64,000 nucleotides of DNA from a virus. Taxonomy: Duplodnaviria; Caudoviricetes. The DNA lies in the IMG/VR virus record IMGVR_UViG_3300025087_000034. The stretch is one strand, 5' to 3'. The stretch's first letter is position 1, and each line of letters begins with the position of its first letter. Made by a program: the position numbers and the translations under genes. The notes beneath the pieces were generated by a model that was not told the DNA's origin, made no database searches, and worked only from the letters and a program-made list of their open reading frames with translations. Below are positions 1 through 64,000 of the stretch, piece after piece.

Positions 1-150
1 AGTGTGGAAATAATGTGTGGGCCTTTGGCAGGAAACCGTGGTGTAGTTGAGGCTATAAATGGTAATAGAATAACCATAAAGACCAAGTTATTTGGTCGTG
101 AGGTTTTGCATATATTATCCGCGGATGATATTGATATTACAGGGAAATAA
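1..150 (+). CDS. NusG-family transcription elongation/antitermination factor, C-terminal KOW domain (5' truncated by window edge)
   Basis: Manual translation of frame 1: SVEIMCGPLAGNRGVVEAINGNRITIKTKLFGREVLHILSADDIDITGK*. Matches the bacterial NusG CTD pattern V-x-I-xx-GP-x-A-xxx-GVVE...R-x-x-x-x-x-x-(I/L)FGR. Not in the ORF track. Confidence 0.7.
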   Translation, partial: SVEIMCGPLAGNRGVVEAINGNRITIKTKLFGREVLHILSADDIDITGK

Positions 151-155
151 AAATT

Positions 156-923
156 TTGGGCGCACCAAGAAAAAATAAAAAAGGAGAAGTTATAGACTCC
201 ATTTCTGGTGAAGAAAAATTAGGTAGGGACCTAATAGCAGAATTAGCAGAAAAAGAATGGGCTGTTGCACCAGTTCCTACCGAAGAGGAACTGAAACAAG
301 AAAAACCAAAAAGTAAAATGACCAGAACTAATGTCAACAGCCGCAAGAATCTAATGCAGTATAGAAAAAACAAACCAAAAGAAGCAAAAGAAAAAATATT
401 AGAGAATTTACCATTAAAAGAAAAAAGAGAAGTAGTAAATCCATTTGACTATATAAAACTTCCTGATAGTTTTGATAAAGAATATTTTAAAGCTTTCCTA
501 CCCCAACGAAATGTACTTTTTTCTGCTGAAGAAGAAAAGAATTTTTATAGAATACTAAATGCGTTTTTATTAGACTTTGATATAACTGAATTATCTGCTT
601 CTGACCTTGAAGACGTAGTTAGTCTTGCTGTAAATAGGGTGCTAGAATCTAGACTTTTGGAAGCTTCTGTGAAAAACCCTACTTTATTGTTAGATATTTC
701 AAGTACCATAGAGCGCTTTAGAAAACACTCAGAAAAAGTTAAGAGTAATCTTGTATCTAGACGTTCGGACAGAATAGATGTTAAAAATAAACAGTCCTTT
801 AGTATTGTAGATATTGTGAATGAGTATGATGAGAAGAAGAAAGCAGAGTTTGAAGAACGTGTAAAGAAGATGGAAGATGAAGAAAGGTCTTTTTGGGAAG
901 AAAGAAAGAATAAGGAATTATAG
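156..923 (+). CDS. Putative terminase small subunit
   Basis: 255 aa, charged and helical; first gene upstream of TerL apart from an inserted nuclease. Assignment is positional only. TTG start. Confidence 0.45.
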   Translation: MGAPRKNKKGEVIDSISGEEKLGRDLIAELAEKEWAVAPVPTEEELKQEKPKSKMTRTNVNSRKNLMQYRKNKPKEAKEKILENLPLKEKREVVNPFDYIKLPDSFDKEYFKAFLPQRNVLFSAEEEKNFYRILNAFLLDFDITELSASDLEDVVSLAVNRVLESRLLEASVKNPTLLLDISSTIERFRKHSEKVKSNLVSRRSDRIDVKNKQSFSIVDIVNEYDEKKKAEFEERVKKMEDEERSFWEERKNKEL

Positions 924-925
924 CC

Positions 926-2212
926 ATGTGCGAAGACTGTACTAAGTGTCAGGTTGGTAGCCATAATAAGGTTAGTGTGGCGGTTAGGTGCATATATACA
1001 GGAAGGGTACCTACGTTGTTTGAGTACAGTGCCCAGCTTAGTGATGAATGGTACCAAGAGAGAAATGGTGATTTAACTCCCAAAGATGTTACCATGGGTA
1101 GTACTCGTGTTGTTTGGTGGAAACATACGGCAAGAGGCGGGGTGGAACATGTTTGGCAGGCAGCCATATATAGCAGGGTTACTAATGGGTGCCCATATTG
1201 TGGTAATCGTAAGGTCGGGTATGGCAATGATTTAAAAACTGTTAATCCTTTATTGGCAGAAGAGTGGCACCCTACAAAGAATGAAGAGGGACCAGAGAGG
1301 GTTCTTCCTGGCTCGCATAAGAAGGTTTGGTGGTCCCACGTAGCTAAAGACGGGTGCCTACATGAGTGGGAGGCTGCTATTTATAGTAGGGTTATCAGTG
1401 GGTGCCCTTATTGTAATTGTAAACTGGCTGGCTACGGCAATGACTTGGCTACCAAACACCCAGGGCTGGTAGAACAGTGGCACAAGACAAAAAATAGTAA
1501 GAAACCAGAAGAGTACTTGCCTAACTCTCATGTCTCGGTTTGGTGGCAACATACCACTATTGATGGCCAGGTACATGAGTGGGAGGCTATTATTGCTAAT
1601 AGGTCGGATAAAAATCAGAAGTGTCCCTATTGTTCTAGCCATCGTGTAGGATATGGCAATGATTTTAAATCTTGTCACCCAGACTTAGCTTTGGAGTGGC
1701 ACCCTATTAAGAACGAGTTTGGACCTGGGCACTATATGCCCCAATCTAATCAAAAGGTCTGGTGGCAACATTTAGCTAAAGACGGGTCTATGCATGAGTG
1801 GTTTGCCACTATTTCAGGTAGAGTGGGTCAAAAAGGCAGGTGTGGAAAGGGGTGCCCTTTTTGTCCAGATGGAAGTATATCTAAAATTTCAGGGCTTTGG
1901 TTAAATGGCTTAGGGGTACCAGATTGTTATAATAAAAACAGGGAAGTTGTTTTAGGTGTTGGGGGCTATACTTTTCGAGTAGATGGTTTTGATCCTTCAA
2001 CAAACACTGTTTACGAGTTTCTTGGAAACTACTGGCACGGTAATCCGTCTATGTTTAGTTCAGATGAACTAAATAAAACAGTGGGTAAGACTTTTGGCCA
2101 GCTTTATCAAGAAACCATGGAAAGAATTAAACTTTTAGAAGACGTAGGATATAAAGTAATTTATATTTGGGAAAAAGACTTTAATAAACTAGTCAAGGAT
2201 AATATGGTTTAA
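926..2212 (+). CDS. Repeat-array endonuclease (4 DUF4379-like zinc-ribbon repeats + C-terminal DUF559/Vsr-like PD-(D/E)xK nuclease); putative free-standing homing endonuclease
   Basis: Repeats GYGNDL..P.L..EWHP.KN...P......S..KVWW.H......HEW.A.I..R...CPYC; C-terminal RVDGFD...VYEFLGNYWHGNP...YIWEKDF. Stop overlaps TerL start (TAATG). Confidence 0.75.
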   Translation: MCEDCTKCQVGSHNKVSVAVRCIYTGRVPTLFEYSAQLSDEWYQERNGDLTPKDVTMGSTRVVWWKHTARGGVEHVWQAAIYSRVTNGCPYCGNRKVGYGNDLKTVNPLLAEEWHPTKNEEGPERVLPGSHKKVWWSHVAKDGCLHEWEAAIYSRVISGCPYCNCKLAGYGNDLATKHPGLVEQWHKTKNSKKPEEYLPNSHVSVWWQHTTIDGQVHEWEAIIANRSDKNQKCPYCSSHRVGYGNDFKSCHPDLALEWHPIKNEFGPGHYMPQSNQKVWWQHLAKDGSMHEWFATISGRVGQKGRCGKGCPFCPDGSISKISGLWLNGLGVPDCYNKNREVVLGVGGYTFRVDGFDPSTNTVYEFLGNYWHGNPSMFSSDELNKTVGKTFGQLYQETMERIKLLEDVGYKVIYIWEKDFNKLVKDNMV

Positions 2213-3912
2213 TGGCTAATTTATTATTACGAAGTGGCAAACTTTATGACAGGGCGATGGAGCTAGTTGAGTTTTATCGTTGCAATCCAGTCGTTGCAGC
2301 ACAAGACCTACTGTTTCAAGATTTCCCAGCTGCACAAAAGATTATGTTAAACCATATGTGGAGCAGAGTTAATGTTATAATAACAGCAGGACGAGGGTGT
2401 GGTAAATCTAGAACGCTTGCTGTTTTGTCAGCTTTATATGCGATGTTATATCCAGGACAAAAAATCCTAATAATTGCACCATCTTACAGACAATCGAAAC
2501 ATGTATTTCAGGAACTAAAACAAATCTATACAGAAAGCCCTGTGTTGAGGGAAGCCTGTGATAAGAAACCTATCGTAAGTTCTGATAGGTGCTATTTAGA
2601 TTTTCGTGGGACTAATAATAGGTCAGGTAGTACTGTTGAGGCCTACCCTCTGGGGGTTGGCGATAAGATTAGAGGATTGCGGGGCCATCTTATTGTAGAA
2701 GACGAAATTGTCCATATACCTGAAGAAATCCATAATACGGTCATTGCCCCTATGGGAGCTACTTTTTCGGACCCCATGGCCAATGTGCGGAGAATGGAGA
2801 AACTTAACCAACAACTGGACTATGGTGTAATAACACAAGAAGAGTTTCAAGAACAAAAAGAAGGCAAGTCCTCAAACAAGATAGTTGGTGTTACTTCTGC
2901 AGATTTTCAGTTCAATTATGTCTATAAAAGGATAAAGGCTTTTGAGGAGCAAATAGCTAAGGGTAGTAAAAAATATTCTACTTTGTATTTTTCTTATGCT
3001 GATATGCCTGAAGGGTTTTTAGACAAGGATAATATTGAAACTGCCAAAGCCACGATGAGTAGTAGTGAGTTTAATAGAGAATACCGAGGCATTTGGGAAT
3101 CAGATAGCGACGGACTTTTTAAGGCATCACTTATAGAGTCCTGTCGATCTCAATCAAAAGAGGTTCAACCGGAGGGATTACCTGGAAGGGAGTATATCAT
3201 GGGGGTTGATCCAGCGAGGTCATCGGCCGCTTTTGCAGTAGTGGTTATTGAAAAGGCCTATCCTACCTCACACGTGGTAGCAGCTTTTCAAGCAACTAAT
3301 AATACTTTCCCCCAAATGGCACAAATAGTATATAATTTTAGTGAGAAGTTTAATGTAGTAATGTTACAGATGGATGCTGGAGCGGGCGGTGGTGGTATGG
3401 CGATTAAGGATATATTGTCCAGTCCCCTATTCTTTAAGGGACATTTACTTCTTGATATTGATGACCCTACCCACAAGAACTTGGTGGGTAGGAGAATAAT
3501 AAGAATGCATGATCCAAAACCGGGTACTGTTGCAGAGATGAATTACGCAGCATTAAATCTCTTAGAACAGGGGAAATTAAGATTTCCAAAACGTCCGGTT
3601 GATGGTGATGAAAAGAAGGAAGTTCTATTTGATGATATTTCTATAATGATAAAGCAGATTATTTCAGTTGTACCTACAGAGACTAGAAGTGGGGGAGTAC
3701 ATTTCGATATACCAGCATCTGGTCAGGGTAATAGAAAGAAGGACTTATACTCTGCTTTTTTGTTAGCTGCTAAGGCACTTTATGATATAATAAATGTTAG
3801 AGAGACATCAGATGTTGCTAATTTAGGTATAATAAGACCAGTAGAAAGTAGATTAATAAGTGGTCCAGTAATAACAAATGTAAGTAATTTTTCTAATCAT
3901 AGGGGTAGGTGA
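2212..3912 (+). CDS. terL: Terminase large subunit
   Basis: Walker A AGRGCGKS, Walker B-like LIVEDE, RNase H-like nuclease motif MGVDPAR, C-terminal KKDLYSA; lies before the portal. Confidence 0.93.
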   Translation: MANLLLRSGKLYDRAMELVEFYRCNPVVAAQDLLFQDFPAAQKIMLNHMWSRVNVIITAGRGCGKSRTLAVLSALYAMLYPGQKILIIAPSYRQSKHVFQELKQIYTESPVLREACDKKPIVSSDRCYLDFRGTNNRSGSTVEAYPLGVGDKIRGLRGHLIVEDEIVHIPEEIHNTVIAPMGATFSDPMANVRRMEKLNQQLDYGVITQEEFQEQKEGKSSNKIVGVTSADFQFNYVYKRIKAFEEQIAKGSKKYSTLYFSYADMPEGFLDKDNIETAKATMSSSEFNREYRGIWESDSDGLFKASLIESCRSQSKEVQPEGLPGREYIMGVDPARSSAAFAVVVIEKAYPTSHVVAAFQATNNTFPQMAQIVYNFSEKFNVVMLQMDAGAGGGGMAIKDILSSPLFFKGHLLLDIDDPTHKNLVGRRIIRMHDPKPGTVAEMNYAALNLLEQGKLRFPKRPVDGDEKKEVLFDDISIMIKQIISVVPTETRSGGVHFDIPASGQGNRKKDLYSAFLLAAKALYDIINVRETSDVANLGIIRPVESRLISGPVITNVSNFSNHRGR

Positions 3913-3914
3913 AC

Positions 3915-3935
3915 TTTTTTGGCGCGCGAAAAAAA
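3915..3935. other. T-tract/CG-core/A-tract motif (intergenic copy)
   Basis: TTTTTTGGCGCGCGAAAAAAA between TerL and portal. Confidence 0.55.
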
Positions 3936-3962
3936 TTTAAACAATAAGGGTTTAGATATAAG

Positions 3963-5876
3963 ATGCCCGATAATCTAGATTCAAATTTCTTAAATAAATT
4001 AAACTCAAAATACACCAATGTAAAAGTCCATGACGTTGTAGAGAATGGTGATGGGTCTATCTCTATGGTATTAAGTGGTAATAAGGATAATCTATCTTTA
4101 ACTCTTAATAATGTAGGAAGACCTATAGATACTTTGGAAGATGTTGACATAAGTAAATTAAGAAGAGATAGAAAAAGAGGAAGGGAAGCAGCTTCTTCTT
4201 TAGTCACTAGAGATGTCTTAGGTGTAGATTATCTGGACCTATACACTACCCCTGGTATTTTAAGTGCTAGTCCGGCCGCTGTCTATGATCGTTCTACACT
4301 ATATTATAGAACAAAAGATGTTTACGGTTCCTCCATAGATTTACTTACCAATTTTGCTTCACGTGGATTTAAAAACTATATTGATGATATCGATATTCGT
4401 AATTTTTATAATAATTGGGTCATAGATACGGGCGTAGATGCTTTGGTTGAGCAGCTATTCTTTGAGATTTTTAGGTCCGGGTTAGTTAGAACCTATAAGA
4501 ATGTTGGTGCATATAAACCTAAGGTGAATCATGTCTCCACAATACCAGGGGCTGAGGTTCCGAAGGTTAGCGATGATGTTGCTTCCCTGACAAAGGCTAG
4601 GGTGGAAGCAAATGTTGCCAGATGTAAAAAAGACAGTGCAGCTAAGAAGATAAAGTGGTCTAAGGGATACTTACCCATAGATTATACTATATTAAATCCA
4701 TCCCATATAAGTATTGACCAACAGTCTTTGTTTGTTAAGCAAGAGTTAATAAGTATAAAGGGTAAGGCCTTCGAGGGATTAAAGAAGATGTTGGAAATCC
4801 CTCAGTCCTCATTGACTGAACACCAAAAGTTTATAATAAAAAATCTTCCTGCAGAGATAAAGCAGGCTGCCCAAGACGGCAAGGATTTGGAATTAGACCC
4901 TTACAGGGTTGGGGCTATTGACTATAGAAAACAGCCATATGAGGTTTATCCATTTCCCCGTGGTGCTCGTGCGTTTGAGAGCATGGAGTATAAGCAGGCT
5001 CTTAAGGAAGCGGACAGCAGCACACTAGATGGTATAACCAATTATATATTAGTTGTTACTGTAGGTGATAAAGATATCCCTGCTAATCAAACAGTACTAG
5101 AGTCTGTAGCTGATATGTTCAATACTACGTCAAAATCTTTCGACGTATTTTGGAATCACACTTTAAAGGTAGAAAGGCTGCAGCCCTCCGCTATTGGTGA
5201 CATACTTGGTCAGGATAAGTACAAACAGGTAAATGATGATATCACGGGGGCCTTTGGAATTATTCGGGCACTTATAGATGGAGGTGGGTCTCCTACACAA
5301 GCGGCTGCCGATTTAGCTGTTAAGTCTCTTATAGTAGAAATAGAGTATGTTAGGAAACTCGTGACACGATGGCTCTATGCTGAATATAGGGATGTTGCGG
5401 AGGCAATGGGGTTTGAGCGCTACCCTCAGGTTCAGTTTGATAATAACATACTTAAGAATGAGCTATTGTTCATGAACTTAGTACAGGGTATGATTGATAG
5501 AAGAATTATTTCCTATCGTACGGGCCATGACCTTCTTGGTCAGAACCATGAGACTATTTTGTCCGAGTTGGAGGCCGAGAAGCCTTTGGTTCTTGATGGT
5601 ACCTTGGGTGTTATTGGTTCTCCGTATAATGCTAGGGCGGTACCTTTGGCTGATAAGGTTCAGAAAACTCCAGAAGGAATACCTTCAGAGGGGCGCCCCC
5701 GCAATAAGCCAGCTAAGACTCCTGCGCCTGCCACTAACCCTAAAAAAGTTAAGGTGGATAAGGATACGGAGACAAGTGCTGGTATAGAGGTTCCTAATTT
5801 TATAAAAAATTTGAGCGCGGAAGAAAAAGATTTGTTCATAGAATTCATGTTAAAAAAACTAACTAGTAATAAATAG
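3963..5876 (+). CDS. Portal protein
   Basis: 637 aa directly after TerL and before the protease; helical, with a Pro/Lys-rich disordered C-terminus (GRPRNKPAKTP) typical of portals. Confidence 0.75.
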   Translation: MPDNLDSNFLNKLNSKYTNVKVHDVVENGDGSISMVLSGNKDNLSLTLNNVGRPIDTLEDVDISKLRRDRKRGREAASSLVTRDVLGVDYLDLYTTPGILSASPAAVYDRSTLYYRTKDVYGSSIDLLTNFASRGFKNYIDDIDIRNFYNNWVIDTGVDALVEQLFFEIFRSGLVRTYKNVGAYKPKVNHVSTIPGAEVPKVSDDVASLTKARVEANVARCKKDSAAKKIKWSKGYLPIDYTILNPSHISIDQQSLFVKQELISIKGKAFEGLKKMLEIPQSSLTEHQKFIIKNLPAEIKQAAQDGKDLELDPYRVGAIDYRKQPYEVYPFPRGARAFESMEYKQALKEADSSTLDGITNYILVVTVGDKDIPANQTVLESVADMFNTTSKSFDVFWNHTLKVERLQPSAIGDILGQDKYKQVNDDITGAFGIIRALIDGGGSPTQAAADLAVKSLIVEIEYVRKLVTRWLYAEYRDVAEAMGFERYPQVQFDNNILKNELLFMNLVQGMIDRRIISYRTGHDLLGQNHETILSELEAEKPLVLDGTLGVIGSPYNARAVPLADKVQKTPEGIPSEGRPRNKPAKTPAPATNPKKVKVDKDTETSAGIEVPNFIKNLSAEEKDLFIEFMLKKLTSNK

Positions 5877-5890
5877 GGAATATTAAAACC

Positions 5891-7528
5891 ATGCCAGAAA
5901 ATCTAATTCGTTTATATGCAGACTTACAAACAGCAGAACCAACAAAAGAAATGGCTGCTGCTCTTTCTATCCCCTCAATAGATAAAAGACAATTAGATCT
6001 TCAATATTTTACTGCTGTTTTTGTTTCTTCTGGTATGAATTTGAATAATGCTTATTTTCTTCCGTCTGAACTTATAAAGGCTCGTGAAACTATAGCTGAA
6101 AAACCACTAGACAAGGAGCATGTATTAACTGATATAGTTGGTCATTTGTATTCTAGCGCGTTTGCGTATAAAGATGGGTCTGTTTTTGATCCAGTGGCTA
6201 TGTTGGATGTTTTGGGCACTGAAATTGAGAAGATGCCCATGAACATTGTAATGGCTGCTCGTTTGTATAAGGCTGTATTTCCAGAACTAGCTGAGGAAAT
6301 CGCCTCTGGTCAGTGGAAAGTTTCTATGGAGTGCTTCTTTAAGGATTACGATCTTATTGTAAATAATATAATTATTCCTAGAACGGAGGTTGAGAGTGCT
6401 GGTTATTCAAAAGCCATAGGTAAGAGGGTTAAGGTTGTTGAGGGCAATAGAGAAGTAGGGGAACATGTTATTGGTAGGGTTCTAAGGGACATTATTTTCT
6501 GTGGTTGTGGTTTGGTTAAGAATCCCGCTAATCTTGAATCTGTAATTTTAGAGACGGCGGCAGAAAAAGAAACAGGACAAATGAATCCTAACATAATTTT
6601 AGATCTCACAAGGATAGATAGTTATATGAAAAACAAAAAGGAAGATGAACTATTGATTGTCAACAGACTTAAGTCGGATATGCCTTTTATAGAAGCTTCT
6701 TATGGTGGTGTGCATAATCATAAACAGGGGATATTTTTGGATGACACTGCCCTTGGTGGGGGTCATTACCATATGGTATACCCAGAGGATATGCCGAGAG
6801 GATCTAATTTTTATTTTATGGATGATGGGTCACATAGACATACTTTGGATGAGTCTAGTGTAGTTTCTATGGAAGAAGAGCATGCTCATGATGTATATTT
6901 TTCCATGGATAATACCGTGTTGGTATTAAGGACAGATGTTGTTACTCCTCATTCACATGAGGTTGCAGAGGTGCACGATGGTAAGATATATTTAACTCTT
7001 TCTGGAGGCCACAAACATAGAGTAACATTGCCAGATGGTACAAAAGTTTATACATTAACAGTAGAAGAAATGTTGGAAAAATTAAAAAAGGAACAAAAAG
7101 AAAAGTCAGCACAAAATATAATAAAACAAGATGCAGATGGGTTTGAACAATTAACACCCCCTGAGATATGTGTAAGTTTCAAACGCTATGTTTATGCTAT
7201 GGGTGGAGATGATCCTGGAGTTCCGGCTAATGCTGACCCTACTCCAGGTATGGTACCACAGGTAGAATCTCTTCCTATGCCTGCAGTTCCTGGAGCTGAA
7301 ATAACCCAAATGGATAAGATTGTAGCAGAAAATTGGTGTGCATTATTTGATATGCCCTGTCCAGTACCTGGTGGGCTGGCTACACATAGGGACTGTTTTA
7401 GGTGGGAATTACAAGAATCTTTGTCTGGTATAGTAAAAGAACGTATGAAGTTGGGGGCCAGTAAGATAGAACAATATTTTGGTTCCCTAATAGAAATTCT
7501 CAGGGAGGTCAAAAAGGAAAATAAATAA
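5891..7528 (+). CDS. Prohead (capsid maturation) protease with His-rich insertion
   Basis: N-terminal ~225 aa carry HK97-type protease motifs (PLDKEH..IVGH, KVSMEC, FCGCGLVKNPAN); followed by HxH repeats and a Cys-containing C-terminal segment. Confidence 0.75.
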   Translation: MPENLIRLYADLQTAEPTKEMAAALSIPSIDKRQLDLQYFTAVFVSSGMNLNNAYFLPSELIKARETIAEKPLDKEHVLTDIVGHLYSSAFAYKDGSVFDPVAMLDVLGTEIEKMPMNIVMAARLYKAVFPELAEEIASGQWKVSMECFFKDYDLIVNNIIIPRTEVESAGYSKAIGKRVKVVEGNREVGEHVIGRVLRDIIFCGCGLVKNPANLESVILETAAEKETGQMNPNIILDLTRIDSYMKNKKEDELLIVNRLKSDMPFIEASYGGVHNHKQGIFLDDTALGGGHYHMVYPEDMPRGSNFYFMDDGSHRHTLDESSVVSMEEEHAHDVYFSMDNTVLVLRTDVVTPHSHEVAEVHDGKIYLTLSGGHKHRVTLPDGTKVYTLTVEEMLEKLKKEQKEKSAQNIIKQDADGFEQLTPPEICVSFKRYVYAMGGDDPGVPANADPTPGMVPQVESLPMPAVPGAEITQMDKIVAENWCALFDMPCPVPGGLATHRDCFRWELQESLSGIVKERMKLGASKIEQYFGSLIEILREVKKENK

Positions 7529-7534
7529 AAGGGG

Positions 7535-7553
7535 ACCTCCCATAGTGGGAGGT
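7535..7553 (+). promoter_or_regulatory. Perfect hairpin sequestering the Shine-Dalgarno of the 7561 gene
   Basis: ACCTCCCA-TAG-TGGGAGGT: 8-bp stem whose 3' arm is the SD (GGGAGGT), 7 nt before ATG 7561. Confidence 0.6.
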
Positions 7554-7560
7554 ATGTATA

Positions 7561-8055
7561 ATGTCAAAAAGGGGTATAGACGGTTGTTTTAAGGGTATTA
7601 AGGAACAGGTAGATAGAGCAAGGAAGCATTTAATGGATTTAAAGGACCATGAAAACGCGGAGAAATGGACGAGGAAGTATATAAATGATTTACCCAACGC
7701 TGCTTTTGCTGTGGTAGAAAAAGGGTACTCAGATGGGGACAATAAGAGTTCTAGACATTTGCCTCATCATAATAGTGGTGTTAAGTCAGCGACAGAAAAC
7801 TCTTCAGTTGATATCTCGCACCTAAGAAATGCGTATGCTCGTGCAAATCAAATAAAGAGTGTTCTGGGAACAGAAAGCGATTCTGTTTTGAGGAAAAAAG
7901 CAGTGGCCCATTTGGAGAAACACAGGGCGGTGCTAAAAAAGGCAGAGTCAAATTTTAATGAATTCGAAAAGTGCTTATGGGAGAAATGTGAACAGGTGTA
8001 TAACAAGAATATCGCCCCTCTTCTTAATGAAGAACTGGAGGAGGAGAATAACTAA
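7561..8055 (+). CDS. Head morphogenesis-associated protein
   Basis: Motifs LP.AAFAVVE...RHLPHH...HLRNA.AR, recalled from phage head/protease-associated domains; lies between protease and scaffold. Confidence 0.5.
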   Translation: MSKRGIDGCFKGIKEQVDRARKHLMDLKDHENAEKWTRKYINDLPNAAFAVVEKGYSDGDNKSSRHLPHHNSGVKSATENSSVDISHLRNAYARANQIKSVLGTESDSVLRKKAVAHLEKHRAVLKKAESNFNEFEKCLWEKCEQVYNKNIAPLLNEELEEENN

Positions 8056-8360
8056 TGACGTATGAAGGCGTTCCCAATAAGAAAAGACGTCTATATATGG
8101 ACGAATCTGGGAACTCAGTTCCACTAGATTTAAAGGCAGAATCTTTGGGCCTTGGTTTTTTGCCCGGTTCTGGTATTTTGAATTCTGGTGGATGGCTCAC
8201 TGTTACGGGTACGCAGTTTAAGGTGGATTCTTTCATCTATGCTGCATACGAGGCGGCTGCTGCAGGCACTGTCCCGATGGCTATACAAAGGCTATCGGGT
8301 GCCGCTACTTTCTTTGGTGATGCCAGTACTGGGTTCTTCTATTTTGTTTTAGGTGCTTAG
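8055..8360 (+). CDS. Hypothetical protein (head module)
   Basis: 101-aa ORF coupled to the upstream gene by TAATG. Confidence 0.5.
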   Translation: MTYEGVPNKKRRLYMDESGNSVPLDLKAESLGLGFLPGSGILNSGGWLTVTGTQFKVDSFIYAAYEAAAAGTVPMAIQRLSGAATFFGDASTGFFYFVLGA

Positions 8361-8389
8361 TCTATATTAGACGTATTTAGGAGGTTAAT

Positions 8390-9094
8390 ATGGCCATTAA
8401 TGAGAAGTTAATGGGAGAACTCAAGGAGATGGTTATAGCCGTTCTTGGTGAATCAGCACTAGCCAGTTTTGAACAGAAACTGGGGGAAGTTACTGAGGAT
8501 GCTAAGAAAGCTATTTCTGATCTTGTAGAAAGGACTTCGGAATTGGAGGCTCTTTTGTCTGAGAAGAAGGTGGAATTAGAAGCCTTAGAGTTGGAGAAGT
8601 CTGGATTGGTAGGGTCCCTTGAGGCAAAGGTTGTTGAACTAGAGGCCGTTAAGGCTGATAGGGATGTTTTGGCTGGTAAAGTTGCTGCGGTGGAGGCTAG
8701 TTTAGAAGAGGTTCGTTTGGATGGTGTGGCTTCTGTTCGTATGGGTGAGTTAGCAGGTCTTGGTATTGTGCGTAAGTCTGAAGAGGCTGCAAAGGTTCAG
8801 TCTGCCAAGGTAAGAGTAATGTCAGACGAAGAGTTTGTTCTGTATCGGGACGAACTGGTTGTATTAAAGTCTGAGTTCTCTGCTCCTGTAAGTACTGAGA
8901 TGGCAAGCCTAGCTAGTGAGTACGGCAATGTCACCCCGCCGGCAGATGTTTCCGATGAAGCTGCCTTATCTGTTCTACCTAACCTTGCTGGTGGTGGACA
9001 GAGTAGAAAGCAGTTTTTAGAGGAAATAGAAAAAGATTTTGGTAACTTCTTAGCTTCTGGGCGTGGCTCTGAGGCTGAAGAAGGTAATAGTTAA
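8390..9094 (+). CDS. Putative capsid scaffolding protein
   Basis: Acidic coiled-coil heptads (ELEALLSEKKVELEALELEK); SD AGGAGG; lies just upstream of decoration and capsid genes. Confidence 0.6.
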   Translation: MAINEKLMGELKEMVIAVLGESALASFEQKLGEVTEDAKKAISDLVERTSELEALLSEKKVELEALELEKSGLVGSLEAKVVELEAVKADRDVLAGKVAAVEASLEEVRLDGVASVRMGELAGLGIVRKSEEAAKVQSAKVRVMSDEEFVLYRDELVVLKSEFSAPVSTEMASLASEYGNVTPPADVSDEAALSVLPNLAGGGQSRKQFLEEIEKDFGNFLASGRGSEAEEGNS

Positions 9095-9110
9095 TAGGAG
9101 GAAATAAACT

Positions 9111-9596
9111 ATGGTGTTACAATTAAGACATCCCGCTGAGGAAGTGCAGTTCCTAAAGTTCACTGCTTCCCCAACGGAGGATCGCCCGATTCCTGCTGGA
9201 CGAGTAGTTCGTCTTGTAGCGGATAGGGCAGTTGATACGATCGCTACTGCATCATCCGATGTAGCCTATGGCTGGTTAATGCAGGGTATAAAGGATGAGT
9301 ATTCCGATTTTCCGGAGGGGTTCCGCCTTCGTGGGGACCTGGGTTCTTCTTGGGCCTTCCCTGGAGATCCGGTAGGCGTTGCTTGTGGACCTGGGGCAGT
9401 GTATGAGACCGACCAGTATGTAGACGAAGCTGCTGATGGTATCGTCTTTGGTACCCTTCTTTATCCTGATAATGAAGGCTCCCTTTCCGATACCAATGCC
9501 GACACTGCTGGGTCTGCAGCCGCTGTCGCGATGAACACTCTTACCGCTGCTCAGTGTGCCGCTGGCGACATGCTGCTTATCAAAGCACTTGTTTAA
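9111..9596 (+). CDS. Putative capsid decoration/cement protein
   Basis: 161 aa between scaffold and major capsid protein; PAGRVV..V and GAVYETDQY pattern typical of small head decoration proteins. Confidence 0.55.
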   Translation: MVLQLRHPAEEVQFLKFTASPTEDRPIPAGRVVRLVADRAVDTIATASSDVAYGWLMQGIKDEYSDFPEGFRLRGDLGSSWAFPGDPVGVACGPGAVYETDQYVDEAADGIVFGTLLYPDNEGSLSDTNADTAGSAAAVAMNTLTAAQCAAGDMLLIKALV

Positions 9597-9609
9597 GGAG
9601 GTAATGACA

Positions 9610-10683
9610 ATGAGTATGGACCTAAGTAAGTTAAAAGAGTATGTTAGGGCGGTAGCTACGGCTGACGAATCTTCTAGGGAAGTTTTACTTAAGGAGTTTT
9701 GTGCCGCTATTAGAACCCCCATTCTTCAGGAAATCAAGTATCAGTCTATAGCTCGTGAGCTGTTTGCTGTTGAGGTTCTGGAGCCCGGTGCTCAGGCTGT
9801 GTATCCGGTAGCTGACGATTTTGAGCTTCCTGTGTGGGTACTACCTGGTCTTGGCAAAGTAGCCCATCACTTTGTAGAGGGGACCGGTGAGGACGTGTAT
9901 GTGCCCACCTTCCGTATTGCCACTTCTGCTGAGTGGAAGTTGGACTATGCTGTTCATTCCCGTGTGGATATCTTAGCACGAGCCATGCGTAAGGCTGCTG
10001 CCGGTGTAGCTGAGTATGAGGAAGAGTCTGCTTGGCGTGTTATAGTTCCTGCTGGGACCACCAACTTTGCTGCCACGGGTCTTTTGAAGGCGCGTAATGC
10101 GGCTATTTATGAGGTTCCGGTGGGTACTCAGGGCGCTGGCTATCTTTCTAAGGAGCTTGTAAACCGTATGATTATTGGTATGCAGCGTAATGGGCGTACT
10201 TTGACGGATTTGTGGGTTTCTCCGGAAGACGCTGGTGATATTCGTGAATGGACGGAGACTGATGTTGATCCAGTAACTCGTCGTGAGGTATTCCAGGCTG
10301 GTGGTATGGGCAGTATTTGGAATGTAGCTATGCATGTATTCCCTCAGCTGGGTTCTCCTGGTAAGTTTAATATTAATGATTCGACTTCTTCATATGGTAT
10401 ATTCAAGGATACTGCTGGCTCATATCAGGATTACGTGGTAGACCATGGTAACGTGGTTGATGCCAACGGCCAGGTAACCACTCCTGGTGATACCCAGATT
10501 TGGGGCTTTGATATGACCGCCAACGACTCTTTGGTAATGCCCGTCCGTGAAGAGTTGCAGATTTGGGACGACCCCACCCTGCATCGACGCCAACTCCAAG
10601 GCTTCTATGGATGGGAGTCCTGTGGATGGGGGTGTTTGGATTCTCGTATGTTGAGTGTGGGTGTAATCGATCGTTCTCTCTAA
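9610..10683 (+). CDS. Major capsid protein (HK97-type fold inferred)
   Basis: ~357 aa; SD AAGGAGG at 9595-9601 favours ATG 9610 over the track start 9556; position after protease and scaffold; followed by a strong hairpin. Confidence 0.8.
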   Translation: MSMDLSKLKEYVRAVATADESSREVLLKEFCAAIRTPILQEIKYQSIARELFAVEVLEPGAQAVYPVADDFELPVWVLPGLGKVAHHFVEGTGEDVYVPTFRIATSAEWKLDYAVHSRVDILARAMRKAAAGVAEYEEESAWRVIVPAGTTNFAATGLLKARNAAIYEVPVGTQGAGYLSKELVNRMIIGMQRNGRTLTDLWVSPEDAGDIREWTETDVDPVTRREVFQAGGMGSIWNVAMHVFPQLGSPGKFNINDSTSSYGIFKDTAGSYQDYVVDHGNVVDANGQVTTPGDTQIWGFDMTANDSLVMPVREELQIWDDPTLHRRQLQGFYGWESCGWGCLDSRMLSVGVIDRSL

Positions 10684-10698
10684 TTAATTAGAGTTTCC

Positions 10699-10728
10699 TA
10701 CCAGTTAGGTTTTAGTACCTAACTGGTA
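10699..10728 (+). terminator. Hairpin after major capsid gene (probable intrinsic terminator or processing site)
   Basis: TACCAGTTAGGT-TTTAGT-ACCTAACTGGTA, 12-bp perfect stem, followed by CAAGTTTTT and a T-rich tract. Confidence 0.7.
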
Positions 10729-10794
10729 CAAGTTTTTAATTTCTTTCTTTACATTTTTCTTCTTTTTTCTTATTTTTATTAAGAAGACGGAGAT

Positions 10795-12459
10795 GTGTTT
10801 ATGAGCAATAATAAGGTACAAGAAAATAAAAAGTGTTTAAATGTGGATAGGAAGATAGCCTGGTGTAGAAATAAGCTGGACGAGATTGGTGTCTATATGG
10901 GGGCATTTAGTTATACCCTGGTTTCAGATAGTTATAAAAATAATAAAATTAAATTAGAGACCTTGTGTCCTAATGGCCATAGGTGGTTTGTTAGGTGGAG
11001 TGATTTTAGGGTTGGTAAGCGGTGTCCTTGTGAAACCAACAATATGCCAATAACTAAAGAGGTAGTGATAGAAGTTTTAAAGGTTTATGGTTTCGACCTT
11101 GTTTCCGATACCTATGTAGATAATAAAACACCCATAAAGATAAGGTGTACTCATGGGCATACCACGGAAATGAGTTATAGCCATTTCTATAATAGACCTC
11201 ATTGTAGTGAGTGTTGGAGAAAAACACTACCAACATATAGCAAGATAAAAGAACACTTTGTTGTTATGGGTTATACCTTATTGTCGGATAATTATGTGGG
11301 ATCTAAGAAACTTTTAAGATATAAGTGTAAAGAAGGACATATAAATTATATGTCTTGGAATAACTTTAGTAGAAAGTATAGATGCCCAGACTGTGCTAAT
11401 AATGCTTTATTAACTATACCTTTTTTGAGGGAAGAGTTTGGTAAAAGGGGATATACGTTAAATTCAGATATATATGAGGGCAACAAGAAAAAGTTGGACT
11501 GTACTTGTCCTTTGGGACATAAATGGTCTGTAAGTTGGAATTGTTTTAATCGTCCACAAGAATGTCCGAGGTGTAATAGAATGTCTTCAAAACCAGAACG
11601 TGAGATTAGGGATTTTGTTATTTCTTTATTAAGTGAAGAAGAAGTAATATGTAATGATAGGGAAACTATAGGTCCTTATGAATTGGATATTTTTATTCCC
11701 GCGAAAAAAGTTGCTATAGAATTTTGTGGTCTTTATTACCATTCCGAGGTCTCCGGAGGCAAGACGAACCGATATCACTATGATAAAATGGTAGCTTGCA
11801 ACCAGAAGGGCATAAGGCTTCTAGTAGTGTTCGAAGATGAATACACCAATAGAAAGGAAGTAGTTCTTTCAAGAATACAGAACGCAATAGGTGTTGGACT
11901 AAAACGAGTATACGCACGACAGTGTGAAATACGAGAAATAGATTCAAAAACAGCAAATGCATTTTTGTTAGAATTTCACTTACAAGGTAAAAGTAATTCA
12001 ACTAAAAGGTGGGGTTTATATTATAAGGATTTATTGGTAGCTGTACTTACGGCAGGGTTCCCCGCTCGCGCTCATACGTCGGGCGGGAAACGGGTTCTTG
12101 AAATAAAGCGGTTCGCTTCTAGGGGTGGGTATAGTATTGTAGGCGGAGCGTCAAAGTTGTTTGGCAAAGCTAAGGAGTTTGCTATAGAGCAGGACTTTGA
12201 GGTGATTAAGAGCTATTGCGACAGACGCTATGAGTCACTTCGGCCCGTCTACGAGCAGCTGGGATTGGTAATGCAATCATACACTAAATATACGCCTCAC
12301 TATATTAGTCCTGATTATAAAGTACGGGTCCGCAATCAAGGATTGAGAAAAACTCCGGAAGAAAGACTCACTGGAAAAAGTGAGTGGGAGCTTAGGAGAG
12401 AACAGGGCTACGATCGCATATTTGATTGTGGACATAGAACATATGTTATGGAGCTCTAG
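10795..12459 (+). CDS. Repeat-array endonuclease: 4 CxxGH..CxxC repeats + PD-(D/E)xK nuclease + GNAT-like C-terminal domain (Hef-like homing endonuclease)
   Basis: Repeats such as CPNGH..WSDF..RCPC; ELDIFIPAKKVAIEFCGLYYHSE nuclease; FHLQG...RFAS...VGGASKLF...SYCDRR C-terminal domain as recalled for Hef-type phage endonucleases. Confidence 0.7.
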   Translation: MFMSNNKVQENKKCLNVDRKIAWCRNKLDEIGVYMGAFSYTLVSDSYKNNKIKLETLCPNGHRWFVRWSDFRVGKRCPCETNNMPITKEVVIEVLKVYGFDLVSDTYVDNKTPIKIRCTHGHTTEMSYSHFYNRPHCSECWRKTLPTYSKIKEHFVVMGYTLLSDNYVGSKKLLRYKCKEGHINYMSWNNFSRKYRCPDCANNALLTIPFLREEFGKRGYTLNSDIYEGNKKKLDCTCPLGHKWSVSWNCFNRPQECPRCNRMSSKPEREIRDFVISLLSEEEVICNDRETIGPYELDIFIPAKKVAIEFCGLYYHSEVSGGKTNRYHYDKMVACNQKGIRLLVVFEDEYTNRKEVVLSRIQNAIGVGLKRVYARQCEIREIDSKTANAFLLEFHLQGKSNSTKRWGLYYKDLLVAVLTAGFPARAHTSGGKRVLEIKRFASRGGYSIVGGASKLFGKAKEFAIEQDFEVIKSYCDRRYESLRPVYEQLGLVMQSYTKYTPHYISPDYKVRVRNQGLRKTPEERLTGKSEWELRREQGYDRIFDCGHRTYVMEL

Positions 12460-12467
12460 TTTTTGTT

Positions 12468-13916
12468 GTGGGAAAGCTATCTAAAGAGTATAATTTGGCT
12501 GTTCTCTATCCGGACTTAGCTAAACAATGGCACCTTACTAAGAATAAGGGGGGCCCTGAACAATATTTACCAAAGTCTTGTAAAAAAGCCTGGTGGTTTG
12601 AAGAAAAAGATGGTGTTTTTTATGAATGGAAAGCAAAGATACAAAATAGGGTTAGTAACGGTGCAGGTAATCCATATATTTGTGGTCAATCTGTGGGGTA
12701 TGGAAATGATTTAGCTTCGCTACGTCCAGATTTAGCTAAACAATGGCACCCAACTAAAAACGAAAAGGGCCCAGAGCAGTACACCATAGGTACCCATAAG
12801 AAAGTGTGGTGGCTTGAGGAGATTGAGGGGGTTGTGTACGAGTGGTTGTCTCCCATATACCACAGGGTTAGGGGAGATAACAACCCATATTTGTCTGGTA
12901 GGGCGGTTGGGTATGGGAATGATTTAGCTTCGCTACGTCCAGATTTAGCTAAACAATGGCACCCAACTAAAAACGAAAAGGGCCCGGAGTGTTATGTTCC
13001 AATGTCCAGCAAAAAAGTTTGGTGGTGCGAGGAGGCTGGTGGAGTTTTTTACGAGTGGGAAGCCATTATACATAATAGAGTAAGGCTTGAGCAAGGTAAT
13101 CCTTATTTATCGGGGCATAAGGCTGGTTATGGTAACGATTTGGCTACTTTGATGCCTGATTTAGCTAGACAGTGGCACCCTACTAAAAATAAGAAAGGGC
13201 CAGAGCATTATACCTGTGGCTCACCGAAGAAGGTTTGGTGGGTACAAGAGGTCGGTGGGGTTGTATATGAGTGGCAGATGTCTATTTATAGCAGAGTTAA
13301 GCTTGGTTGTAATAACCCCTATTTGTCTGGTCAATCTGTGGGGTATGGAAATGATTTGGCATCGCTATGTCCCGATTTAGTTAAACAATGGCACCCAACC
13401 AGGAATAAAAAAGGTCCCGAATGTTATACTATAGGGTCTGGTAAAAGGGCCTGGTGGTGTGAGGAGGTTGGTGGGGTTTTTTATGAGTGGCCGGCAACAA
13501 TCTACAGTAGGGTTCACGGGAGTGGTAACCCATATATTTGTGGGGGGCCTATCTCTAAGATTTCACAGCAGTGGCTGGATTTTTTAGGGGTACCCAATAA
13601 TGTAGGTACTACAAGGGAATTTTTAATAAATGTAGGTACTAAGTCTTTTAGGGTTGATGGTTTTAACCCGGAAACCAAAACTGTTTATGAGTTTCTAGGT
13701 ACTATTTGGCACGGCGATCCTAGGGTATGTCAGTCTTTAGACAGAAATCCTTTTAATAAAAGGACCTATGGCCAGCTTTACTATGAAACTCTTGAACGTT
13801 TCGACCTGATAAGGTCCGTGGGATATAGTATAAAATATGTTTGGGAAAGTGATTTTAGGGCGGGAAAAAAGTTCTCAGTAGGTAGTTTTCAAAAGGAGGG
13901 AAAGTATGAGTATTAG
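12468..13916 (+). CDS. Repeat-array endonuclease: 5 DUF4379-like repeats lacking Zn ligands + DUF559/Vsr-like nuclease
   Basis: Five ~71-aa repeats with WW.EE..GV.YEW and NPY(L/I) in place of WW.H/C..HEW and CPYC; C-terminal RVDGFNPETKTVYEFLGTIWHGDP. Confidence 0.75.
   Translation: MGKLSKEYNLAVLYPDLAKQWHLTKNKGGPEQYLPKSCKKAWWFEEKDGVFYEWKAKIQNRVSNGAGNPYICGQSVGYGNDLASLRPDLAKQWHPTKNEKGPEQYTIGTHKKVWWLEEIEGVVYEWLSPIYHRVRGDNNPYLSGRAVGYGNDLASLRPDLAKQWHPTKNEKGPECYVPMSSKKVWWCEEAGGVFYEWEAIIHNRVRLEQGNPYLSGHKAGYGNDLATLMPDLARQWHPTKNKKGPEHYTCGSPKKVWWVQEVGGVVYEWQMSIYSRVKLGCNNPYLSGQSVGYGNDLASLCPDLVKQWHPTRNKKGPECYTIGSGKRAWWCEEVGGVFYEWPATIYSRVHGSGNPYICGGPISKISQQWLDFLGVPNNVGTTREFLINVGTKSFRVDGFNPETKTVYEFLGTIWHGDPRVCQSLDRNPFNKRTYGQLYYETLERFDLIRSVGYSIKYVWESDFRAGKKFSVGSFQKEGKYEY
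12705..12985 (+). repeat. 68-bp exact direct repeat (12705-12772 and 12918-12985) within the repeat-array gene
   Basis: AATGATTTAGCTTCGCTACGTCCAGATTTAGCTAAACAATGGCACCCAACTAAAAACGAAAAGGGCCC occurs twice, 213 nt (71 codons) apart. Confidence 0.9.
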
Positions 13917-14370
13917 TGGTTTTGTATTGAATAATACAGGAAGGGCCAAGTTTATATTTAAACGTTCAGTATATTTTGGAGCAAAGATATCCTTGAGCGA
14001 TTTATATAGTCTTTATTCTAAAGATTATGGAGGGGAGTTTGATACAAATTTTCTTGAGTGGTTAGAAAAGAATAAGATGATCCCTGGTTTTGAGATAATT
14101 ATAGGTGATATAGAAATTTCTTCGGCGCCAGAAGAAAAATCCCCAGAAAGGCTTGAAGAAGAAAGAGAACTATTTGTAAAACAAGTTCCCCCAAATAAGC
14201 TAACAGCACGAGATATATCTGAACTCAAAATTAAAGACGACCCAAAAAGAATTATACGAACAATAAATAGTAAGACAAAGTTACGAAGGGCACTTACACT
14301 CTGTAAGGGTCGAGCAGGAAAGGAAACTCTCCTAAAATATATTCATGAAAGGATTTCAGAACTACTATAA
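13906..14370 (+). CDS. Hypothetical protein
   Basis: 154-aa ORF; its SD (AAGGAGG) lies inside the 3' end of the upstream nuclease gene. Confidence 0.6.
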   Translation: MSISGFVLNNTGRAKFIFKRSVYFGAKISLSDLYSLYSKDYGGEFDTNFLEWLEKNKMIPGFEIIIGDIEISSAPEEKSPERLEEERELFVKQVPPNKLTARDISELKIKDDPKRIIRTINSKTKLRRALTLCKGRAGKETLLKYIHERISELL

Positions 14371-14727
14371 ATGTTTCATTATTTTGTTTTCATTCTTATA
14401 TGTTCTATAGTTATAGAAGCTCTTACTGAACTTCTTTCAAAGTCTCTTATATTTGCTCCTTTTGTTGATTGGCTTTTGTCTTTTGAAGGAAGAAGTAAAA
14501 TTTTACATTTCTTTGGAAGAGCTTTTGACTGTGGATACTGCTGCAGCGCTTGGATGAGCATTTTTATTACAGGTTTGGTTTTTATTTTTAGCCCGCTGAA
14601 ATTTTTTGGGTTTGTTTTATTAGATATATTTATGTTTATGATAATTTGTCATAGATTGGCAAATTATATACATAATCTACAAGATAGGGTATATTATAAC
14701 AAGGGTGTTGATAGAAAAAACACCTAG
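14371..14727 (+). CDS. Small membrane protein, DUF1360-like (possible holin-like)
   Basis: Three hydrophobic segments and a CGYCCSAW motif resembling DUF1360 C-x-x-C-x-S-x-W. Confidence 0.5.
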   Translation: MFHYFVFILICSIVIEALTELLSKSLIFAPFVDWLLSFEGRSKILHFFGRAFDCGYCCSAWMSIFITGLVFIFSPLKFFGFVLLDIFMFMIICHRLANYIHNLQDRVYYNKGVDRKNT

Positions 14728-14744
14728 ATTTTAGGAGGTTTAGA

Positions 14745-15089
14745 ATGAGTTTAGTACATGATAGAGTTGGCGTACAAGGTCAAAAGGTGCCAGTGGATTC
14801 TGCTACTATGTTGGATATTCCTGAGGAGTGTTATGAGGATTTAGAGAAGCTTCGTTCCTATGCGGACGAGCTTAATAATGCGAGGGTGGAACTTGGAAGA
14901 CTGCATCAGGTACTTGCACACCTGACCAACGTGTGTAACACAGCAGAACATAATGCTGCTGAGGCTAAGAAAAATATAGTAGACCATATGTCTCTACCAG
15001 AAGGTAATTGGGCGGTTGACTTTGATTCTAAAAAGGTTGCTCGTGTAGTTGTAGAAAATCTTAAAACACCAAGGGTGGTAGGTCCATAA
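14745..15089 (+). CDS. Hypothetical coiled-coil protein
   Basis: 114 aa, SD AGGAGG. Confidence 0.6.
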   Translation: MSLVHDRVGVQGQKVPVDSATMLDIPEECYEDLEKLRSYADELNNARVELGRLHQVLAHLTNVCNTAEHNAAEAKKNIVDHMSLPEGNWAVDFDSKKVARVVVENLKTPRVVGP

Positions 15090-15109
15090 TTTTTTGGCGG
15101 GGTAAAAAA
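15090..15109. other. T-tract/CG-core/A-tract motif (intergenic copy)
   Basis: TTTTTTGGCGGGGTAAAAAA. Confidence 0.5.
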
Positions 15110-15197
15110 GAATCCAATAATAATAAATAAGAGGACTTTTTAATCGTGCCCTGAATATATAGTGCTAAAAAATATATGATAGGTGGAACAATAAAAA

Positions 15198-16844
15198 ATG
15201 AGATACACAGATAAAGATTTATATAGTACAAAAGAGCGCCTTGAAATAATCCTTGATAATGGAGAGCACTCTTCTGATTGGTCCTCCTTAGCTGGGCCGG
15301 CTATAACTATTGCTTCAGGGTCAGAACATGTTACAGGGACTCGTTCCGTCAGTTTCGCTAAACAAGCGGGCGGAACAAAAGACGTATATATAATACGTCC
15401 TTTAGATATTAAAAATGGTTATAACCTAGACGCTTTCTCTTCTGAAGGTTTGATACTATCCTCAGTTTATATTCCTTCCCTTACTGATGTTTCATCCTAC
15501 AATATTGCACTATTAATGAGTTCCGGTACGGAAAATGGGGTTTTCTATAGTGTTGCTGATACTGATCTTGTTGTCGGTTGGAACAATCTCAAGATGGATT
15601 GTAATAGCTATACATCGGCGAGTGGGGTTGGTCTTGATTGGAATCATGTAAAGTATGTTGCAGTTGGTCTAACTCTCGATGCTGCAGATGATACTCTAGC
15701 TGGTATTCTTGTAGATAGTATACGTGTGCAGGTTCCGTCCGCATCATTTAATTTTGATACAAATGTTGACAATGTTACTGTGACTCTGGACACTGACGCG
15801 GCTAATACAGCTAGAACTACAGCTTCGCAGGTTTTGCCTGTTCAGAATGTAGACCAGGTTGGTGCGGTGGCTCCTGCTGGTAATATCAATACGAACGCAC
15901 CTTTTGGCAAGATAACTGACGGTAGCGATGATCTAAACCTGTTGGCTGCTAATGCTTCCAAGAGTGTCTCTTCTATTGTAGTACCTGTTCAGTCGGTAGA
16001 CAGAACGGGGGCTACTATGCCTGCTGGTGAGAGCCTTGGTAATGCACCCTTTTTCAAGTTGTCGGACAATGTGGATTCGTTGGACCTCATACCCGCTAGT
16101 GGAACTAAAAGTGTGTCTACTGTTACGGTTCCAGTGCAATGCATTGGACTTGACGGTGTTCCTATGGAGACTGTGTCTAATAGTCTCTCTGGGGCCTCTA
16201 TTTACTCTGCTGGACAAGGGGATTTTACTGTAGCGTATACTTCTAGTGCCACTGTTACCTTGGCAGGGCTGCTTTTTACTCCAACGAGTGTGCAATTCAT
16301 AGAAGTAGTACGCTTGGATACAACGGGTAAGCAAACTAAGCTTCGTCCTTATAATTATGCATTTTCTTATGTTGGGGCTACTGGGGTACTTACTGTTACA
16401 GGGGCTAGCTTTGTTGCCACAGATACTTATGACGTATTTTTGTGGGGTCCTCAGAAAACAGTTAATACTAGTGCCAATGCGCAGAATGTTTTGATATTAA
16501 ATCCTGGTCCTTCTACCTATACTTCAGCGACTTTGCTTACAGGCACGGCGGCAACCGGGGATGTATATGCTTACGTGGACGTAGCAGGGCTGCAAAACAT
16601 GAGCCTACAGTATTCTTTTACTGCTGGGACGGTATCTGGTGCCGTTGATCTTACTTTGCAAGATGACGGCACTGCTGCCGCATCATGCACGTATATGCCT
16701 TATACATATGACAGGTTTAGTGTGCATTATGTTACTGCTTCCTCTTTATTGGAATTTGACACTCCGGTCACAGCGAAATATCTACGTGTTAAGGTTTCTG
16801 CTACATCGGGAACTTACGCTGTATATTTCTGTGGAATTTATTAA
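15198..16844 (+). CDS. Putative virion accessory protein (beta-rich, internal 49-aa repeats)
   Basis: 548 aa, S/T/V/G-rich; jelly-roll-like N-terminus; repeats V.PVQ.VD..GA..PAG....NAPF.K..D..D.L.L..A...KSVS. Confidence 0.55.
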   Translation: MRYTDKDLYSTKERLEIILDNGEHSSDWSSLAGPAITIASGSEHVTGTRSVSFAKQAGGTKDVYIIRPLDIKNGYNLDAFSSEGLILSSVYIPSLTDVSSYNIALLMSSGTENGVFYSVADTDLVVGWNNLKMDCNSYTSASGVGLDWNHVKYVAVGLTLDAADDTLAGILVDSIRVQVPSASFNFDTNVDNVTVTLDTDAANTARTTASQVLPVQNVDQVGAVAPAGNINTNAPFGKITDGSDDLNLLAANASKSVSSIVVPVQSVDRTGATMPAGESLGNAPFFKLSDNVDSLDLIPASGTKSVSTVTVPVQCIGLDGVPMETVSNSLSGASIYSAGQGDFTVAYTSSATVTLAGLLFTPTSVQFIEVVRLDTTGKQTKLRPYNYAFSYVGATGVLTVTGASFVATDTYDVFLWGPQKTVNTSANAQNVLILNPGPSTYTSATLLTGTAATGDVYAYVDVAGLQNMSLQYSFTAGTVSGAVDLTLQDDGTAAASCTYMPYTYDRFSVHYVTASSLLEFDTPVTAKYLRVKVSATSGTYAVYFCGIY

Positions 16845-16875
16845 TAATATTAAGTAGTTAGCTTATGAGGTTTTT

Positions 16876-17658
16876 ATGAATAATAGTTGTGAGTGTAAGT
16901 CCGGTATTTATACCATTATTAATACTGTGAATGGAAAATCTTATGTAGGAAGCTCCGTGAATATTAAGAGGCGCTGGTATGATCATCGCTCGTCTTTAAA
17001 CAGGGGGGCTCATGAGAATCCCCATCTTCAGAATTCTTGGAATAAGTATGGTGCAGAATCTTTTTATTTTGGTGTTTTAGAGTTTGTAGACAACAAAAGG
17101 ACTTTAATTTCAAGAGAACAGTATTGGATTGATTTGCTAGAGGTAGTTAATTTTGACAAGGGGTACAATATTAGCCCTTCTGCTGGGAGTTGTTTGGGAG
17201 TAAAACATTCAGATGAGACTAGAAAAAGGATCTCTTTGTCGATGGCTGGTTCTTCTAATCCTTTCTATGGTAAGCACCATACGGAGGAAACCAAGAGGGG
17301 GCTTTCTAGCGCGCGCATAGGTAGAAACATAGGTGAGGATAACCATTTTTATGGAAGGCACCATACGGAAGAGACTAAGAAAAAGATGTTGGTGGCTAAG
17401 CAGGCTGTCGAACTTGAGTTTATGGGGGAGGTCAAGGTGTTGGGCGAGTGGGCTAAGTGTACAGGAATAAGTAGACTAACTTTGAGTTCAAGAATATTTC
17501 AGTTAGGGTGGTCTACGGAGAGGGCACTAACAACACCAGTGAATCAGAGTGTAAGCGTAAAAAGAGTTAAGCAGGTGTTTTCTTGTGAGACAAGAAAAAA
17601 GATGTCAGAGTCTGGTAGGAATAGAAAATGTAGGTGTAGTTTGGCGACAAAACTTTAA
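16876..17658 (+). CDS. GIY-YIG homing endonuclease with NUMOD3 motifs
   Basis: SGIYTI.N..NGKSYVGSS..IKRRW..H; repeated NPFYGKHHTEETK / NHFYGRHHTEETK; C-terminal GWSTERALTTP module. Confidence 0.9.
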   Translation: MNNSCECKSGIYTIINTVNGKSYVGSSVNIKRRWYDHRSSLNRGAHENPHLQNSWNKYGAESFYFGVLEFVDNKRTLISREQYWIDLLEVVNFDKGYNISPSAGSCLGVKHSDETRKRISLSMAGSSNPFYGKHHTEETKRGLSSARIGRNIGEDNHFYGRHHTEETKKKMLVAKQAVELEFMGEVKVLGEWAKCTGISRLTLSSRIFQLGWSTERALTTPVNQSVSVKRVKQVFSCETRKKMSESGRNRKCRCSLATKL

Positions 17659-17701
17659 ATTTGTGGGTCTAGCTATAAAGGATAACCTATAGGTAAAACT
17701 A

Positions 17702-19018
17702 GTGCAAACACTTCCTAAAATCCAAGGTGAGAAACTTACCAAACGGTTTGATTTACGTTCTTCTACTTCTATTGCTGAAGATGGTGGAACTATAGCTGGA
17801 AGTCTATCTTATAATAGTGTGAAAGGGGCGTATTTTGACGGCATTACTAATTATATTAGTTATTACCCTTCTTCTTATTTGACTAGTAATAAGATAAGCA
17901 TAAGTATTGAATTTACACCATCTTTCGTATGTACAGATGGTGCAACACGATATTTGTTTAGCGCATATACAAATAGTGTAAAATTATTGGTAGCCAAGAA
18001 TGCAGGGTCTGGGATTTCCGTGTATATTGGGGACGGTGTCTCGGTTATTGGTGGTTCTTCTGTAGCTGGTCTTTGGAGAGTAAACGAGAGGAATGTAATA
18101 ACAGCGGCTTGTGTCTCTGGGACGAACAAAGTTTGGTTGAATGGGGTGCTGGCTGGGTCTTCGGGAGTTGCTTGGACGCCTTTAGCAAATTATACCACAG
18201 CGGTTATCGGCGCATATTACTATGGCAGTATGAGTTCTCCCTTTGTTGGGAATATACATTCTATATCTATATACAATACCCTATTGACCGAAACAGAAGC
18301 ATTAGATTTATATGATAATAGTACATTCAACTTTTTTTCAGTCGCCGACGTTTTTTTAGATATGAAAAGTCAAACTTCTAACGGCACAAATCAAATAACC
18401 AAAGACAAAAGCGGACACGGGCGGGATTTCAAACTTGGGGATGGTACAACTGCTTCTACGATGCCTGCCTTTATGAGCCCCGGTTATGACCTAGATGGGA
18501 CTTCGGATTATTTGTTGAATAGTAATGTTACAGGAATATATAACAATACCTACCAAACAATAGTGGTGGCGTTCAGACCTAACTTTGTTTACACGAATAA
18601 CGCTTATTCTTATTTGTACAGTTCTGCTGCTGGGGCATTTCAATACGCAGTTGTCAAAGCAGCTAATGTGGGTAGTAATGCTTTATACGTGATAATGGGA
18701 GGGTACGAGGTGCAGGCAATAGCTTCCTCCATATATTCTCCATATTGGAAGCAACACGGGGTTAATGTTTTGGTTGTTTCAGGAATATCAGGCAACACTG
18801 ATGTATGGCTGAATGGTAATCAAATTTTGACTAAGGGTAACACGGTTTGGGTTCCTACAAATTCTACGAGCATATATCTCGGTCAGGTTTATAGTGGGAC
18901 AGCACGCTTTAATGGTGAGATTTTCCATTTTTCAACTTATGGTAATAAATTCTCACAGAAAATGTCAGATACACAAGTGAGATATTTAACCGGATATCTC
19001 ATGCAAATGTATAGTTAG
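17702..19018 (+). CDS. LamG/concanavalin A-like domain virion protein (two domains)
   Basis: FDG...YI, F.GNIHSISIYN..L...E and FNGEIFHF signatures of laminin G-like folds, present twice. Confidence 0.7.
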   Translation: MQTLPKIQGEKLTKRFDLRSSTSIAEDGGTIAGSLSYNSVKGAYFDGITNYISYYPSSYLTSNKISISIEFTPSFVCTDGATRYLFSAYTNSVKLLVAKNAGSGISVYIGDGVSVIGGSSVAGLWRVNERNVITAACVSGTNKVWLNGVLAGSSGVAWTPLANYTTAVIGAYYYGSMSSPFVGNIHSISIYNTLLTETEALDLYDNSTFNFFSVADVFLDMKSQTSNGTNQITKDKSGHGRDFKLGDGTTASTMPAFMSPGYDLDGTSDYLLNSNVTGIYNNTYQTIVVAFRPNFVYTNNAYSYLYSSAAGAFQYAVVKAANVGSNALYVIMGGYEVQAIASSIYSPYWKQHGVNVLVVSGISGNTDVWLNGNQILTKGNTVWVPTNSTSIYLGQVYSGTARFNGEIFHFSTYGNKFSQKMSDTQVRYLTGYLMQMYS

Positions 19019-19019
19019 A

Positions 19020-19041
19020 TTTTTTTAACGCGCGGAAAAAA
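19020..19041. other. T-tract/CG-core/A-tract motif (intergenic copy)
   Basis: TTTTTTTAACGCGCGGAAAAAA. Confidence 0.5.
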
Positions 19042-19072
19042 TAATCCCAACATGAAGAAAGTATAACACATA

Positions 19073-20974
19073 ATGACCACACTTCCAAGATACGAACATT
19101 GTTGCCTAGACCATAGATATTTTATGTCGTCATTTCATGATTACAGCGGAAATGGAAATCATGGTTCTCCGTCCGGTGTACGTTGGGAGAAAAAACCCAG
19201 TACCCATGTCCGTTATGTGTTAGCAAGTGAAAACAGGATAACGGTCTCAAATAGTCCTTTGTTAGAGTCCATGACAGAGGGAACCATTATAGCCTATAGC
19301 GACGAATTTAAACAGACGACTGAAGCCTACGATATAATTACAAGTAAAGGATTAGCGTCGAATCACCCTCTATTCTCATTTTCAAATGATGCTGTAGGTC
19401 AAATATATCTAACGGATAGTGTTAATACCAGAGGGGCGATAAATCCGTATGCTGGAAAAAAATCCGTCGCAGTATCCTTCAGGAATGAGGAAACTCCTTA
19501 TTCTTATACAGATGGTACAAATAAGGTAGTCTTTGATGGTGAAATTATCTGTGATGGTACAAGCAGCGCTGATTTGGTTATCGGTAATCTGGAGGGGTAC
19601 TCCTTTGCTTGCTCAAACCCTTTAAAAGGTGTACTTTATTATGCTGTTCAGCTAACAGATGATGAAATTGCCCAGGCCCATTCTTGGATTATGGAACAAA
19701 AATCTGTTTCGCGCGCTAAAAAGAATTTTATATACCCCTCCCAACTAAATAAAAGTCCAAATATCTTAGCGGCTTATGAAATGAATAACATTCATGGAAA
19801 AGTAATCGACATAACCGGTCAAGGATATGAAGGAACCATAACAAAATGCAGTGGAGGAACCATCATAGGAGGAATATCGGCGCTAAGATTTAATGGGTCT
19901 GACTCTAAAGTCTTAGTGGACAAAAACGTTGATTTAACTTCAACGGATTTTTCTTTTGAAGCCTTAGTAAAAACTGCAACTGTATCTACAAACATGGTTA
20001 TAGTGTCAAGGCGCACAACTGGGACCTGTTATGTTTACATGCGAATCGATAGTTCCGCGGGTTATTTACGAGCGGTGTTTGTTGGGACAGGCGGATCCGT
20101 AAGTAATGTCTATGGACCGTCAACAAGTGTGGCAAATAATAAGTGGCACCATGTGGTTTTAACGGCTGATAGAGACGGCAATGCAATTTTATATTTGGAC
20201 AGCGTTCCTGGAACACCGGTAAGTATAGCTGCTATAGGTAGTTTGTCTTCTTCTGATTTAGAGATTGGAGCCAGAGAGGCTATTGAGTCTTTTAACGGTT
20301 TGATTTCCGAAGTAGCTGTCTATAATAAATGTCTTTCACAAGCAGAAGTAAGTGTCAGGTATAGGAAATATGCCTCTATCCCTACTTTTCTTGATGATTT
20401 AGAAGACGCTAACGAAAGCGTAACGGTAGAAGGTGGGGCTGTAGGGAATTTTTTAAGTAATACTTGTTGGAGGTTTGGGGATACTATTGGAAGATACAAA
20501 GTGTTAAGGGATGAAACACTAGGAGTAGGTCAGAAAGTTATTGAATGTACAACGGCAGGTTTATTGTATCAAGAAAACAGACAATCTTATGGAACGTGGT
20601 CTTTTGATATATACCATGTGGATTCTTCAAATACTCAACTATTATTTATTGCGGATACAGTAGGAAATAAGTCAGCCTCTGGTCAGGATGGTTATTATTT
20701 TGATATTTCTACTACGGAAGTAGTTTCAGTAGGTGAAAGTGTGGCTGGCACCCCTACAGATAAGGTTACCAATGCTTCTGGTGTAGGGGTTTCAACCTGG
20801 ACTAACTTTAAAATAACCCGGTCATGTATGGGTGTATTTACTCTTTATAGAAATAATGTCTTATTGGGTTCTACTTTTACTGATACTACAGCAACAAATT
20901 CTACATATTTTGTATTGGATTTTGATGCAGGTGATAAGATATCAGACCTACGGCTCTATTCAGGTGTATTTTAA
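19073..20974 (+). CDS. LamG/concanavalin A-like domain virion protein
   Basis: LRFNGSDS, DFSFEALVK, NNKWHHVVLT, FNGLISEVAVYNKCLSQAEV. Confidence 0.8.
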   Translation: MTTLPRYEHCCLDHRYFMSSFHDYSGNGNHGSPSGVRWEKKPSTHVRYVLASENRITVSNSPLLESMTEGTIIAYSDEFKQTTEAYDIITSKGLASNHPLFSFSNDAVGQIYLTDSVNTRGAINPYAGKKSVAVSFRNEETPYSYTDGTNKVVFDGEIICDGTSSADLVIGNLEGYSFACSNPLKGVLYYAVQLTDDEIAQAHSWIMEQKSVSRAKKNFIYPSQLNKSPNILAAYEMNNIHGKVIDITGQGYEGTITKCSGGTIIGGISALRFNGSDSKVLVDKNVDLTSTDFSFEALVKTATVSTNMVIVSRRTTGTCYVYMRIDSSAGYLRAVFVGTGGSVSNVYGPSTSVANNKWHHVVLTADRDGNAILYLDSVPGTPVSIAAIGSLSSSDLEIGAREAIESFNGLISEVAVYNKCLSQAEVSVRYRKYASIPTFLDDLEDANESVTVEGGAVGNFLSNTCWRFGDTIGRYKVLRDETLGVGQKVIECTTAGLLYQENRQSYGTWSFDIYHVDSSNTQLLFIADTVGNKSASGQDGYYFDISTTEVVSVGESVAGTPTDKVTNASGVGVSTWTNFKITRSCMGVFTLYRNNVLLGSTFTDTTATNSTYFVLDFDAGDKISDLRLYSGVF

Positions 20975-21091
20975 ATTCTGTTTAATTATATATTTTGATT
21001 GGATTTTGATGCAGGTGATAAGATATCAGACCTACGGCTCTATTCAGGTGTATTTTAAATTCTGTTTAATTATATATTTTGATTGGATTTT
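20914..21091 (+). repeat. Exact 84-bp tandem duplication of the 3' end of the LamG gene, bounded by ATTGGATTTT
   Basis: 20914-20997 is identical to 20998-21081; the 10-mer ATTGGATTTT occurs at 20914, 20998 and 21082. Confidence 0.92.
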
Positions 21092-21110
21092 TTGGCGCGC
21101 CAAGAAAAAA
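21088..21110. other. T-tract/CG-core/A-tract motif (intergenic copy)
   Basis: TTTTTTGGCGCGCCAAGAAAAAA. Confidence 0.55.
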
Positions 21111-21157
21111 TCAGATCCAAGAGATTGGGTATTTTTCAGAGGTTTCTAAATAAAAAG

Positions 21158-21186
21158 TTTACAATATCCTTAAAATAAATTATATT
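21158..21186 (+). promoter_or_regulatory. Putative sigma70/sigmaA-type promoter
   Basis: TTTACA-17 nt-TATATT in an AT-rich intergenic region upstream of the YkgJ-like gene. Confidence 0.45.
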
Positions 21187-21253
21187 AATACTAGTGAGTA
21201 TTAAAAACCCTATTTGCATATACTATTGTGCTATAGATACAGGGGTATTTTAT

Positions 21254-21679
21254 ATGGCCGGTAACGATCGTAAGAAAGCAAAGGTTTGGAAAGTAGAGGT
21301 CGAGGGCCAGCCGGTTCTGGTAGTAACCATAGAGCATGGCCTTAAGAAGCCGTCTATGTGCGAGGGGTGCTCCGCTCCATGTTGTAAGGGTAGACTACGG
21401 CCGGTCTTGACCGAAGAGGAGTTTAAAACCAGGAAATTTCCCATCTTATTTTTGGAGGTTCCAGAGTTTATAAAAAAACAAGTGCCGAGAGCCCAAGCTA
21501 TTGCTACACTTGGTAATTTCACTGATACTGGGTGTTCTTATTATGATAAGGATGTGGGGGTGTGTCTTATTTGGCCGAATTGCCCTGATGGGTGTGGGGC
21601 GTATGATTGTCGGGAGGACACACGACCAGAGATTAGTGAGTTTGCTGCTAGGAGGGTTGCACAGTGGCGGGCACAGTAA
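21254..21679 (+). CDS. YkgJ-like cysteine-cluster (CxxCxxxCC) protein
   Basis: CEGCSAPCCKG...GCSYY....VCLIWPNCPDGCGAYDC; SD AGGGGT favours ATG 21254 over the track start 21194. Confidence 0.75.
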   Translation: MAGNDRKKAKVWKVEVEGQPVLVVTIEHGLKKPSMCEGCSAPCCKGRLRPVLTEEEFKTRKFPILFLEVPEFIKKQVPRAQAIATLGNFTDTGCSYYDKDVGVCLIWPNCPDGCGAYDCREDTRPEISEFAARRVAQWRAQ

Positions 21680-23697
21680 CAACGGATTTCGTGTTCTTTA
21701 CTGGAGCTACAGGCGGGAGCATATCCAACTGTGACCAGAGTACTGATTGGATCACAGCACCTACGTTTGACGCCGAAACATTTGTGCAGGGCGCAGGGTC
21801 GTTGTCGGCAAAGGTGTCGGCTACGACATATACAAGTGTGTTTACGTTTTCGGCGCCGGTCGATTTGAGCGACAAGTTATTGGTCGTGTGGATGAATTGT
21901 GCCACGCCGAACAAGTTGGCGGCCAAGGCCGCCGGAGGGCTTCGGCTTAAGATACTAGATGCGAGTGCAAATTGGGCCGAGTGGTATGTCGCGGGCAATG
22001 ACACTTATTTTGGCGGTTGGAAGGCGTTTGTTATTCGAACGAATCAAACCCCCTCTGCCACGAGCGTTACATTGCCAACTTACAGCGCCATTACCAAGGC
22101 AGGGGTTGTTATCACCACTACGTCTTCGGTTGCCAAGACTAATTTCTGGTTTGATGCGATGAGGTATGGGACGTATATGCAGGTTTATGCAGGCACGTCT
22201 GGTTCTCCTGCGACATGGGACGACTTCATTACTTACGAAGCATCAAATGCGGTAGGTATGTTGTCTCGTGAAGAGGGTATCCTTTTTGTCCAGAGTAAAA
22301 TCCTGGTTGGAAGCATGGGGGCAGGCGTTGCAACGTATTTTAAGGACATGTCAGAGATTGTTGTGTTTCGGAATAACGTTTTTGGTACAGGTTTCTATGA
22401 GTTAAAGGGGCAAGGCAACTCTACTGCTGACACCGAAATATATTTTGGAACCAAAGCGGGAATCGCTGGCATATCTGGGGGTGCGATAAAATCGGCAGGG
22501 GCGTCCAAAGCGATTTTAGACATGGATGACCAGTATATCACCAAACTTGGATTATATGGGGTTTCTTTTTACTCCTTAGACAGCACTTATTTACCTACGA
22601 GCTCAAGTTATCGTGAGGTATTGAATTGTTCCTTTGAGTTGTGCAAGGAGGTACAGGTTTCTACCTGTACGGTTACTAGTTGTAACTTTATCTCGTCTTA
22701 TGATGTTGGTGATGCTAGTGGGGCTATTTTAGTTGATAGTACTAGCTTTGGGGTTACTGGTTGCAGTTTTATTGCCTGCCCTAATGGCGTGCATATAAAC
22801 ACACCTGGAACTTATGGGTTTACTGGCATGCTTTTTACTGAGTGTACTGCAGATATTTCAAATGATAGTGGCGGGCTGGTTACTATCAACAAGACTTCCC
22901 CTTCCAACCCTAGCACAGAAAACGACGACCCCTATTATGGTACTAACTTAAAGGCCTTGGCATATGATTATAATGGTGGAGTTGGGTCTGTTTATACAGA
23001 TCAAAGCACTGCCGCACAAAATACCACTATTAATGATATGGCTTTGTTGTCGGATAGCGATGAAGTTGGGGACGCCTATTATTTTGGTCATGCTACGGCC
23101 CCCTTTGCCTCTTTAAATGTAGATATTGGTACGTCAGGGGTGGGTACTTGGACTGTTACGTGGGAATATTGGGACGGTGACTCCTGGGGGGCACTGTCTG
23201 GGGTTTCCGATGGAACCAGCGGGTTTACAGCAGCTACAGGGTGGAGAGCAGTTACATTTACGGAACCGTCGGACTGGGCTAGTACAACAGTTAATAGTGT
23301 GGCTGCTTATTGGGTTAGAGCCCGTATGTCTTCTTTTGCGTCTAAAACAACAGCCCCATTGGGTGATCAGGCAGAGCTGGTAGGGGATACAAAATTTGAG
23401 GGGTCCGTAAATATGCTGGTAACGGTATTAAACGAGGCTGGGTCGCCAATAAGTGGGGCACAGGTAGCAATATATAGGACGACCGATAAGGAAGAGCTTA
23501 TGAATAAAGATACTGATGTCGATGGAAAGGCTATGGAATCTGTGGCGTTTAGTTCTGAATTTAGTGTTGGTATTCGTGTTAGAAAGAGTACATCTGGGTA
23601 TACCAGATATGTTAATGCTAGTTCACCGGGAACGGTTTATTCAAGCGGGTTGTCAGCTACTATTACTATGATAACAGAGTTGGTAGCCCTTAGTTAG
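21664..23697 (+). CDS. Multidomain virion accessory protein (carbohydrate-binding-like N-terminus, beta-helix-like middle, Ig-like C-terminus)
   Basis: 677 aa, T/S/G-rich; repeated .T.C.F motifs; C-terminal VTVLNEAGSPISGAQVAIY. Confidence 0.55.
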   Translation: MAGTVTTDFVFFTGATGGSISNCDQSTDWITAPTFDAETFVQGAGSLSAKVSATTYTSVFTFSAPVDLSDKLLVVWMNCATPNKLAAKAAGGLRLKILDASANWAEWYVAGNDTYFGGWKAFVIRTNQTPSATSVTLPTYSAITKAGVVITTTSSVAKTNFWFDAMRYGTYMQVYAGTSGSPATWDDFITYEASNAVGMLSREEGILFVQSKILVGSMGAGVATYFKDMSEIVVFRNNVFGTGFYELKGQGNSTADTEIYFGTKAGIAGISGGAIKSAGASKAILDMDDQYITKLGLYGVSFYSLDSTYLPTSSSYREVLNCSFELCKEVQVSTCTVTSCNFISSYDVGDASGAILVDSTSFGVTGCSFIACPNGVHINTPGTYGFTGMLFTECTADISNDSGGLVTINKTSPSNPSTENDDPYYGTNLKALAYDYNGGVGSVYTDQSTAAQNTTINDMALLSDSDEVGDAYYFGHATAPFASLNVDIGTSGVGTWTVTWEYWDGDSWGALSGVSDGTSGFTAATGWRAVTFTEPSDWASTTVNSVAAYWVRARMSSFASKTTAPLGDQAELVGDTKFEGSVNMLVTVLNEAGSPISGAQVAIYRTTDKEELMNKDTDVDGKAMESVAFSSEFSVGIRVRKSTSGYTRYVNASSPGTVYSSGLSATITMITELVALS

Positions 23698-23706
23698 GAG
23701 GAATAA

Positions 23707-26127
23707 ATGTCAGATACTATACTAAGCAATCGTTGGAAAGTGTATTACCTGTCTGAAACCAGACAAAAGAGGATTGAGAGGGATGTCTCAGTAACACCCA
23801 CTGTTACTGATGATATTAAGGACTTATATACAGCCTTGGCTGACTTGTTCGATGAGTTTACGCAGATGGACGACGGGACTGTTATGAAGTATGCAACCCC
23901 TACTGAGTATACCATCGGTAAAATTGATACGGGTGATACAGATCCTTGGTTTGTCGACATGCGCTCCGTAGAGTACATATATGGTGGGGCCTTGGAGACA
24001 AGTGGGTGGAGGCGCATTACTACGTCTAATACCGGAGTTGTAAGGGTAACCAGGGCTGGTACCAATATTGTTTCTGGCGATATAGGGCTGGTTATATCAC
24101 ATGCTGATGGTGATATGGGTACTTTGTTAGATGTAAATGGTTCTCATTTATGGATTAGGCCTAGCTCAAGTGCCTCCGGGGATAATTGGGATAGCACTAG
24201 TGGTAATATTACCTGTAATAGCCATGTAGATACTCAAAGTGTTGCTGCTGAAACGGGTGAGTTGCTATGGTCTAATATTTACTCCATCGGCTCATCCCTT
24301 GATGGAGACTCTCTTACAAGGTTGTATGTATATCAGGAAGGTACAAAATTGACAGCCTATAAGGGGGCACAGAGCTGGTGGTCTGAGGGGCATATAGATA
24401 TATTAGTACAGGTTAAAACCCCAGGGGCGGGTAACTCAGTGCTTATAGACGACGGATATATCATTGTTTTTCCTAGAAGATATTCACAGCAGTATGACAA
24501 CTACATAGTGGACCTGTCTTCAGGCGGTAGAAACCCCATTCCGTTGTCTGTTGGAGCAGATATTAATAATGAGACGGGGTATAGGCAGGTTACATTGGGG
24601 ACATCTTCCGGTACTTGGAGTGTCGGAGATGAGATAGAGGGTAAGGTAACAGCCTCTCGTGGCGTTATTACTAATATTTCAGGTACTAATCCAACAATTA
24701 TGTTGCAGTATTACTTGATTGATGTCCTTACGGATTTTAATGGGTCTGAGGGTATAGAGAATAATACTGGTACAGGAGATTCTTCTTCTTCTGGGGCTAC
24801 TTCATCGGATGGTCCTTCATCCCTTGTTGGTTTGTCTATAGTACACGCAGCAAATAGCTCGTATGATATTGACGAAGACGGTACTAATGAGTATTACTCT
24901 ATAGTTATAGATTGTTCCGATGAATTGTTAGCCGATGTGTACGAATGGACAAAGTATGTGCTCCGTAGGGGCAGTACAGATACATCAAATAATGATGGGC
25001 AAAACGGGGAAGCTTATATAGGCACTACTTATTATATTAACTATACAACGCTAAGCGGTTCCATTGCCGAGGGTAGTATCGTAACCCAGCTAGTGTCGGG
25101 TGCTAAGGGTGTGGTGGTTGCCCATCATACGGGGTCTAAAATATTGGTACTTCGATCTACTAGGGGTACATTCAACAATACTAATAATATAGAAGAGGGT
25201 GCAAATTATGTTACTGGCCCAACTTGCTATAGTATGTCTGCTAATAAGGCCTCACCGTATGGGACCTTTGCGGGAGGTCGTTGGTTTTGTGCTCCTGGTG
25301 TAGTGCTTGCTAATGTCCCTTCTGTTGATTACAATAACTGGCAGACTACTGACGACCAGCGTGTAGCTAAGGCTAGGCCGATAAAGGTAGACGTTTCTGT
25401 AGGAAACACTCGCGTTGGTGATCGTATTGCCGTTTGGAGGTTAGATGTTGCTGGTGGTATAATTCAGAAAGATGTGTATGCCATAGACTCTTTGCAGTCG
25501 TCTTTGGGTGAGTATTCAGTTAGGGTTGACCCTGCTATTTTGGTAGACGAGCCGGGTAAGACTAGTGGGGGAAAGCTTAGAGTAGTGGATGAGTCGGAAG
25601 GTTGGGAGCATCGTTATCGTTACACTGGTTGGTCTGGTGACCTATTTAATCTTTATACATTGTCTGGTGTTGCTGATGCCGGCGGGTCATCTACATCGTT
25701 ATTGGACTCGGCTGGTGATTTTATAACCAATGGTGTGCAGATAGGAGATATAATTTTTAATTCTACAGAAAGCACTTATGCATATGTTACAGTTACGGGT
25801 ACCTCTTCGTTGACCACAACCAATATTGGATCAAACGCCCCTGTAATTGATTGGACTACAGATTCGTATGTGGTGGGTGTTCTTGTCGAAGACTATACAA
25901 CTAGTGACACTGTCTACGTACCATTTATTGACGAGTTAGAAACAGTTGGTACCGATGGTGCCCCAGGGTTGGAGTCTGTTCAGATTGTATATGATGCTGT
26001 TGTTCCTGCCAGATGTCGTGTTCGTAGCGCAGGGGATATTATTCCCTTCGTTGCAGATTTTACCATTGGGTCTAGTGGTGGTACTATTAACGTTATTAGA
26101 AATCTAGATACGGTGCATGGGACGTAA
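23707..26127 (+). CDS. Large virion structural/accessory protein
   Basis: 806 aa, S/G/T/D-rich; repeated G(D/S).(I/V)....(S/T).A..G.(I/V) beta motifs; SD AGGAGG. Confidence 0.5.
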   Translation: MSDTILSNRWKVYYLSETRQKRIERDVSVTPTVTDDIKDLYTALADLFDEFTQMDDGTVMKYATPTEYTIGKIDTGDTDPWFVDMRSVEYIYGGALETSGWRRITTSNTGVVRVTRAGTNIVSGDIGLVISHADGDMGTLLDVNGSHLWIRPSSSASGDNWDSTSGNITCNSHVDTQSVAAETGELLWSNIYSIGSSLDGDSLTRLYVYQEGTKLTAYKGAQSWWSEGHIDILVQVKTPGAGNSVLIDDGYIIVFPRRYSQQYDNYIVDLSSGGRNPIPLSVGADINNETGYRQVTLGTSSGTWSVGDEIEGKVTASRGVITNISGTNPTIMLQYYLIDVLTDFNGSEGIENNTGTGDSSSSGATSSDGPSSLVGLSIVHAANSSYDIDEDGTNEYYSIVIDCSDELLADVYEWTKYVLRRGSTDTSNNDGQNGEAYIGTTYYINYTTLSGSIAEGSIVTQLVSGAKGVVVAHHTGSKILVLRSTRGTFNNTNNIEEGANYVTGPTCYSMSANKASPYGTFAGGRWFCAPGVVLANVPSVDYNNWQTTDDQRVAKARPIKVDVSVGNTRVGDRIAVWRLDVAGGIIQKDVYAIDSLQSSLGEYSVRVDPAILVDEPGKTSGGKLRVVDESEGWEHRYRYTGWSGDLFNLYTLSGVADAGGSSTSLLDSAGDFITNGVQIGDIIFNSTESTYAYVTVTGTSSLTTTNIGSNAPVIDWTTDSYVVGVLVEDYTTSDTVYVPFIDELETVGTDGAPGLESVQIVYDAVVPARCRVRSAGDIIPFVADFTIGSSGGTINVIRNLDTVHGT

Positions 26128-26129
26128 TA

Positions 26130-26306
26130 ATGTCTAACATAACTTTAGAAGAGGCCCTTTTGTATGACTTGGATAGACTTAAGTCATTAATAGAGAAAAG
26201 GAAGGTCAGTATTGAGATTTTTGAGGAGGCTATTAAGAAGGAAAGGGAACAGATTGAGAAAGAAAAAATTATGATAATCCTTTTAGAAAATAATAAACGT
26301 AGTTAG
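26130..26306 (+). CDS. Small coiled-coil hypothetical protein (58 aa, below track cutoff)
   Basis: MSNITLEEALLYDLDRLKSLIEKRKVSIEIFEEAIKKEREQIEKEKIMIILLENNKRS*; exactly fills the gap between two large genes. Confidence 0.6.
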   Translation: MSNITLEEALLYDLDRLKSLIEKRKVSIEIFEEAIKKEREQIEKEKIMIILLENNKRS

Positions 26307-26318
26307 GGGTGGTCTTAG

Positions 26319-28718
26319 GTGTTTCGTACAGATATATCTGTCGATTGGTATAAAAACCCCCGCATGATTACTATTGCGGCCCCCTCAACTAGTGTTAGTA
26401 TCCAGGACTTGGTTGACACTTTGAGGGAGCTTGAGGATAGCGACTATGCTATGGCGTTCCCCTTTCTGATAAAGGCCAGCGGAAAGGAGAATCTTGGTAG
26501 CGATGTTTTTGTAGGTATAACAGCTGAACTTCAAAATGCGAAGGTTACCTTTGAACCTAGACATGGGGTCGTTGAGTCAGGGACCGTTACAGGAAAGATT
26601 CTTCCTAGTGGTAAGATCCTTACTAGTCTGATACTAGAAGACTACAATGCTCTATTTATTACTTCCGGTGTGAAGCTAGGTGACACGGTAATTAATATGA
26701 CAGATGGCTCTAACGCAACTATACTATCTGTGGATAGTGAGATACAATTGACTACTATGGTATTGGGTGGCGGGGTTGATAATAGGTTTGATTATGAGGA
26801 TTCCTATAAGGTATGGCCGCTTATACAGTGTGAAATCAATGGTGGTAATTTAACTGCTGTGGATGAGTTCGGGGCTAGTATGGGGGCTATTTATCCAACC
26901 GTGGGCACTCAAATAACTCGTACTTCCTCCAGTAGTGGCACTATTGCTCAGTTGGAGATAGATAATATACAGAGGCTTATAGAGACACAGAGGGGCTCCC
27001 ACATTGTTACTGGTGAGATCTATTATTGGGACCCTGTTATAGGTAGTGATAACAACGATGGCATGTCACCGAGTAAGCCAGTGAAGACTTTTGCCAAAGT
27101 GCACGACTTGGTTGAGGATGGGGGACATGATCTGATAATTTGTCAGCCGGGCAAGGAAGTCGGGCAAACAAGGGCGGATGAGCACCTGGTTATAAGTAAG
27201 AGCCATTTGATGATAAGGGGCCCAGGACGGGATTTTGTCATTTATCCTAGTACTACTGGTTTTCCAGCTGTTAAGATTAGTGGTGTTGGAGTGGAGTTTA
27301 GTGGTGTTTTAGTTAGAGTGCCATTAGGAGGCAGTGATACGGGCATATGTATTGAAAACGGGGCACAAACCTTTTTGAGAGACCTATATGTTGAGGATGC
27401 TACTTCTTATGGGGTGGAAATTAGTAACAATGAGAACTCCGTATTTGACAACCTGTTTGTTATTAATTCTACAGGGCACGGTATCTATGTGAAAGAGAAT
27501 GTTGTAAACTTGGATATTAAGGTTTGCTGTTCTAAAGATAGTTCTGTCGGTTCTGGTTTCTATGTTGGTAGTTCTACTTCTGGTGTTAAAATACGCGGAA
27601 AAGGTACGTTTGCTAATACGAATGCACGATATGGAATAGAGATATCCTCAGGAGCTGTACAGACTTTGGTAGACGCAGAGGTTACCATCCAGAACAATGT
27701 TATGGGTGAAATAGCAGATTTTAGTAGTACTACAGCTTATTCTGGCTGGGACCACAGCGTTTCTTTTAACGGCGCTATTTGGATAGATACTTTATATGGG
27801 GAGGCGGGGACTAATTATCCGCGCGGGACCGTGTCCTGCCCAGTTAGCAATATTGACGACGCTCTTCTTATAGCTGCTAACGTTGGTATACGTAGATTTA
27901 ATGTTTCCGGTATTGTAACTCTTACATATTCTTTTTCTAGGTACCAGTTTTATGGTACGTCCTCGATAGAAAATAACATTGTTAATCTAAACGGCCAAAA
28001 TATAGAGGGGTGCTATTTTAATAGAGTATTATTGGCTGGGGCATCTGGTGGTGGTAGTTTTAATGTGCAAGAGTGCTACTTATCCAGTGTTACTAATTTA
28101 GTTGGTGTGGCCGTAGGTTCGAGCTTATTAGGTACGTGTGGTATGGGCCCCCAGGGCACATCTTTTTCATTGGGTGGCAGCTATTCCGTTTCTGAGCCTA
28201 CCATTGTGGACATGGTTGGAACAGGCAGAATGTTGGGGGCAAACTTGGTAGGTAATACACGTATTATAAATCTAGTTAGTGGGTCTGCGGTCTCTTTGGG
28301 CGGGTCTTATGGTACGGTTGAGCTAGATAGTTCATGTACAGGGGGCACCCTTTTATTGTCCGGTGGTCTCTATTTTATTGGTGATAAATTCGGTGTGGCC
28401 ATAGTTGATAATACGATTCAGCAGGCGGTGTGGAACTATGATATTACAACAGGTACCAATGTAAATTCCTCTGCCCATATACTTAGGCGGGCCCTGGGGT
28501 TAATACACGAAAATATGATAATAGACAATACTATGTATGATTCATATAATCAATTAGTATCTTGTCGTATACGTATATTTGCCAATCCTTTCGATACGCT
28601 TGCTGCTACAGACGGTGGTACGCCACCAACGGATCCGGTACCAATAGCCGAGTGGACGCAAGCGTCTGTTTGGGAAGCACAGAACAAGTTAGCAACTTTT
28701 AAACAGGTGAGATCATGA
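26319..28718 (+). CDS. Right-handed parallel beta-helix (pectin lyase-like) virion protein
   Basis: YYWDPV.GSD.NDG.SP.KPVKTF motif followed by repeated G(I/V).I.......N....N beta-helix turns. Confidence 0.65.
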   Translation: MFRTDISVDWYKNPRMITIAAPSTSVSIQDLVDTLRELEDSDYAMAFPFLIKASGKENLGSDVFVGITAELQNAKVTFEPRHGVVESGTVTGKILPSGKILTSLILEDYNALFITSGVKLGDTVINMTDGSNATILSVDSEIQLTTMVLGGGVDNRFDYEDSYKVWPLIQCEINGGNLTAVDEFGASMGAIYPTVGTQITRTSSSSGTIAQLEIDNIQRLIETQRGSHIVTGEIYYWDPVIGSDNNDGMSPSKPVKTFAKVHDLVEDGGHDLIICQPGKEVGQTRADEHLVISKSHLMIRGPGRDFVIYPSTTGFPAVKISGVGVEFSGVLVRVPLGGSDTGICIENGAQTFLRDLYVEDATSYGVEISNNENSVFDNLFVINSTGHGIYVKENVVNLDIKVCCSKDSSVGSGFYVGSSTSGVKIRGKGTFANTNARYGIEISSGAVQTLVDAEVTIQNNVMGEIADFSSTTAYSGWDHSVSFNGAIWIDTLYGEAGTNYPRGTVSCPVSNIDDALLIAANVGIRRFNVSGIVTLTYSFSRYQFYGTSSIENNIVNLNGQNIEGCYFNRVLLAGASGGGSFNVQECYLSSVTNLVGVAVGSSLLGTCGMGPQGTSFSLGGSYSVSEPTIVDMVGTGRMLGANLVGNTRIINLVSGSAVSLGGSYGTVELDSSCTGGTLLLSGGLYFIGDKFGVAIVDNTIQQAVWNYDITTGTNVNSSAHILRRALGLIHENMIIDNTMYDSYNQLVSCRIRIFANPFDTLAATDGGTPPTDPVPIAEWTQASVWEAQNKLATFKQVRS

Positions 28719-28924
28719 GCCTAAGTTTGGTTGTCCATGGATTTTTGGGTGGTGGTGGAGGGGGAACTAATACACTGGGCCCGGCTACCATAATTGAAGG
28801 CCCTGTTATAATAGGTTCCAGTTCTTTTTCTCCGAGGGTCGTTGCATTATATGAGGGGTCCACTGTTGGGGTCCCAAGGATACTAAGGTCTAGAGGGCTT
28901 ATTCCTAAGATCATCAGGGGTTAA
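28715..28924 (+). CDS. Small hypothetical protein
   Basis: 69 aa, ATGA overlap with the upstream gene. Confidence 0.5.
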   Translation: MSLSLVVHGFLGGGGGGTNTLGPATIIEGPVIIGSSSFSPRVVALYEGSTVGVPRILRSRGLIPKIIRG

Positions 28925-28945
28925 TTAAAGAGGGGTAACTAAATA

Positions 28946-29866
28946 ATGGCCATTTATCTTACAACAATATATGTAGAAGATATAGCTGGTGTTATACTTC
29001 TTTTTGATAGTGTGCGTATATATAGAAGTACATCTGGTAGTGATATAGATAGGGTGTTATACGATTCCTTTTCTCTAGTTGCAGGGCAGGTAGCCTATGA
29101 GTGGACAGACAACAATGGGGCGAGTAGTTACGTTATTTGGTCTACCTATTTTAACTCGGGTACACTAGCTGAAAGTTCCTATTCTGCACCTATTTTATAT
29201 GGCGAAGATACAGATAGGTATGTTCCTGGGTTTAATTTTATAAGTACTACATATCCTGTAGAGTATTCTTTGACTTCCGATGACATTTATGCTGTGGATA
29301 AGATACGATTTTTTGTGGGTGACCAAAAGACAGTAAAAAGAGACTATGTAAGTTCCAATTGTTCTGATGGATATGTAAATGTCTCTGATGACGGGTATTC
29401 TTATCAGTTAACAGAAAGAGGGTGGCCTCTAAAAGTAATAAAAGACGGCATAGAATATATCTCTAGGACTAACCCTATAGTAAATGACTATTCCTTTCTT
29501 ACTTTTAGTGGTATACAAATTTCTACTGTATCTGGTATTCTGGATGTTTGGTACGAGGGTTTTAGACATTCAGACAGGGAGTTATTTAAAATCTACAATT
29601 CTGCTTCGGCTCCGCCGAGGGTGACTTTAGTTGACTTTACTGATGAGATGAGAATTATTGTCTCCTCTGTAGGGATTTTGAAGTCTGAGGTGTCACGGCT
29701 TATGGGCGAGTCAACTGGAAGTTTTAATTTACAGGGAGAGCTCTCATATAATCCCGAACCACTTATTAGGCAAAAACGTGAACATATCAAGGACTTAGAA
29801 CAACAGTTAGCCGAGATGGTTAGCGACACAAATCAATTTTTATTAACCGGAGTGAGATTAGACTAA
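28946..29866 (+). CDS. Putative head-tail adaptor (connector)
   Basis: VDKIRFFVGD motif like phage adaptors; first of four genes before the major tail protein. Confidence 0.5.
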   Translation: MAIYLTTIYVEDIAGVILLFDSVRIYRSTSGSDIDRVLYDSFSLVAGQVAYEWTDNNGASSYVIWSTYFNSGTLAESSYSAPILYGEDTDRYVPGFNFISTTYPVEYSLTSDDIYAVDKIRFFVGDQKTVKRDYVSSNCSDGYVNVSDDGYSYQLTERGWPLKVIKDGIEYISRTNPIVNDYSFLTFSGIQISTVSGILDVWYEGFRHSDRELFKIYNSASAPPRVTLVDFTDEMRIIVSSVGILKSEVSRLMGESTGSFNLQGELSYNPEPLIRQKREHIKDLEQQLAEMVSDTNQFLLTGVRLD

Positions 29867-29869
29867 AAT

Positions 29870-30412
29870 ATGATTCCGCGCGGATTAAAAAAAGAAATTA
29901 AAAATCGTTATCATGATGTTATACAAGGTGCAGGAAGAATAGTATACATATATTCTACACCTGATACAACTGACTGCCCAAATTGTTTAAATGATATTAG
30001 CACAGGTATGTCAATAAAAAGATATGATAGTACTTTTACTGTTCCTACAACTATATATGGTCAGGTTATAAATCCTATTTCATTTATTCGTGGTAGGTGC
30101 CCTGTTTGTAAGGACGCAGGAGTAATAAGTCAAGACGTAAGAAAGGGTATTCGTGCTGTAGTAAGGTGGAACCCCGTTGGTGACGAGGGGAGTATAATTC
30201 AACTACCTGTGGGAAGAGAGGGTTCAAATTTAGTATCTTTAAAAACAAGTAAGGATTATTATGATACTATACGTGAGTGTATTTACGCTAGTATAGATGG
30301 GATAAAGTGTGAGCTGGTTAAACCTCCGGTTTATAGGTATCTTCAATATACAGATGCTCTTGTTATAGCATATTTTATATCGGTTGATGAAGGAAAAAGT
30401 ACGAGGGATTAA
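29870..30412 (+). CDS. Putative head closure/neck protein with CxxC-CxxC zinc site
   Basis: CPNC and CPVC pairs; position in the neck module. Confidence 0.45.
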   Translation: MIPRGLKKEIKNRYHDVIQGAGRIVYIYSTPDTTDCPNCLNDISTGMSIKRYDSTFTVPTTIYGQVINPISFIRGRCPVCKDAGVISQDVRKGIRAVVRWNPVGDEGSIIQLPVGREGSNLVSLKTSKDYYDTIRECIYASIDGIKCELVKPPVYRYLQYTDALVIAYFISVDEGKSTRD

Positions 30413-30415
30413 GAG

Positions 30416-31102
30416 TTGCCTAATAAAGCTAGTAGTGTACAGGATGCTGTTGATACGTTAAGTGAGCAATTAGTAGACAAGTTCTCAATAGAGTTGTTGA
30501 AGATATTGAAGGCTAGATTCGCTTCTCATTTTCTTATTATTTTTTCAGAGTTGTATAATAGTCGTTTTGGGGAATTGGCTTCTAGAATGGATTCTCAAAT
30601 GGACCCAACCTCACCGTCTATTATAAAGGATGAGGTTTTTTCTTATGTAATGTCACAAGTTAAGTCGGCCATAGATGAGGCAAGTATCTCTAACGGGCAG
30701 TTAAGTATGGGGTTTTTATCTTATGAGGATTTTGGTTATCCTACTGGTCCTGGTAAAAAAGAAACAGACCATCTAAAGTTGTTTTATTTTTATATGGAGG
30801 GAGTGCCGGAATCATATGCTTTTATATCTAGGGATTTCTTTTCAAAATATATAGCACCAGAAAATGAAAAGGACCTTGGTAGATTTGGGGAAGGCTACCT
30901 AATGTCGGAAAAGGTGTATAATAAGATAGCTGACGCTAGAAAGGGCGCTACAACACTCCCACAGTTGCCTGCCTTTGAAAGTGTAAAGAGCCCTGCTTCG
31001 GGGTGGCCCCCGACCAGGATTTTTGAAGACATGGGTGAAGCTGTAGAGATAATGGTTGAACAGTATATAAAAGAGGCCGGACAAATAGCCTTTGGAGATT
31101 AG
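30416..31102 (+). CDS. Hypothetical neck-module protein
   Basis: 228-aa ORF in the head-tail joining region. Confidence 0.45.
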   Translation: MPNKASSVQDAVDTLSEQLVDKFSIELLKILKARFASHFLIIFSELYNSRFGELASRMDSQMDPTSPSIIKDEVFSYVMSQVKSAIDEASISNGQLSMGFLSYEDFGYPTGPGKKETDHLKLFYFYMEGVPESYAFISRDFFSKYIAPENEKDLGRFGEGYLMSEKVYNKIADARKGATTLPQLPAFESVKSPASGWPPTRIFEDMGEAVEIMVEQYIKEAGQIAFGD

Positions 31103-31104
31103 TC

Positions 31105-31866
31105 ATGGGTGTAACTTCATTAAGATTGGAAAAAGTAGCTCTTTTTAACTTCATAAAGAATGAAGTTTTACCTATAAATTTTTCTGAAAAAGTTTATAAC
31201 GATAGTTTGGTTTATGATAATACTATTGGTGGGTACGTTCCTGCTTCTGTTGTTGAACCCCCTGCTATGTCAACTGGCAGGGGGTGGGTATTTTTTGATG
31301 AAGTTGCCACAAGTTCCCCTGTCGTTATTGATTCAACACAAGAACAGTCATCTCGTATTATTGTTGTTGGTCCTTCTTCCTATACTGTAGATTATTTTCG
31401 CGGCGCTATAAAAAATCCAAATATAGCCCCCACGGATATAACATATACATATAATTATGTATCCGTACTAGATAGTTGGCCAGGTACCGATGTACCACCT
31501 CTTCCCGTAGTGTCTATAGATATAAATAAAACACAAAAAAAAGGATTTCAGCTCGGCGGGGGAAAAAAGAATATTCGAGAAGTATATATAGAAATATTTG
31601 CTTCTTCAAATCCAGAAAGAGATGACATAACAGAAACAATACACGATAGCCTATTCGATAAAAATATAGCTGTAAAAGATTTTTCATATGGTTATTATTT
31701 GAAATCCGATGGTACATATAATACAGGATTTGTTCCCACAACAAATGGGTATATGTATATACTTGACATAAATGTAAGAAATATAAACCTTAAGACAGAC
31801 TGGTCTGTAGTAAACAGACATAGGAGTGTAATAACCTGTCAATACGAAACAATTGTTGAAGCTTAA
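31105..31866 (+). CDS. Putative tail terminator/completion protein
   Basis: Immediately precedes the major tail gene; IEIFASSNPERDDITETIHDSL resembles tail-terminator signatures. Confidence 0.5.
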   Translation: MGVTSLRLEKVALFNFIKNEVLPINFSEKVYNDSLVYDNTIGGYVPASVVEPPAMSTGRGWVFFDEVATSSPVVIDSTQEQSSRIIVVGPSSYTVDYFRGAIKNPNIAPTDITYTYNYVSVLDSWPGTDVPPLPVVSIDINKTQKKGFQLGGGKKNIREVYIEIFASSNPERDDITETIHDSLFDKNIAVKDFSYGYYLKSDGTYNTGFVPTTNGYMYILDINVRNINLKTDWSVVNRHRSVITCQYETIVEA

Positions 31867-31886
31867 ATTTTTTATCTAGTTTTTAG

Positions 31887-31960
31887 TTTACTTTTTTGTA
31901 TATTTGTATTATATATAAATTAACAGGACAGGTGTATCCAGTCCTGGTTTTTGTGTTTGT
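31887..31960 (+). promoter_or_regulatory. Putative promoter (TTTACT-17-TATATA) followed by a CAGGAC/GTCCTG hairpin and T-tract
   Basis: -35 at 31887-31892, -10 at 31910-31915; stem 31924-31929/31941-31946, then GTTTTTGTGTTTGT. Confidence 0.4.
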
Positions 31961-32127
31961 TTTAGATTGAAAAATTAAATATTCCCTATAGGAAGAATAA
32001 ATGTGGTTCTCCGCACATGGTTTCTTCTGTCTACTAAGAAATAAGAATGGAGAAGGAAAAACATAGACATTATACCCCTTTTGTCATGTTTAATGAACTA
32101 AGTAAATAGATTGGAGGTATCTCTAAA

Positions 32128-33735
32128 ATGGCGAGAAATAGAATAATTTATGCCTCCCAAAGTGTGCATGTCGACGGGGACGTGTTACACCGAGTTCAGA
32201 CACTGGGCTCTAGTACTACTTTTACCAGTGAAGACGTATTCGAACTCGGGTTATTGGACATCATCGACGTTGTAGATGATGTGCCCACGGTTGCGGTAAC
32301 TGTCGATACGAACGACTTTGGAAGCATAACTTCAATGGCTACTATTGGCAACGTAGATAAATCAGGATTTAATGCTACGGCTACTAATAGTAATGCTAAC
32401 TTAACAGTTGTTAGTGGAACAACTGAAACTGAGTTTTATCATGGGGTTGCCATTGCAAACTTTGGTGCAACCAACTTCTTTGATTTGTGGGCTCCGGTTC
32501 AGGCCGAGGCTGATTTAGGGACTGCGTCTAATAATGTAGACCAGACCCTTTATATGCCGGACTGTTTCGTTAACAGTATTGAAATGAGCTATTCGGCTGG
32601 CGCAACGTCTACTGAGAATTATGGGGCAGAGACGGACACCAAGATGTGGCTTTTGAATAGTGGTAAGTATGTATCTCAGGAAGAGTGGGACGAGGGTGGG
32701 GCCCTAGCTGCTACGGTTACGCTAGGTCTGAAGCCTACGACTTCCGGCGTGGCTACTATGTCCGATAGTACCAGAGGGTTCTTGTACACCTCTGACGCTG
32801 GTGAGCGAGCCATTCGTTATTATGATTCCAGCGCTGCTGAATGGACCAACTACGCAATAGATACCAATGCTGCTACTGCGACTAAGGCTTACTATAATGC
32901 TACAACCAATGAGGTAACCCTACCTACTGGTATATCCATTGATACTGGAGACAAGTTGAAGATTCGCTATGCGGCTAACTTCTACGCTGTTTCTGGTGAT
33001 GGTGATGCCGATAGAACCAAGTCCGGCTACTTTACGGCCCTTGCTGCTGGTGATACTGTAGAGCCTGAAGATGTTGGTGCTCTCAGGCAGGGCCAGGTTG
33101 AGATCTATCTTGTAGACCCAGATGTAGCCGGTACGGACTCGGCGTACGAGCTGGCTCTTAGAGTTTCTTCTTGTACTATTACCGTGAACATGACTCGTGA
33201 GGCTCTTAACGAGTTGGGTCACTTAAAGCCATACGAGCGCAGTTTGACTTTCCCTGTTGAAATTACTACAGCTATTGAGACTACAGCAGGTGACTTGGAG
33301 TTGTTTGCCAAGATGGCCGGAAAGGAAGCCTCTTACGATGCAGATACGCTTGTAGATTTGACCATTAACGATTTACAGAAGAAGGATAACCTTGTTCTCG
33401 TTGTAATGGTATACCAACAGACGGATTCTACCGCAGGCGGTTCTGGTTCTAATAGAAAGGTTCTAGATAGTGCTATGGTTGGTACTGAGTACTTTGTACG
33501 TGGTAATAGGGCTGTGTATGCGGCTATTAACCCAGCATCTCCTGAGCGTGAGTATCCGTTAAAAACCGTAATAGTCCCGGGTCTTAAAGCAACGGATGAA
33601 AACTACAACCTTGCGGTGGGCTCAAATGCTTCATATAGCATGAGCTTTAGATCGGTCAATAAATTGTTTGCCATTAAGGGTTATGTGGATATGGCTGATG
33701 TTGTGTGTACTCCTGGTTTGCAGCTTAATGCTTAA
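32128..33735 (+). CDS. Major tail (tube) protein
   Basis: 535 aa, acidic and A/T/G/D-rich; SD GGAGG; located between neck genes and chaperones/tape measure; followed by a hairpin like the capsid gene. Confidence 0.7.
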   Translation: MARNRIIYASQSVHVDGDVLHRVQTLGSSTTFTSEDVFELGLLDIIDVVDDVPTVAVTVDTNDFGSITSMATIGNVDKSGFNATATNSNANLTVVSGTTETEFYHGVAIANFGATNFFDLWAPVQAEADLGTASNNVDQTLYMPDCFVNSIEMSYSAGATSTENYGAETDTKMWLLNSGKYVSQEEWDEGGALAATVTLGLKPTTSGVATMSDSTRGFLYTSDAGERAIRYYDSSAAEWTNYAIDTNAATATKAYYNATTNEVTLPTGISIDTGDKLKIRYAANFYAVSGDGDADRTKSGYFTALAAGDTVEPEDVGALRQGQVEIYLVDPDVAGTDSAYELALRVSSCTITVNMTREALNELGHLKPYERSLTFPVEITTAIETTAGDLELFAKMAGKEASYDADTLVDLTINDLQKKDNLVLVVMVYQQTDSTAGGSGSNRKVLDSAMVGTEYFVRGNRAVYAAINPASPEREYPLKTVIVPGLKATDENYNLAVGSNASYSMSFRSVNKLFAIKGYVDMADVVCTPGLQLNA

Positions 33736-33750
33736 TTTTTAATTTTTTCC

Positions 33751-33772
33751 TACTCCCTGTTTACAGGGAGTA
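33751..33772 (+). terminator. Hairpin after major tail gene
   Basis: TACTCCCTGT-TT-ACAGGGAGTA, flanked by TTTCC upstream and CAAGTT downstream, the same flanks as the post-capsid hairpin. Confidence 0.6.
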
Positions 33773-33827
33773 CAAGTTAGTATTATATATATAGTTAGTG
33801 CCCTGTTGGTTACTAAGGAGGTCTTAT

Positions 33828-35063
33828 ATGTGTCGAGTAATATCTTCAGGTCATAATCTTGCCACATGTTTTCCCGATGTTCTCCGTTTGTGGGATTATG
33901 ACACTAATGAGGATGGTCCTGAGTTTTATATGCCAAAAACAGGGAGAAAGGCTTGGTGGTTACATTATACGGACGGCGGGGTTTTGCACAGGTGGAGAGC
34001 CAGAGTTTGTGATGTAGTTAAGAGAAACTGCCTTCAAGAAAAAAGTACTCTTGGGTGTCCATATTGTGTAGGTAAGTCTGTTGGTTTTGGTAATGATCTT
34101 GTTACAACGCACCCGTATTTAGCGGAACAGTTGTCTGTATGTCGTAATGGGTTTGGTTCGGAATCTTGCACACAAGGCTCTCATAAAAAGGTTTGGTGGT
34201 GGCATAGGACCGGGGGTGGGGTTTTGCATGAGTGGAGGGCTTCTATTTATAGCAGGGCTCTAGACGACAAGGGGTGCCCTTATTGTAAAAATCAGCTTGT
34301 TGGTTATGGAAATGATTTAAAATCTTTACGCCCAGATATTGCTAAAGACTGGGATTTTGATAGGAATGATAGGGGGCCAGAGAGTTATGTACCCAAGTCG
34401 GGTAAGGCTGTTTGGTGGGTGCATACGACAGACGAGGGGGAAATACATAGGTGGAAGGCCATAATAAAAAATAGGGTCAGCAATAAAAGTAGGTGCCCCT
34501 ACTGTTCTGGTAGAGAGCCAACTTTTGTCCACAATTTAGTTGTTTTGTATCCAGTTTTGGTATATAATGAGTGGGATTTTGAAAGGAATAAGAAAGGACC
34601 AGAGCAGTATACCCCAAAGTCAGGTAAAAAAGTCTGGTGGAAGCATTTTTGTGAGAAAACAGGGGAGCAGCATAGGTGGAAAGCAATTGTTTGTAGTAGG
34701 ACCTTGAACAGCACGGGGTGCCCTTACTGTAAGAACGGTCCTATATCTAAGGCCTCTGGTTGTTGGTTGGATACGTTAGGTATTCAAAACATTCATGGGG
34801 TAACAAGGGAAGTTAGTTTAAATGTAGGTACTAAGTTTTTTAGGGTTGATGGTTTTAATCCTGAAACCAAAACTGTTTATGAGTTTCTTGGAAACTATTG
34901 GCACGGTAATCCGTCTATGTTTGGTTCAGATGAACTAAATAAAACAGTAGGCAAGACTTTTGGTCAACTTTACCAAGGGACCATGGAAAGAATTAATTGT
35001 CTAGAAGAAGCAGGGTACAAGGTATTTTATATTTGGGAGAAGGATTTTAATGAGAGATTTTAA
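33828..35063 (+). CDS. Repeat-array endonuclease (4 DUF4379-like repeats + DUF559/Vsr-like nuclease)
   Basis: Same architecture as 926-2212; SD AAGGAGG favours ATG 33828. Confidence 0.75.
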   Translation: MCRVISSGHNLATCFPDVLRLWDYDTNEDGPEFYMPKTGRKAWWLHYTDGGVLHRWRARVCDVVKRNCLQEKSTLGCPYCVGKSVGFGNDLVTTHPYLAEQLSVCRNGFGSESCTQGSHKKVWWWHRTGGGVLHEWRASIYSRALDDKGCPYCKNQLVGYGNDLKSLRPDIAKDWDFDRNDRGPESYVPKSGKAVWWVHTTDEGEIHRWKAIIKNRVSNKSRCPYCSGREPTFVHNLVVLYPVLVYNEWDFERNKKGPEQYTPKSGKKVWWKHFCEKTGEQHRWKAIVCSRTLNSTGCPYCKNGPISKASGCWLDTLGIQNIHGVTREVSLNVGTKFFRVDGFNPETKTVYEFLGNYWHGNPSMFGSDELNKTVGKTFGQLYQGTMERINCLEEAGYKVFYIWEKDFNERF

Positions 35064-37093
35064 TGTCGGTGCAGTTTATGCCAAAAATTAAATATCCTTA
35101 TTCGTTTGTAAAGGATTTTATAGAAAGTTTTGGGTACAAGCTATATACTGATGAGGAAAGTTACGAGAATGTAACTACCCCGCTGCTAGTAGCGTGCAAG
35201 AAGGGGCATGTACATACCACTAGTTTTAACCATATTTATGGAGGCGGGGCGAAATGTCGTGAGTGTAATAAAATAGGAATAGCTAGAGTTATAGAGGAGT
35301 TTTCTAAGGTTGGCTATACTGTTTTATCTGAAAATTATAAGAATCAGTATACCAGAATAAAGTACTCTTGTGATAAGGGGCATGTTAATTTTACTACTTG
35401 GAATAGTTTTCAGAGTATGCGCAGGTGCCCCGAGTGCGAAAAAGAGCCTTACGACAATATTGTTAAGGCATTCAAGGATAGGGGATATGAGGTATTATCT
35501 TCTTTAGAAGAGTACGATTTAGTTGGTAGCCATTTCAAGTTTCGTTTTATATGCCCAAACGGGCATAGATCGTTTATGACCTATAGTAATTTTAAGAAGC
35601 CCACAGAGTGCGGTTTATGTTCTAAGACTAGAAAGAAGACGTATGAAGAAGTGGAAAAGAGGTTTAGGGCAGCGGGGTTTTTATTGGATGAGGGAGACTA
35701 TGTAAACCAGGACACTGATATGTCTTGTTTTTGTACTAACGGTCACCAAAATAGTACTTCGTTGTATAGGCTTCCTGGTTATTCGTGTAAAGAATGTGAC
35801 AGGGAGGTTTTTTTAAGGGAGCAGGATAGACTTCTTATTTTGGGTTTGATTTTAAGTGAGGAGAGAGATATACATAGCCAGCTTAAGGTTGAGTGTTTTG
35901 TTTGTGGTAGTATATATTGGCGGTATTTTCCAGAGGTTACTAGGTTGAGGGCTTGTTCTTGTTGTGAACAAGAGGCAGAATCTTATAAAAACCTTGTGGA
36001 GCTTTTGCCAATAGGGTTTAAAATGAGGACGGGTATGTGGGTTGGGTCTGATAACACCTACGTAGTTGAGTGTGGTAGGGGCCATGTGGCCAGGCAGGCT
36101 TATCCTAATATAATCGGAAAGAGGGTTGGGTGTGCTGAGTGCTATGGTAATAAGCTTGTGGGAATAGATCGTGTTCGTGACTATATGGGTACTTTTGATT
36201 ATACGCTGCGTTCAGATACCTACGTAAATGCACAGGGAAAATTAGAATATGCATGTCCAAAAGGGCATATAAGACAGATGAGTTGGGATAATTTTTTTCA
36301 TGGAAAAAGGTGCCCAGAATGTAATCCTTCGGGTGTTTCTAGAGCAGAAAAGGAAGTTTGTTCTTATGTTATTTCCCTAATTGGTGAAGAAAATGTAATC
36401 CCAAATGATAGGGAACAAATAAAGCCGTACGAGTTAGATATTTTTGTACCGTCGAAAAATTTTGCCATTGAATATTGTGGACTATATTGGCACTCAGAAT
36501 TTTCCGGCGGGAAAGATAAATTCTACCATAAAATGAAATATGATATGTGTAAGGAGAAGGGAATTAAACTTTTCACACTATTTGAAGATGAATATATTAA
36601 TAAAAAAGATATAGTATTAAATATAATATCACAAGAACTAGTAGGGAGTAATATAGATTTTTCAAAATGTCAAGTAAAAGAAGTAGATGTTGAGGCGGCA
36701 AATAATTTTCATAATAAGTATAATCTTGATGGTGGTTGTGATATAAAATATTCTTTTGGTATGTATTTTAATGGTAATTTAATTAGTTGTATTTCTTTTG
36801 ATAGATATCTTTTTTTGGTGAGGTGTAGTAATATAAATGGTTGTTTTGACAGGCTTTTTTTGGCCGCCGAAAAAATTTTCGGGCGGAAGATAAAAATCAA
36901 AACCAACCTAAGATATGATCAACAAGAAGACACCTACATAAAATTAGGATTTAAAAAAGATAGGTATATAGATCCAACCCCGTTTAATCTAGACGGGGAG
37001 AAAAGATACATTAGTACAGACCTAGACCTTAAAGAAGAAGAATCAGACAGGGTCTGGGACTGTGGTTTCCAGTTGTATATTAATAATGCTTAA
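35063..37093 (+). CDS. Repeat-array endonuclease: ~7 CxxGH/CxxC repeats + Hef-like nuclease with divergent C-terminal domain
   Basis: ELDIFVPSKNFAIEYCGLYWHSE nuclease; paralogue of 10795-12459; TAATG-coupled to the upstream nuclease gene. Confidence 0.7.
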   Translation: MSVQFMPKIKYPYSFVKDFIESFGYKLYTDEESYENVTTPLLVACKKGHVHTTSFNHIYGGGAKCRECNKIGIARVIEEFSKVGYTVLSENYKNQYTRIKYSCDKGHVNFTTWNSFQSMRRCPECEKEPYDNIVKAFKDRGYEVLSSLEEYDLVGSHFKFRFICPNGHRSFMTYSNFKKPTECGLCSKTRKKTYEEVEKRFRAAGFLLDEGDYVNQDTDMSCFCTNGHQNSTSLYRLPGYSCKECDREVFLREQDRLLILGLILSEERDIHSQLKVECFVCGSIYWRYFPEVTRLRACSCCEQEAESYKNLVELLPIGFKMRTGMWVGSDNTYVVECGRGHVARQAYPNIIGKRVGCAECYGNKLVGIDRVRDYMGTFDYTLRSDTYVNAQGKLEYACPKGHIRQMSWDNFFHGKRCPECNPSGVSRAEKEVCSYVISLIGEENVIPNDREQIKPYELDIFVPSKNFAIEYCGLYWHSEFSGGKDKFYHKMKYDMCKEKGIKLFTLFEDEYINKKDIVLNIISQELVGSNIDFSKCQVKEVDVEAANNFHNKYNLDGGCDIKYSFGMYFNGNLISCISFDRYLFLVRCSNINGCFDRLFLAAEKIFGRKIKIKTNLRYDQQEDTYIKLGFKKDRYIDPTPFNLDGEKRYISTDLDLKEEESDRVWDCGFQLYINNA

Positions 37094-37103
37094 AGGAGAC
37101 TTC

Positions 37104-37424
37104 ATGGAAAAGGAACCAAAAGTAAAAAAAGATTTACTTGTTAAGGACGACAAGACCAAAAAGTGGTCTGCAGAAAAATTACAAGAGGTTTTACGTGGAG
37201 ACATTACCAAGTTATTTGAGAATGTTCTAGATTTAGCCGAGTTAGCTATTGGTGATAAACAGCGTTACGAGATTTTTAGGTCCAAGGTTCTGCGACTTGG
37301 TAATAATACAATACGTAAACTTTCTGCAGAAATAGACCAGAATTATGAAGTTAATTACACTAAAGTTGGTGTTGATATTTTGAAAATAAGACAACCAACA
37401 CCAACAACAAAAAAGGAAGGGTAA
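37104..37424 (+). CDS. Hypothetical protein (tail module)
   Basis: SD AAGGAG favours ATG 37104; 106 aa. Confidence 0.6.
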   Translation: MEKEPKVKKDLLVKDDKTKKWSAEKLQEVLRGDITKLFENVLDLAELAIGDKQRYEIFRSKVLRLGNNTIRKLSAEIDQNYEVNYTKVGVDILKIRQPTPTTKKEG

Positions 37425-37427
37425 ATC

Positions 37428-38234
37428 ATGGACCAGGAAAAATTGGATTCTTTATTGGATGATGGAAAAAGAAAGTTTGAAATTGAATTTGGTAAGGATG
37501 ATGTACGAACATTCTTTTTAGTCCAGCCCACGGCGGCGGATGTGCGAGACGCGGAGTGGGAATCAATAAAAAGTTATAATAAGGCCTTAAAAGCAGGCCT
37601 TTTCACGAAGTCAGAGATGATGGATCTCTTAAAAAAACGTAATATTATAGGCCCTGATTATGACCAGCAAGGTAATAGTTTGCAGGAAAAGTTGCAAGAG
37701 AAGGTCATAGCTATGGAAAGAGCCACCGATAGGTCAGAGAGAATTGGTTTAGTGGTTGAGGTTAACTCGGCCCGCACAGCAGTTGTAGAATGGAACCAAA
37801 GGCTTACAGTTCCTATGGCAAATACATGTGAAGAGTATGCACAAACAGAAAAGGTAGAATTCCTGGCTTGTGTGCTTACTGTGGATAGCAATGGAAAGAG
37901 GGTATGGGAATCGTTGGAGCAGTTTAAGCGTGAGCGTAATATAGTACTTCAAACGAGGGCGCGCTTAGAAATTTTACTTTGGATAGAAGGGCTGGGCTCT
38001 GATGTTTTTGATGCCCTACCTGAGCGAGCAGTCTTTTCTAAGGTAATGACCGAGATATCTGATGAGGAAGAAGCTAGGAAGGAAGAAGAGGCAGCTGCTG
38101 CAAATAAGGCGGTGGTTGATGGAGAGGCGTCTCTTTCTGAGGTTGTGGACCTTGTAGTGGAGGAAGCTTTACCTGTAGAGGTTGTTGTGGAGGAGAAGGT
38201 AAAATTAAAGAGGGGAAGGCGTAAGGCTTCTTAA
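37428..38234 (+). CDS. Putative tail assembly chaperone (paralogue 1)
   Basis: Helical; position between major tail and tape measure genes; similar to 39036-40079. Confidence 0.5.
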   Translation: MDQEKLDSLLDDGKRKFEIEFGKDDVRTFFLVQPTAADVRDAEWESIKSYNKALKAGLFTKSEMMDLLKKRNIIGPDYDQQGNSLQEKLQEKVIAMERATDRSERIGLVVEVNSARTAVVEWNQRLTVPMANTCEEYAQTEKVEFLACVLTVDSNGKRVWESLEQFKRERNIVLQTRARLEILLWIEGLGSDVFDALPERAVFSKVMTEISDEEEARKEEEAAAANKAVVDGEASLSEVVDLVVEEALPVEVVVEEKVKLKRGRRKAS

Positions 38235-38260
38235 GGTTAGTTAGTTTTTAGGGGTATATT

Positions 38261-39028
38261 ATGCAATGCAGGTCTGGGATATACGCTATAATAAATATTG
38301 TTAATGGAAAATTTTATGTAGGGTCTGCTTGTAATTTTAGAGAGAGGTGGTCCAATCATATAAGGGGCCTTAATAAAGGAACCCACTACTCAGTGTATCT
38401 TCAGAGCGCTTGGAACAAGTATGGTAAGGAGAATTTCTACTTTGGTGTTTTGGAACCAGTGGAAAATATAGAGGATTTGGTGGGTAGGGAGGATTATTGG
38501 ATCAAATACTTTGATGCTGCCAACCCTAAAATAGGCTATAATATTTGTCCTACAGCGGGAAGCCTTTTGGGCTATAAATTCACGGAAGAATCCAGGCAGA
38601 AAATGTCTAAGAACAATAGGGGTGAGAAGAATCCTATGTATGGTCGTACAGGTGAAAAAAGCCCAAGCTATCAACATGCTAAGTGCTGGGAGTACGAGGG
38701 AAAATCCCAGCCTTTGTCTGACTGGGCGAAAGAGTACAATATAAGTCGGACAACCCTTGCCTTCCGAGTAAAAGAGATGGGCTGGTCTCTTGAACGGGCA
38801 CTAACAACACCTGTTCTTTCTCTGGAAGGGGAAAACAACTCTAGCTACCAGCGAGCCAAGTGCTGGAAATATAATGGAAAATCCCAGCCGTTGTCTGATT
38901 GGGCTAAAGAGTACGGTATAAATAGAACCACCTTAAACTTCAGGGTTAATGTGCTAGGTTGGTCCTTTGGACGAGCCCTTGATATCCCTATAGTGCCTAG
39001 GGATAAAAATAAACTTTCTATTGTATAG
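38261..39028 (+). CDS. GIY-YIG homing endonuclease with NUMOD3-like motif and duplicated C-terminal HTH-like module
   Basis: SGIYAI.N..NGKFYVGSA..FRERW..H; GEKNPMYGR; two copies of KSQPLSDWAKEY.I.RTTL.FRV...GWS..RAL..P. Confidence 0.9.
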   Translation: MQCRSGIYAIINIVNGKFYVGSACNFRERWSNHIRGLNKGTHYSVYLQSAWNKYGKENFYFGVLEPVENIEDLVGREDYWIKYFDAANPKIGYNICPTAGSLLGYKFTEESRQKMSKNNRGEKNPMYGRTGEKSPSYQHAKCWEYEGKSQPLSDWAKEYNISRTTLAFRVKEMGWSLERALTTPVLSLEGENNSSYQRAKCWKYNGKSQPLSDWAKEYGINRTTLNFRVNVLGWSFGRALDIPIVPRDKNKLSIV

Positions 39029-39035
39029 TTAATAT

Positions 39036-40079
39036 ATGGTTTTTCAAGAAACACAATCTCAAAATTTTTCCTTACCTATAGAAAAAGTTTCTATACTTAT
39101 AGATGAGATTAGTTTTGGTGGTAAGCTTGAAAGGATTAAGAATGGTAAAGACAAAGATGTTTTAGTCTATTTAAAGCACTGTTCTGGTCATGATAAGATG
39201 ATGGCCAATATGACATATGAGGTAGAATATTCTCGGGCTATTGAAGCAGGATTTTTGACAGTGGCACAAGCCACTGAAATACTTACGGCTAGGGGAATTT
39301 TTACAGGAGAGGAAGAAAAAGAAATAGGGGTATTGAGGGAAAAAGTCAAGGCCCAAGAAAAGCTACTTGAACTTATTACGAAAGTCCCGTCTCGAAAAGA
39401 GAAAGTGAAGGGTGTTATAGAGGATTTAAATCAGCAGCTTCTTGATTTAATCATTATAAAAGAGCAGCATTTAGATTTTTGTGCTGAAAAAAGAGCTCAA
39501 GAAGCTAAATTTAATTACCTATTGTGCAGAGGTATTTATAGACCAGACGGTGAAGAACTATGGTGGCCAACAAAGAAAGATTTTGATGGTGAAAAGGATA
39601 TTCTGTTTAAGAGTCGACTATATGCTAAATATATTCGTTTTAGTATGGGTTTGGATGTTGGGGTTTTAAGGTATTTAGCAAGACATTCCTTATGGAGAGT
39701 ACGGTATACTTCTGCCATAAAGCTTGGTGACTCTTTATTTAGTATTTCAATAAAGGACTTTTCTCCTGACCAACTAGCTGTTGTATATTGGAGCTCTTTT
39801 TACCAATCTATCTACGAAATGATGCCGTCGGATCGACCTTCCGACGATATTATTGAAGATGACGCTTCTTTGGATGCTTTTATGAAGAATTATTTTGATG
39901 AAAAATCCAGAGAATCGGCGGGGGAAAAAGGTACAAAAAGAGGTAAGGGTTTATCAGCTTGGAACCATGAAGAGACTATAGTTACTAAGTCGAATCCCAT
40001 TCGAAATGAAATAAAATATAGTCCAACAATGGCTGCTAAACTAGATAAAAAATCCACAGACGTTAACGTTAAAAAATAA
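39036..40079 (+). CDS. Putative tail assembly chaperone (paralogue 2)
   Basis: Directly upstream of the tape measure gene; N-terminal half similar to 37428-38234. Confidence 0.5.
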   Translation: MVFQETQSQNFSLPIEKVSILIDEISFGGKLERIKNGKDKDVLVYLKHCSGHDKMMANMTYEVEYSRAIEAGFLTVAQATEILTARGIFTGEEEKEIGVLREKVKAQEKLLELITKVPSRKEKVKGVIEDLNQQLLDLIIIKEQHLDFCAEKRAQEAKFNYLLCRGIYRPDGEELWWPTKKDFDGEKDILFKSRLYAKYIRFSMGLDVGVLRYLARHSLWRVRYTSAIKLGDSLFSISIKDFSPDQLAVVYWSSFYQSIYEMMPSDRPSDDIIEDDASLDAFMKNYFDEKSRESAGEKGTKRGKGLSAWNHEETIVTKSNPIRNEIKYSPTMAAKLDKKSTDVNVKK

Positions 40080-40109
40080 TTATATAAACGTCAATAAATA
40101 AGGAACGGA

Positions 40110-43100
40110 ATGGCAGGTAGTAAGAATAAATATATCTTTGATTTGCTATTCAATATTTCTACTCAAGGTGGCACTAAAGGGGGTGGTATTGGGGCCGGAG
40201 GTGGAGGAACATCCGCTGCTGCTACTGAGTTAAACGCTGTTCTAAGTTCATTAGTAAAAACCCTAAAAGATTTTCAAAGGGGTTTGGAGACTGCGTCTTC
40301 TGGGGCCTCTCACACGGGTGGGGGTGCTGGTCCTACCGTGAACACAGGCGAGGCAGGAAAGGCTGCTAAGTCTGCTGTAGATGCAACTACCGAGGCATTA
40401 AAGAGTGTGGCTGAGGAGGCTCAGAAAGCGGCTGAGCAAGAGGCTAAGGTCGCCTCTAAAGAGGCGGGGGCTGCTTTGGGTGATGTTGCTGATTCGTTTA
40501 AAACTTTAAGAGAAAATATAGGTAAACATCTAAGGGCATCCGAGGCTACAGTTGTATCTTCTGCTGTTTCTCAATATAGGACTGCAGCTCGAGCTATGTC
40601 CTCCCAGGTTTCTGAATTAAATAGGTCTAGTGTTACTGCAGGGGACATGGGTCTTAATAAGGTAATGGACAAGGTTCGTTCTTCCTTGCAGGGGGTTGAC
40701 GTAGAAGTTAAGCTCCATTTGGACAATCTTGTAAATATGTTAAAAGAGAGGGGGGCTGGAGGAATAGTTGCACCAGCTATTGTAGAGTCTTCAATACTAA
40801 ATTTGCGTAGAACCTTATCTTCTAAGAATATTGGTTCTGGTTCTGAGGCTAAAAGAGCTTCAGCAGTAGTAGAATCGTTTGGTAGAGAGGTTATTAGAAA
40901 GATACAAGATAACCTTGTTACTGAGTTAGATTCTTTGGCGTCCACGTTTGATTTAGCAGTTGGTGCAGGACAAGAAACTAAGGCTCGACAGTTATCGTCT
41001 AAGATATTGGAAAGTAGCCAAACTTTAATAAGTTTTATGGAGGCAGTAGCACGGGCGGGTGGGACTGGGGTTATTAATCCAGCTGTTATGTCTAAGGGTG
41101 GTCGTGGGGTGGCTCCTTTGGTTACTCCAGAGGCTAGTTTTTTATTTAGAAAGCCTAGTAATCTTGAAGCAGGTTTAAGTAGTACTCAACAGGAAGCTCT
41201 TGTTTTGTTGAGGTCTATGAAAGAGGTTCCTGATGTTACAGAGAGGGTCAGGCAGGCTTTTGCTTTATTGTATAAAGATGCAGGGGGTAACCTAATTAAG
41301 CTGCGTCAGAATTTTGGTGTAGTAGTAGAAGCGATGAAGACTTCCCCCCAATTTCAGCTTTTGGATAGGAGAGAGGCTGCTCTTGCAGCTAAAACCTTAG
41401 ATCAGTATGCCAAGGCTCTAGAAACCATTTCTATTTCTGGCGGTGATAAGATTAGGATTCCTAGGTTTATTACAGAGTTGGCTGGTAGTACAGGTAAGGC
41501 TGCTTTACAGGGTATAAATGCCTTAAGGGATAAGATAGCGGCCGCTGCCAAGATTTCTGGTGGGGCTCGTCAGGAGAAGGTTCTAGAGGTAGAGGACACT
41601 GCGGGTGGCCTACAAAAATATCTTGTATCTTTAACAAAGGCAGGCAATACTGCTGATAAGGTTAGGGTACAGGTAAGACAACTTAATAAAGAACTTAGCG
41701 CTAAGGAAGGTTTAACACTAGCTTTTAGAAGGGTTGCTATGTGGGGTTCCGCCGCCGGTATTGTTTATGGTGGCGTGGCTATGTTGCGTAGTGCAGTAAA
41801 GACTATGAAGGACGTTGAGTTCGGTGTAGCAAGTCTTGGCAAGGTTATGGTAGAGGCAGATAAGGACTTTGCTGCGTTTTCTGAGAATGTAATAAAATTT
41901 GCCATGAAGATGGCAAAGTCTTACGGAGCTAGCCTAGCGGAAGTTATTGGGGCTATGCAAATCTTTGCTCAGCAAGGGTTTGAGATGATAGACGTACAAA
42001 GGTTAACAGAGGCTGCTGTTCTTGCTGCAAATGTTACAGTATTAAATCAAAAAGACGCTGCTGAGGGTTTGACCTCTGCTTTGCATCAATTTGGAATTGA
42101 GGCATCAAATGCTATACAAATAGTTGATGCCTGGAACGAGGTAGCAAATAGAAACGCGGTAACCGAGGGTACTTTGACTGATGCTTTAAAGAAAGCGGGT
42201 TCTGCTGCTGCGTCTGTGGGTGTGAACTTTGATGAATTAAATGGTATGATAACAGCTATTGGAACGGCTACTAGGCAACCAGGTAAAGAAATTGGTACAT
42301 CTTTAAGATTTATTTTTCAGAGAACAGTTCGTCCCGAAACTGTGTCTGAATTAGCTAAGGTCGGTGTTATAACCAAGGATTTACAAGGCAATTTTAGGGG
42401 TTTTATGCCTATTTTGATTGAGTTAGCTGATAGATGGGACACTTTAACTAGAAGTCAAAGACTATCCGTTGCTACTGCTTTGGGTGGTGCTCGTCAGTAT
42501 AACTCCGTCTTAGCTTTGTTAAATAACTTTGGTTTGGTTTTGAAGGCTTCCGAGGAGTCATCTAACTCACAAGGGTCAGCTATGCGAGAAAACGCTCGCA
42601 TAATGGAAACAGCTGAGAAGGTATTTGCAAAGCTAAGGGCCTCTGCTGATAATTTAGCTGTAAGCTTTGGTAACACTTTATTACCAGTTATGAAGGGAGT
42701 AGCTACTGGAGGAGAGGTATTTTTAAATGTTATAAATGCTATACCCGATGCGTTGAAGGGTGTTTTAGCTGGCATTGCGGTGGCTTCGATTGGGTTTACA
42801 AGGTTTGCTTCCTCTATAGACATGGCGTTAACTTCTTCATTGGCTGCGGGTGGGGGCTCTATTGCGGGTGTTTTTTCTTCTATGGCTAAGGGTTTAGCTG
42901 GGGGGCCGAAGAACCAAGCTTTCTTAGAGAATGTATCAAAAATGGGCAAGTTGGACAAGATGTCTCAGAGTATGAAGGAAATTCCCGATTACTCTGCCGC
43001 TGCCGGTAAGCACCTCGCTGGTATGGGCGGTATCGTAAAGGACTTAAATGGCAACATAATATATAATGTAGAGTCCATGAGTAAGTTACAGTTGGCTACT

Positions 43101-46100
43101 CGTGGGGCACATTTGGAAATGTCTACATTGGCGGCTAATGGGGCAGTTGGTTTGGCTGCTTTGAATTCCCCCATTAATAAAGTCTTGGTTGGTTTAGGTA
43201 AATTTGGGAAACTTGTTTTTGTTTACTTATTTACCGGTTTGGGTAATTTAGCAGGGTTATTACCTGTTGTAGGTAAGGGTCTTAGGGATCTCTTTTCTAC
43301 GATGGTTGCAGGTAGAATAGCTACGTTGGGATTTGCTAGTTCCTTAGTTTTGTTTGCAGGGGTTGCTGCTGCAATTGGTGTTGGTATTGCGGCTTTGGTT
43401 AAGTGGGGAAAAGAGTCCGGCTCTGCTGGTAGGGTAGCTGAAGAGGCAGTTTCTTCTGAATTAGCTAAGAGAGAAGAAGTATTAAGGACAATAAATAAGC
43501 AGTTGTCCATGTATAAGCAGTTGGAGGTTCAGAGTAAAAAGGCAGAAAGGGGGGCACAAAAGACCGAGGACGAGCGAATAAAAGAGGCAGTAAATACAGG
43601 CGTTTATAAGTCTTCTAGTTTTGAGCGGTTAGAACTAGAAAAGGCAAAGCAGAAGCATGCTTTACCAATGGCAATGGTTTCCCCGGGTCTTATTGAGGGG
43701 TTTGATAAGTTTGGAAATGTTATAACTAAAGCTAGCTATGCTTTTGATGATTTTACTTCTTCTGCTATAAAGGCACAAGCTCAGCTGGTGGCTTTTTCAA
43801 GATTAAAGATAGCAGAGGGCTATAGTAAGGACGCTATTAAAGCATTTGATAAACTAACCGGGTCTATGGATGATATGGTGGCCGTAAAGGGGTTTTTAAG
43901 CCCCCAGACTGAGGGTCTGGGGATGCTTGTTGCGGGTATGGATTTATGGGCCGAGAGTGTTGATAAAGTTATATCAAAAGAGCTGGAATTAAAAACGGCC
44001 CTTTCACAGGTTGAAACACAAATATCTCGTATACCAAAGCAGGCTGGTGTAGAGGCTTTCGGTGTTTTTGGTTTTAATGAGTCTGTTAGTAAAGCGTTGG
44101 ATTTAGCTGCAGGCAGGCTTAGTCCGGCCTATTCAAAAACCTATGGTAAGACGCTGGGCGGTGGGGATATTTTGAATAAGATGTTTTTGCAGTCCAGGGG
44201 GGTTTCTGGTGCCGGGTACACGGGGGAGGAAACAGCATCCAAATTAAAGCAGAGAAATATTTTAGAAAAGCCCATCGATGCATTTTTGAAAGAGGTCAGC
44301 GAGGCTCGTAGGAAGATGAGGGGCGGTGAGCTTCTTATTTTTGAGGAAGGGTCGTCTTTTGGGTTTGATCAGGCTGTAATAAGAGTAAACCAGGGAGGGG
44401 AGGCTGTAGTCGAGGCTATAGATTCTAAGGGTAGGGATATAAAGGTATCTTTATTTGAGGCCTTGGCATCTGCTAGGAATGAGTCAATCAAGGTCTTTGA
44501 CCTCTCACAGCTTAGGCAGCAGGCTAGTGAGTCCTTATTGAGAGTTAAGAGGCAAATAGCCGGTGCGGGTGCTGGTTTATTTTCGTTTCCTGGGAAAATA
44601 GACTTTGGTGTTAAGTTTAATTTTGAATTGGGGGATACTGACAGGCTTCAGAAGGTAGGAAAGGAAGCTACCTCAATGTTGTTGGAGGTTTTTAAGTCAC
44701 AGACTAAGTATAATTCCGCTGTAAGGGAGTATCAAAAAACCTTGAAGCAGCAGGGTGTAGCGGGTGTAGAGGGGGTTATATCGACGCAGGGAAAACAGCA
44801 GCTTGATATTCAAGCCGTTACGATTTCTACCATTACCAACATTGTTCGTTTAGCTTCTGAGGTGGAGAAGCTCGGTTCCTCATTGGATAAGGCTGTTTTT
44901 AAATTAGAGGAAGCCCGTATTGGAGACAGGGTTGAGGCAGAGTTTGCTACTGTTTTTGGTAGCACGGCGGGTTTGGCAGATAAGCTTACAATAACATTAC
45001 CTAAGACTTTTGGTCAGCTTTCCCCAGCAGAAAGGGTTGTCCAACTTAGTCCAGAGTTTGCTATAGGCATGCGTTCTATGGATAGGCTGGTTACTACTTT
45101 AAAGGCTCAGATTCTTTCTACTCGTATGTTTAGTGGAAGAGACATCCCTAGAATGTTTAAAGACTTTACTGACAAGGATAGGGACGTGTTGTCTTCCGAG
45201 ATAGAAAGGCTGGGTGGGGATGAAAAGACTGCTACACAAAACACCCTTTTACTGTCAATAAGAAATACCAATAAAGAAGGGTTCGATGCTCTTCTTAATG
45301 CCCTTGGGGTACAAACAAAAGAGGTTAAACAGCAAGAAAAGAAAAATCCTGTTGATAAATTAGTTGATGCTTTTTCTGTAAACTTGGCTTCTGTTCTTGT
45401 AAGTAAGGGAGTTGGCCCTGTTTCTGTTGGTGATATAGCAGAAAGGGCTATGGCTGTTTCTAGGAGAGGGGCTGGGGTAGGTGGGCAGCCTATGGTTTCG
45501 GAGCCCGAGGTTTTTAAGGGTATAAAGGATGTTTTACGTAGTGCGTTTGAAAAGGGAGTAGCTCCAGAAGAATTATACGGAAAGGTGCTGTCTTTTTGGG
45601 AGAAGCTGTATAAAGAAGCACAGGAAAGGGAGAAACTAGTGAGGGGGGCGGGTGGTATGGCTAGTCCTGTTAGTCGCCAAGGTATCGCTCAGGCTAGGGC
45701 GTCGAGTGAAAACCTTGAAGTAATTAGGTCGTTTATTGACAATCTTAAAGAACTAGGTTCAGAAAAGTTTAAGGGTATATACGAAAGGGTGTTAGCACAA
45801 AGAAGTGTAGGGGCTGGTGGGGTCGGGGCTATTGATATTAGTAAGGCTGCTCAGACTCTTAGAATACAAGGGGAAAAGGCAGGTTTTAAAGAGACTGAGC
45901 GGTTGGTTGGTGCTACTGATGAGCTTTTAGTAGCTAAATTAAAGGAAGCTCAGATTAGTAAAGAAGCGTCTCAACAGATAGCCTTGTTTGCTACTAGACT
46001 TACAAGCTATTCTGATTCTTTGATACAGGGTTTTGAGAATATACCTCTTAAGGTTGGTGAGATTCTTTCTGCTGGAATGTTAAATGCTCCTATAGCAGGT

Positions 46101-49100
46101 GCGGCTAAAGGTGTGTTTGCTCCTAAGATACAATTAGGGAAGTCCGTTGATGAGCTTTCTCCGATGGAGTCCTTGGTTAAGAAGTTTCCCGAAGTTAGGG
46201 GTGTGGTGATTGCAGAATTAGAACGACAGGAAGCATTAAAGGTATTTTCCCAGCAACAGCAAAAATATCTACAAGCAGAGGTGGAACTACAAAGAGAATT
46301 AAACTCTGTGCAGGACCCACAAGGAAGAAAAGTTTTAGTAACTTTGCAGGAAAGGTTTAATAATCTACATATTTCTACAGCTTCTGCTGTAGGGGCTGCT
46401 AATGATAATATGGCTCCGTTTATAGAATCATTAACAGAAATGTCTCGTCTTGAGCAAGTTGCCAAGAACTTAGAGGATATAGTTAAGGGCCTTAAGAAGA
46501 TAAAGGATTTAAGGTTTGATGAGACTTCATTAGACATTGCTTTTGGTAAGCACCCACTATCTCCAACTCCTGGAGTTTTTGGTCAGCCAGCAGGGCTGAA
46601 TAAATATGAGCGTGATTTATATTCTATAGAGCAGAAGGGGAAGGGACCTCATACTTTAGAGGAATTTAGTAAATTAGCCATTCAAAAGAAGCAGGTAGAG
46701 TTTGCCAGAAAAGAAGCTTTAATTCAGTATACACAAGGGAAGGAAAATCAGAAGTTAGCTCAGGAAGTAGACGCCGCTAAGAGGGCTATGGGTATTTTAT
46801 GGGACGCCCAATATAAGGGTGTGGAAGGATTAAACCCCCTAATTAGTATGTTAAAGTCCGAGCTTTCTTCTGCTGGTGAGGTAATTAGTACTATGGGTGG
46901 GAAGAAAGAATTTAGGGGGGTTCCTGGTCTTTTTGGTGCGCGTGAAGAAATTGCTAAGGTTCAAGAGGCTGTAAAAGAGAGGGAGTTTGCGGTTCAACGT
47001 AAGGTAGTCATGCAGCCTTTAGAGGATTTAACTGCTACTGGTAATAAATTACTAGAAGAGATAAAGGGTCTTTTAGATACTAAAGGCGGCGAAGATGAAA
47101 AGAAGGCTCAGCAGATAGAGGAGGGGGCTTTAAAGGGTACCGGTGGAATAGTGGCGGAGGGAGTTAAGAATCTGTCTATGTTAGGGGATAATCTTAGCAA
47201 GGTTTTGTCCGGAGGGGTGGATAATTTTAGGACTATGTTTGACGCTATTGATGCTTTGTCTCAGGGAAATTTAAAGAGCTTTGGAACAGCCATAGACACT
47301 GTTACAAAGAGCCTGGCTGGTATAGTTGCAGCTATACCGGCCCCACAGAACGTACCTGCTGGGAGGCCTGACTTTTCTGCCTCTGTTGAGAAGCAGGCCT
47401 CTGGGGGGAAAATATCAGGTCCGGCCGGTATAGATAGGGTTCCTGCTATGTTGACAAGTGGTGAGTATGTAATACCAAAGGCGTCTGTTGATAAGTTTGG
47501 TGTTTCGTTTATGGACTCTTTAAAGAATGGTAAGCTTCCCGGGTTTAATAGGGGTGGGTTTGTTCGTAAATATGCACAGGCTGGTTTTGTATCTAAACTT
47601 ACTGATGATGAGAAGGACTATATATATGATTTTTATAAGGCAGATGCACAAGCAAGAGAGATAATAGAGGGTTCCTTAAGTAAACCGGTGGGTACTAAAG
47701 AAACTAATATATTTGCAAATTTAGGTAAAGTTTCTAAAGATAGAGAGGAATTATTAGGAGAAAGTGCTGGAGGGGGTGGTGGATTTATGAGGGGACCAAA
47801 TGGTGAAGTAATAGCTATGGGGGATATTGGTCGTATTAGGAGGAATGTTTTTTCGCCGGCGGAAAAAATTTCTAAACAACCAACAAGAGATTGGATCACC
47901 TCAAAACAACTTATAGATCAATATGATTCATTAAAGTCGAAAGAAGAACTACAAGAATTGGCTTATTCTGTTAAAAATGCCGGGAGTCTTCTTGGCCCAG
48001 AAAAGGACTTTGTAGAAAGTTTGAGACAAGGACTAGATCCTGGATTAGTTTTTCTAGGACAAATGCAGGGGCAGTTTGGTGAAGGTAATAAGATTATACA
48101 AGGCTCTTTGGAAAAGCCTGCTAGTACTACTATATCTGAACTTAAGAAAAAAGAGTTGGAGGCTAAAAAATTAGTTGGGGCAACTTTAGGTAATATAAAG
48201 GGTTTTGATCCTAGGGAAGTATTAGATAAAGAAAGAAGCAAGACTTTAGAATCATTGAAGAATCTTGGTGGAACTATTGGTGGTTTTATAGGAAAGCAGT
48301 TTGATCCAGATGATGCTATGATAAAGGAAATGACGAAGGGTGAGGATACATGGAAGGATTTTGGTAAGGGTGTGGGTAGGGGGTCTATGGGGCTGGTTTC
48401 AGATGTATTGTCTGGTGATATATTGGAGAAAACAGTTAAGGGGGCAATCGATTTTTCTAAGGTTGCTGCTAAGATAGGGTGGGAACAGGTTACTACAAGT
48501 CCAATAGAAACAGCAATAAAGGGGGAAAAATCCACTGCTCTTAAGTTGTGGGAGGGTATATGGGGGGCACCTTTAGGACAAAAGGGGGAGATGTTGGGTG
48601 GGTTGTTACCTAGTTTATTGTTACCGGGGGCCGGTGTTAAGGTAGCCGGTAAAGCAGGTAATCTTAAGGGGGGGTTAAAATCCAGGAAGAAGGTTACGGG
48701 TAAAAAAGCTGATATTACGGAAGCCCAGTGGTTAGATATTGTTAGGGCTTTTAAGGAGGAGGGGCTTTTTGTTGACCCTCTTCTTAAGAGTGGCACCATT
48801 ACTGGTGGTGGTTCTAGGGTAGGCCCTAATGTCGGTGGGTTATCAAAGGTTATGGTTGATAGGGGGCAGTTGTATGGTCAAGTAGGTATGGGTAAGTTAA
48901 TGGCCCCAGATTTAGCCCCAGTTAAGGGAAGAATGTCTAGATATATGGGAGAGGCTCGTAAGATTGTGGGGGATGTAGGAGTACCGAGGGGAGAGAGTAA
49001 GGGGAACCTTATTGGTTATGTGGAAACTCTTCTATCTAAGGGTGTTTCAAAAGATGAAATAACTAATATGTTAGCTAGCACACAACGTATGAGTAGGGGC

Positions 49101-50873
49101 TATGGTAGGGATGTCTCGATGTCCCCTGCTGGTCCCCACTTTGACCCAAGGACGGGGGAATTAACTAATGTGGTTGGGAGGCTTAGGGGCGAGCAGGGGG
49201 CTTTGCCTCTTAATTTACCGGGGGTGCAGGCATTACCTGGTGGGGCTACTCGTAGTTTTAATGCCCTAGATGTTTCTAATACCCAATTGACAGAGCAGGC
49301 ATTTACTAGGAGGCTTCGGTACGAGAGGTCTAGAGGGGCGCCCAGAGAGGAGTTACTTAAGTTAGAGAATGAGCTGCTCGAGTTGAGGCTTACACTAATA
49401 GATGATCTGGCTGACATAAAAAACTATTGGAAAGTTTCTGAGCGGTATTCGGAGGTTTCCAGGAGGGGGGCTTCAAGGGGGGACTTGTGGGAAGCTGAGG
49501 AAGTTGCTGACCTGGCTCATAGGAGGGCTTTTAATGAGTTATATTTAGATCTTGAGCTTCTAAAACCAACAAGGGAAGGTGTCCCAGGACCTTCTCCATA
49601 CGCAGAATCTTTAGGAAGGGCACGAACAATAAGGGCATTTGTTTCTGGCGGAGCTGTTTCTGGTTCGGGGGGGCCTATGTCGGATAGGGTTCCTGCGCTC
49701 CTTAGTAATGGGGAGTATGTAATACCGGCTGGGGCTGTTAAGAGATATGGGTCAGCTTTCTTTGATAGCTTAGCTAAGCCTAAAAAGTTGGCTAGTGGTG
49801 GTGTGGTAAGCGGTGGTATGTCTTTAGGGTTTGAACCTCGTGTGCTAGAGGGTTTAACCACAGCTATAAAAATAGCTACAGATGAAATAATGATAAATCT
49901 TAGGGGGGTACAGCAAAGAAGCCTCGACCTTATAGGTAATAGGGGTGTTTTACAAAGGCCTGTGAGTGAGGTAGCAGGAGGTTCTGCTTCTGGTGGTGCG
50001 GATATAGTTAGTGTATTAAAGGAGGTATTGCTTTCAGCTAGCCCATCTATGACTGGGGCAACTCCAGAGCAGCGAGGTTGGCAAGCCACGGGTAAGTCTA
50101 GTGGGTATATGGTGAATGTAGCTGGTATGGGGGCTGTTTCTGAAGACCAAATGAAGTCTTTGGTTGGTCCTAAAGGAGCAGTTAATGTTACTGGTCTTGG
50201 TGGGACGTCTGTGTCTGAGGTAGATCGTCTTATGGGTGGGGGAAAGTGGAAGCCTGCTGGGGAAGGTTCTATGGGTATGTCAGAACAGGATTTTCGTAAG
50301 TATATGGAAAGAGAGCACTTGCAGGCAGATGTAGAATTGGCGGCTGACGAGGCTACTTCTAAGTTGCCGGGGTTTAAACAGCCAGGCCAGGAGGCTGTTA
50401 GTGGCGGGGCTATGGATATAGATGCTTTGGCAGAAAGAATATACACAGCTATTGTTGATGGTTTTAAGGGAGGGGAGATAAGACTAGACCAGGACAGCTT
50501 GGTTTCTTTGCAGAAGGCTGTTGCAGCTGGTGTGGTGGAGGGCTCTTCTTCTATCAAGGAAGCCATTGTTGAGGCCCTGCCTTCTTTACAGGCTAGTGCT
50601 GGAGGCAGTGTGGGTCCTGCTTTACAGGGTAAGCTTGATGAATTAGAGGGTGGCATGCTTATAGTAACGGATGGTTTGGTACAATTAAAAACAGATATGA
50701 CCACAACCATAAATGAAAGATTTAGTGATATGGAAACACAGCTTACATCAAATGTAGACAGGACGTATAAACCAGAAATAGTTAGTATAAAGGGAGAATT
50801 GCAAAGAATTGAGGGGTTTGTTAAGCAAGTATCGGCTATGGCCCATGCGTCGTTATCGAGGTCCACTGATTAA
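40110..50873 (+). CDS. Tape measure protein (TP901-type core), 3587 aa
   Basis: Core motif VDAWNEVANRNAVTEGTLTDALKKAGSAA..VGV.FDELNGMITAIG..TRQPG.EIGTSL; hydrophobic segments; two GG...G....DRVPA.L..GEYV motifs. Confidence 0.92.
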   Translation: MAGSKNKYIFDLLFNISTQGGTKGGGIGAGGGGTSAAATELNAVLSSLVKTLKDFQRGLETASSGASHTGGGAGPTVNTGEAGKAAKSAVDATTEALKSVAEEAQKAAEQEAKVASKEAGAALGDVADSFKTLRENIGKHLRASEATVVSSAVSQYRTAARAMSSQVSELNRSSVTAGDMGLNKVMDKVRSSLQGVDVEVKLHLDNLVNMLKERGAGGIVAPAIVESSILNLRRTLSSKNIGSGSEAKRASAVVESFGREVIRKIQDNLVTELDSLASTFDLAVGAGQETKARQLSSKILESSQTLISFMEAVARAGGTGVINPAVMSKGGRGVAPLVTPEASFLFRKPSNLEAGLSSTQQEALVLLRSMKEVPDVTERVRQAFALLYKDAGGNLIKLRQNFGVVVEAMKTSPQFQLLDRREAALAAKTLDQYAKALETISISGGDKIRIPRFITELAGSTGKAALQGINALRDKIAAAAKISGGARQEKVLEVEDTAGGLQKYLVSLTKAGNTADKVRVQVRQLNKELSAKEGLTLAFRRVAMWGSAAGIVYGGVAMLRSAVKTMKDVEFGVASLGKVMVEADKDFAAFSENVIKFAMKMAKSYGASLAEVIGAMQIFAQQGFEMIDVQRLTEAAVLAANVTVLNQKDAAEGLTSALHQFGIEASNAIQIVDAWNEVANRNAVTEGTLTDALKKAGSAAASVGVNFDELNGMITAIGTATRQPGKEIGTSLRFIFQRTVRPETVSELAKVGVITKDLQGNFRGFMPILIELADRWDTLTRSQRLSVATALGGARQYNSVLALLNNFGLVLKASEESSNSQGSAMRENARIMETAEKVFAKLRASADNLAVSFGNTLLPVMKGVATGGEVFLNVINAIPDALKGVLAGIAVASIGFTRFASSIDMALTSSLAAGGGSIAGVFSSMAKGLAGGPKNQAFLENVSKMGKLDKMSQSMKEIPDYSAAAGKHLAGMGGIVKDLNGNIIYNVESMSKLQLATRGAHLEMSTLAANGAVGLAALNSPINKVLVGLGKFGKLVFVYLFTGLGNLAGLLPVVGKGLRDLFSTMVAGRIATLGFASSLVLFAGVAAAIGVGIAALVKWGKESGSAGRVAEEAVSSELAKREEVLRTINKQLSMYKQLEVQSKKAERGAQKTEDERIKEAVNTGVYKSSSFERLELEKAKQKHALPMAMVSPGLIEGFDKFGNVITKASYAFDDFTSSAIKAQAQLVAFSRLKIAEGYSKDAIKAFDKLTGSMDDMVAVKGFLSPQTEGLGMLVAGMDLWAESVDKVISKELELKTALSQVETQISRIPKQAGVEAFGVFGFNESVSKALDLAAGRLSPAYSKTYGKTLGGGDILNKMFLQSRGVSGAGYTGEETASKLKQRNILEKPIDAFLKEVSEARRKMRGGELLIFEEGSSFGFDQAVIRVNQGGEAVVEAIDSKGRDIKVSLFEALASARNESIKVFDLSQLRQQASESLLRVKRQIAGAGAGLFSFPGKIDFGVKFNFELGDTDRLQKVGKEATSMLLEVFKSQTKYNSAVREYQKTLKQQGVAGVEGVISTQGKQQLDIQAVTISTITNIVRLASEVEKLGSSLDKAVFKLEEARIGDRVEAEFATVFGSTAGLADKLTITLPKTFGQLSPAERVVQLSPEFAIGMRSMDRLVTTLKAQILSTRMFSGRDIPRMFKDFTDKDRDVLSSEIERLGGDEKTATQNTLLLSIRNTNKEGFDALLNALGVQTKEVKQQEKKNPVDKLVDAFSVNLASVLVSKGVGPVSVGDIAERAMAVSRRGAGVGGQPMVSEPEVFKGIKDVLRSAFEKGVAPEELYGKVLSFWEKLYKEAQEREKLVRGAGGMASPVSRQGIAQARASSENLEVIRSFIDNLKELGSEKFKGIYERVLAQRSVGAGGVGAIDISKAAQTLRIQGEKAGFKETERLVGATDELLVAKLKEAQISKEASQQIALFATRLTSYSDSLIQGFENIPLKVGEILSAGMLNAPIAGAAKGVFAPKIQLGKSVDELSPMESLVKKFPEVRGVVIAELERQEALKVFSQQQQKYLQAEVELQRELNSVQDPQGRKVLVTLQERFNNLHISTASAVGAANDNMAPFIESLTEMSRLEQVAKNLEDIVKGLKKIKDLRFDETSLDIAFGKHPLSPTPGVFGQPAGLNKYERDLYSIEQKGKGPHTLEEFSKLAIQKKQVEFARKEALIQYTQGKENQKLAQEVDAAKRAMGILWDAQYKGVEGLNPLISMLKSELSSAGEVISTMGGKKEFRGVPGLFGAREEIAKVQEAVKEREFAVQRKVVMQPLEDLTATGNKLLEEIKGLLDTKGGEDEKKAQQIEEGALKGTGGIVAEGVKNLSMLGDNLSKVLSGGVDNFRTMFDAIDALSQGNLKSFGTAIDTVTKSLAGIVAAIPAPQNVPAGRPDFSASVEKQASGGKISGPAGIDRVPAMLTSGEYVIPKASVDKFGVSFMDSLKNGKLPGFNRGGFVRKYAQAGFVSKLTDDEKDYIYDFYKADAQAREIIEGSLSKPVGTKETNIFANLGKVSKDREELLGESAGGGGGFMRGPNGEVIAMGDIGRIRRNVFSPAEKISKQPTRDWITSKQLIDQYDSLKSKEELQELAYSVKNAGSLLGPEKDFVESLRQGLDPGLVFLGQMQGQFGEGNKIIQGSLEKPASTTISELKKKELEAKKLVGATLGNIKGFDPREVLDKERSKTLESLKNLGGTIGGFIGKQFDPDDAMIKEMTKGEDTWKDFGKGVGRGSMGLVSDVLSGDILEKTVKGAIDFSKVAAKIGWEQVTTSPIETAIKGEKSTALKLWEGIWGAPLGQKGEMLGGLLPSLLLPGAGVKVAGKAGNLKGGLKSRKKVTGKKADITEAQWLDIVRAFKEEGLFVDPLLKSGTITGGGSRVGPNVGGLSKVMVDRGQLYGQVGMGKLMAPDLAPVKGRMSRYMGEARKIVGDVGVPRGESKGNLIGYVETLLSKGVSKDEITNMLASTQRMSRGYGRDVSMSPAGPHFDPRTGELTNVVGRLRGEQGALPLNLPGVQALPGGATRSFNALDVSNTQLTEQAFTRRLRYERSRGAPREELLKLENELLELRLTLIDDLADIKNYWKVSERYSEVSRRGASRGDLWEAEEVADLAHRRAFNELYLDLELLKPTREGVPGPSPYAESLGRARTIRAFVSGGAVSGSGGPMSDRVPALLSNGEYVIPAGAVKRYGSAFFDSLAKPKKLASGGVVSGGMSLGFEPRVLEGLTTAIKIATDEIMINLRGVQQRSLDLIGNRGVLQRPVSEVAGGSASGGADIVSVLKEVLLSASPSMTGATPEQRGWQATGKSSGYMVNVAGMGAVSEDQMKSLVGPKGAVNVTGLGGTSVSEVDRLMGGGKWKPAGEGSMGMSEQDFRKYMEREHLQADVELAADEATSKLPGFKQPGQEAVSGGAMDIDALAERIYTAIVDGFKGGEIRLDQDSLVSLQKAVAAGVVEGSSSIKEAIVEALPSLQASAGGSVGPALQGKLDELEGGMLIVTDGLVQLKTDMTTTINERFSDMETQLTSNVDRTYKPEIVSIKGELQRIEGFVKQVSAMAHASLSRSTD

Positions 50874-52795
50874 TGCCCACCCCAGTAAATTTTAGCAGCA
50901 GTCCAAATTTTAGTACTACTAGCTATAGTTATGATTGGGCGTCTAGGTATGCTCCAGCAGACGATGGTAATTGTTCAGAGAATGTGGCCGTAAAAGTTTT
51001 AACTGACAACGGGATACCAATAAGAGGGCAGATACCGTCTAGAGGAAATCTTTGTGGTGTAGATATAAATAATATGCCTTGTTTGGACGCTATTGCTTTT
51101 TCTTTGGCGGAGAATTTGATAGACGGAAAGTTCATTGAATGTTATATGGACGCAGATGGCTTTGCTTATTTTGTAGATATATATCCAAATGCAGAAACTG
51201 TTGATTTAGATATACGTTCATGTGTTCCGACTACGTCTATAGATAATAAAGTAGACCTGGTAATTGTTAGGGGATATGATACCCCACCTGTTAGGTACTT
51301 TAAGGATTTTGAATCATTGAAGTGGCTTGACGTAGATAGCCTATCTTTACATTCAGATGTTGAGGAAATTTGTCAGGGTCGTTTTTTTATTACAGAAGCG
51401 TGGAAGTCATATAAGGACCCTGTTTTGGAATCTTCATATAAAGATGGAGTAGAAAGTTTATATGATGTTAAAGAATTTGAGAGCCTGGCTGGTTATGTTA
51501 TTGATTTTGACGGGTCTACAAGGGTGGGCGTTAAGTATTCTATGAGTCCTACTACTACGGTTTTTAGGGACGTTTATGTACCTGGTAGCGTTGGTACTAC
51601 TCCTGTGACAATACAGGGGTGCTCTAATACACCTTTGGTTGTAGCCTCTACAGGTTTGGGTAGTTTTACTGAAGTAGATAGGTATGGAGAGGATTGGCCC
51701 CTATTTAATAACGTACAGGCTATTTATATATCTGGGTACAAGATTACTAATGTAGAGGATTTTTCTGCTTTTGGTGGTTTAAGTGACAATGGTCCCGTTT
51801 ATATATGGACCGACGGTAAAAAGCAGCTAATAAACCTACCTACGTCAAATTGGCACTGGGAGAGGGATGGTAGTGGAAATATAACAGTAAAGTTATACTA
51901 TCAAGTACCTGAAAATAATCATATTGCTGATGCCTTATTTAATTCTGGTGGTACTAAGTATTTAATGCGCCCACCTGATAGTAATAACCCAGTTCCTACG
52001 GTTAGTTTGATTATGGGGGCAGCGGGGGATTTATACCCGTATCTTGGTGGTGGTATGGGGATGGCGGTTTCAAAGTGTTTTGCTGCTATAGAGTTAGACA
52101 GACCCTGTGTTATGGTTACAGACCCAGAGGGCTTTGCATATTCTTTAGCATACGAGTTAGAAATAAAGTACCAGCCCATAGTAGTTGAAGATAAGCCGGC
52201 CCCTGTAGCCTATACCTTTGGTGGCGGGGCTAGCTTAGTAGATCATACCTTGGATTTGTACGATACAGACCCTAGTACTTTGCAGGATCCACCAGATTCT
52301 GTGGAGGGCTCCATGGCTTGGTTACAATCTCATACTAGTGGTAATACTGTTGATGTTTCTTTTCCGTTTTTGGACGAGGGTGGTTGTATGGCTGTTGCTG
52401 GTACATTATATAGTATACAAAAAGAAGAAATGACGCAGTATAGTTTGGTTTGTGGGCCAAAATCTCAGCCTAAACTTGGGGCAAAGGTTAATGGGTTTGA
52501 TGGTCGTATAAATCGTATTTCTGAAAGTTTTCAGGACGGCTCTTCATATAATATAAATGTTTCTATTGGCCCAACATTCCCACAAGCTAAGGGGTTTCAG
52601 CAGAGTCTTTGGACTAGAAAGACGGACGATGTTTCTCGTGAAGGTATAGTCCTTAGTTCTTCTGGGGACGGTGTTAATTATGTTGTTCGTGTTAGGGGCC
52701 TGGGTGTTTTTCAGGCGGTAAATAAAACCGCGAATGCATATGTTGCTGGTGATAAAGTAAGTGTTACTGTTTATAATGTTTTGCAGGAGTACTAA
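50873..52795 (+). CDS. Putative tail tip/hub protein
   Basis: 640 aa immediately after the tape measure gene (TAATG coupling); beta-rich. Confidence 0.5.
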   Translation: MPTPVNFSSSPNFSTTSYSYDWASRYAPADDGNCSENVAVKVLTDNGIPIRGQIPSRGNLCGVDINNMPCLDAIAFSLAENLIDGKFIECYMDADGFAYFVDIYPNAETVDLDIRSCVPTTSIDNKVDLVIVRGYDTPPVRYFKDFESLKWLDVDSLSLHSDVEEICQGRFFITEAWKSYKDPVLESSYKDGVESLYDVKEFESLAGYVIDFDGSTRVGVKYSMSPTTTVFRDVYVPGSVGTTPVTIQGCSNTPLVVASTGLGSFTEVDRYGEDWPLFNNVQAIYISGYKITNVEDFSAFGGLSDNGPVYIWTDGKKQLINLPTSNWHWERDGSGNITVKLYYQVPENNHIADALFNSGGTKYLMRPPDSNNPVPTVSLIMGAAGDLYPYLGGGMGMAVSKCFAAIELDRPCVMVTDPEGFAYSLAYELEIKYQPIVVEDKPAPVAYTFGGGASLVDHTLDLYDTDPSTLQDPPDSVEGSMAWLQSHTSGNTVDVSFPFLDEGGCMAVAGTLYSIQKEEMTQYSLVCGPKSQPKLGAKVNGFDGRINRISESFQDGSSYNINVSIGPTFPQAKGFQQSLWTRKTDDVSREGIVLSSSGDGVNYVVRVRGLGVFQAVNKTANAYVAGDKVSVTVYNVLQEY

Positions 52796-53461
52796 ATGGC
52801 ACTTTCTTGTTTAAATATAGTCAATGAAAAAATAAGAGCTACGGTAAAATTTGGGGGGATAGAAATAAAAACCCCATATGTTAAGGCTTTTAATATAGAT
52901 AGTGCTAGACCAAAAGCGTCTGCAACATATAGTTTAACTGTAGAAATCCGGATGGGTGTTAATTTTACTCTTGGTGAGGATTTGGAAATTTGGGCGGGGG
53001 AAAAAGATAATGAAACAAAAAGATTTACAGGTATTATAGCAAATATAAACTCCCAACCAAATTATGATAAAGCAGGTTATTATGTATTACAAATATCAGG
53101 TTATGACAGACTAGGACTATTAGAACGTAAAACATTCTCAAGAAGACTAAGAAGTGATGGTTTTTCTATGTTTGCTGCCATTGAAGGTGGTCCTACAAAT
53201 AGACCAACAAGAGGATACTCAACAGAAAAAAGAATTACTAATGGTAAACATACGTATATGTCTTCATCTCCTAGACCAGATAAAATAGAAAATTCAGAAA
53301 TAAGGTGGATGCCAACAAGGGGTAATGATAGGCATGGGTCTCTAAATAAAGCCAGTAGGTTAGAATACGGAAATCTGGACGCAAGCCAAACAATAAAGCC
53401 ACATGATCATAGCACGTTAGAGAAAATGGGGCCCAGTTTTGGGGTGTATAGTGCTGACTAG
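52796..53461 (+). CDS. Putative tail tip protein
   Basis: FTGII...........Y.LQISGYDRLGLL resembles hub-protein N-terminal signatures. Confidence 0.45.
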   Translation: MALSCLNIVNEKIRATVKFGGIEIKTPYVKAFNIDSARPKASATYSLTVEIRMGVNFTLGEDLEIWAGEKDNETKRFTGIIANINSQPNYDKAGYYVLQISGYDRLGLLERKTFSRRLRSDGFSMFAAIEGGPTNRPTRGYSTEKRITNGKHTYMSSSPRPDKIENSEIRWMPTRGNDRHGSLNKASRLEYGNLDASQTIKPHDHSTLEKMGPSFGVYSAD

Positions 53462-53542
53462 TATATTCATTTGGGAATTTTCAGTATAAGGGAAAGTATG
53501 GTCGGGAGACTTTGATTTGTTTTTTGTTGGCCCAAATAAAAA

Positions 53543-53561
53543 TTTTCAGCGCGCCAAAAAA
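53543..53561. other. T-tract/CG-core/A-tract motif (intergenic copy)
   Basis: TTTTCAGCGCGCCAAAAAA, preceded by a second weaker copy TTTTTTTGTTGGCCCAAATAAAAA. Confidence 0.5.
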
Positions 53562-53617
53562 GAACTTACCAAAAGTTCAAAATTAATTTATTTATATATA
53601 AGAGGATAAAAGAAAAA

Positions 53618-54214
53618 TTGCCAGGATGTGGTTGTAATATAGTAGGTTTATTAAATATTAATTATCAAGGTATTATCTCCGCCTCGATCAACGGCGGCAC
53701 ATCGATCGAGGTGGCCGATGATGGTACTGTATTGATTGGTGCAACTATAAACAATCTGTCATTAAGTGCTTATCCATTTCCTCCTGGTGGTGATTTTTAT
53801 TTAGGTGTTACTTGTCCTTCTTCAGCACAGGCAAGTATAAATTGGTTGCAAAAGTATGATTGTTTTGAAAATAAGACTCATTTCATTCCAAAGGCGGGCG
53901 GAAAGGCCTCTATAACCGGCAGTAATATAGACGGTGTTACTCTTGGGTGTGACCCCGATATAGTGTCCTCGGCTTTTGATGCAAATGCTTCCGGTGGTCC
54001 TACATCACCCTATATAACTAACTATAGGCGCGATGGATTTAATTTGCGATTTTCCGGAACACCGATACCGATAAACAGTGGTTCTCCACAACCGTATAAT
54101 ATAGAATTGGGGGATGCAGGTATTTTGAAATGTTATTTACAGAGCTTTAGTTTGTCTGTATCTCCACCACAACCTGCTGTAGTTAACTACAGTTTTGTTT
54201 TTACTAACAATTAG
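53618..54214 (+). CDS. Putative tail-tip/distal tail protein (Cys-rich)
   Basis: 198 aa; C-terminal YLQSFSLSV.PPQPAVVNYSF beta pattern. Confidence 0.4.
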   Translation: MPGCGCNIVGLLNINYQGIISASINGGTSIEVADDGTVLIGATINNLSLSAYPFPPGGDFYLGVTCPSSAQASINWLQKYDCFENKTHFIPKAGGKASITGSNIDGVTLGCDPDIVSSAFDANASGGPTSPYITNYRRDGFNLRFSGTPIPINSGSPQPYNIELGDAGILKCYLQSFSLSVSPPQPAVVNYSFVFTNN

Positions 54215-54244
54215 ACTTTAGGGGTTTTTATAGGGGTTTTAAGT

Positions 54245-55309
54245 ATGTGTAGAAAATTTACATATGAAGAAGTCAAAGAGGCCTTTGAAGCTAGGGGGTA
54301 TACCTTGCTTAGTAAGGAATATATAAACTGTGATACAAAATTAGGGTACGAGTGTGTGGGGGGTCATTTCGGGGCCATGTCTTTTTACAGGTTTAAGGGT
54401 GGTACGAGGTGTCCTACTTGTGTAAGAAATAAAAAACTTACTTATGAGGAAGTTAAAGAGGCATTTGAGCTTAGAGGCTATGTTTTATTAAGTGATAACT
54501 ATGATAATGCTCAAACTAAATTAAGGTATAGGTGCCCAAAAGGGCACATTGGGTACACTACTTATGGTAATTTTTATCAGAAACATAGATGTCCTATTTG
54601 TTATCATGAGGAACGCAAATTTTCGTACGAGGAAGTTAATAAAAGTTTTACAGCTAGGGGCTATACGCTCCTTAGTTCAGACTATAAAAATAACAGCACT
54701 AAGTTAAATTATAGGTGTCGCAGGAATCATTTGGGGGCAATGCCCTATAGTCAGTTTTTGCGGGGGCATAATTGTCCAGAGTGTTATGCACAAGACTGTT
54801 ATTTAACTTACACGGATGTTAAGGAAGTCTTTGAAGCTAGGGGCTATGTATTGCTTAGTGACACATATATAAATACTAATACTAAGTTGAAGTATAAATG
54901 TCCAAACGGGCATATTGGGGCTATGTCTTATGGCCATTTTAGTCAAGGTAGTGATTGTCCAATTTGTGCGAGAAATTCCCACGTATCTAAAAGTTCTCAA
55001 CAATGGTTGGATTCTTTAGGCCTTCCCAAGGAAATGGGTATTAATAGGGAGGTTAATTTGAGGGTCGGGGGTATTAGGTTTAAGGTTGATGGTTTTGATT
55101 CAGAAACCAATACTGTGTATGAGTTTCTTGGTAGCTATTGGCATGGAAATCCAGCAGTGCACAGGCCGGATGAAATTAATGAGCGGTCTGGAAAAACCTT
55201 TGGTAAGCTTTATAAAGAAACTTTTGAACGGTTTGATAGTATAAAACAAGCTGGCTATAACATAAAATATGTTTGGGAAGGGGATTTGGGCACTGTGTAT
55301 AGTTACTAA
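54245..55309 (+). CDS. Repeat-array endonuclease: 4 x ~61-aa CxxGH/CxxC repeats + DUF559/Vsr-like nuclease
   Basis: YEEVK..F..RGY.LLS..Y.N..TKL.Y.C..GH.G.M.Y..F..G..CP.C x4; KVDGFD..TNTVYEFLGSYWHGNP. Confidence 0.78.
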   Translation: MCRKFTYEEVKEAFEARGYTLLSKEYINCDTKLGYECVGGHFGAMSFYRFKGGTRCPTCVRNKKLTYEEVKEAFELRGYVLLSDNYDNAQTKLRYRCPKGHIGYTTYGNFYQKHRCPICYHEERKFSYEEVNKSFTARGYTLLSSDYKNNSTKLNYRCRRNHLGAMPYSQFLRGHNCPECYAQDCYLTYTDVKEVFEARGYVLLSDTYINTNTKLKYKCPNGHIGAMSYGHFSQGSDCPICARNSHVSKSSQQWLDSLGLPKEMGINREVNLRVGGIRFKVDGFDSETNTVYEFLGSYWHGNPAVHRPDEINERSGKTFGKLYKETFERFDSIKQAGYNIKYVWEGDLGTVYSY

Positions 55310-55339
55310 ATCTTTTACTAAGAGAATAAATAATTAAAA

Positions 55340-55684
55340 ATGATACAAATAGAAAAATATAGAATAAGAGGTTCTGGAATTCAACCGAAATCGTCTGGTT
55401 GTCCTTCGGGCGCCCCCCACATGTACTATTTTCAGTCGTTCGGGGCCGAACGTACAATAGTAGATGTGTACGAAGCTAAAACTATACTCTTAAAATCAGA
55501 AGATTTTCAAGGGGTTAAATATGGGGATGAAGAAAGTCCAATTTTTAGAAACTCTACATTTGTACGTGCTTCTTATTCTGGTAGACCATTAAGAAATACT
55601 GACGGAACATTGGTGTTTACAGCTCAAGAAGAACATATAATGGAATTTGTTGACGAGGACGAGGTTCCTGGTTGGAGCGACTAG
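55340..55684 (+). CDS. Hypothetical protein (tail-tip cluster)
   Basis: 114-aa ORF between two nuclease genes. Confidence 0.55.
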   Translation: MIQIEKYRIRGSGIQPKSSGCPSGAPHMYYFQSFGAERTIVDVYEAKTILLKSEDFQGVKYGDEESPIFRNSTFVRASYSGRPLRNTDGTLVFTAQEEHIMEFVDEDEVPGWSD

Positions 55685-55691
55685 ATTTAAA

Positions 55692-56609
55692 ATGGGTAAA
55701 AAGAAAACATTAGAAGAAGTTGAGCAGGATTTTTTGGTACGTGGTTATACACTGCTAAGTGATAGTTATTTAAATAATAAGACTAAATTATGCTATTCAT
55801 GCTCGGAAGGGCATACCAACTCTATGACTCGTAGCGAGCTTATACAAGGAAGCCATTGTCCAACGTGTAATATAGAGAGACAAAAGGTTCCGTTAGCAGT
55901 TATAAAGGAAGCTTTTGATAGTGTAGGGTATAAACTGTACGAGCAGCCTTATATTAATAGTGGTACTAAGTTAGATTATACTTGTAATAAGGGTCACCAT
56001 AGGTCTATGACTTGGAGTAATTTTAGAAATGGCCAGAGGTGCTTGGTGTGTTTTTGGGAATCAATGCGGCTGGATATTGGATATGTTAGGGAGGTTTTTT
56101 TAGCCCGGGGGTATACTTTAGTAAGCGATACTTACGGGAATGCTTTTTCTAAGTTAGATTATATATGCCCAAAGGGCCATTTTGGTAGTATGCGGTTTAA
56201 CGATTTTCAACAAAAGCATGATTGTCCTATTTGTGCAGAGGATTCGTCTGTTTCTAAAATATCACAGGTGTGGTTGGATTCTTTGGGCGTTCCTAACAAA
56301 TTAGGCCAATATAGGGAAGTATGGAAAAAAATAGGGGGAAGGCTACTAAAGCTAGATGGTTTTGTAGAAAAAACTAATATGGCGTATGAATTTTTGGGTG
56401 ATTACTACCATGGTAACCCAACCAGATTCAACCCCGGCGAAATGAACAAAACTGCTGGAAAGACCTTTGGTGAGTTATTTGATACTACGATGGAGAGGTT
56501 AGACCTGATAAGGAAAGAGGGTTTCAATCTTGTTTATATATGGGAAAAAGATTTTGGTTATATTGTTAATAAAGACGAGCTAGTGAGATATAAGCACACA
56601 TGCCCCTAG
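55692..56609 (+). CDS. Repeat-array endonuclease: 3 x ~61-aa repeats + DUF559/Vsr-like nuclease
   Basis: Same family as 54245; probable start ATG 55692 (track start 55647 overlaps the upstream gene); KLDGF...AYEFLGDYYHGNP. Confidence 0.78.
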   Translation: MGKKKTLEEVEQDFLVRGYTLLSDSYLNNKTKLCYSCSEGHTNSMTRSELIQGSHCPTCNIERQKVPLAVIKEAFDSVGYKLYEQPYINSGTKLDYTCNKGHHRSMTWSNFRNGQRCLVCFWESMRLDIGYVREVFLARGYTLVSDTYGNAFSKLDYICPKGHFGSMRFNDFQQKHDCPICAEDSSVSKISQVWLDSLGVPNKLGQYREVWKKIGGRLLKLDGFVEKTNMAYEFLGDYYHGNPTRFNPGEMNKTAGKTFGELFDTTMERLDLIRKEGFNLVYIWEKDFGYIVNKDELVRYKHTCP

Positions 56610-56869
56610 TATGTTCAACCAGCGTAGTTAGTTATGAACAATTTGAATTTATAGATTGTAGTACACTTAATGTTTCATATAATGCTAGAGGTTTAGCTTC
56701 TGTAAGTTTTTCTGTAGTGTCTAGCAAGAACAGTATGGATAATAACTATACCAGTCTTACTATTGGGGAAGTTGATTTTAATGGTTATTTAGATAATGTT
56801 CAACTGTCTGTAATTCCAGGCACGACCGTATATGTATATCAAATAAGCCTACAAGCATTTGGCTGTTAA
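56600..56869 (+). CDS. Hypothetical protein (tail-tip cluster)
   Basis: 89 aa, beta-rich; overlaps the upstream nuclease stop. Confidence 0.55.
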   Translation: MPLVCSTSVVSYEQFEFIDCSTLNVSYNARGLASVSFSVVSSKNSMDNNYTSLTIGEVDFNGYLDNVQLSVIPGTTVYVYQISLQAFGC

Positions 56870-56883
56870 ATAGGAGAACTGCT

Positions 56884-57042
56884 ATGAGGTGTGGAGGATG
56901 CGGGAAAAGACCGCCAAAAAATAATTCGCGGCCACAAAAAAAGACCCCAAAAGAAAGTTCCCTTAAAAAGTATGCTTTCCTACACCCAAATCAAAAAGCA
57001 TTACTAGAGTCTATAGAAGCAGAAGAAAACAAGGAACAATAA
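56884..57042 (+). CDS. Small basic hypothetical protein (52 aa, below track cutoff)
   Basis: MRCGGCGKRPPKNNSRPQKKTPKESSLKKYAFLHPNQKALLESIEAEENKEQ*; SD AGGAG; abuts ATG 57043. Confidence 0.55.
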   Translation: MRCGGCGKRPPKNNSRPQKKTPKESSLKKYAFLHPNQKALLESIEAEENKEQ

Positions 57043-57744
57043 ATGGCTGTAATTATAGGAAATAGTACAACTGTAGTTAGTACCTTGTTCCCAGATGGGG
57101 GTGTGGTAAGTGTTAATTTTGGTCTACAAGCACAAATAAACAGGTTGTGGCAAATAGGTTCGTTCTCTCCTTATGATACATACTCGCAGAAACAAAAAAC
57201 ACTCTCTCTTACTTTATATGGAAAGAAAGAGGACGGGACAGGGGGAAGTACCCCAATAGATTTAACACCAGCAACCTCTTGTAGTGACGCTGAGAGTTTT
57301 GAAGTAACAATCAACCCTGCAAGTTGTGGAACTTTTATTTCCCCATTCTCGGCTTTATGGTTTCCAAATTCTTATTCATACTCAAAAGAAAATATGGGAT
57401 TTGGTCAAGAGAATTGGGGATTTACAACCAAACCAGAATTGGATTCATATACTGGGGAGATTGTTTTTATTCGTGGTATAGCTTTTGGTCAAGTTTTAAT
57501 TGGGGCAGGGATGATGACAGAGACAGACGTTGGCGTTGTTACTAATGACGCGGATAGTCGGGATAGCAACGGGGAATACATAGAAGGAGAGAGCGGGAGT
57601 GTTTCTGCTGGGGAAACTTCTGTGGGTGAGTATTCTGTGCAGAGGGAAGTAATTTTTTCTGGTGTTGGGGGTTCTGTATTAATAAAAGATGGCTACAAGG
57701 GCTCCGCTACTTGTAGTATACCCTATACACCTGTTTATATTTAA
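57043..57744 (+). CDS. Putative tail-tube-like/tail-tip protein
   Basis: 233 aa; SVNFG.....NRLWQIG...TLSLTLY resembles tube-fold proteins. Confidence 0.4.
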   Translation: MAVIIGNSTTVVSTLFPDGGVVSVNFGLQAQINRLWQIGSFSPYDTYSQKQKTLSLTLYGKKEDGTGGSTPIDLTPATSCSDAESFEVTINPASCGTFISPFSALWFPNSYSYSKENMGFGQENWGFTTKPELDSYTGEIVFIRGIAFGQVLIGAGMMTETDVGVVTNDADSRDSNGEYIEGESGSVSAGETSVGEYSVQREVIFSGVGGSVLIKDGYKGSATCSIPYTPVYI

Positions 57745-57757
57745 AGGGGGTTTAAGC

Positions 57758-58855
57758 ATGTGTAGAAAGCTTACGTACGAAGAAGTTAAAGGGACTTTTG
57801 AAGCTAGTGGTTATACCCTACTTAGTAAAGAATATATAAGTAATTGTACTAAGTTGGATTATAGATGTTCTGAGGGGCATTTTGGTTCAATGACGTACAG
57901 CAGTCTTCAACAGGGACACTCTTGTCTTATTTGTAGTATAAAGAATAAAAGACTTAGCTATAAAGATGTTAAAAAAATGTTTGAGAGTAGGGGATATGTA
58001 TTGCTTAGTAAGGAGTATATAAATAGTGGTACTAAGTTGGATTATAGGTGCCCTAGAGGCCACCTTGGGTCAATGGTTTATAATCATTTTCAGGATGGGA
58101 GAAAGTGCCCTGTTTGTGTTGGTGAGGATCGAAGGCATTTTTATGAAGAGATTAAGGTTGTTTTTGAGTCACGAGGCTATAAATTGATTAGTAGTGAATA
58201 TAAGGACAATAAAACTAAGTTAGAGTATGTGTGTCCAAAGGGGCATTTAGGATCTATGACCTTTAGTAATTTTCAACAGGGAAGGAAGTGTCCTGTTTGT
58301 TCTGTTGATAATATTAGGCTTTCTTATGAAGAGGTTAAGGAAGCTTTTGATAACAGGGGTTATACGTTACTTAGTACTGAGTATGTAAATTCTAATATTA
58401 AGTTGGATTATAAGTGTCCAAAGGGGCATTTAGGTGCTATGAAATATAATAGTTTTCAGCAGGGAAAGTCTTGTCCCATTTGTTCATTAAACTACTCTGT
58501 TTCCAAGGTTTCCCAAGTATGGCTTGATTCTTTAGGGGTGTCAAATGAAAGGGGCGTTAGTAGAGAAGTTACTTTGAAAATTGGAGAAAACAGGTTCAAA
58601 GCAGACGGTTTTGATCCAGAAACCAATACGGTTTATGAGTTTCTAGGTACTATTTGGCACGGAGACCCCAGGGTGTGTAAGCCTTTAGATATAAATTATG
58701 TCAATAAAAAGACCTTTGGTCAACTTTATCAGGAGACCTTTGACCGTATAAAATTAATAGAAGAAGCAGGATACAGAGTAATTTATATTTGGGAGTCAGA
58801 TTTTAGATCCCAAAATTTTTCTGGCGGGGAAAAAGAATTAATCCAACATGCTTAA
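57758..58855 (+). CDS. Repeat-array endonuclease: 4 x 61-aa repeats + DUF559/Vsr-like nuclease
   Basis: Probable start ATG 57758 after AAAGGGGG; KADGFDPETNTVYEFLGTIWHGDP. Confidence 0.78.
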   Translation: MCRKLTYEEVKGTFEASGYTLLSKEYISNCTKLDYRCSEGHFGSMTYSSLQQGHSCLICSIKNKRLSYKDVKKMFESRGYVLLSKEYINSGTKLDYRCPRGHLGSMVYNHFQDGRKCPVCVGEDRRHFYEEIKVVFESRGYKLISSEYKDNKTKLEYVCPKGHLGSMTFSNFQQGRKCPVCSVDNIRLSYEEVKEAFDNRGYTLLSTEYVNSNIKLDYKCPKGHLGAMKYNSFQQGKSCPICSLNYSVSKVSQVWLDSLGVSNERGVSREVTLKIGENRFKADGFDPETNTVYEFLGTIWHGDPRVCKPLDINYVNKKTFGQLYQETFDRIKLIEEAGYRVIYIWESDFRSQNFSGGEKELIQHA

Positions 58856-59258
58856 TAAATATATTTTAGAATTACATTGGTTATATACAGATTTAATAAA
58901 TGATGAAACCTGTATATTGCACCAACCCTACTTTTCAGGTCCAGCATTAAAGATAGCACAAAGAATAGAACCAAATAATAACATAGTTATAGACCTTTCA
59001 GGTCAATATAGTTCATTAATTTCTAGTCATTATTTTGTAACACTCTTTTGGAAGGAAGTTAGGTACTATGACGAGCGTGCTTATTTGGGAGACGCAAGAT
59101 TTTTCGGCGGGCTAATAAATAAGTTGTCAAAACTGACAAAGAATGATTATATATTAATTGATACTTCAAAACATGAAGAAAATAAACATATGTATAATTT
59201 AGTATATGAAGGAAGAATCTATACACAAGATAAGAAGGATAAAGTAATTAATGGTTAA
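58848..59258 (+). CDS. Hypothetical protein
   Basis: 136 aa; overlaps the upstream nuclease stop. Confidence 0.55.
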   Translation: MLNKYILELHWLYTDLINDETCILHQPYFSGPALKIAQRIEPNNNIVIDLSGQYSSLISSHYFVTLFWKEVRYYDERAYLGDARFFGGLINKLSKLTKNDYILIDTSKHEENKHMYNLVYEGRIYTQDKKDKVING

Positions 59259-59514
59259 AATTCATGGACATACTTCCAATGTTGGATACACATATAAGAG
59301 ATGTCCTTATAGTACTTGGTATAAAGAAAACTACTATGATATAGGTGAGTTAGGAAATTCAACAAATCCCAACTTACCCGTTGTAACAGGTGATCATCCT
59401 AGTACTGATGGGACGATGAACATGTACAATAGGGGTGGGGTACCTGGATGGATGTGCTGGGATGATAATTGTCCGTTTTTCTTGTTGCAGGGGGTTAGAT
59501 ATACAGAGGTTTAG
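59251..59514 (+). CDS. Small Cys-containing hypothetical protein
   Basis: 87 aa; RCPY...WMCWDDNCPF. Confidence 0.55.
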   Translation: MVKIHGHTSNVGYTYKRCPYSTWYKENYYDIGELGNSTNPNLPVVTGDHPSTDGTMNMYNRGGVPGWMCWDDNCPFFLLQGVRYTEV

Positions 59515-59529
59515 ATAAAGGAGCGTTTT

Positions 59530-60627
59530 ATGGGTAGAAAGCTTACTTATGAAAAGGTTAAAGATGTTTTTGATAATAGGGGTTATACGTTGCTTAGTAG
59601 CGAGTACGTGGATAATACAACTAAGCTAGACTATAAGTGCCCAAGGGGCCATTTAGGGTCTATGATTTATAATAGTTTTCATCAGAATCGTGGGTGTCCT
59701 ATTTGTGATATGGAGAATAGAAAACCTACTTATAGTAAGGTTAAACAGTATTTTAAGGACAGGGGCTATACGCTGTTTAGTATGGAGTATAGAAATAATA
59801 ATACTAAGTTGGAGTATAAGTGCCCTAGGGGGCATTTAGGGGCCATGACTTATCGTAATTTTCAGCAGGGGGGTAGTTGCCCTGTCTGTTCTATAGAGGA
59901 TAGAAGGCTTTCTTATGAAGAGGTTGAGCGAGCATTTGCTGACAGAAGGTATAAGCTACTCAGTACTGAGTATGTAAATTGTTTTACCAAGCTAGACTAT
60001 AGATGCCCAAGGGGACATTTGGGAGCTATGTTTTATAATTGTTTTCAGCAGGGGTGTAGTTGTCCTGTTTGTTCGGTCGAGGATAAGAGACATTCTTACG
60101 ATGAGGTTGAGCGGGCATTTGCTGACAGAGGGTATAGGCTACTCAGTACAGATTATTTAAATAGTAAAACCAAGCTAGAATATAGGTGCCCAAAAGGGCA
60201 TTTAGGGTCTATGATTTATGGTAGTTTTCAACAGAGCAGTGATTGTCCTATTTGTTCGAAGATTTCCTTCGTTTCTAAAGTGTCACAAAAATGGTTGGAT
60301 TGTTTGGGTTTGGCTAAAGAAATGGGAATTAGCAGAGAGGCTAATTTGCAGATAGGGGACCATCGTTTTAGGGTAGATGGTTTTGATTCTAAAACAAGCA
60401 CTGTTTATGAGTTTCTTGGAGACTATTGGCATGGTAATCCATCCATGTTTAAACTTGACGATATGAACGACAGGGTAGGAAAGTCTTTCGGTCAACTTTA
60501 CCAAGAAACCATTGATCGTATTAAACTATTAGAGGACGCAGGGTACAAGGTAGTTTATATATGGGAGAAAGATTTCAGAGAACAGGAACTTATGGCTGGG
60601 AAACTAACCTACACAAACATAAAATAA
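59530..60627 (+). CDS. Repeat-array endonuclease: 4 x 61-aa repeats + DUF559/Vsr-like nuclease
   Basis: Very regular repeats; RVDGFDSKTSTVYEFLGDYWHGNP; SD AAGGAG. Confidence 0.78.
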   Translation: MGRKLTYEKVKDVFDNRGYTLLSSEYVDNTTKLDYKCPRGHLGSMIYNSFHQNRGCPICDMENRKPTYSKVKQYFKDRGYTLFSMEYRNNNTKLEYKCPRGHLGAMTYRNFQQGGSCPVCSIEDRRLSYEEVERAFADRRYKLLSTEYVNCFTKLDYRCPRGHLGAMFYNCFQQGCSCPVCSVEDKRHSYDEVERAFADRGYRLLSTDYLNSKTKLEYRCPKGHLGSMIYGSFQQSSDCPICSKISFVSKVSQKWLDCLGLAKEMGISREANLQIGDHRFRVDGFDSKTSTVYEFLGDYWHGNPSMFKLDDMNDRVGKSFGQLYQETIDRIKLLEDAGYKVVYIWEKDFREQELMAGKLTYTNIK

Positions 60628-60688
60628 TAAACAGTATTGGTTTTTTTACTGTTTTAGATAATAAAAATAGTTAGGAGGGTAAAATAAA

Positions 60689-61600
60689 ATGGTTGTCAAT
60701 ATAAGTGTTTACAATTTGGAGGATTTTCCCGATACGAGTAAGACCGTATCGATAGATTTAAAGGCGGTAGTGCCCGTAGGTGCGTATGGCGATGAGCAGT
60801 TCGTGTCGCTCATCTATACGAGCGCCACAGCATCGGGCAGTGCTTCGATACAGGATGTAATAATTAGGAACTTTACTTTGGGCTGGGCCAAAAGCAATGG
60901 CATATCCCAAGGGCCATATACTATTAATGCTTCTCAGAACACTTTCCGTGTGTCCGTAAATGGTAGTGCCTATAGAACGGTTACTCTCGCTAACCAGACT
61001 TCTCCTGTTACCGGAGAAGCTGTCTCAATGGACATGCAAGATAAGATTCAAGGGCTGTCCTCTGTGGGGGGTTTAGAAGCTGGTAATCTGGCCTTCAAAA
61101 ATTGTCAGGTTACATTTGATGAGGGTAAATTTGAGATAGTTTCAGGGTCACCTAGTATGACTTATACTGGTAGTCGTAAGTCTTCTGTGGACATTCTTTC
61201 TGGTTTGACCAATGATGTAGCAGCACATTTGGGTTTATTTGCTCCTACTACGAGTGAGAACATAGCAGGCAATGCAATTTATCAAACTGCACTAAGTTTT
61301 CCTTATACGTCTTCTTCCGGTCTAACTTATGTGGACGTTTCTTCAAGTACAAACTTTCAGACAGGTGACTGTGTCGGTATTACAGACGGTACTAATATTG
61401 AATATCGATACGTGTCCTCCGTGTCCTTAGGTCTCATAAATATTAATGCTGTTTTATCTAACAATTATAGTATGAGTTCCCGTATTCAGACTTTAAGGTT
61501 ACAGGATTCCGACGCTCGTCCGCCGTCTGCTTTTGAAAGTATTGACGATGCTATACGTTACGGGATTTCAAGTATCGTCAATCAAATCGATTTTTCCTAA
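60689..61600 (+). CDS. Putative virion structural protein
   Basis: 303 aa, S/T/G-rich; SD AGGAGG. Confidence 0.5.
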   Translation: MVVNISVYNLEDFPDTSKTVSIDLKAVVPVGAYGDEQFVSLIYTSATASGSASIQDVIIRNFTLGWAKSNGISQGPYTINASQNTFRVSVNGSAYRTVTLANQTSPVTGEAVSMDMQDKIQGLSSVGGLEAGNLAFKNCQVTFDEGKFEIVSGSPSMTYTGSRKSSVDILSGLTNDVAAHLGLFAPTTSENIAGNAIYQTALSFPYTSSSGLTYVDVSSSTNFQTGDCVGITDGTNIEYRYVSSVSLGLININAVLSNNYSMSSRIQTLRLQDSDARPPSAFESIDDAIRYGISSIVNQIDFS

Positions 61601-61607
61601 TTTTTAG

Positions 61608-62150
61608 ATGGCCACTTTCTATGTAAAAAACGCCCTATTTCCTGATAATAGTCAACTGTTTATTATCGATTTGATGCAGGTTGTTACTTTAAGGGGTGAA
61701 GCCAATACTAGTTTTTGGCCGCATAGAAGAGGGGAACATTATTGGAAGTTTGTTATTTATACTAGTGGGTTGGACATAAGTGGAAATAGTTTAGGTCCGT
61801 TTTGGGTAGGTGAGATAACAGACGAAGACACTATTGACGAGCTTATTAATAACAAAGTAAAAGAGATATCTGGACTTATAGATTGGAGACGTTCACCTGT
61901 TTATGATGGATTATTGACGGCCCAAGAAGATAGGTACCCTCCTAAAATCACGTATATGTATCCTCTAAACGGGGCAGTAAACGTACCAATAAGTTCTAGA
62001 ATAGTTATCCGGCTGGTGGATTTACCACCAGCCACAGGAGTAGATTTTGGTTCTGTAACTTTGTCTGTGAATGGTTTAACTATCATACCGGAAATTACTG
62101 GAAATCCTTTTGATTGTACGGTTTCCTATAAGCCCCTGAGTGGAGCGTAG
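61608..62150 (+). CDS. Protein with C-terminal Ig-like (SbsA/Big_5-like) domain
   Basis: PPKITYMYPLNGAVNVPISSRIVIRL. Confidence 0.6.
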   Translation: MATFYVKNALFPDNSQLFIIDLMQVVTLRGEANTSFWPHRRGEHYWKFVIYTSGLDISGNSLGPFWVGEITDEDTIDELINNKVKEISGLIDWRRSPVYDGLLTAQEDRYPPKITYMYPLNGAVNVPISSRIVIRLVDLPPATGVDFGSVTLSVNGLTIIPEITGNPFDCTVSYKPLSGA

Positions 62151-62152
62151 GT

Positions 62153-63385
62153 ATGACTTACGAAAATGTTAATATGGTTTCGCCAAATATGACTGGGGAC
62201 AGGAGTAACTCTTATTTTTATTCTTTTGAGTCTATTGGTAATGCCGTTGTTTTTAAACAGTATAAAAAGAGTTCACCTTTAGACCCTATTAATGCTGTTT
62301 ATCCATTAGACCAGGATATTTACGGAACCGTAGAGTGTTGTCAATTTGATGGTTATTACTATTGGTCATTGGAAAGGCAGACTGCAGGTATTACAATAAA
62401 AAAGTGGGAATTACTATCTGGTATTATGTATTTAAGAGCTACTTATAGTTTTGGTAATGGTAGTATGTTATGGTTTGATTCTTATTCTTTCGCCGTTGAT
62501 TTTTATAGTAGTACTTTATCTTTACCAGTTTCTGCAGGGCTCTCATATATAGAAGTTTCTGATGGGAGTAAATTTCTAGCAGGAGATACAATAGTATTAG
62601 GACCAAGTTCTGTATTAGGTTATATTAATAAATATGAATCTGCTACTATAAATAGTGTAGTGGGGAATAGACTTAATTTAAGTATTGGTTTGTCTAATTC
62701 TTTCGCCGCCGGAAATTTTGTTTATGCTAATAGGTATTTCTATATATTTAATGAGCACGCGCCATATGAGAGAAACAAGGGCTGTCTATTAAAGTATAAG
62801 AGTAGAACGGGTGTTTTGACGGACTATGCCCCTTCTGGAATGTTTAAAGATGTTAGAGCTTCGTGTTTTATAAACGATAAAATATTGTTTATACAAGGTA
62901 ATTCTGGTATATATTTGAACTCTGGTGATTTAGGTATTTATAGGTATATGGCTGTTGATAATTTAGATTATGGTAGAACGAATACACTTACCACGTATGC
63001 TCTTTGGGCTTATTCAAATGCTGTGTATAGTCTTCGTTCACGTTATGTTTTTTATTCTGGTGGGGTTTGGAACTATGAAGATTGGTTTCCTAAATATAAC
63101 TATGTTACTAGCTCAACTGACCCCACTGTGTTTTTTATAAATGTTGTTGCTGAACCGAACATGATTCATTCTGTAGTTGCGGGTCTGTCCCCAACTTCTA
63201 ATATAAAGATTTCTGTATTAGATCAATATTTGTCTCCTGCTGTAGGAAAAACAGTTTCTTTGTCTTCGTCAAGTGGGAGTTTTTCTTCGTCTGTTGGTCT
63301 TACAAATACAAACGGGGAATTTTTTACTACATTTAATGGTTCCTCATATATTGGGGATGTTACTATAAGAGCTACGGTTACTTAG
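62153..63385 (+). CDS. Virion accessory protein with C-terminal invasin-type Ig-like (Big_1-like) domain
   Basis: C-terminal KISVLDQY.SPAVGKTVSLSSSSG........TN.NGEF.TTF. Confidence 0.55.
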   Translation: MTYENVNMVSPNMTGDRSNSYFYSFESIGNAVVFKQYKKSSPLDPINAVYPLDQDIYGTVECCQFDGYYYWSLERQTAGITIKKWELLSGIMYLRATYSFGNGSMLWFDSYSFAVDFYSSTLSLPVSAGLSYIEVSDGSKFLAGDTIVLGPSSVLGYINKYESATINSVVGNRLNLSIGLSNSFAAGNFVYANRYFYIFNEHAPYERNKGCLLKYKSRTGVLTDYAPSGMFKDVRASCFINDKILFIQGNSGIYLNSGDLGIYRYMAVDNLDYGRTNTLTTYALWAYSNAVYSLRSRYVFYSGGVWNYEDWFPKYNYVTSSTDPTVFFINVVAEPNMIHSVVAGLSPTSNIKISVLDQYLSPAVGKTVSLSSSSGSFSSSVGLTNTNGEFFTTFNGSSYIGDVTIRATVT

Positions 63386-63395
63386 AGGAAAAATA

Positions 63396-64000
63396 ATGTC
63401 CAGACAGAACATTCGAATAGCAGACCCGAATATGACTACTGATGGAATGTTTTTTTATACTATGTCTTATTCGCGAAATGCTTTACAGGTAAAAGTAGAG
63501 GATGGTACAACTGCGTTTTCTTATCCGTGTGATACACCATTAGACGCAACGGTTAATAGTCTTGAGTGGGACGGTGTGTATTTTTGGTCGTTAGAGAGCA
63601 AGCCTGGCGGTGGGGGTTTGTATATAAAGAAGTGGGCTATAGATGCATTTATATGTAAGCAAATAAGTAAATTTGCCCTTACAAATGATGCCACACATAC
63701 ATATGATGCAAATGATTTTGCTGTGGGGTCTTATTGTCTGTCTGTCGGTAATAACGGTCTTGATGGTATAAACCCACCTTTTACGTACGGTTTAAGTAAC
63801 GTTAAAGTTAGTAGCAACAGTGTGTTCGGCTCAGGGGATGTGGTTTCTTTTGTTAGGCGTAATACCCCCACTTCTCAAAGGTATTCTTCTACTCTTTCAG
63901 AGCATATGGTTGTGAGTACTGTTGACGGGGACGGTGTTACGTTGCATTTAACAGGAGCGATGTCGGAGGGTGTATATTCTGACGTTGGGGGGTTTAGGGG
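63396..64000 (+). CDS. Paralogue of 62153-63385 (3' truncated by window edge)
   Basis: Manual translation MSRQNIRIADPNMTTDGMFFY...LEWDGVYFWSLE...IKKW, open to the end of the window; SD GAGG. Not in the ORF track. Confidence 0.7.
   Translation, partial: MSRQNIRIADPNMTTDGMFFYTMSYSRNALQVKVEDGTTAFSYPCDTPLDATVNSLEWDGVYFWSLESKPGGGGLYIKKWAIDAFICKQISKFALTNDATHTYDANDFAVGSYCLSVGNNGLDGINPPFTYGLSNVKVSSNSVFGSGDVVSFVRRNTPTSQRYSSTLSEHMVVSTVDGDGVTLHLTGAMSEGVYSDVGGFR

What the first reader, a model, noticed from the sequence alone, without database searches (positions are those of the whole stretch)
926..60627. Mix-and-match family of nine repeat-array nucleases dispersed through the virion operon
Seen: nine genes combine one of two repeat types with one of two nuclease types. 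DUF4379-like ~71-aa repeats occur in 926, 12468 and 33828; CxxGH..CxxC ~55-61-aa repeats occur in 10795, 35063, 54245, 55692, 57758 and 59530. Seven share a (R/K)xDGF..YEFLGxxWHG(N/D)P..Y(I/V)WExD domain; two have a Hef-like ELDIF.P..AIE.CGLY.HSE domain. Repeat number varies from 3 to about 7. With two GIY-YIG genes, nucleases fill ~13.4 kb (~21%) of the window. Established: free-standing homing endonucleases are modular and invade phage structural operons. Inference: a within-genome radiation that generates new specificities by array and nuclease shuffling, for homing, exclusion of competing phages, or DNA degradation.
Basis: partly seen in the sequence, partly recalled or inferred. Interest (0 to 1): 0.82.

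Follow-up and report, generated by a model that had tools for sequence, protein, structure and literature searches.

The report
Zinc-finger-array homing endonucleases in jumbo phage
Nine selfish "homing endonuclease" genes, each a string of small zinc-finger-like DNA-binding modules attached to a Vsr-type DNA-cutting domain, sit between the virion genes of a ~258-kb groundwater phage; the kind is already described, but this genome shows unusually clearly how such genes swap parts and change module number.

Summary
Nine + strand genes combine DUF4379 repeats (3 genes) or CapR/DUF723-like repeats (6 genes), 3 to 7 units each, with one of two C-terminal nuclease domains. With two GIY-YIG genes they fill 13,398 nt, 20.9% of the window.

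Three points need correcting.
- The two "nuclease types" are homologous branches of the Vsr-like/EDxHD superfamily.
- The five repeats of g12468 have lost all four putative zinc ligands.

All nine genes are absent from the matching intergenic sites of related phage contigs. One distant relative has a Hef-type gene at the same site after the major capsid gene. The nuclease domains are mosaics of each other, and the repeat type changes often on the family-wide nuclease tree. The g12468 array has 5, 4(?) or 2 units in natural near-relatives.

Whether this is a radiation within one genome could not be resolved. The architecture was published in 2025 (PMC12350094), Hef is a known EDxHD member, and multi-copy homing endonuclease genes are known in phages. 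I therefore rate it a new member of a known kind, of moderate interest. Other first readers of this scan noted the same genes on overlapping windows.

The parts
926..2212 (+). g926: 4 DUF4379 repeats (H/H/C/C ligand pattern) plus a Vsr-like nuclease (NucA). It lies between a 255-aa gene (156-923) and the large terminase (2212-3912). Stop and start are coupled with the terminase.
   Evidence: Relatives L001-L003, L005, L006 and L009 have the two flanking genes adjacent.
10795..12459 (+). g10795: 4 CapR-like Cys/His repeats, an EDxHD/Hef-type Vsr-like nuclease (NucB) and a C-terminal Mom-like GNAT domain. The public gene call is 552 aa, starting 6 nt later. It lies directly after the major capsid gene (9556-10683).
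   Evidence: The site is empty in L001-L004, L006 and L007. L010 has a 494-aa Hef-type gene, 46% identical over 345 aligned residues, at the same site.
12468..13916 (+). g12468: 5 DUF4379 repeats in which all four putative zinc ligands are replaced, plus NucA. The array is polymorphic in nature (5, 4? and 2 units).
16876..17658 (+). GIY-YIG/NUMOD3 homing endonuclease gene
   Evidence: phrog_314, E 7.4e-41; PF01541, PF07460
33828..35063 (+). g33828: 4 DUF4379 repeats plus NucA. Its nuclease is sister to that of g926.
   Evidence: L010 has the flanking genes (homologs of 32128-33735 and 37062-37424) adjacent.
35063..37093 (+). g35063: 7 CapR-like repeats (units 5 and 6 degenerate), EDxHD/Hef-type nuclease and Mom-like GNAT domain. 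Its start overlaps the stop of g33828.
38261..39028 (+). Second GIY-YIG/NUMOD3 homing endonuclease gene
   Evidence: phrog_314, E 4.5e-30. Absent between the homologous flanking genes in L010.
54245..55309 (+). g54245: 4 CapR-like repeats plus NucA
   Evidence: L011 lacks any such gene in the syntenic run.
55692..56609 (+). g55692: 3 CapR-like repeats plus NucA (YYHG variant). Its nuclease is sister to a tenth copy 3.8 kb upstream of the window.
57758..58855 (+). g57758: 4 CapR-like repeats plus NucA
   Evidence: In L011 the homologs of 57043-57744 and 58848-59258 are adjacent.
59530..60627 (+). g59530: 4 CapR-like repeats plus NucA
   Evidence: In L011 the homologs of 59251-59514 and 60689-61600 are adjacent.

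Best explanation
These are free-standing homing endonuclease genes of the Vsr-like/EDxHD superfamily, lodged between the virion genes of a jumbo phage of about 258 kb.

Proposed mechanism (inferred):
- The N-terminal array of 3-7 small treble-clef-type modules binds a long DNA site.
- The C-terminal Vsr-like domain, with its Asp/Glu/His catalytic residues intact in all nine genes, cuts nearby.
- In a mixed infection with a relative that lacks the gene, the cut allele is repaired from the carrier genome. That copies in the endonuclease gene together with neighbouring markers.

The family diversifies by recombination between paralogs, both inside the nuclease domain and between array and nuclease, and by unequal recombination inside the arrays.

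Shown here: domain identities, folds, absence from relatives, mosaicism, array-length polymorphism.
Inferred: DNA binding by the arrays, cleavage, homing.
For: Domains: DUF4379 and CapR repeats. The NucA model has pLDDT 88.8. Its best PDB fold match is E. coli Vsr (1vsr, probability 1.00), followed by T. gondii mitoribosomal large-subunit proteins (9g6k) and, at rank 16, I-Bth0305I (3r3p). The NucB profile hits I-Bth0305I at E 2.4e-7. NucA and NucB align at hhalign probability 92.9%.

Catalytic residues: D, E and H are invariant in 49 NucA and 30 NucB sequences and present in all nine copies.

Mobility:
- All nine insertion points are empty in related contigs whose major capsid protein is 62-73% identical.
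- A 46%-identical Hef-type gene occupies the same post-capsid site in L010.
- A sister strain is 98.9% identical over 12 kb up to a point inside g12468 and 84% beyond it. This fits published findings that nuclease genes sit at exchange boundaries (PMC10055350).

Shuffling:
- Sliding-window identity peaks of 93%, 90% and 95% between different gene pairs in adjacent segments; PHI p<0.0005.
- At least 19 repeat-type changes on 87 labelled tips of the nuclease tree, against 25.2 +/- 1.9 when labels are shuffled.
- Supported sister pairs with different repeat types.

Literature: the same architecture is called a large unrecognised outgroup of EDxHD/Vsr homing endonucleases (PMC12350094). Hef-type genes are placed in the EDxHD family (PMC3239194).
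Against: - No cleavage, DNA-binding or homing data exist for any of these proteins.
- Within the sampled near-clonal population, the places shown carry the same genes at each site examined. The g12468 site always carries a copy of that gene, though its allele varies. So no ongoing gain or loss was observed.
- Empty sites are seen only in relatives at 24-74% protein identity.
- The copies are old (41-72% identical) and their nuclease and Mom-like domains are strongly conserved. That also fits a function useful to the phage.
- The Foldseek match of NucA to Vsr is modest (TM 0.49, E 6e-3).
- The two Hef-type genes carry a Mom-like domain that plain homing does not need.
Confidence: 0.78

Rival explanations
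1. They are weapons rather than purely selfish genes. The phage would keep the nucleases to exclude co-infecting relatives or to degrade host DNA. In the two Hef-type proteins the Mom-like domain would modify the phage's own adenines, so that the fused nuclease spares self. That makes a single-chain restriction-modification-like enzyme aimed by a zinc-finger array.
For: - The Hef-type C-terminal domain models confidently (pLDDT 92.9) and its best PDB match is phage Mu Mom (8bv8, E 2.3e-7).
- Homologs 56-59% identical to g10795 over this region (P0161, P0183, and P0263 at 50%) pass Pfam Mom (PF25680) at 31.2-33.9 bits against a cut-off of 27.1.
- The equivalents of Mom residues R111, D149 and R151, named essential in PMC13219725, are invariant or nearly so.
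- The places shown from the sampled population all carry the genes.
Against: - Seven of the nine genes have no Mom-like domain.
- The window's own two proteins do not reach Pfam Mom, even at E 1. The alignment to Mu Mom is weak (E 0.014, probability 3%).
- Presence or absence at precise intergenic sites, and a homolog at the same site in a distant relative, are the classic signature of homing.
- Marker exclusion and homing are not mutually exclusive, so this is partly a matter of emphasis.
Confidence: 0.15
2. They are domesticated DNA-binding proteins, such as regulators or packaging or processing helpers of the virion operon. They would keep a nuclease fold but no longer move.
For: - Tight translational coupling with structural genes: overlaps of 1-32 nt and gaps of 2-15 nt.
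- Same gene content in the places shown from the sampled population.
- One array has lost its zinc ligands.
Against: - Catalytic residues are intact in all nine genes.
- Related phages build the same virion module without them.
- Eleven separate helpers in one operon is implausible.
- Tight packing is usual for free-standing homing endonuclease genes.
Confidence: 0.05

Closest known systems
CapR/DUF4379/DUF723-array + EDxHD/Vsr-like homing endonucleases described in phage group I and II introns (Nucleic Acids Res 2025, PMC12350094)
   Same: Same architecture: three to five modules of about 60 aa related to CapR, DUF4379 and DUF723, followed by a C-terminal nuclease of about 100 aa distantly related to EDxHD/Vsr. 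The paper reports thousands of unannotated homologs. I found 6,326 clusters at 50% identity.
   Different: Here the genes are free-standing between genes, not inside introns. Nine copies lie in 64 kb, with a tenth just upstream. Both repeat types and both nuclease branches occur side by side. One array lacks zinc ligands.
I-Bth0305I and Hef-type endonucleases, the EDxHD family (PMC3239194; PDB 3r3p)
   Same: Vsr-like catalytic domain. The NucB profile matches 3r3p at E 2.4e-7. The paper itself lists phage Hef-type homing endonucleases as family members.
   Different: I-Bth0305I is intron-encoded and uses two NUMOD/helix-turn-helix motifs for DNA binding. It has no Cys/His repeat array and no Mom-like domain.
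Mom-REase fusion proteins of jumbo phages (PMC7824862) and phage Mu Mom (PDB 8bv8; PMC13219725)
   Same: The C-terminal domain of g10795 and g35063 has the Mom-type GNAT fold, with the equivalents of R111, D149 and R151 conserved. It is fused to a restriction-fold nuclease, as reported for jumbo phages.
   Different: Mu Mom is a stand-alone enzyme. No modification activity is shown for the fusions. The window's proteins fall below the Pfam Mom threshold.
Multi-copy homing endonuclease sets and 'HEG islands' in phages: T4 with 15 (PMC2993671), Campylobacter phages, ICP1 (PMC10055350)
   Same: Many free-standing endonuclease genes lie between essential genes, with exchange boundaries at nuclease genes. 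Campylobacter phage records show 9-18 tblastn places for the CapR-type query.
   Different: Local density is high (20.9% of a 64-kb virion region). The set is dominated by one Vsr-like superfamily with repeat arrays, rather than the GIY-YIG and HNH genes that make up T4's set.

Membership tests
EDxHD / Vsr-like homing endonucleases | Catalytic domain with the Vsr-like restriction-endonuclease fold | tested here: met
   NucB: profile against PDB hits 3r3p at E 2.4e-7. NucA: AF2 model pLDDT 88.8; best Foldseek hits 1vsr and 1cw0 (probability 1.00 and 0.98, TM about 0.5), with 3r3p also listed. NucA against NucB: hhalign probability 92.9%.
EDxHD / Vsr-like homing endonucleases | Conserved acidic and histidine catalytic residues | tested here: met
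   D of (V/L)DGF or ELD, E of YEF or AIE, and H of WHG or YHS are invariant in alignments A1 and A4 and present in all nine window copies.
EDxHD / Vsr-like homing endonucleases | Mobility: present or absent at a defined site among related genomes | tested here: met
   All nine sites are empty in related contigs. One site is occupied by a homolog in L010.
EDxHD / Vsr-like homing endonucleases | Site-specific cleavage of the endonuclease-free allele, and homing | not testable with these tools
   Needs biochemistry or phage crosses.
Pfam DUF4379 (treble-clef zinc finger) | Match above the gathering score; zinc-ligand pattern | tested here: met
   138.7-179.2 bits against a cut-off of 24.5. However, g12468 lacks all four ligand positions in all five units, so it meets the sequence test but probably does not bind zinc.
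Pfam CapR homology domain (PF21817) | Match above the gathering score | tested here: met
   27.8-60.7 bits against a cut-off of 24.2 for all six genes. The units share only a roughly 20-residue C-terminal knuckle with the DUF4379 units.
Mom family (PF25680), GNAT superfamily | Pfam match; GNAT fold with Mom-specific residues | tested here: inconclusive
   The window's proteins give no Pfam hit at E<=1. Homologs P0161, P0183 and P0263 (50-58% identical to g10795 in this region) pass at 31.2-33.9 bits against 27.1. The best PDB fold match is 8bv8. R111, D149 and R151 equivalents are conserved in a weak alignment.
GIY-YIG homing endonucleases | GIY-YIG catalytic domain plus NUMOD DNA-binding motif | tested here: met
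   phrog_314 at E 7.4e-41 and 4.5e-30. PF01541 and PF07460 are on record for the identical proteins.
Programmable modular DNA binders (zinc-finger or TALE-like code) | One module reads a fixed number of bases through a few variable residues | not tested
   I saw only that variation among 15 CapR-like units clusters in a few patches on a fixed scaffold. No target sites are known.

The most novel reading that the evidence does not exclude
The CapR-like and DUF4379 arrays may be a natural modular DNA-recognition system. Each 60-72-aa unit would read a few base pairs through the variable patches. Unequal recombination of units, together with swapping of arrays onto Vsr-like nuclease heads (with a Mom-like modifying head in the Hef-type genes), would re-aim the enzymes. 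That would make a phage-borne analogue of zinc-finger or TALE nucleases, including a zinc-free scaffold variant.
Probability: 0.15. Interest if true: 0.85.

Novelty: new member of a known kind. Interest (0 to 1): 0.42.

Why it matters
This genome gives a compact natural experiment on how homing endonucleases diversify. It holds ten related genes in one genome with two array types and two nuclease branches. Recombination junctions are visible at the catalytic motif. Array-length alleles occur in wild populations.

If the arrays prove modular in what they read, they would be a new scaffold for targeted nucleases. The zinc-free DUF4379 variant would show how a treble-clef module can survive without metal. 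The Mom-like domain on Hef-type enzymes raises a testable link between homing and DNA hypermodification.

As it stands, the finding mainly extends a family that was recognised in 2025.

Tried and rejected
- Megablast of 20 kb of the window against 50,697 phage records found no match, so there is no cultured close relative.
- No whole genome is held for this window, and the 258-kb contig could not be searched by handle. The full copy number in the genome therefore comes only from single look-ups.
- phmmer of NucA against PDB gave only a spurious rubrerythrin hit at E 1.2. The fold search was needed.
- The AU test first rejected monophyly of the seven window copies (p 0.0004) and of the three DUF4379 genes (p 0.011). 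That was driven by P0042, the ortholog of g12468 from a sister strain. With it removed, neither grouping is rejected (p 0.77 and 0.88), and the constrained trees scored better than the quick free search. I do not claim tree incongruence within the window.
- An apparent missing endonuclease in L030 turned out to be scaffold gaps of 100 N.
- The 4-unit allele in L035 differs by exactly one 213-nt unit, across an 84-nt stretch shared by neighbouring units. It could be a short-read assembly collapse, so I treat it as uncertain.
- PHI can be inflated by rate variation along a short coding alignment. I rely on it only together with the sliding-window pattern.
- A literature search for the original SegH/Hef paper returned only noise.
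- No complex prediction or read mapping was run. Neither would change the verdict.


Full report
**What is there**

The window is one long + strand operon of a phage. It contains:
- a large terminase (2212-3912), a portal (3963-5876) and a major capsid protein (9556-10683);
- a 3587-aa ORF (40110-50873) and many genes with no PHROG match.

It has no near match among 50,697 deposited phage genomes. Identical proteins, with the same neighbouring genes in the places shown, occur on at least 24 contigs from independent assemblies. Several of these are labelled groundwater metagenome, and the longest contig is 258,514 nt. The sequence is therefore real and belongs to a jumbo phage.

**Check of the observation**

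All nine genes translate as described.
- Pfam finds DUF4379 in g926, g12468 and g33828, with 4, 5 and 4 stretches at E 1.5e-53 to 6.8e-41.
- Pfam finds the CapR homology domain above its gathering score in the other six.
- Motif anchoring gives 4, 7, 4, 3, 4 and 4 CapR-like units of 57-64 aa.
- Seven genes end in a shared domain of about 110 aa at 41-72% pairwise identity. Two end in the ELDIF ... CGLY.HSE domain.
- The two GIY-YIG genes are at 16876-17658 and 38261-39028.
- The eleven genes sum to 13,398 nt, 20.9% of the window.

**What the domains are**

The shared 110-aa domain (NucA) has no Pfam model and no sequence match in PDB.
- An exhaustive search finds it in 6,326 clusters at 50% identity. 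In the 150 best hits listed it lies at or near the C-terminus in all but one, behind N-terminal regions of variable length.
- An AlphaFold model built on 49 sequences is confident (pLDDT 88.8).
- Its best PDB matches are E. coli Vsr (1vsr and 1cw0, probability 1.00 and 0.98). T. gondii mitoribosomal large-subunit proteins (9g6k) follow, and the I-Bth0305I catalytic domain (3r3p) appears at rank 16.

The second nuclease (NucB, Hef-type) matches PHROG families annotated as HNH or homing endonuclease over its whole length. As a profile it matches I-Bth0305I at E 2.4e-7. Taylor et al. (PMC3239194) already list phage Hef-type enzymes in the EDxHD family.

Profile-profile comparison aligns NucA with NucB at probability 92.9%, E 3.6e-7. 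(V/L)DGF pairs with ELDIF, YEFLGxYWHG pairs with AIExCGLYWHS, and IWExDF pairs with IFEDE. The "two nuclease types" are therefore two branches of one Vsr-like superfamily.

The two repeat types are distinct but share a zinc-knuckle core of about 20 residues (weak DUF4379 hits on the CapR-type genes).

First, behind the nuclease the Hef-type genes have a further conserved domain of about 190 aa.
- It models at pLDDT 92.9, and its best PDB match is phage Mu Mom, a GNAT-fold DNA-modifying enzyme (8bv8, E 2.3e-7).
- Homologs P0161, P0183 and P0263, which are 50-58% identical to g10795 in this region, pass Pfam's Mom family. The window's own proteins do not.
- In a weak alignment to Mu Mom, the residues R111, D149 and R151 fall on invariant or nearly invariant columns. 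PMC13219725 names these residues essential.
- Iyer et al. [quoted passage not shown] They proposed a modification-plus-restriction role.

Second, the DUF4379 units of g926 and g33828 have an H/H/C/C pattern. In all five units of g12468 the four positions are E, Y, N and L/I instead, and the protein contains no CxxC at all. This array probably folds without zinc.

**Evidence for mobility**

Contigs of related phages, with a major capsid protein 62-73% identical, keep the same gene order.
- In six of them the 255-aa gene and the terminase are adjacent, without g926.
- In six the capsid gene is followed directly by the homolog of 13906-14370, without g10795 and g12468.
- In L010 the homologs of 32128-33735 and 37062-37424 are adjacent, without g33828 and g35063. 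The second GIY-YIG gene is also missing there.
- L010 does carry one 494-aa Hef-type gene, 46% identical over 345 aligned residues to g10795, at the same post-capsid site.
- A more distant relative, L011, has the syntenic run from 50873 to 63385 without any of the four genes at 54-61 kb.

A sister strain (L012) is 98.9% identical to the window from 801 to 12845. That end point lies inside the g12468 array. Beyond it identity is only 84%, and the array there has 2 units (267 aa) instead of 5. The same 2-unit allele occurs on three further short contigs.

A contig 99.9% identical to the window lacks exactly one 213-nt unit (L035). This may be real or may be an assembly collapse.

In the rest of the sampled population, the places shown carry the same endonuclease genes. 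Turnover is therefore visible only over longer distances.

**Evidence for shuffling**

At family scale:
- Of 111 NucA homologs, 72 carry DUF4379, 30 DUF723 and 21 CapR.
- On the nuclease tree the repeat type changes at least 19 times among 87 labelled tips, against 25.2 +/- 1.9 for shuffled labels.
- Several well-supported sister pairs carry different repeat types.

Inside the window the nuclease domains are mosaics.
- g12468 matches g33828 at 93% over nt 76-135 of the domain, but at 42-53% elsewhere.
- g12468 matches g57758, a CapR-type gene, at 90% over nt 121-180.
- g33828 matches g926 at 95% over nt 136-195, but at 53-57% at the 5' end.

A pairwise-homoplasy test gives 0 of 2000 permutations as low as observed.

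**What could not be shown**

Tree tests could not settle whether the window's copies arose by duplication in this genome.
- Supported sister pairs within the genome are g926 with g33828, and g55692 with a tenth copy (P0017: 2 CapR-like units plus NucA).
- That tenth copy lies 3.8 kb upstream of the window, next to a third GIY-YIG gene.

**Comparison with what is known**

Multi-copy homing endonuclease sets are well known. T4 has 15 (PMC2993671). Campylobacter phage records give 9-18 hits each with the CapR-type query. Nuclease genes at exchange boundaries, and "HEG islands", have been described (PMC10055350).

NucA itself is rare in deposited phage genomes: 6 of 50,697 records, all of 180-636 kb. 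It is common in IMG/VR contigs, with at least 436 stretches.

**Verdict**

The genes are best read as free-standing homing endonucleases of a recently recognised branch of a known family. This genome is an unusually dense and informative example: there is recombination among paralogs, natural array-length alleles, a zinc-free array and Mom-like fusions.

The mechanism (array binds, Vsr-like domain cuts, repair copies the gene) is inferred, not shown.

Noticed in passing
about 3.8-4.5 kb upstream of window position 1 (L118:4001-4693 and the next gene at 4708-5643): A tenth family member (230 aa, 2 CapR-like units plus NucA) and a third GIY-YIG/NUMOD3 gene lie just outside the window, among peptidase genes. 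L118:8479-8693 equals window 1-215 at 100% identity.
   Followed up: yes
window 12468-13916: All five DUF4379 units have lost the four putative zinc ligands (H, H, C, C replaced by E, Y, N, L/I). The 2-unit allele in sister strains shows the same loss.
   Followed up: partly
window about 12845 (against L012): Identity to a sister strain drops sharply from 98.9% (12 kb) to 84%, exactly inside the g12468 array. The sister contig also ends soon after, as expected where strains differ.
   Followed up: partly
window 15198-28718: A block of about 13.5 kb of large genes, plus one GIY-YIG gene, is absent from relatives L010 and L008. Precomputed hits on these genes include Laminin_G_3 and beta-helix. 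In L010 the homologs of 14745-15089 and 28946-29866 are adjacent; L008 has an unmatched ORF in between. It is probably a variable virion decoration or fibre module.
   Followed up: no
window 40110-50873: A single 3587-aa ORF. A distant relative (L011) has a 1325-aa gene with a weak match. I did not analyse its function.
   Followed up: no
window 62153-63998: The 410-aa protein and the following gene carry Big_1 (bacterial Ig-like) precomputed hits in identical contigs.
   Followed up: no
L001:4258-6205: The portal homolog is split into two ORFs (234 and 408 aa) in this relative. It could be a frameshift, a sequencing error or an insertion; I did not examine it.
   Followed up: no
ENA contig of 78,294 nt (P0176, P0179, P0184, P0187, P0210): Another metagenomic contig carries at least five different Hef-type (NucB) genes of 602-778 aa. 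Dense multi-copy sets of this branch therefore recur elsewhere.
   Followed up: no

Follow-up and report, generated by a model that had tools for sequence, protein, structure and literature searches.

Arrays of small zinc-binding repeats fused to a nuclease raise the question of how such a protein selects its DNA target, and whether a few residues per repeat could spell out that target in the manner of a zinc-finger or TALE nuclease. The question is posed by four ORFs in a 64,000-nt stretch of viral DNA (IMGVR_UViG_3300025087_000034), hereafter the window, whose repeats share a scaffold while two residues following an aromatic position vary among mostly polar side chains. The initial annotation suggested that this pair, perhaps with a second variable patch preceding a TKL motif, may allow each repeat to read a short DNA subsite. 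The four ORFs lie at the coordinates that it stated, and the dipeptides that it listed for the ORFs starting at 54245, 55692, 57758, 59530, 10795 and 35063, like the four-residue strings preceding TKL, were all correct on re-reading. The four are very probably free-standing homing endonuclease genes (HEGs) that combine a CapR array with a Vsr/EDxHD nuclease and are inserted among virion genes (HEG A to D, Table 1).

Table 1. CapR-module nuclease genes of the window, their predicted parts, and the virion-module genes discussed in the text
Feature	Position	Strand	Length	Basis, composition or placement
Paralogue E	10795..12459	+	554 aa	PF21817 E 3.7e-11; four CapR-like modules, nuclease core, extra C-terminal domain of ~200 aa
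Paralogue F	35063..37093	+	676 aa	PF21817 and PHROG matches; six recognisable modules at less regular spacing, nuclease core, extra C-terminal domain
Virion-module gene	53618..54214	+	198 aa	Directly upstream of HEG A; left junction
HEG A	54245..55309	+	354 aa	ORF call
HEG A, four CapR-like zinc modules	~54254-54967
HEG A, Vsr/EDxHD-like nuclease domain	54971-55306
HEG B	55692..56609	+	305 aa from ATG	ORF call
HEG B, three CapR-like modules	~55701-56234
HEG B, nuclease domain	56238-56606
Virion-module gene	57043..57744	+	233 aa	Between HEG B and HEG C
HEG C	57758..58855	+	365 aa	ORF call
HEG C, four modules	~57767-58483
HEG C, nuclease domain	58487-58852
HEG D	59530..60627	+	365 aa	ORF call
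HEG D, four modules	~59539-60255
HEG D, nuclease domain	60259-60624
Virion-module gene	60689..61600	+	303 aa	Directly downstream of HEG D; right junction

The tandem repeats of A, B, C and D amount to 4, 3, 4 and 4 modules with a period of 60-61 aa, each a zinc unit of ~60 aa with the ligand pattern C-x3-H...C-x2-C. Their scaffold, YEEV..F..RGY.LLS..Y.N..TKL.Y.C..GH...M.[YFW]xx[FL]..G..CP.C, agrees with the one first described, and in module 1 of HEG B an arginine replaces the aromatic residue. Judged by sequence, the modules are members of the CapR homology domain family (Pfam PF21817), which the four ORFs match far above chance at E values from 1.6e-16 to 2.3e-06 (A, 1.6e-16 over four stretches, 60.7 bits; B, 2.3e-06, 28.1 bits; C, 8.4e-15, 55.1 bits; D, 3.5e-14, 53.2 bits), all passing the gathering cut-off of 24.2 bits. 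Paralogues E and F also exceed this cut-off (43.5 and 30.7 bits, respectively), and by PF21817 six CapR-module nucleases lie within the 64-kb window. The four ORFs furthermore match PHROG 559/681, and paralogue E matches PHROG 559 at E 7e-100 as well as 3339 ('homing endonuclease'); 559, 681 and 3339 are endonuclease or homing endonuclease families. HEG B has a possible alternative start, a TTG at 55647 upstream of its ATG, while the public gene call gives 305 aa, and HEG C has an alternative start at 57689. Across 440 unique repeats drawn from 118 homologues, the predicted zinc ligands C34, C53 and C56 never vary, and 407 of the repeats have H38. Adjacent modules are spaced by 59-62 aa in 73% of cases, and repeat-to-repeat identity is only ~40-70%.

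An AlphaFold2 model of HEG D (pLDDT 87.7) contains one module fold that recurs four times; its pTM of 0.39 means that the geometry between modules is not confidently predicted. Each module is predicted to run from a helix through a beta-hairpin carrying the C-x3-H knuckle and a one-turn helix to a CxxC knuckle that starts helix 2, with the zinc ligands placed in the hairpin and at the helix N-terminus. The variable pair would lie exposed on the one-turn helix, flanked by two buried aromatics. A PDB sequence search with the full protein returned nothing meaningful. Structure searches of a single-module model by Foldseek and VIA-align yielded neither a persuasive match among solved structures nor a template with bound DNA, and none of these sequence or structure searches found a solved CapR-DNA structure. 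The best solved match to the module, at Z 5.0, is a trypanosome mitoribosome assembly factor. With no closely similar solved structure, the side of the module that faces DNA was deduced from composition only.

Each of the four ORFs ends in a C-terminal domain of ~115 aa with a Vsr/EDxHD nuclease fold. In the model, residues 247-360 of HEG D superimpose on DNA-bound Vsr (1cw0_A, Z 8.3 over 105 aa) and on the catalytic domain of I-Bth0305I (3r3p_B, Z 7.0), Foldseek retrieves 1vsr/1cw0 at probability 1.00, and on this modelled evidence the nuclease belongs, within the PD-(D/E)xK fold, to the Vsr/EDxHD branch. No Pfam model matches the domain, and its sequence similarity to I-Bth0305I is marginal, a profile of the domain finding 3r3p at E 0.011. 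The predicted catalytic residues D40, E51, H58 and E103 (nuclease-domain numbering) are kept in all four ORFs within the motifs VDGFD (Asp), YEF (Glu), WHG (His) and IWE (Glu), and are conserved in 27-32 of 32 homologues.

The insertion status of the genes emerges from a syntenic locus in a distant relative (L009), where 11 flanking genes occur in the same order without HEG A to D. The 198-aa gene at the left junction has its L009 homologue at 6563-7174 (33% identity); that of the 233-aa gene, at 8001-8678 (35% identity), is directly followed by the homologue of a 136-aa gene, the two adjoining where HEG C sits here; and that of the 303-aa gene at the right junction, at 9580-10533 (E 2e-50), directly follows the homologue of an 87-aa gene. 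Because the order of the tail genes is the same and all four genes are missing, HEG A to D are mobile insertions, and since an Rfam intron scan found no intron RNA they are free-standing. The absence is seen only in comparison with L009, at ~35% protein identity, and a search of near-identical contigs of the phage for any missing one of the genes found all four in every contig; the mobility therefore need not be recent. Searches by tblastn found relatives in 308 phage records, many of them labelled homing endonuclease, and paralogues at separate loci of one genome are 54-65% identical. The closest paralogue (P0004) sits in another gene neighbourhood and is thus not an orthologue from which conserved specificity residues might be read. 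No matches were obtained when the tail genes on either side were compared by blastn with isolated phages, with the ten neighbouring genes in PHROG annotation (0/10), or with the 303-aa flanking gene in a scan of viral contigs.

The initial annotation allowed that the repeat family might already be catalogued. [quoted passage not shown] HEG A to D show the hallmarks of that type, namely three to five modules, a Vsr/EDxHD-fold domain of ~100 aa, and the catalytic acids and histidine. They resemble the published enzymes (CapR/DUF4379/DUF723-like) in architecture, in the size and number of modules and in nuclease type, and in either case a jumbo-phage genome carries many paralogues; they differ in their setting, free-standing between genes and with no Rfam intron found. 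HEG A to D are ordinary additional members of this known family.

The notion that the nucleases are steered by an array of small zinc modules also stands, the module type being a documented sequence-specific DNA binder: CapR, from a Vibrio cholerae PLE satellite, is a zinc-dependent, site-specific DNA-binding protein that binds a specific promoter fragment in EMSA, requires four cysteines and loses binding upon Cys-to-Ser mutation (PMC8096241). For T5orf172 HEGs, those of ICP1 among them, tandem CapR/DUF723 arrays have been described as modular 'beads on a string' (bioRxiv 10.1101/2023.03.23.533998). CapR and these enzymes share the PF21817 module family with HEG A to D, in tandem repeats, and a modular contribution to target recognition, with recombination among repeats, has been proposed for this family. 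However, the ICP1 nuclease is of the T5orf172 type (GIY-YIG superfamily) and CapR has no nuclease, whereas HEG A to D have a Vsr/EDxHD-like one, and the zinc ligands are C-x3-H...C-x2-C instead of the CxxC...CxC of CapR. In a maximum-likelihood tree of 30 repeats, built to test for module shuffling, 16 of 27 forks were open, and the duplication that gave repeats 3 and 4 of HEG D is the one conclusion drawn. I-Bth0305I, the EDxHD prototype (PDB 3R3P), and the phage Hef-type endonucleases have, like HEG A to D, a Vsr-fold catalytic domain with conserved Asp, Glu and His, but I-Bth0305I binds DNA through two NUMOD/HTH-like motifs where HEG A to D have zinc modules (PMC3239194). C2H2 zinc-finger nucleases and TALEs follow the same general logic: small DNA-binding modules in tandem are coupled to a nuclease, and one face of the module bears the variable polar residues. 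Their folds are unrelated to the predicted treble-clef-like CHCC module with its extra N-terminal helix; HEG A to D have no small residue alphabet and vary beyond a few positions, and a rule of one subsite per module would be hypothetical for them.

The analysis shows the domain identities and fold, the retained catalytic residues, the insertions and the pattern of variability, whereas cleavage of DNA, the target sites and the residues that touch DNA are inferred. The genes sit as insertions among conserved tail/virion genes in a groundwater jumbo phage of ~258 kb. The modules would lie side by side along the DNA and jointly provide the long, tolerant target recognition that phage homing enzymes typically show; the Vsr-like domain would cut nearby, and repair off the HEG-carrying genome would copy the gene into HEG-less relatives in co-infection. 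The repeats probably read DNA, and composition suggests where. Asp and Glu make up 31-65% on the exposed side of helix 1 versus 1-5% in columns 26-29, 43 and 48-52, which are rich in K, R, N, Q, S and H. The likeliest DNA-contact surface, judged by composition, is this acid-poor polar/basic face, which includes the pair; it would take in the residues ahead of TKL, the last part of strand 2, the one-turn helix on its exposed side and the loop leading into CxxC. Specificity would therefore derive from many residues per module rather than two, much as zinc-finger and NUMOD-type domains bind, and a multi-residue reading surface in the style of zinc fingers is plausible. By analogy with the zinc finger of I-TevI, a distance ruler and not a DNA reader (discussed in bioRxiv 10.1101/2023.03.23.533998), some modules could be structural.

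How variable the pair is relative to its surroundings bears directly on the proposed code. Polar residues are indeed favoured, with N, S, G, D and H dominating, but by entropy the pair does not stand out as a distinct hotspot. In 15 local repeats its two columns reach 2.04 and 2.71 bits, and columns 32 (3.01), 57 (2.74), 58 (2.61), 48 (2.61), 29 (2.55), 10 (2.47) and 22 (2.42) are comparably or more variable. In the 440 repeats its columns stand at 3.10 and 2.96 bits and rank ~13 and ~19 of 58 columns, at least 15 of which have ~3 bits or above. Estimates of dN/dS came from repeat pairs, most of which are saturated at silent sites, leaving only eight usable; with tiny counts, and patches picked after their variability was seen, the crude values are indicative only. 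They lie at or below 1 in nearly all patches, the pooled value for the pair (~0.64) is not above that of other exposed patches, and no selection signal specific to the pair was seen.

It is very improbable, then, that each module reads its subsite mainly through the pair, perhaps with the patch preceding TKL, by a simple transferable code like that of TALE RVDs. Such a code would sit well with the modelled exposure of the pair between two buried aromatics, its richness in N, S, H and D, and the fairly fixed module spacing. The pair is also among the faster-diverging columns, ranking 6th and 7th after columns 51, 43, 27, 9 and 57 in repeat pairs of 60-95% identity, and in the most recent intragenic duplicate, repeats 3 and 4 of HEG D (dS 0.41), changes affect the two codons of the pair as well as those preceding TKL, at a local dN/dS of ~3 based on 3-5 substitutions. 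Against it, at least 12 other columns are equally or more variable, and the pair's crude dN/dS is matched by other exposed patches, which are no lower. A TALE has a near-identical scaffold with variation limited to one or two positions, and a small recurring specificity alphabet; here the scaffold differs substantially from repeat to repeat, variation extends across at least 15 exposed columns, and 204 gap-free repeats hold 62 dipeptide types at a perplexity of 36, the commonest (NS) accounting for 11%. N, S, D and G are classic capping residues at the first turn of a helix, and their presence there can be explained in that way too. A second reading would attribute the variability at the pair and the other patches only to capping and relaxed constraint on exposed residues, devoid of specificity information, with DNA affinity coming mostly from the conserved K1, K8, K29 and R52 and the nuclease domain. 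We regard this as a contender, albeit a rather unlikely one. Variable columns coincide with exposed positions in each secondary-structure element, and acidic helix 1, a helix unlikely to face DNA, is no exception; the low crude dN/dS points the same way, as does the even, tolerant specificity profile of the characterised EDxHD enzyme I-Bth0305I (PMC3239194). However, the loss of acidic residues is selective for one face and not general among exposed positions, CapR distinguishes neighbouring probes 30-100 bp in length (PMC8096241), and diverged paralogues at separate loci of one genome should, if they home, have different targets.

A further possibility, and quite an improbable one, is that the four genes, or some of them, have been domesticated and have given up homing, serving as transcriptional regulators of the late/virion operon, in the manner of CapR or of I-TevI autorepression, or as nucleases against competing phages or satellites, like Odn of ICP1. 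CapR itself is such a domesticated derivative (PMC8096241) and Odn-type co-option is documented (bioRxiv 10.1101/2023.03.23.533998); moreover, every contig of the phage population has the four genes unchanged, and within the virion operon they are tightly spaced, overlapping the gene that follows by 8-10 nt. Unlike CapR, though, all four retain a full nuclease domain with its catalytic residues, they are missing from the syntenic locus of the relative, and six CapR-module nucleases in 64 kb resemble selfish proliferation.

For HEG A to D as homing endonucleases, the data speak against a simple rule of two residues but leave room for a multi-residue one. That CapR-like modules are true modular readers, with the acid-poor face of each contacting a short subsite of fixed size, is improbable; if it were so, natural arrays joined to nucleases of the Vsr-like, T5orf172 or HNH type would represent a third, zinc-based, re-programmable DNA-targeting scaffold, and its thousands of natural members could teach the rules of recognition, and one subsite per module would make it a compact natural scaffold of interest to genome engineers. 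The family of selfish phage nucleases to which the genes belong is very large and has been recognised only recently. The value of the locus is descriptive: it shows this family as free-standing insertions packed in a tail-gene module, and provides a per-column map of the variable module positions and of the face likely to meet DNA.

Splitting each protein of the four endonuclease ORFs (HEG A-D) at its CxxC motifs sets the repeat boundaries and gives 4, 3, 4 and 4 repeats for HEG A, B, C and D, which align without gaps at a period of 60-61 aa. The conserved scaffold quoted in the initial annotation is correct in this alignment, as are all its dipeptides and strings from the variable patch before TKL (columns 24-27), including those of the longer paralogues E and F. 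Adjacent modules are spaced by 59-62 aa in 73% of cases, with a second mode at 65-66 aa; such a fairly fixed period would fit modules arrayed regularly along DNA.

Endonuclease ORFs, their paralogues and neighbouring features in the window and on related contigs
Feature	Start	End	Strand	Remarks
HEG A	54245	55309	+	354 aa
HEG B	55692	56609	+	305 aa (320 aa from upstream TTG)
HEG C	57758	58855	+	365 aa (388 aa from alternative start)
HEG D	59530	60627	+	365 aa
Small ORFs between the four HEGs				114, 89, 233, 136, 87 aa
Paralogue E	10795	12459	+	extra domain of ~200 aa after nuclease core
Paralogue F	35063	37093	+	extra domain of ~200 aa after nuclease core
ORF	926	2212	+	no useful match in NCBIfam search
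ORF	12468	13916	+	no useful match in NCBIfam search
ORF	33798	35063	+	no useful match in NCBIfam search
Tape-measure ORF	40110	50873	+	3587 aa, PhageMin_Tail
Paralogue P0004, contig L007	8001	9257		five modules
Syntenic tail module, contig L009	3477	11084		HEG-less junctions

All four proteins match the CapR homology domain of Pfam (PF21817) above the gathering score (E 1.6e-16 to 2.3e-06), with weaker, overlapping matches to DUF4379 ('probable treble clef zinc finger'). They fall into PHROG families 559 and 681, labelled HNH endonuclease and endonuclease, and paralogues E and F are additionally assigned to PHROG 3339, 'homing endonuclease'. The domain is named after CapR, the capsid repressor of the PLE satellite, which in EMSA bound one particular fragment of the promoter of the ICP1 capsid gene and lost this binding on mutation of the four conserved cysteines; ICP1 homing endonucleases carry the same domain N-terminally (PMC8096241). 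In its general form, the idea of a nuclease guided by arrays of zinc modules is borne out; the module type is a DNA binder as judged by the CapR EMSA (PMC8096241). The suspicion that the family might already be catalogued was also justified (PF21817, PHROG 559/681): profile HMMs have found thousands of proteins combining CapR arrays with EDxHD/Vsr-like domains, described as a large outgroup of EDxHD/Vsr enzymes that had gone unrecognised, and the HEG architecture is already described there (PMC12350094).

No Pfam model matched the C-terminal domain of the HEG proteins. In the AlphaFold2 model of HEG D, built from an alignment of 32 homologues, residues 247-360 superpose on DNA-bound Vsr (1cw0_A; Z 8.3, rmsd 3.7 over 105 residues) and, at Z 7.0, on the catalytic domain of the homing endonuclease I-Bth0305I (3r3p_B); Foldseek scores the matches to 1vsr and 1cw0 at probability 1.00. 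A profile built from 32 C-terminal domains picks up 3r3p (E 0.011) and Vsr (E about 0.35). All four window proteins contain the Asp of VDGFD, the Glu of YEF, the His of WHG and the Glu of IWE, residues that are nearly invariant across the family and correspond to those discussed for the EDxHD family (PMC3239194). The best solved match of this Vsr-like domain is a mitoribosome or assembly protein (9g6k_Li, Z 9.2), and the full-length model has 6yxx_E2 as its top Foldseek match (305 columns); for zinc module and Vsr-like domain alike, the best solved matches are kinetoplastid or apicomplexan mitoribosome or assembly proteins. The models hint at a two-part design common to HEG D and some organellar RAP-type RNA-binding proteins. 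In paralogues E and F, the extra domain weakly matches XF1762 (NCBIfam, E 8e-05, below cut-off) and the PHROG 'Mom-like DNA modification protein'.

The HEG D model has a pLDDT of 87.7 and a pTM of only 0.39, so that the module folds are confident and the mutual arrangement of the modules is not. Each module runs from a 10-residue helix through a two-residue strand, a beta-hairpin, a one-turn helix and a loop to a helix that opens with the CxxC and continues into the linker; in the hairpin a Cys closes strand 1 and a His precedes strand 2. A single-module model from 124 repeats (pLDDT 82.3) found no close solved structure, the best being a trypanosome mitoribosome assembly factor (6sga_Fd, Z 5.0). 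Its matches among predicted Swiss-Prot structures include SPbeta YomD (TM 0.88) and the ORF carried by psbA intron 1 of Chlamydomonas moewusii (TM 0.84), both from mobile-element contexts.

The initial annotation had read the two residues after the conserved aromatic (columns 45-46) as a hypervariable recognition code akin to that of TALE repeats. In the model they form the second and third residues of the one-turn helix (Y47-N48-S49-F50-H51 in module 1), a position predicted to expose them between two buried aromatics. Their variability is real, but its uniqueness was overstated. Across the 15 local repeats the pair has entropies of 2.04 and 2.71 bits, and seven other non-linker columns (10, 22, 29, 32, 48, 57, 58) reach 2.42 bits or more. 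Among 440 unique repeats pulled by HMM from 118 homologues the pair rises to 3.10 and 2.96 bits and is exceeded by columns 51, 10, 55, 39, 9, 27, 14, 40, 41, 49, 31 and 6. Between repeats 60-95% identical (1092 pairs) its divergence ranks 6th and 7th (0.68, 0.67), behind columns 51 (0.80), 43 (0.74), 27 (0.70), 9 and 57. In every structural element, N-terminal helix included, it is simply the exposed positions that vary. With 62 dipeptide types (perplexity 36 in 204 gap-free repeats) and variation spread over many exposed columns, a TALE-like two-residue code is unsupported; coupling between the pair positions is weak (z 2.5 versus 5.8 for columns 48-49).

Silent sites are saturated in most repeat pairs, and crude dN/dS was pooled from eight pairs whose dS does not exceed about 1: 0.19 for the scaffold, 0.56 for exposed helix 1, 0.64 for the pair, 0.68 for the wider face of columns 43-51 and 1.4 for the pre-TKL patch. 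The youngest duplicate, repeats 3 and 4 of HEG D (dS 0.41), yields about 3 for both the pair and the patch from only 3-5 substitutions. The exposed patches evolve fast, and the figures fit relaxed constraint and diversifying selection alike. Exposed helix-1 columns (5, 6, 9, 12, 14, 22) are 31-65% Asp/Glu; acidic residues make up 1-5% of columns 26-29, 43, 48, 49, 51 and 52, where Lys, Arg, Asn, Gln, Ser and His abound, with the K29 and R52 columns about 77% basic; the pair columns are 11% and 15% acidic. This composition points to a nucleic-acid face on the side of the hairpin, one-turn helix and knuckle, which would probably place the pair on that face or at its edge.

The window is part of a ~258 kb phage contig from groundwater metagenomes. 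The HEGs lie immediately downstream of the tape-measure gene, which is unusually long even among jumbo phages, and upstream of fibre genes with Big_1 domains. G+C at 54000-60000 (0.356-0.382) is slightly below that of much of the remaining window (up to 0.47), consistent with foreign or selfish genes. On a distantly related contig (L009, IMGVR_UViG_3300012931_000049), eleven of the surrounding genes have homologues in conserved order (24-53% identity), and the syntenic tail module there contains no homologue of HEG A-D and no endonuclease gene. The homologues of the 233-aa and 136-aa genes lie directly side by side on L009 (no HEG C), as do those of the 87-aa and 303-aa genes (no HEG D). Rfam detected no intron in the window; together with the HEG-less L009, this marks the four genes as free-standing insertions at intergenic positions, the usual state of phage HEGs. 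All near-identical contigs of the phage carry all four, and the presence/absence contrast is with a distant relative. The closest paralogue, P0004 (65% identical), sits on contig L007 among replication and repair genes (PhoH, RNase T, Rad52, ClpP), with a second DUF4379 protein nearby; L007 shares a sample with one contig of the phage and could be either a further piece of the phage's own genome or a relative found alongside it.

A search of a large protein database gave 259 relatives, in some of which the arrays are fused to other nuclease domains, HNH (PF01844) among them. By tblastn, relatives occur in 308 isolated phage genomes, including T5-like and SPO1-like phages, ICP1 and Campylobacter phages (12-13 copies apiece), and many are annotated as homing endonucleases. 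Repeated CapR/DUF723-type zinc domains are common in T5orf172 homing endonucleases, where recombination between repeats is documented and target recognition is argued to emerge from modules acting together (10.1101/2023.03.23.533998). Use of the array modules as an engineering scaffold is a low-probability possibility. HEG A-D are best read as ordinary, free-standing representatives of the homing endonuclease family that joins CapR arrays to Vsr-like nuclease domains, in which DNA would be recognised through many residues per module, after the manner of zinc fingers or NUMODs.
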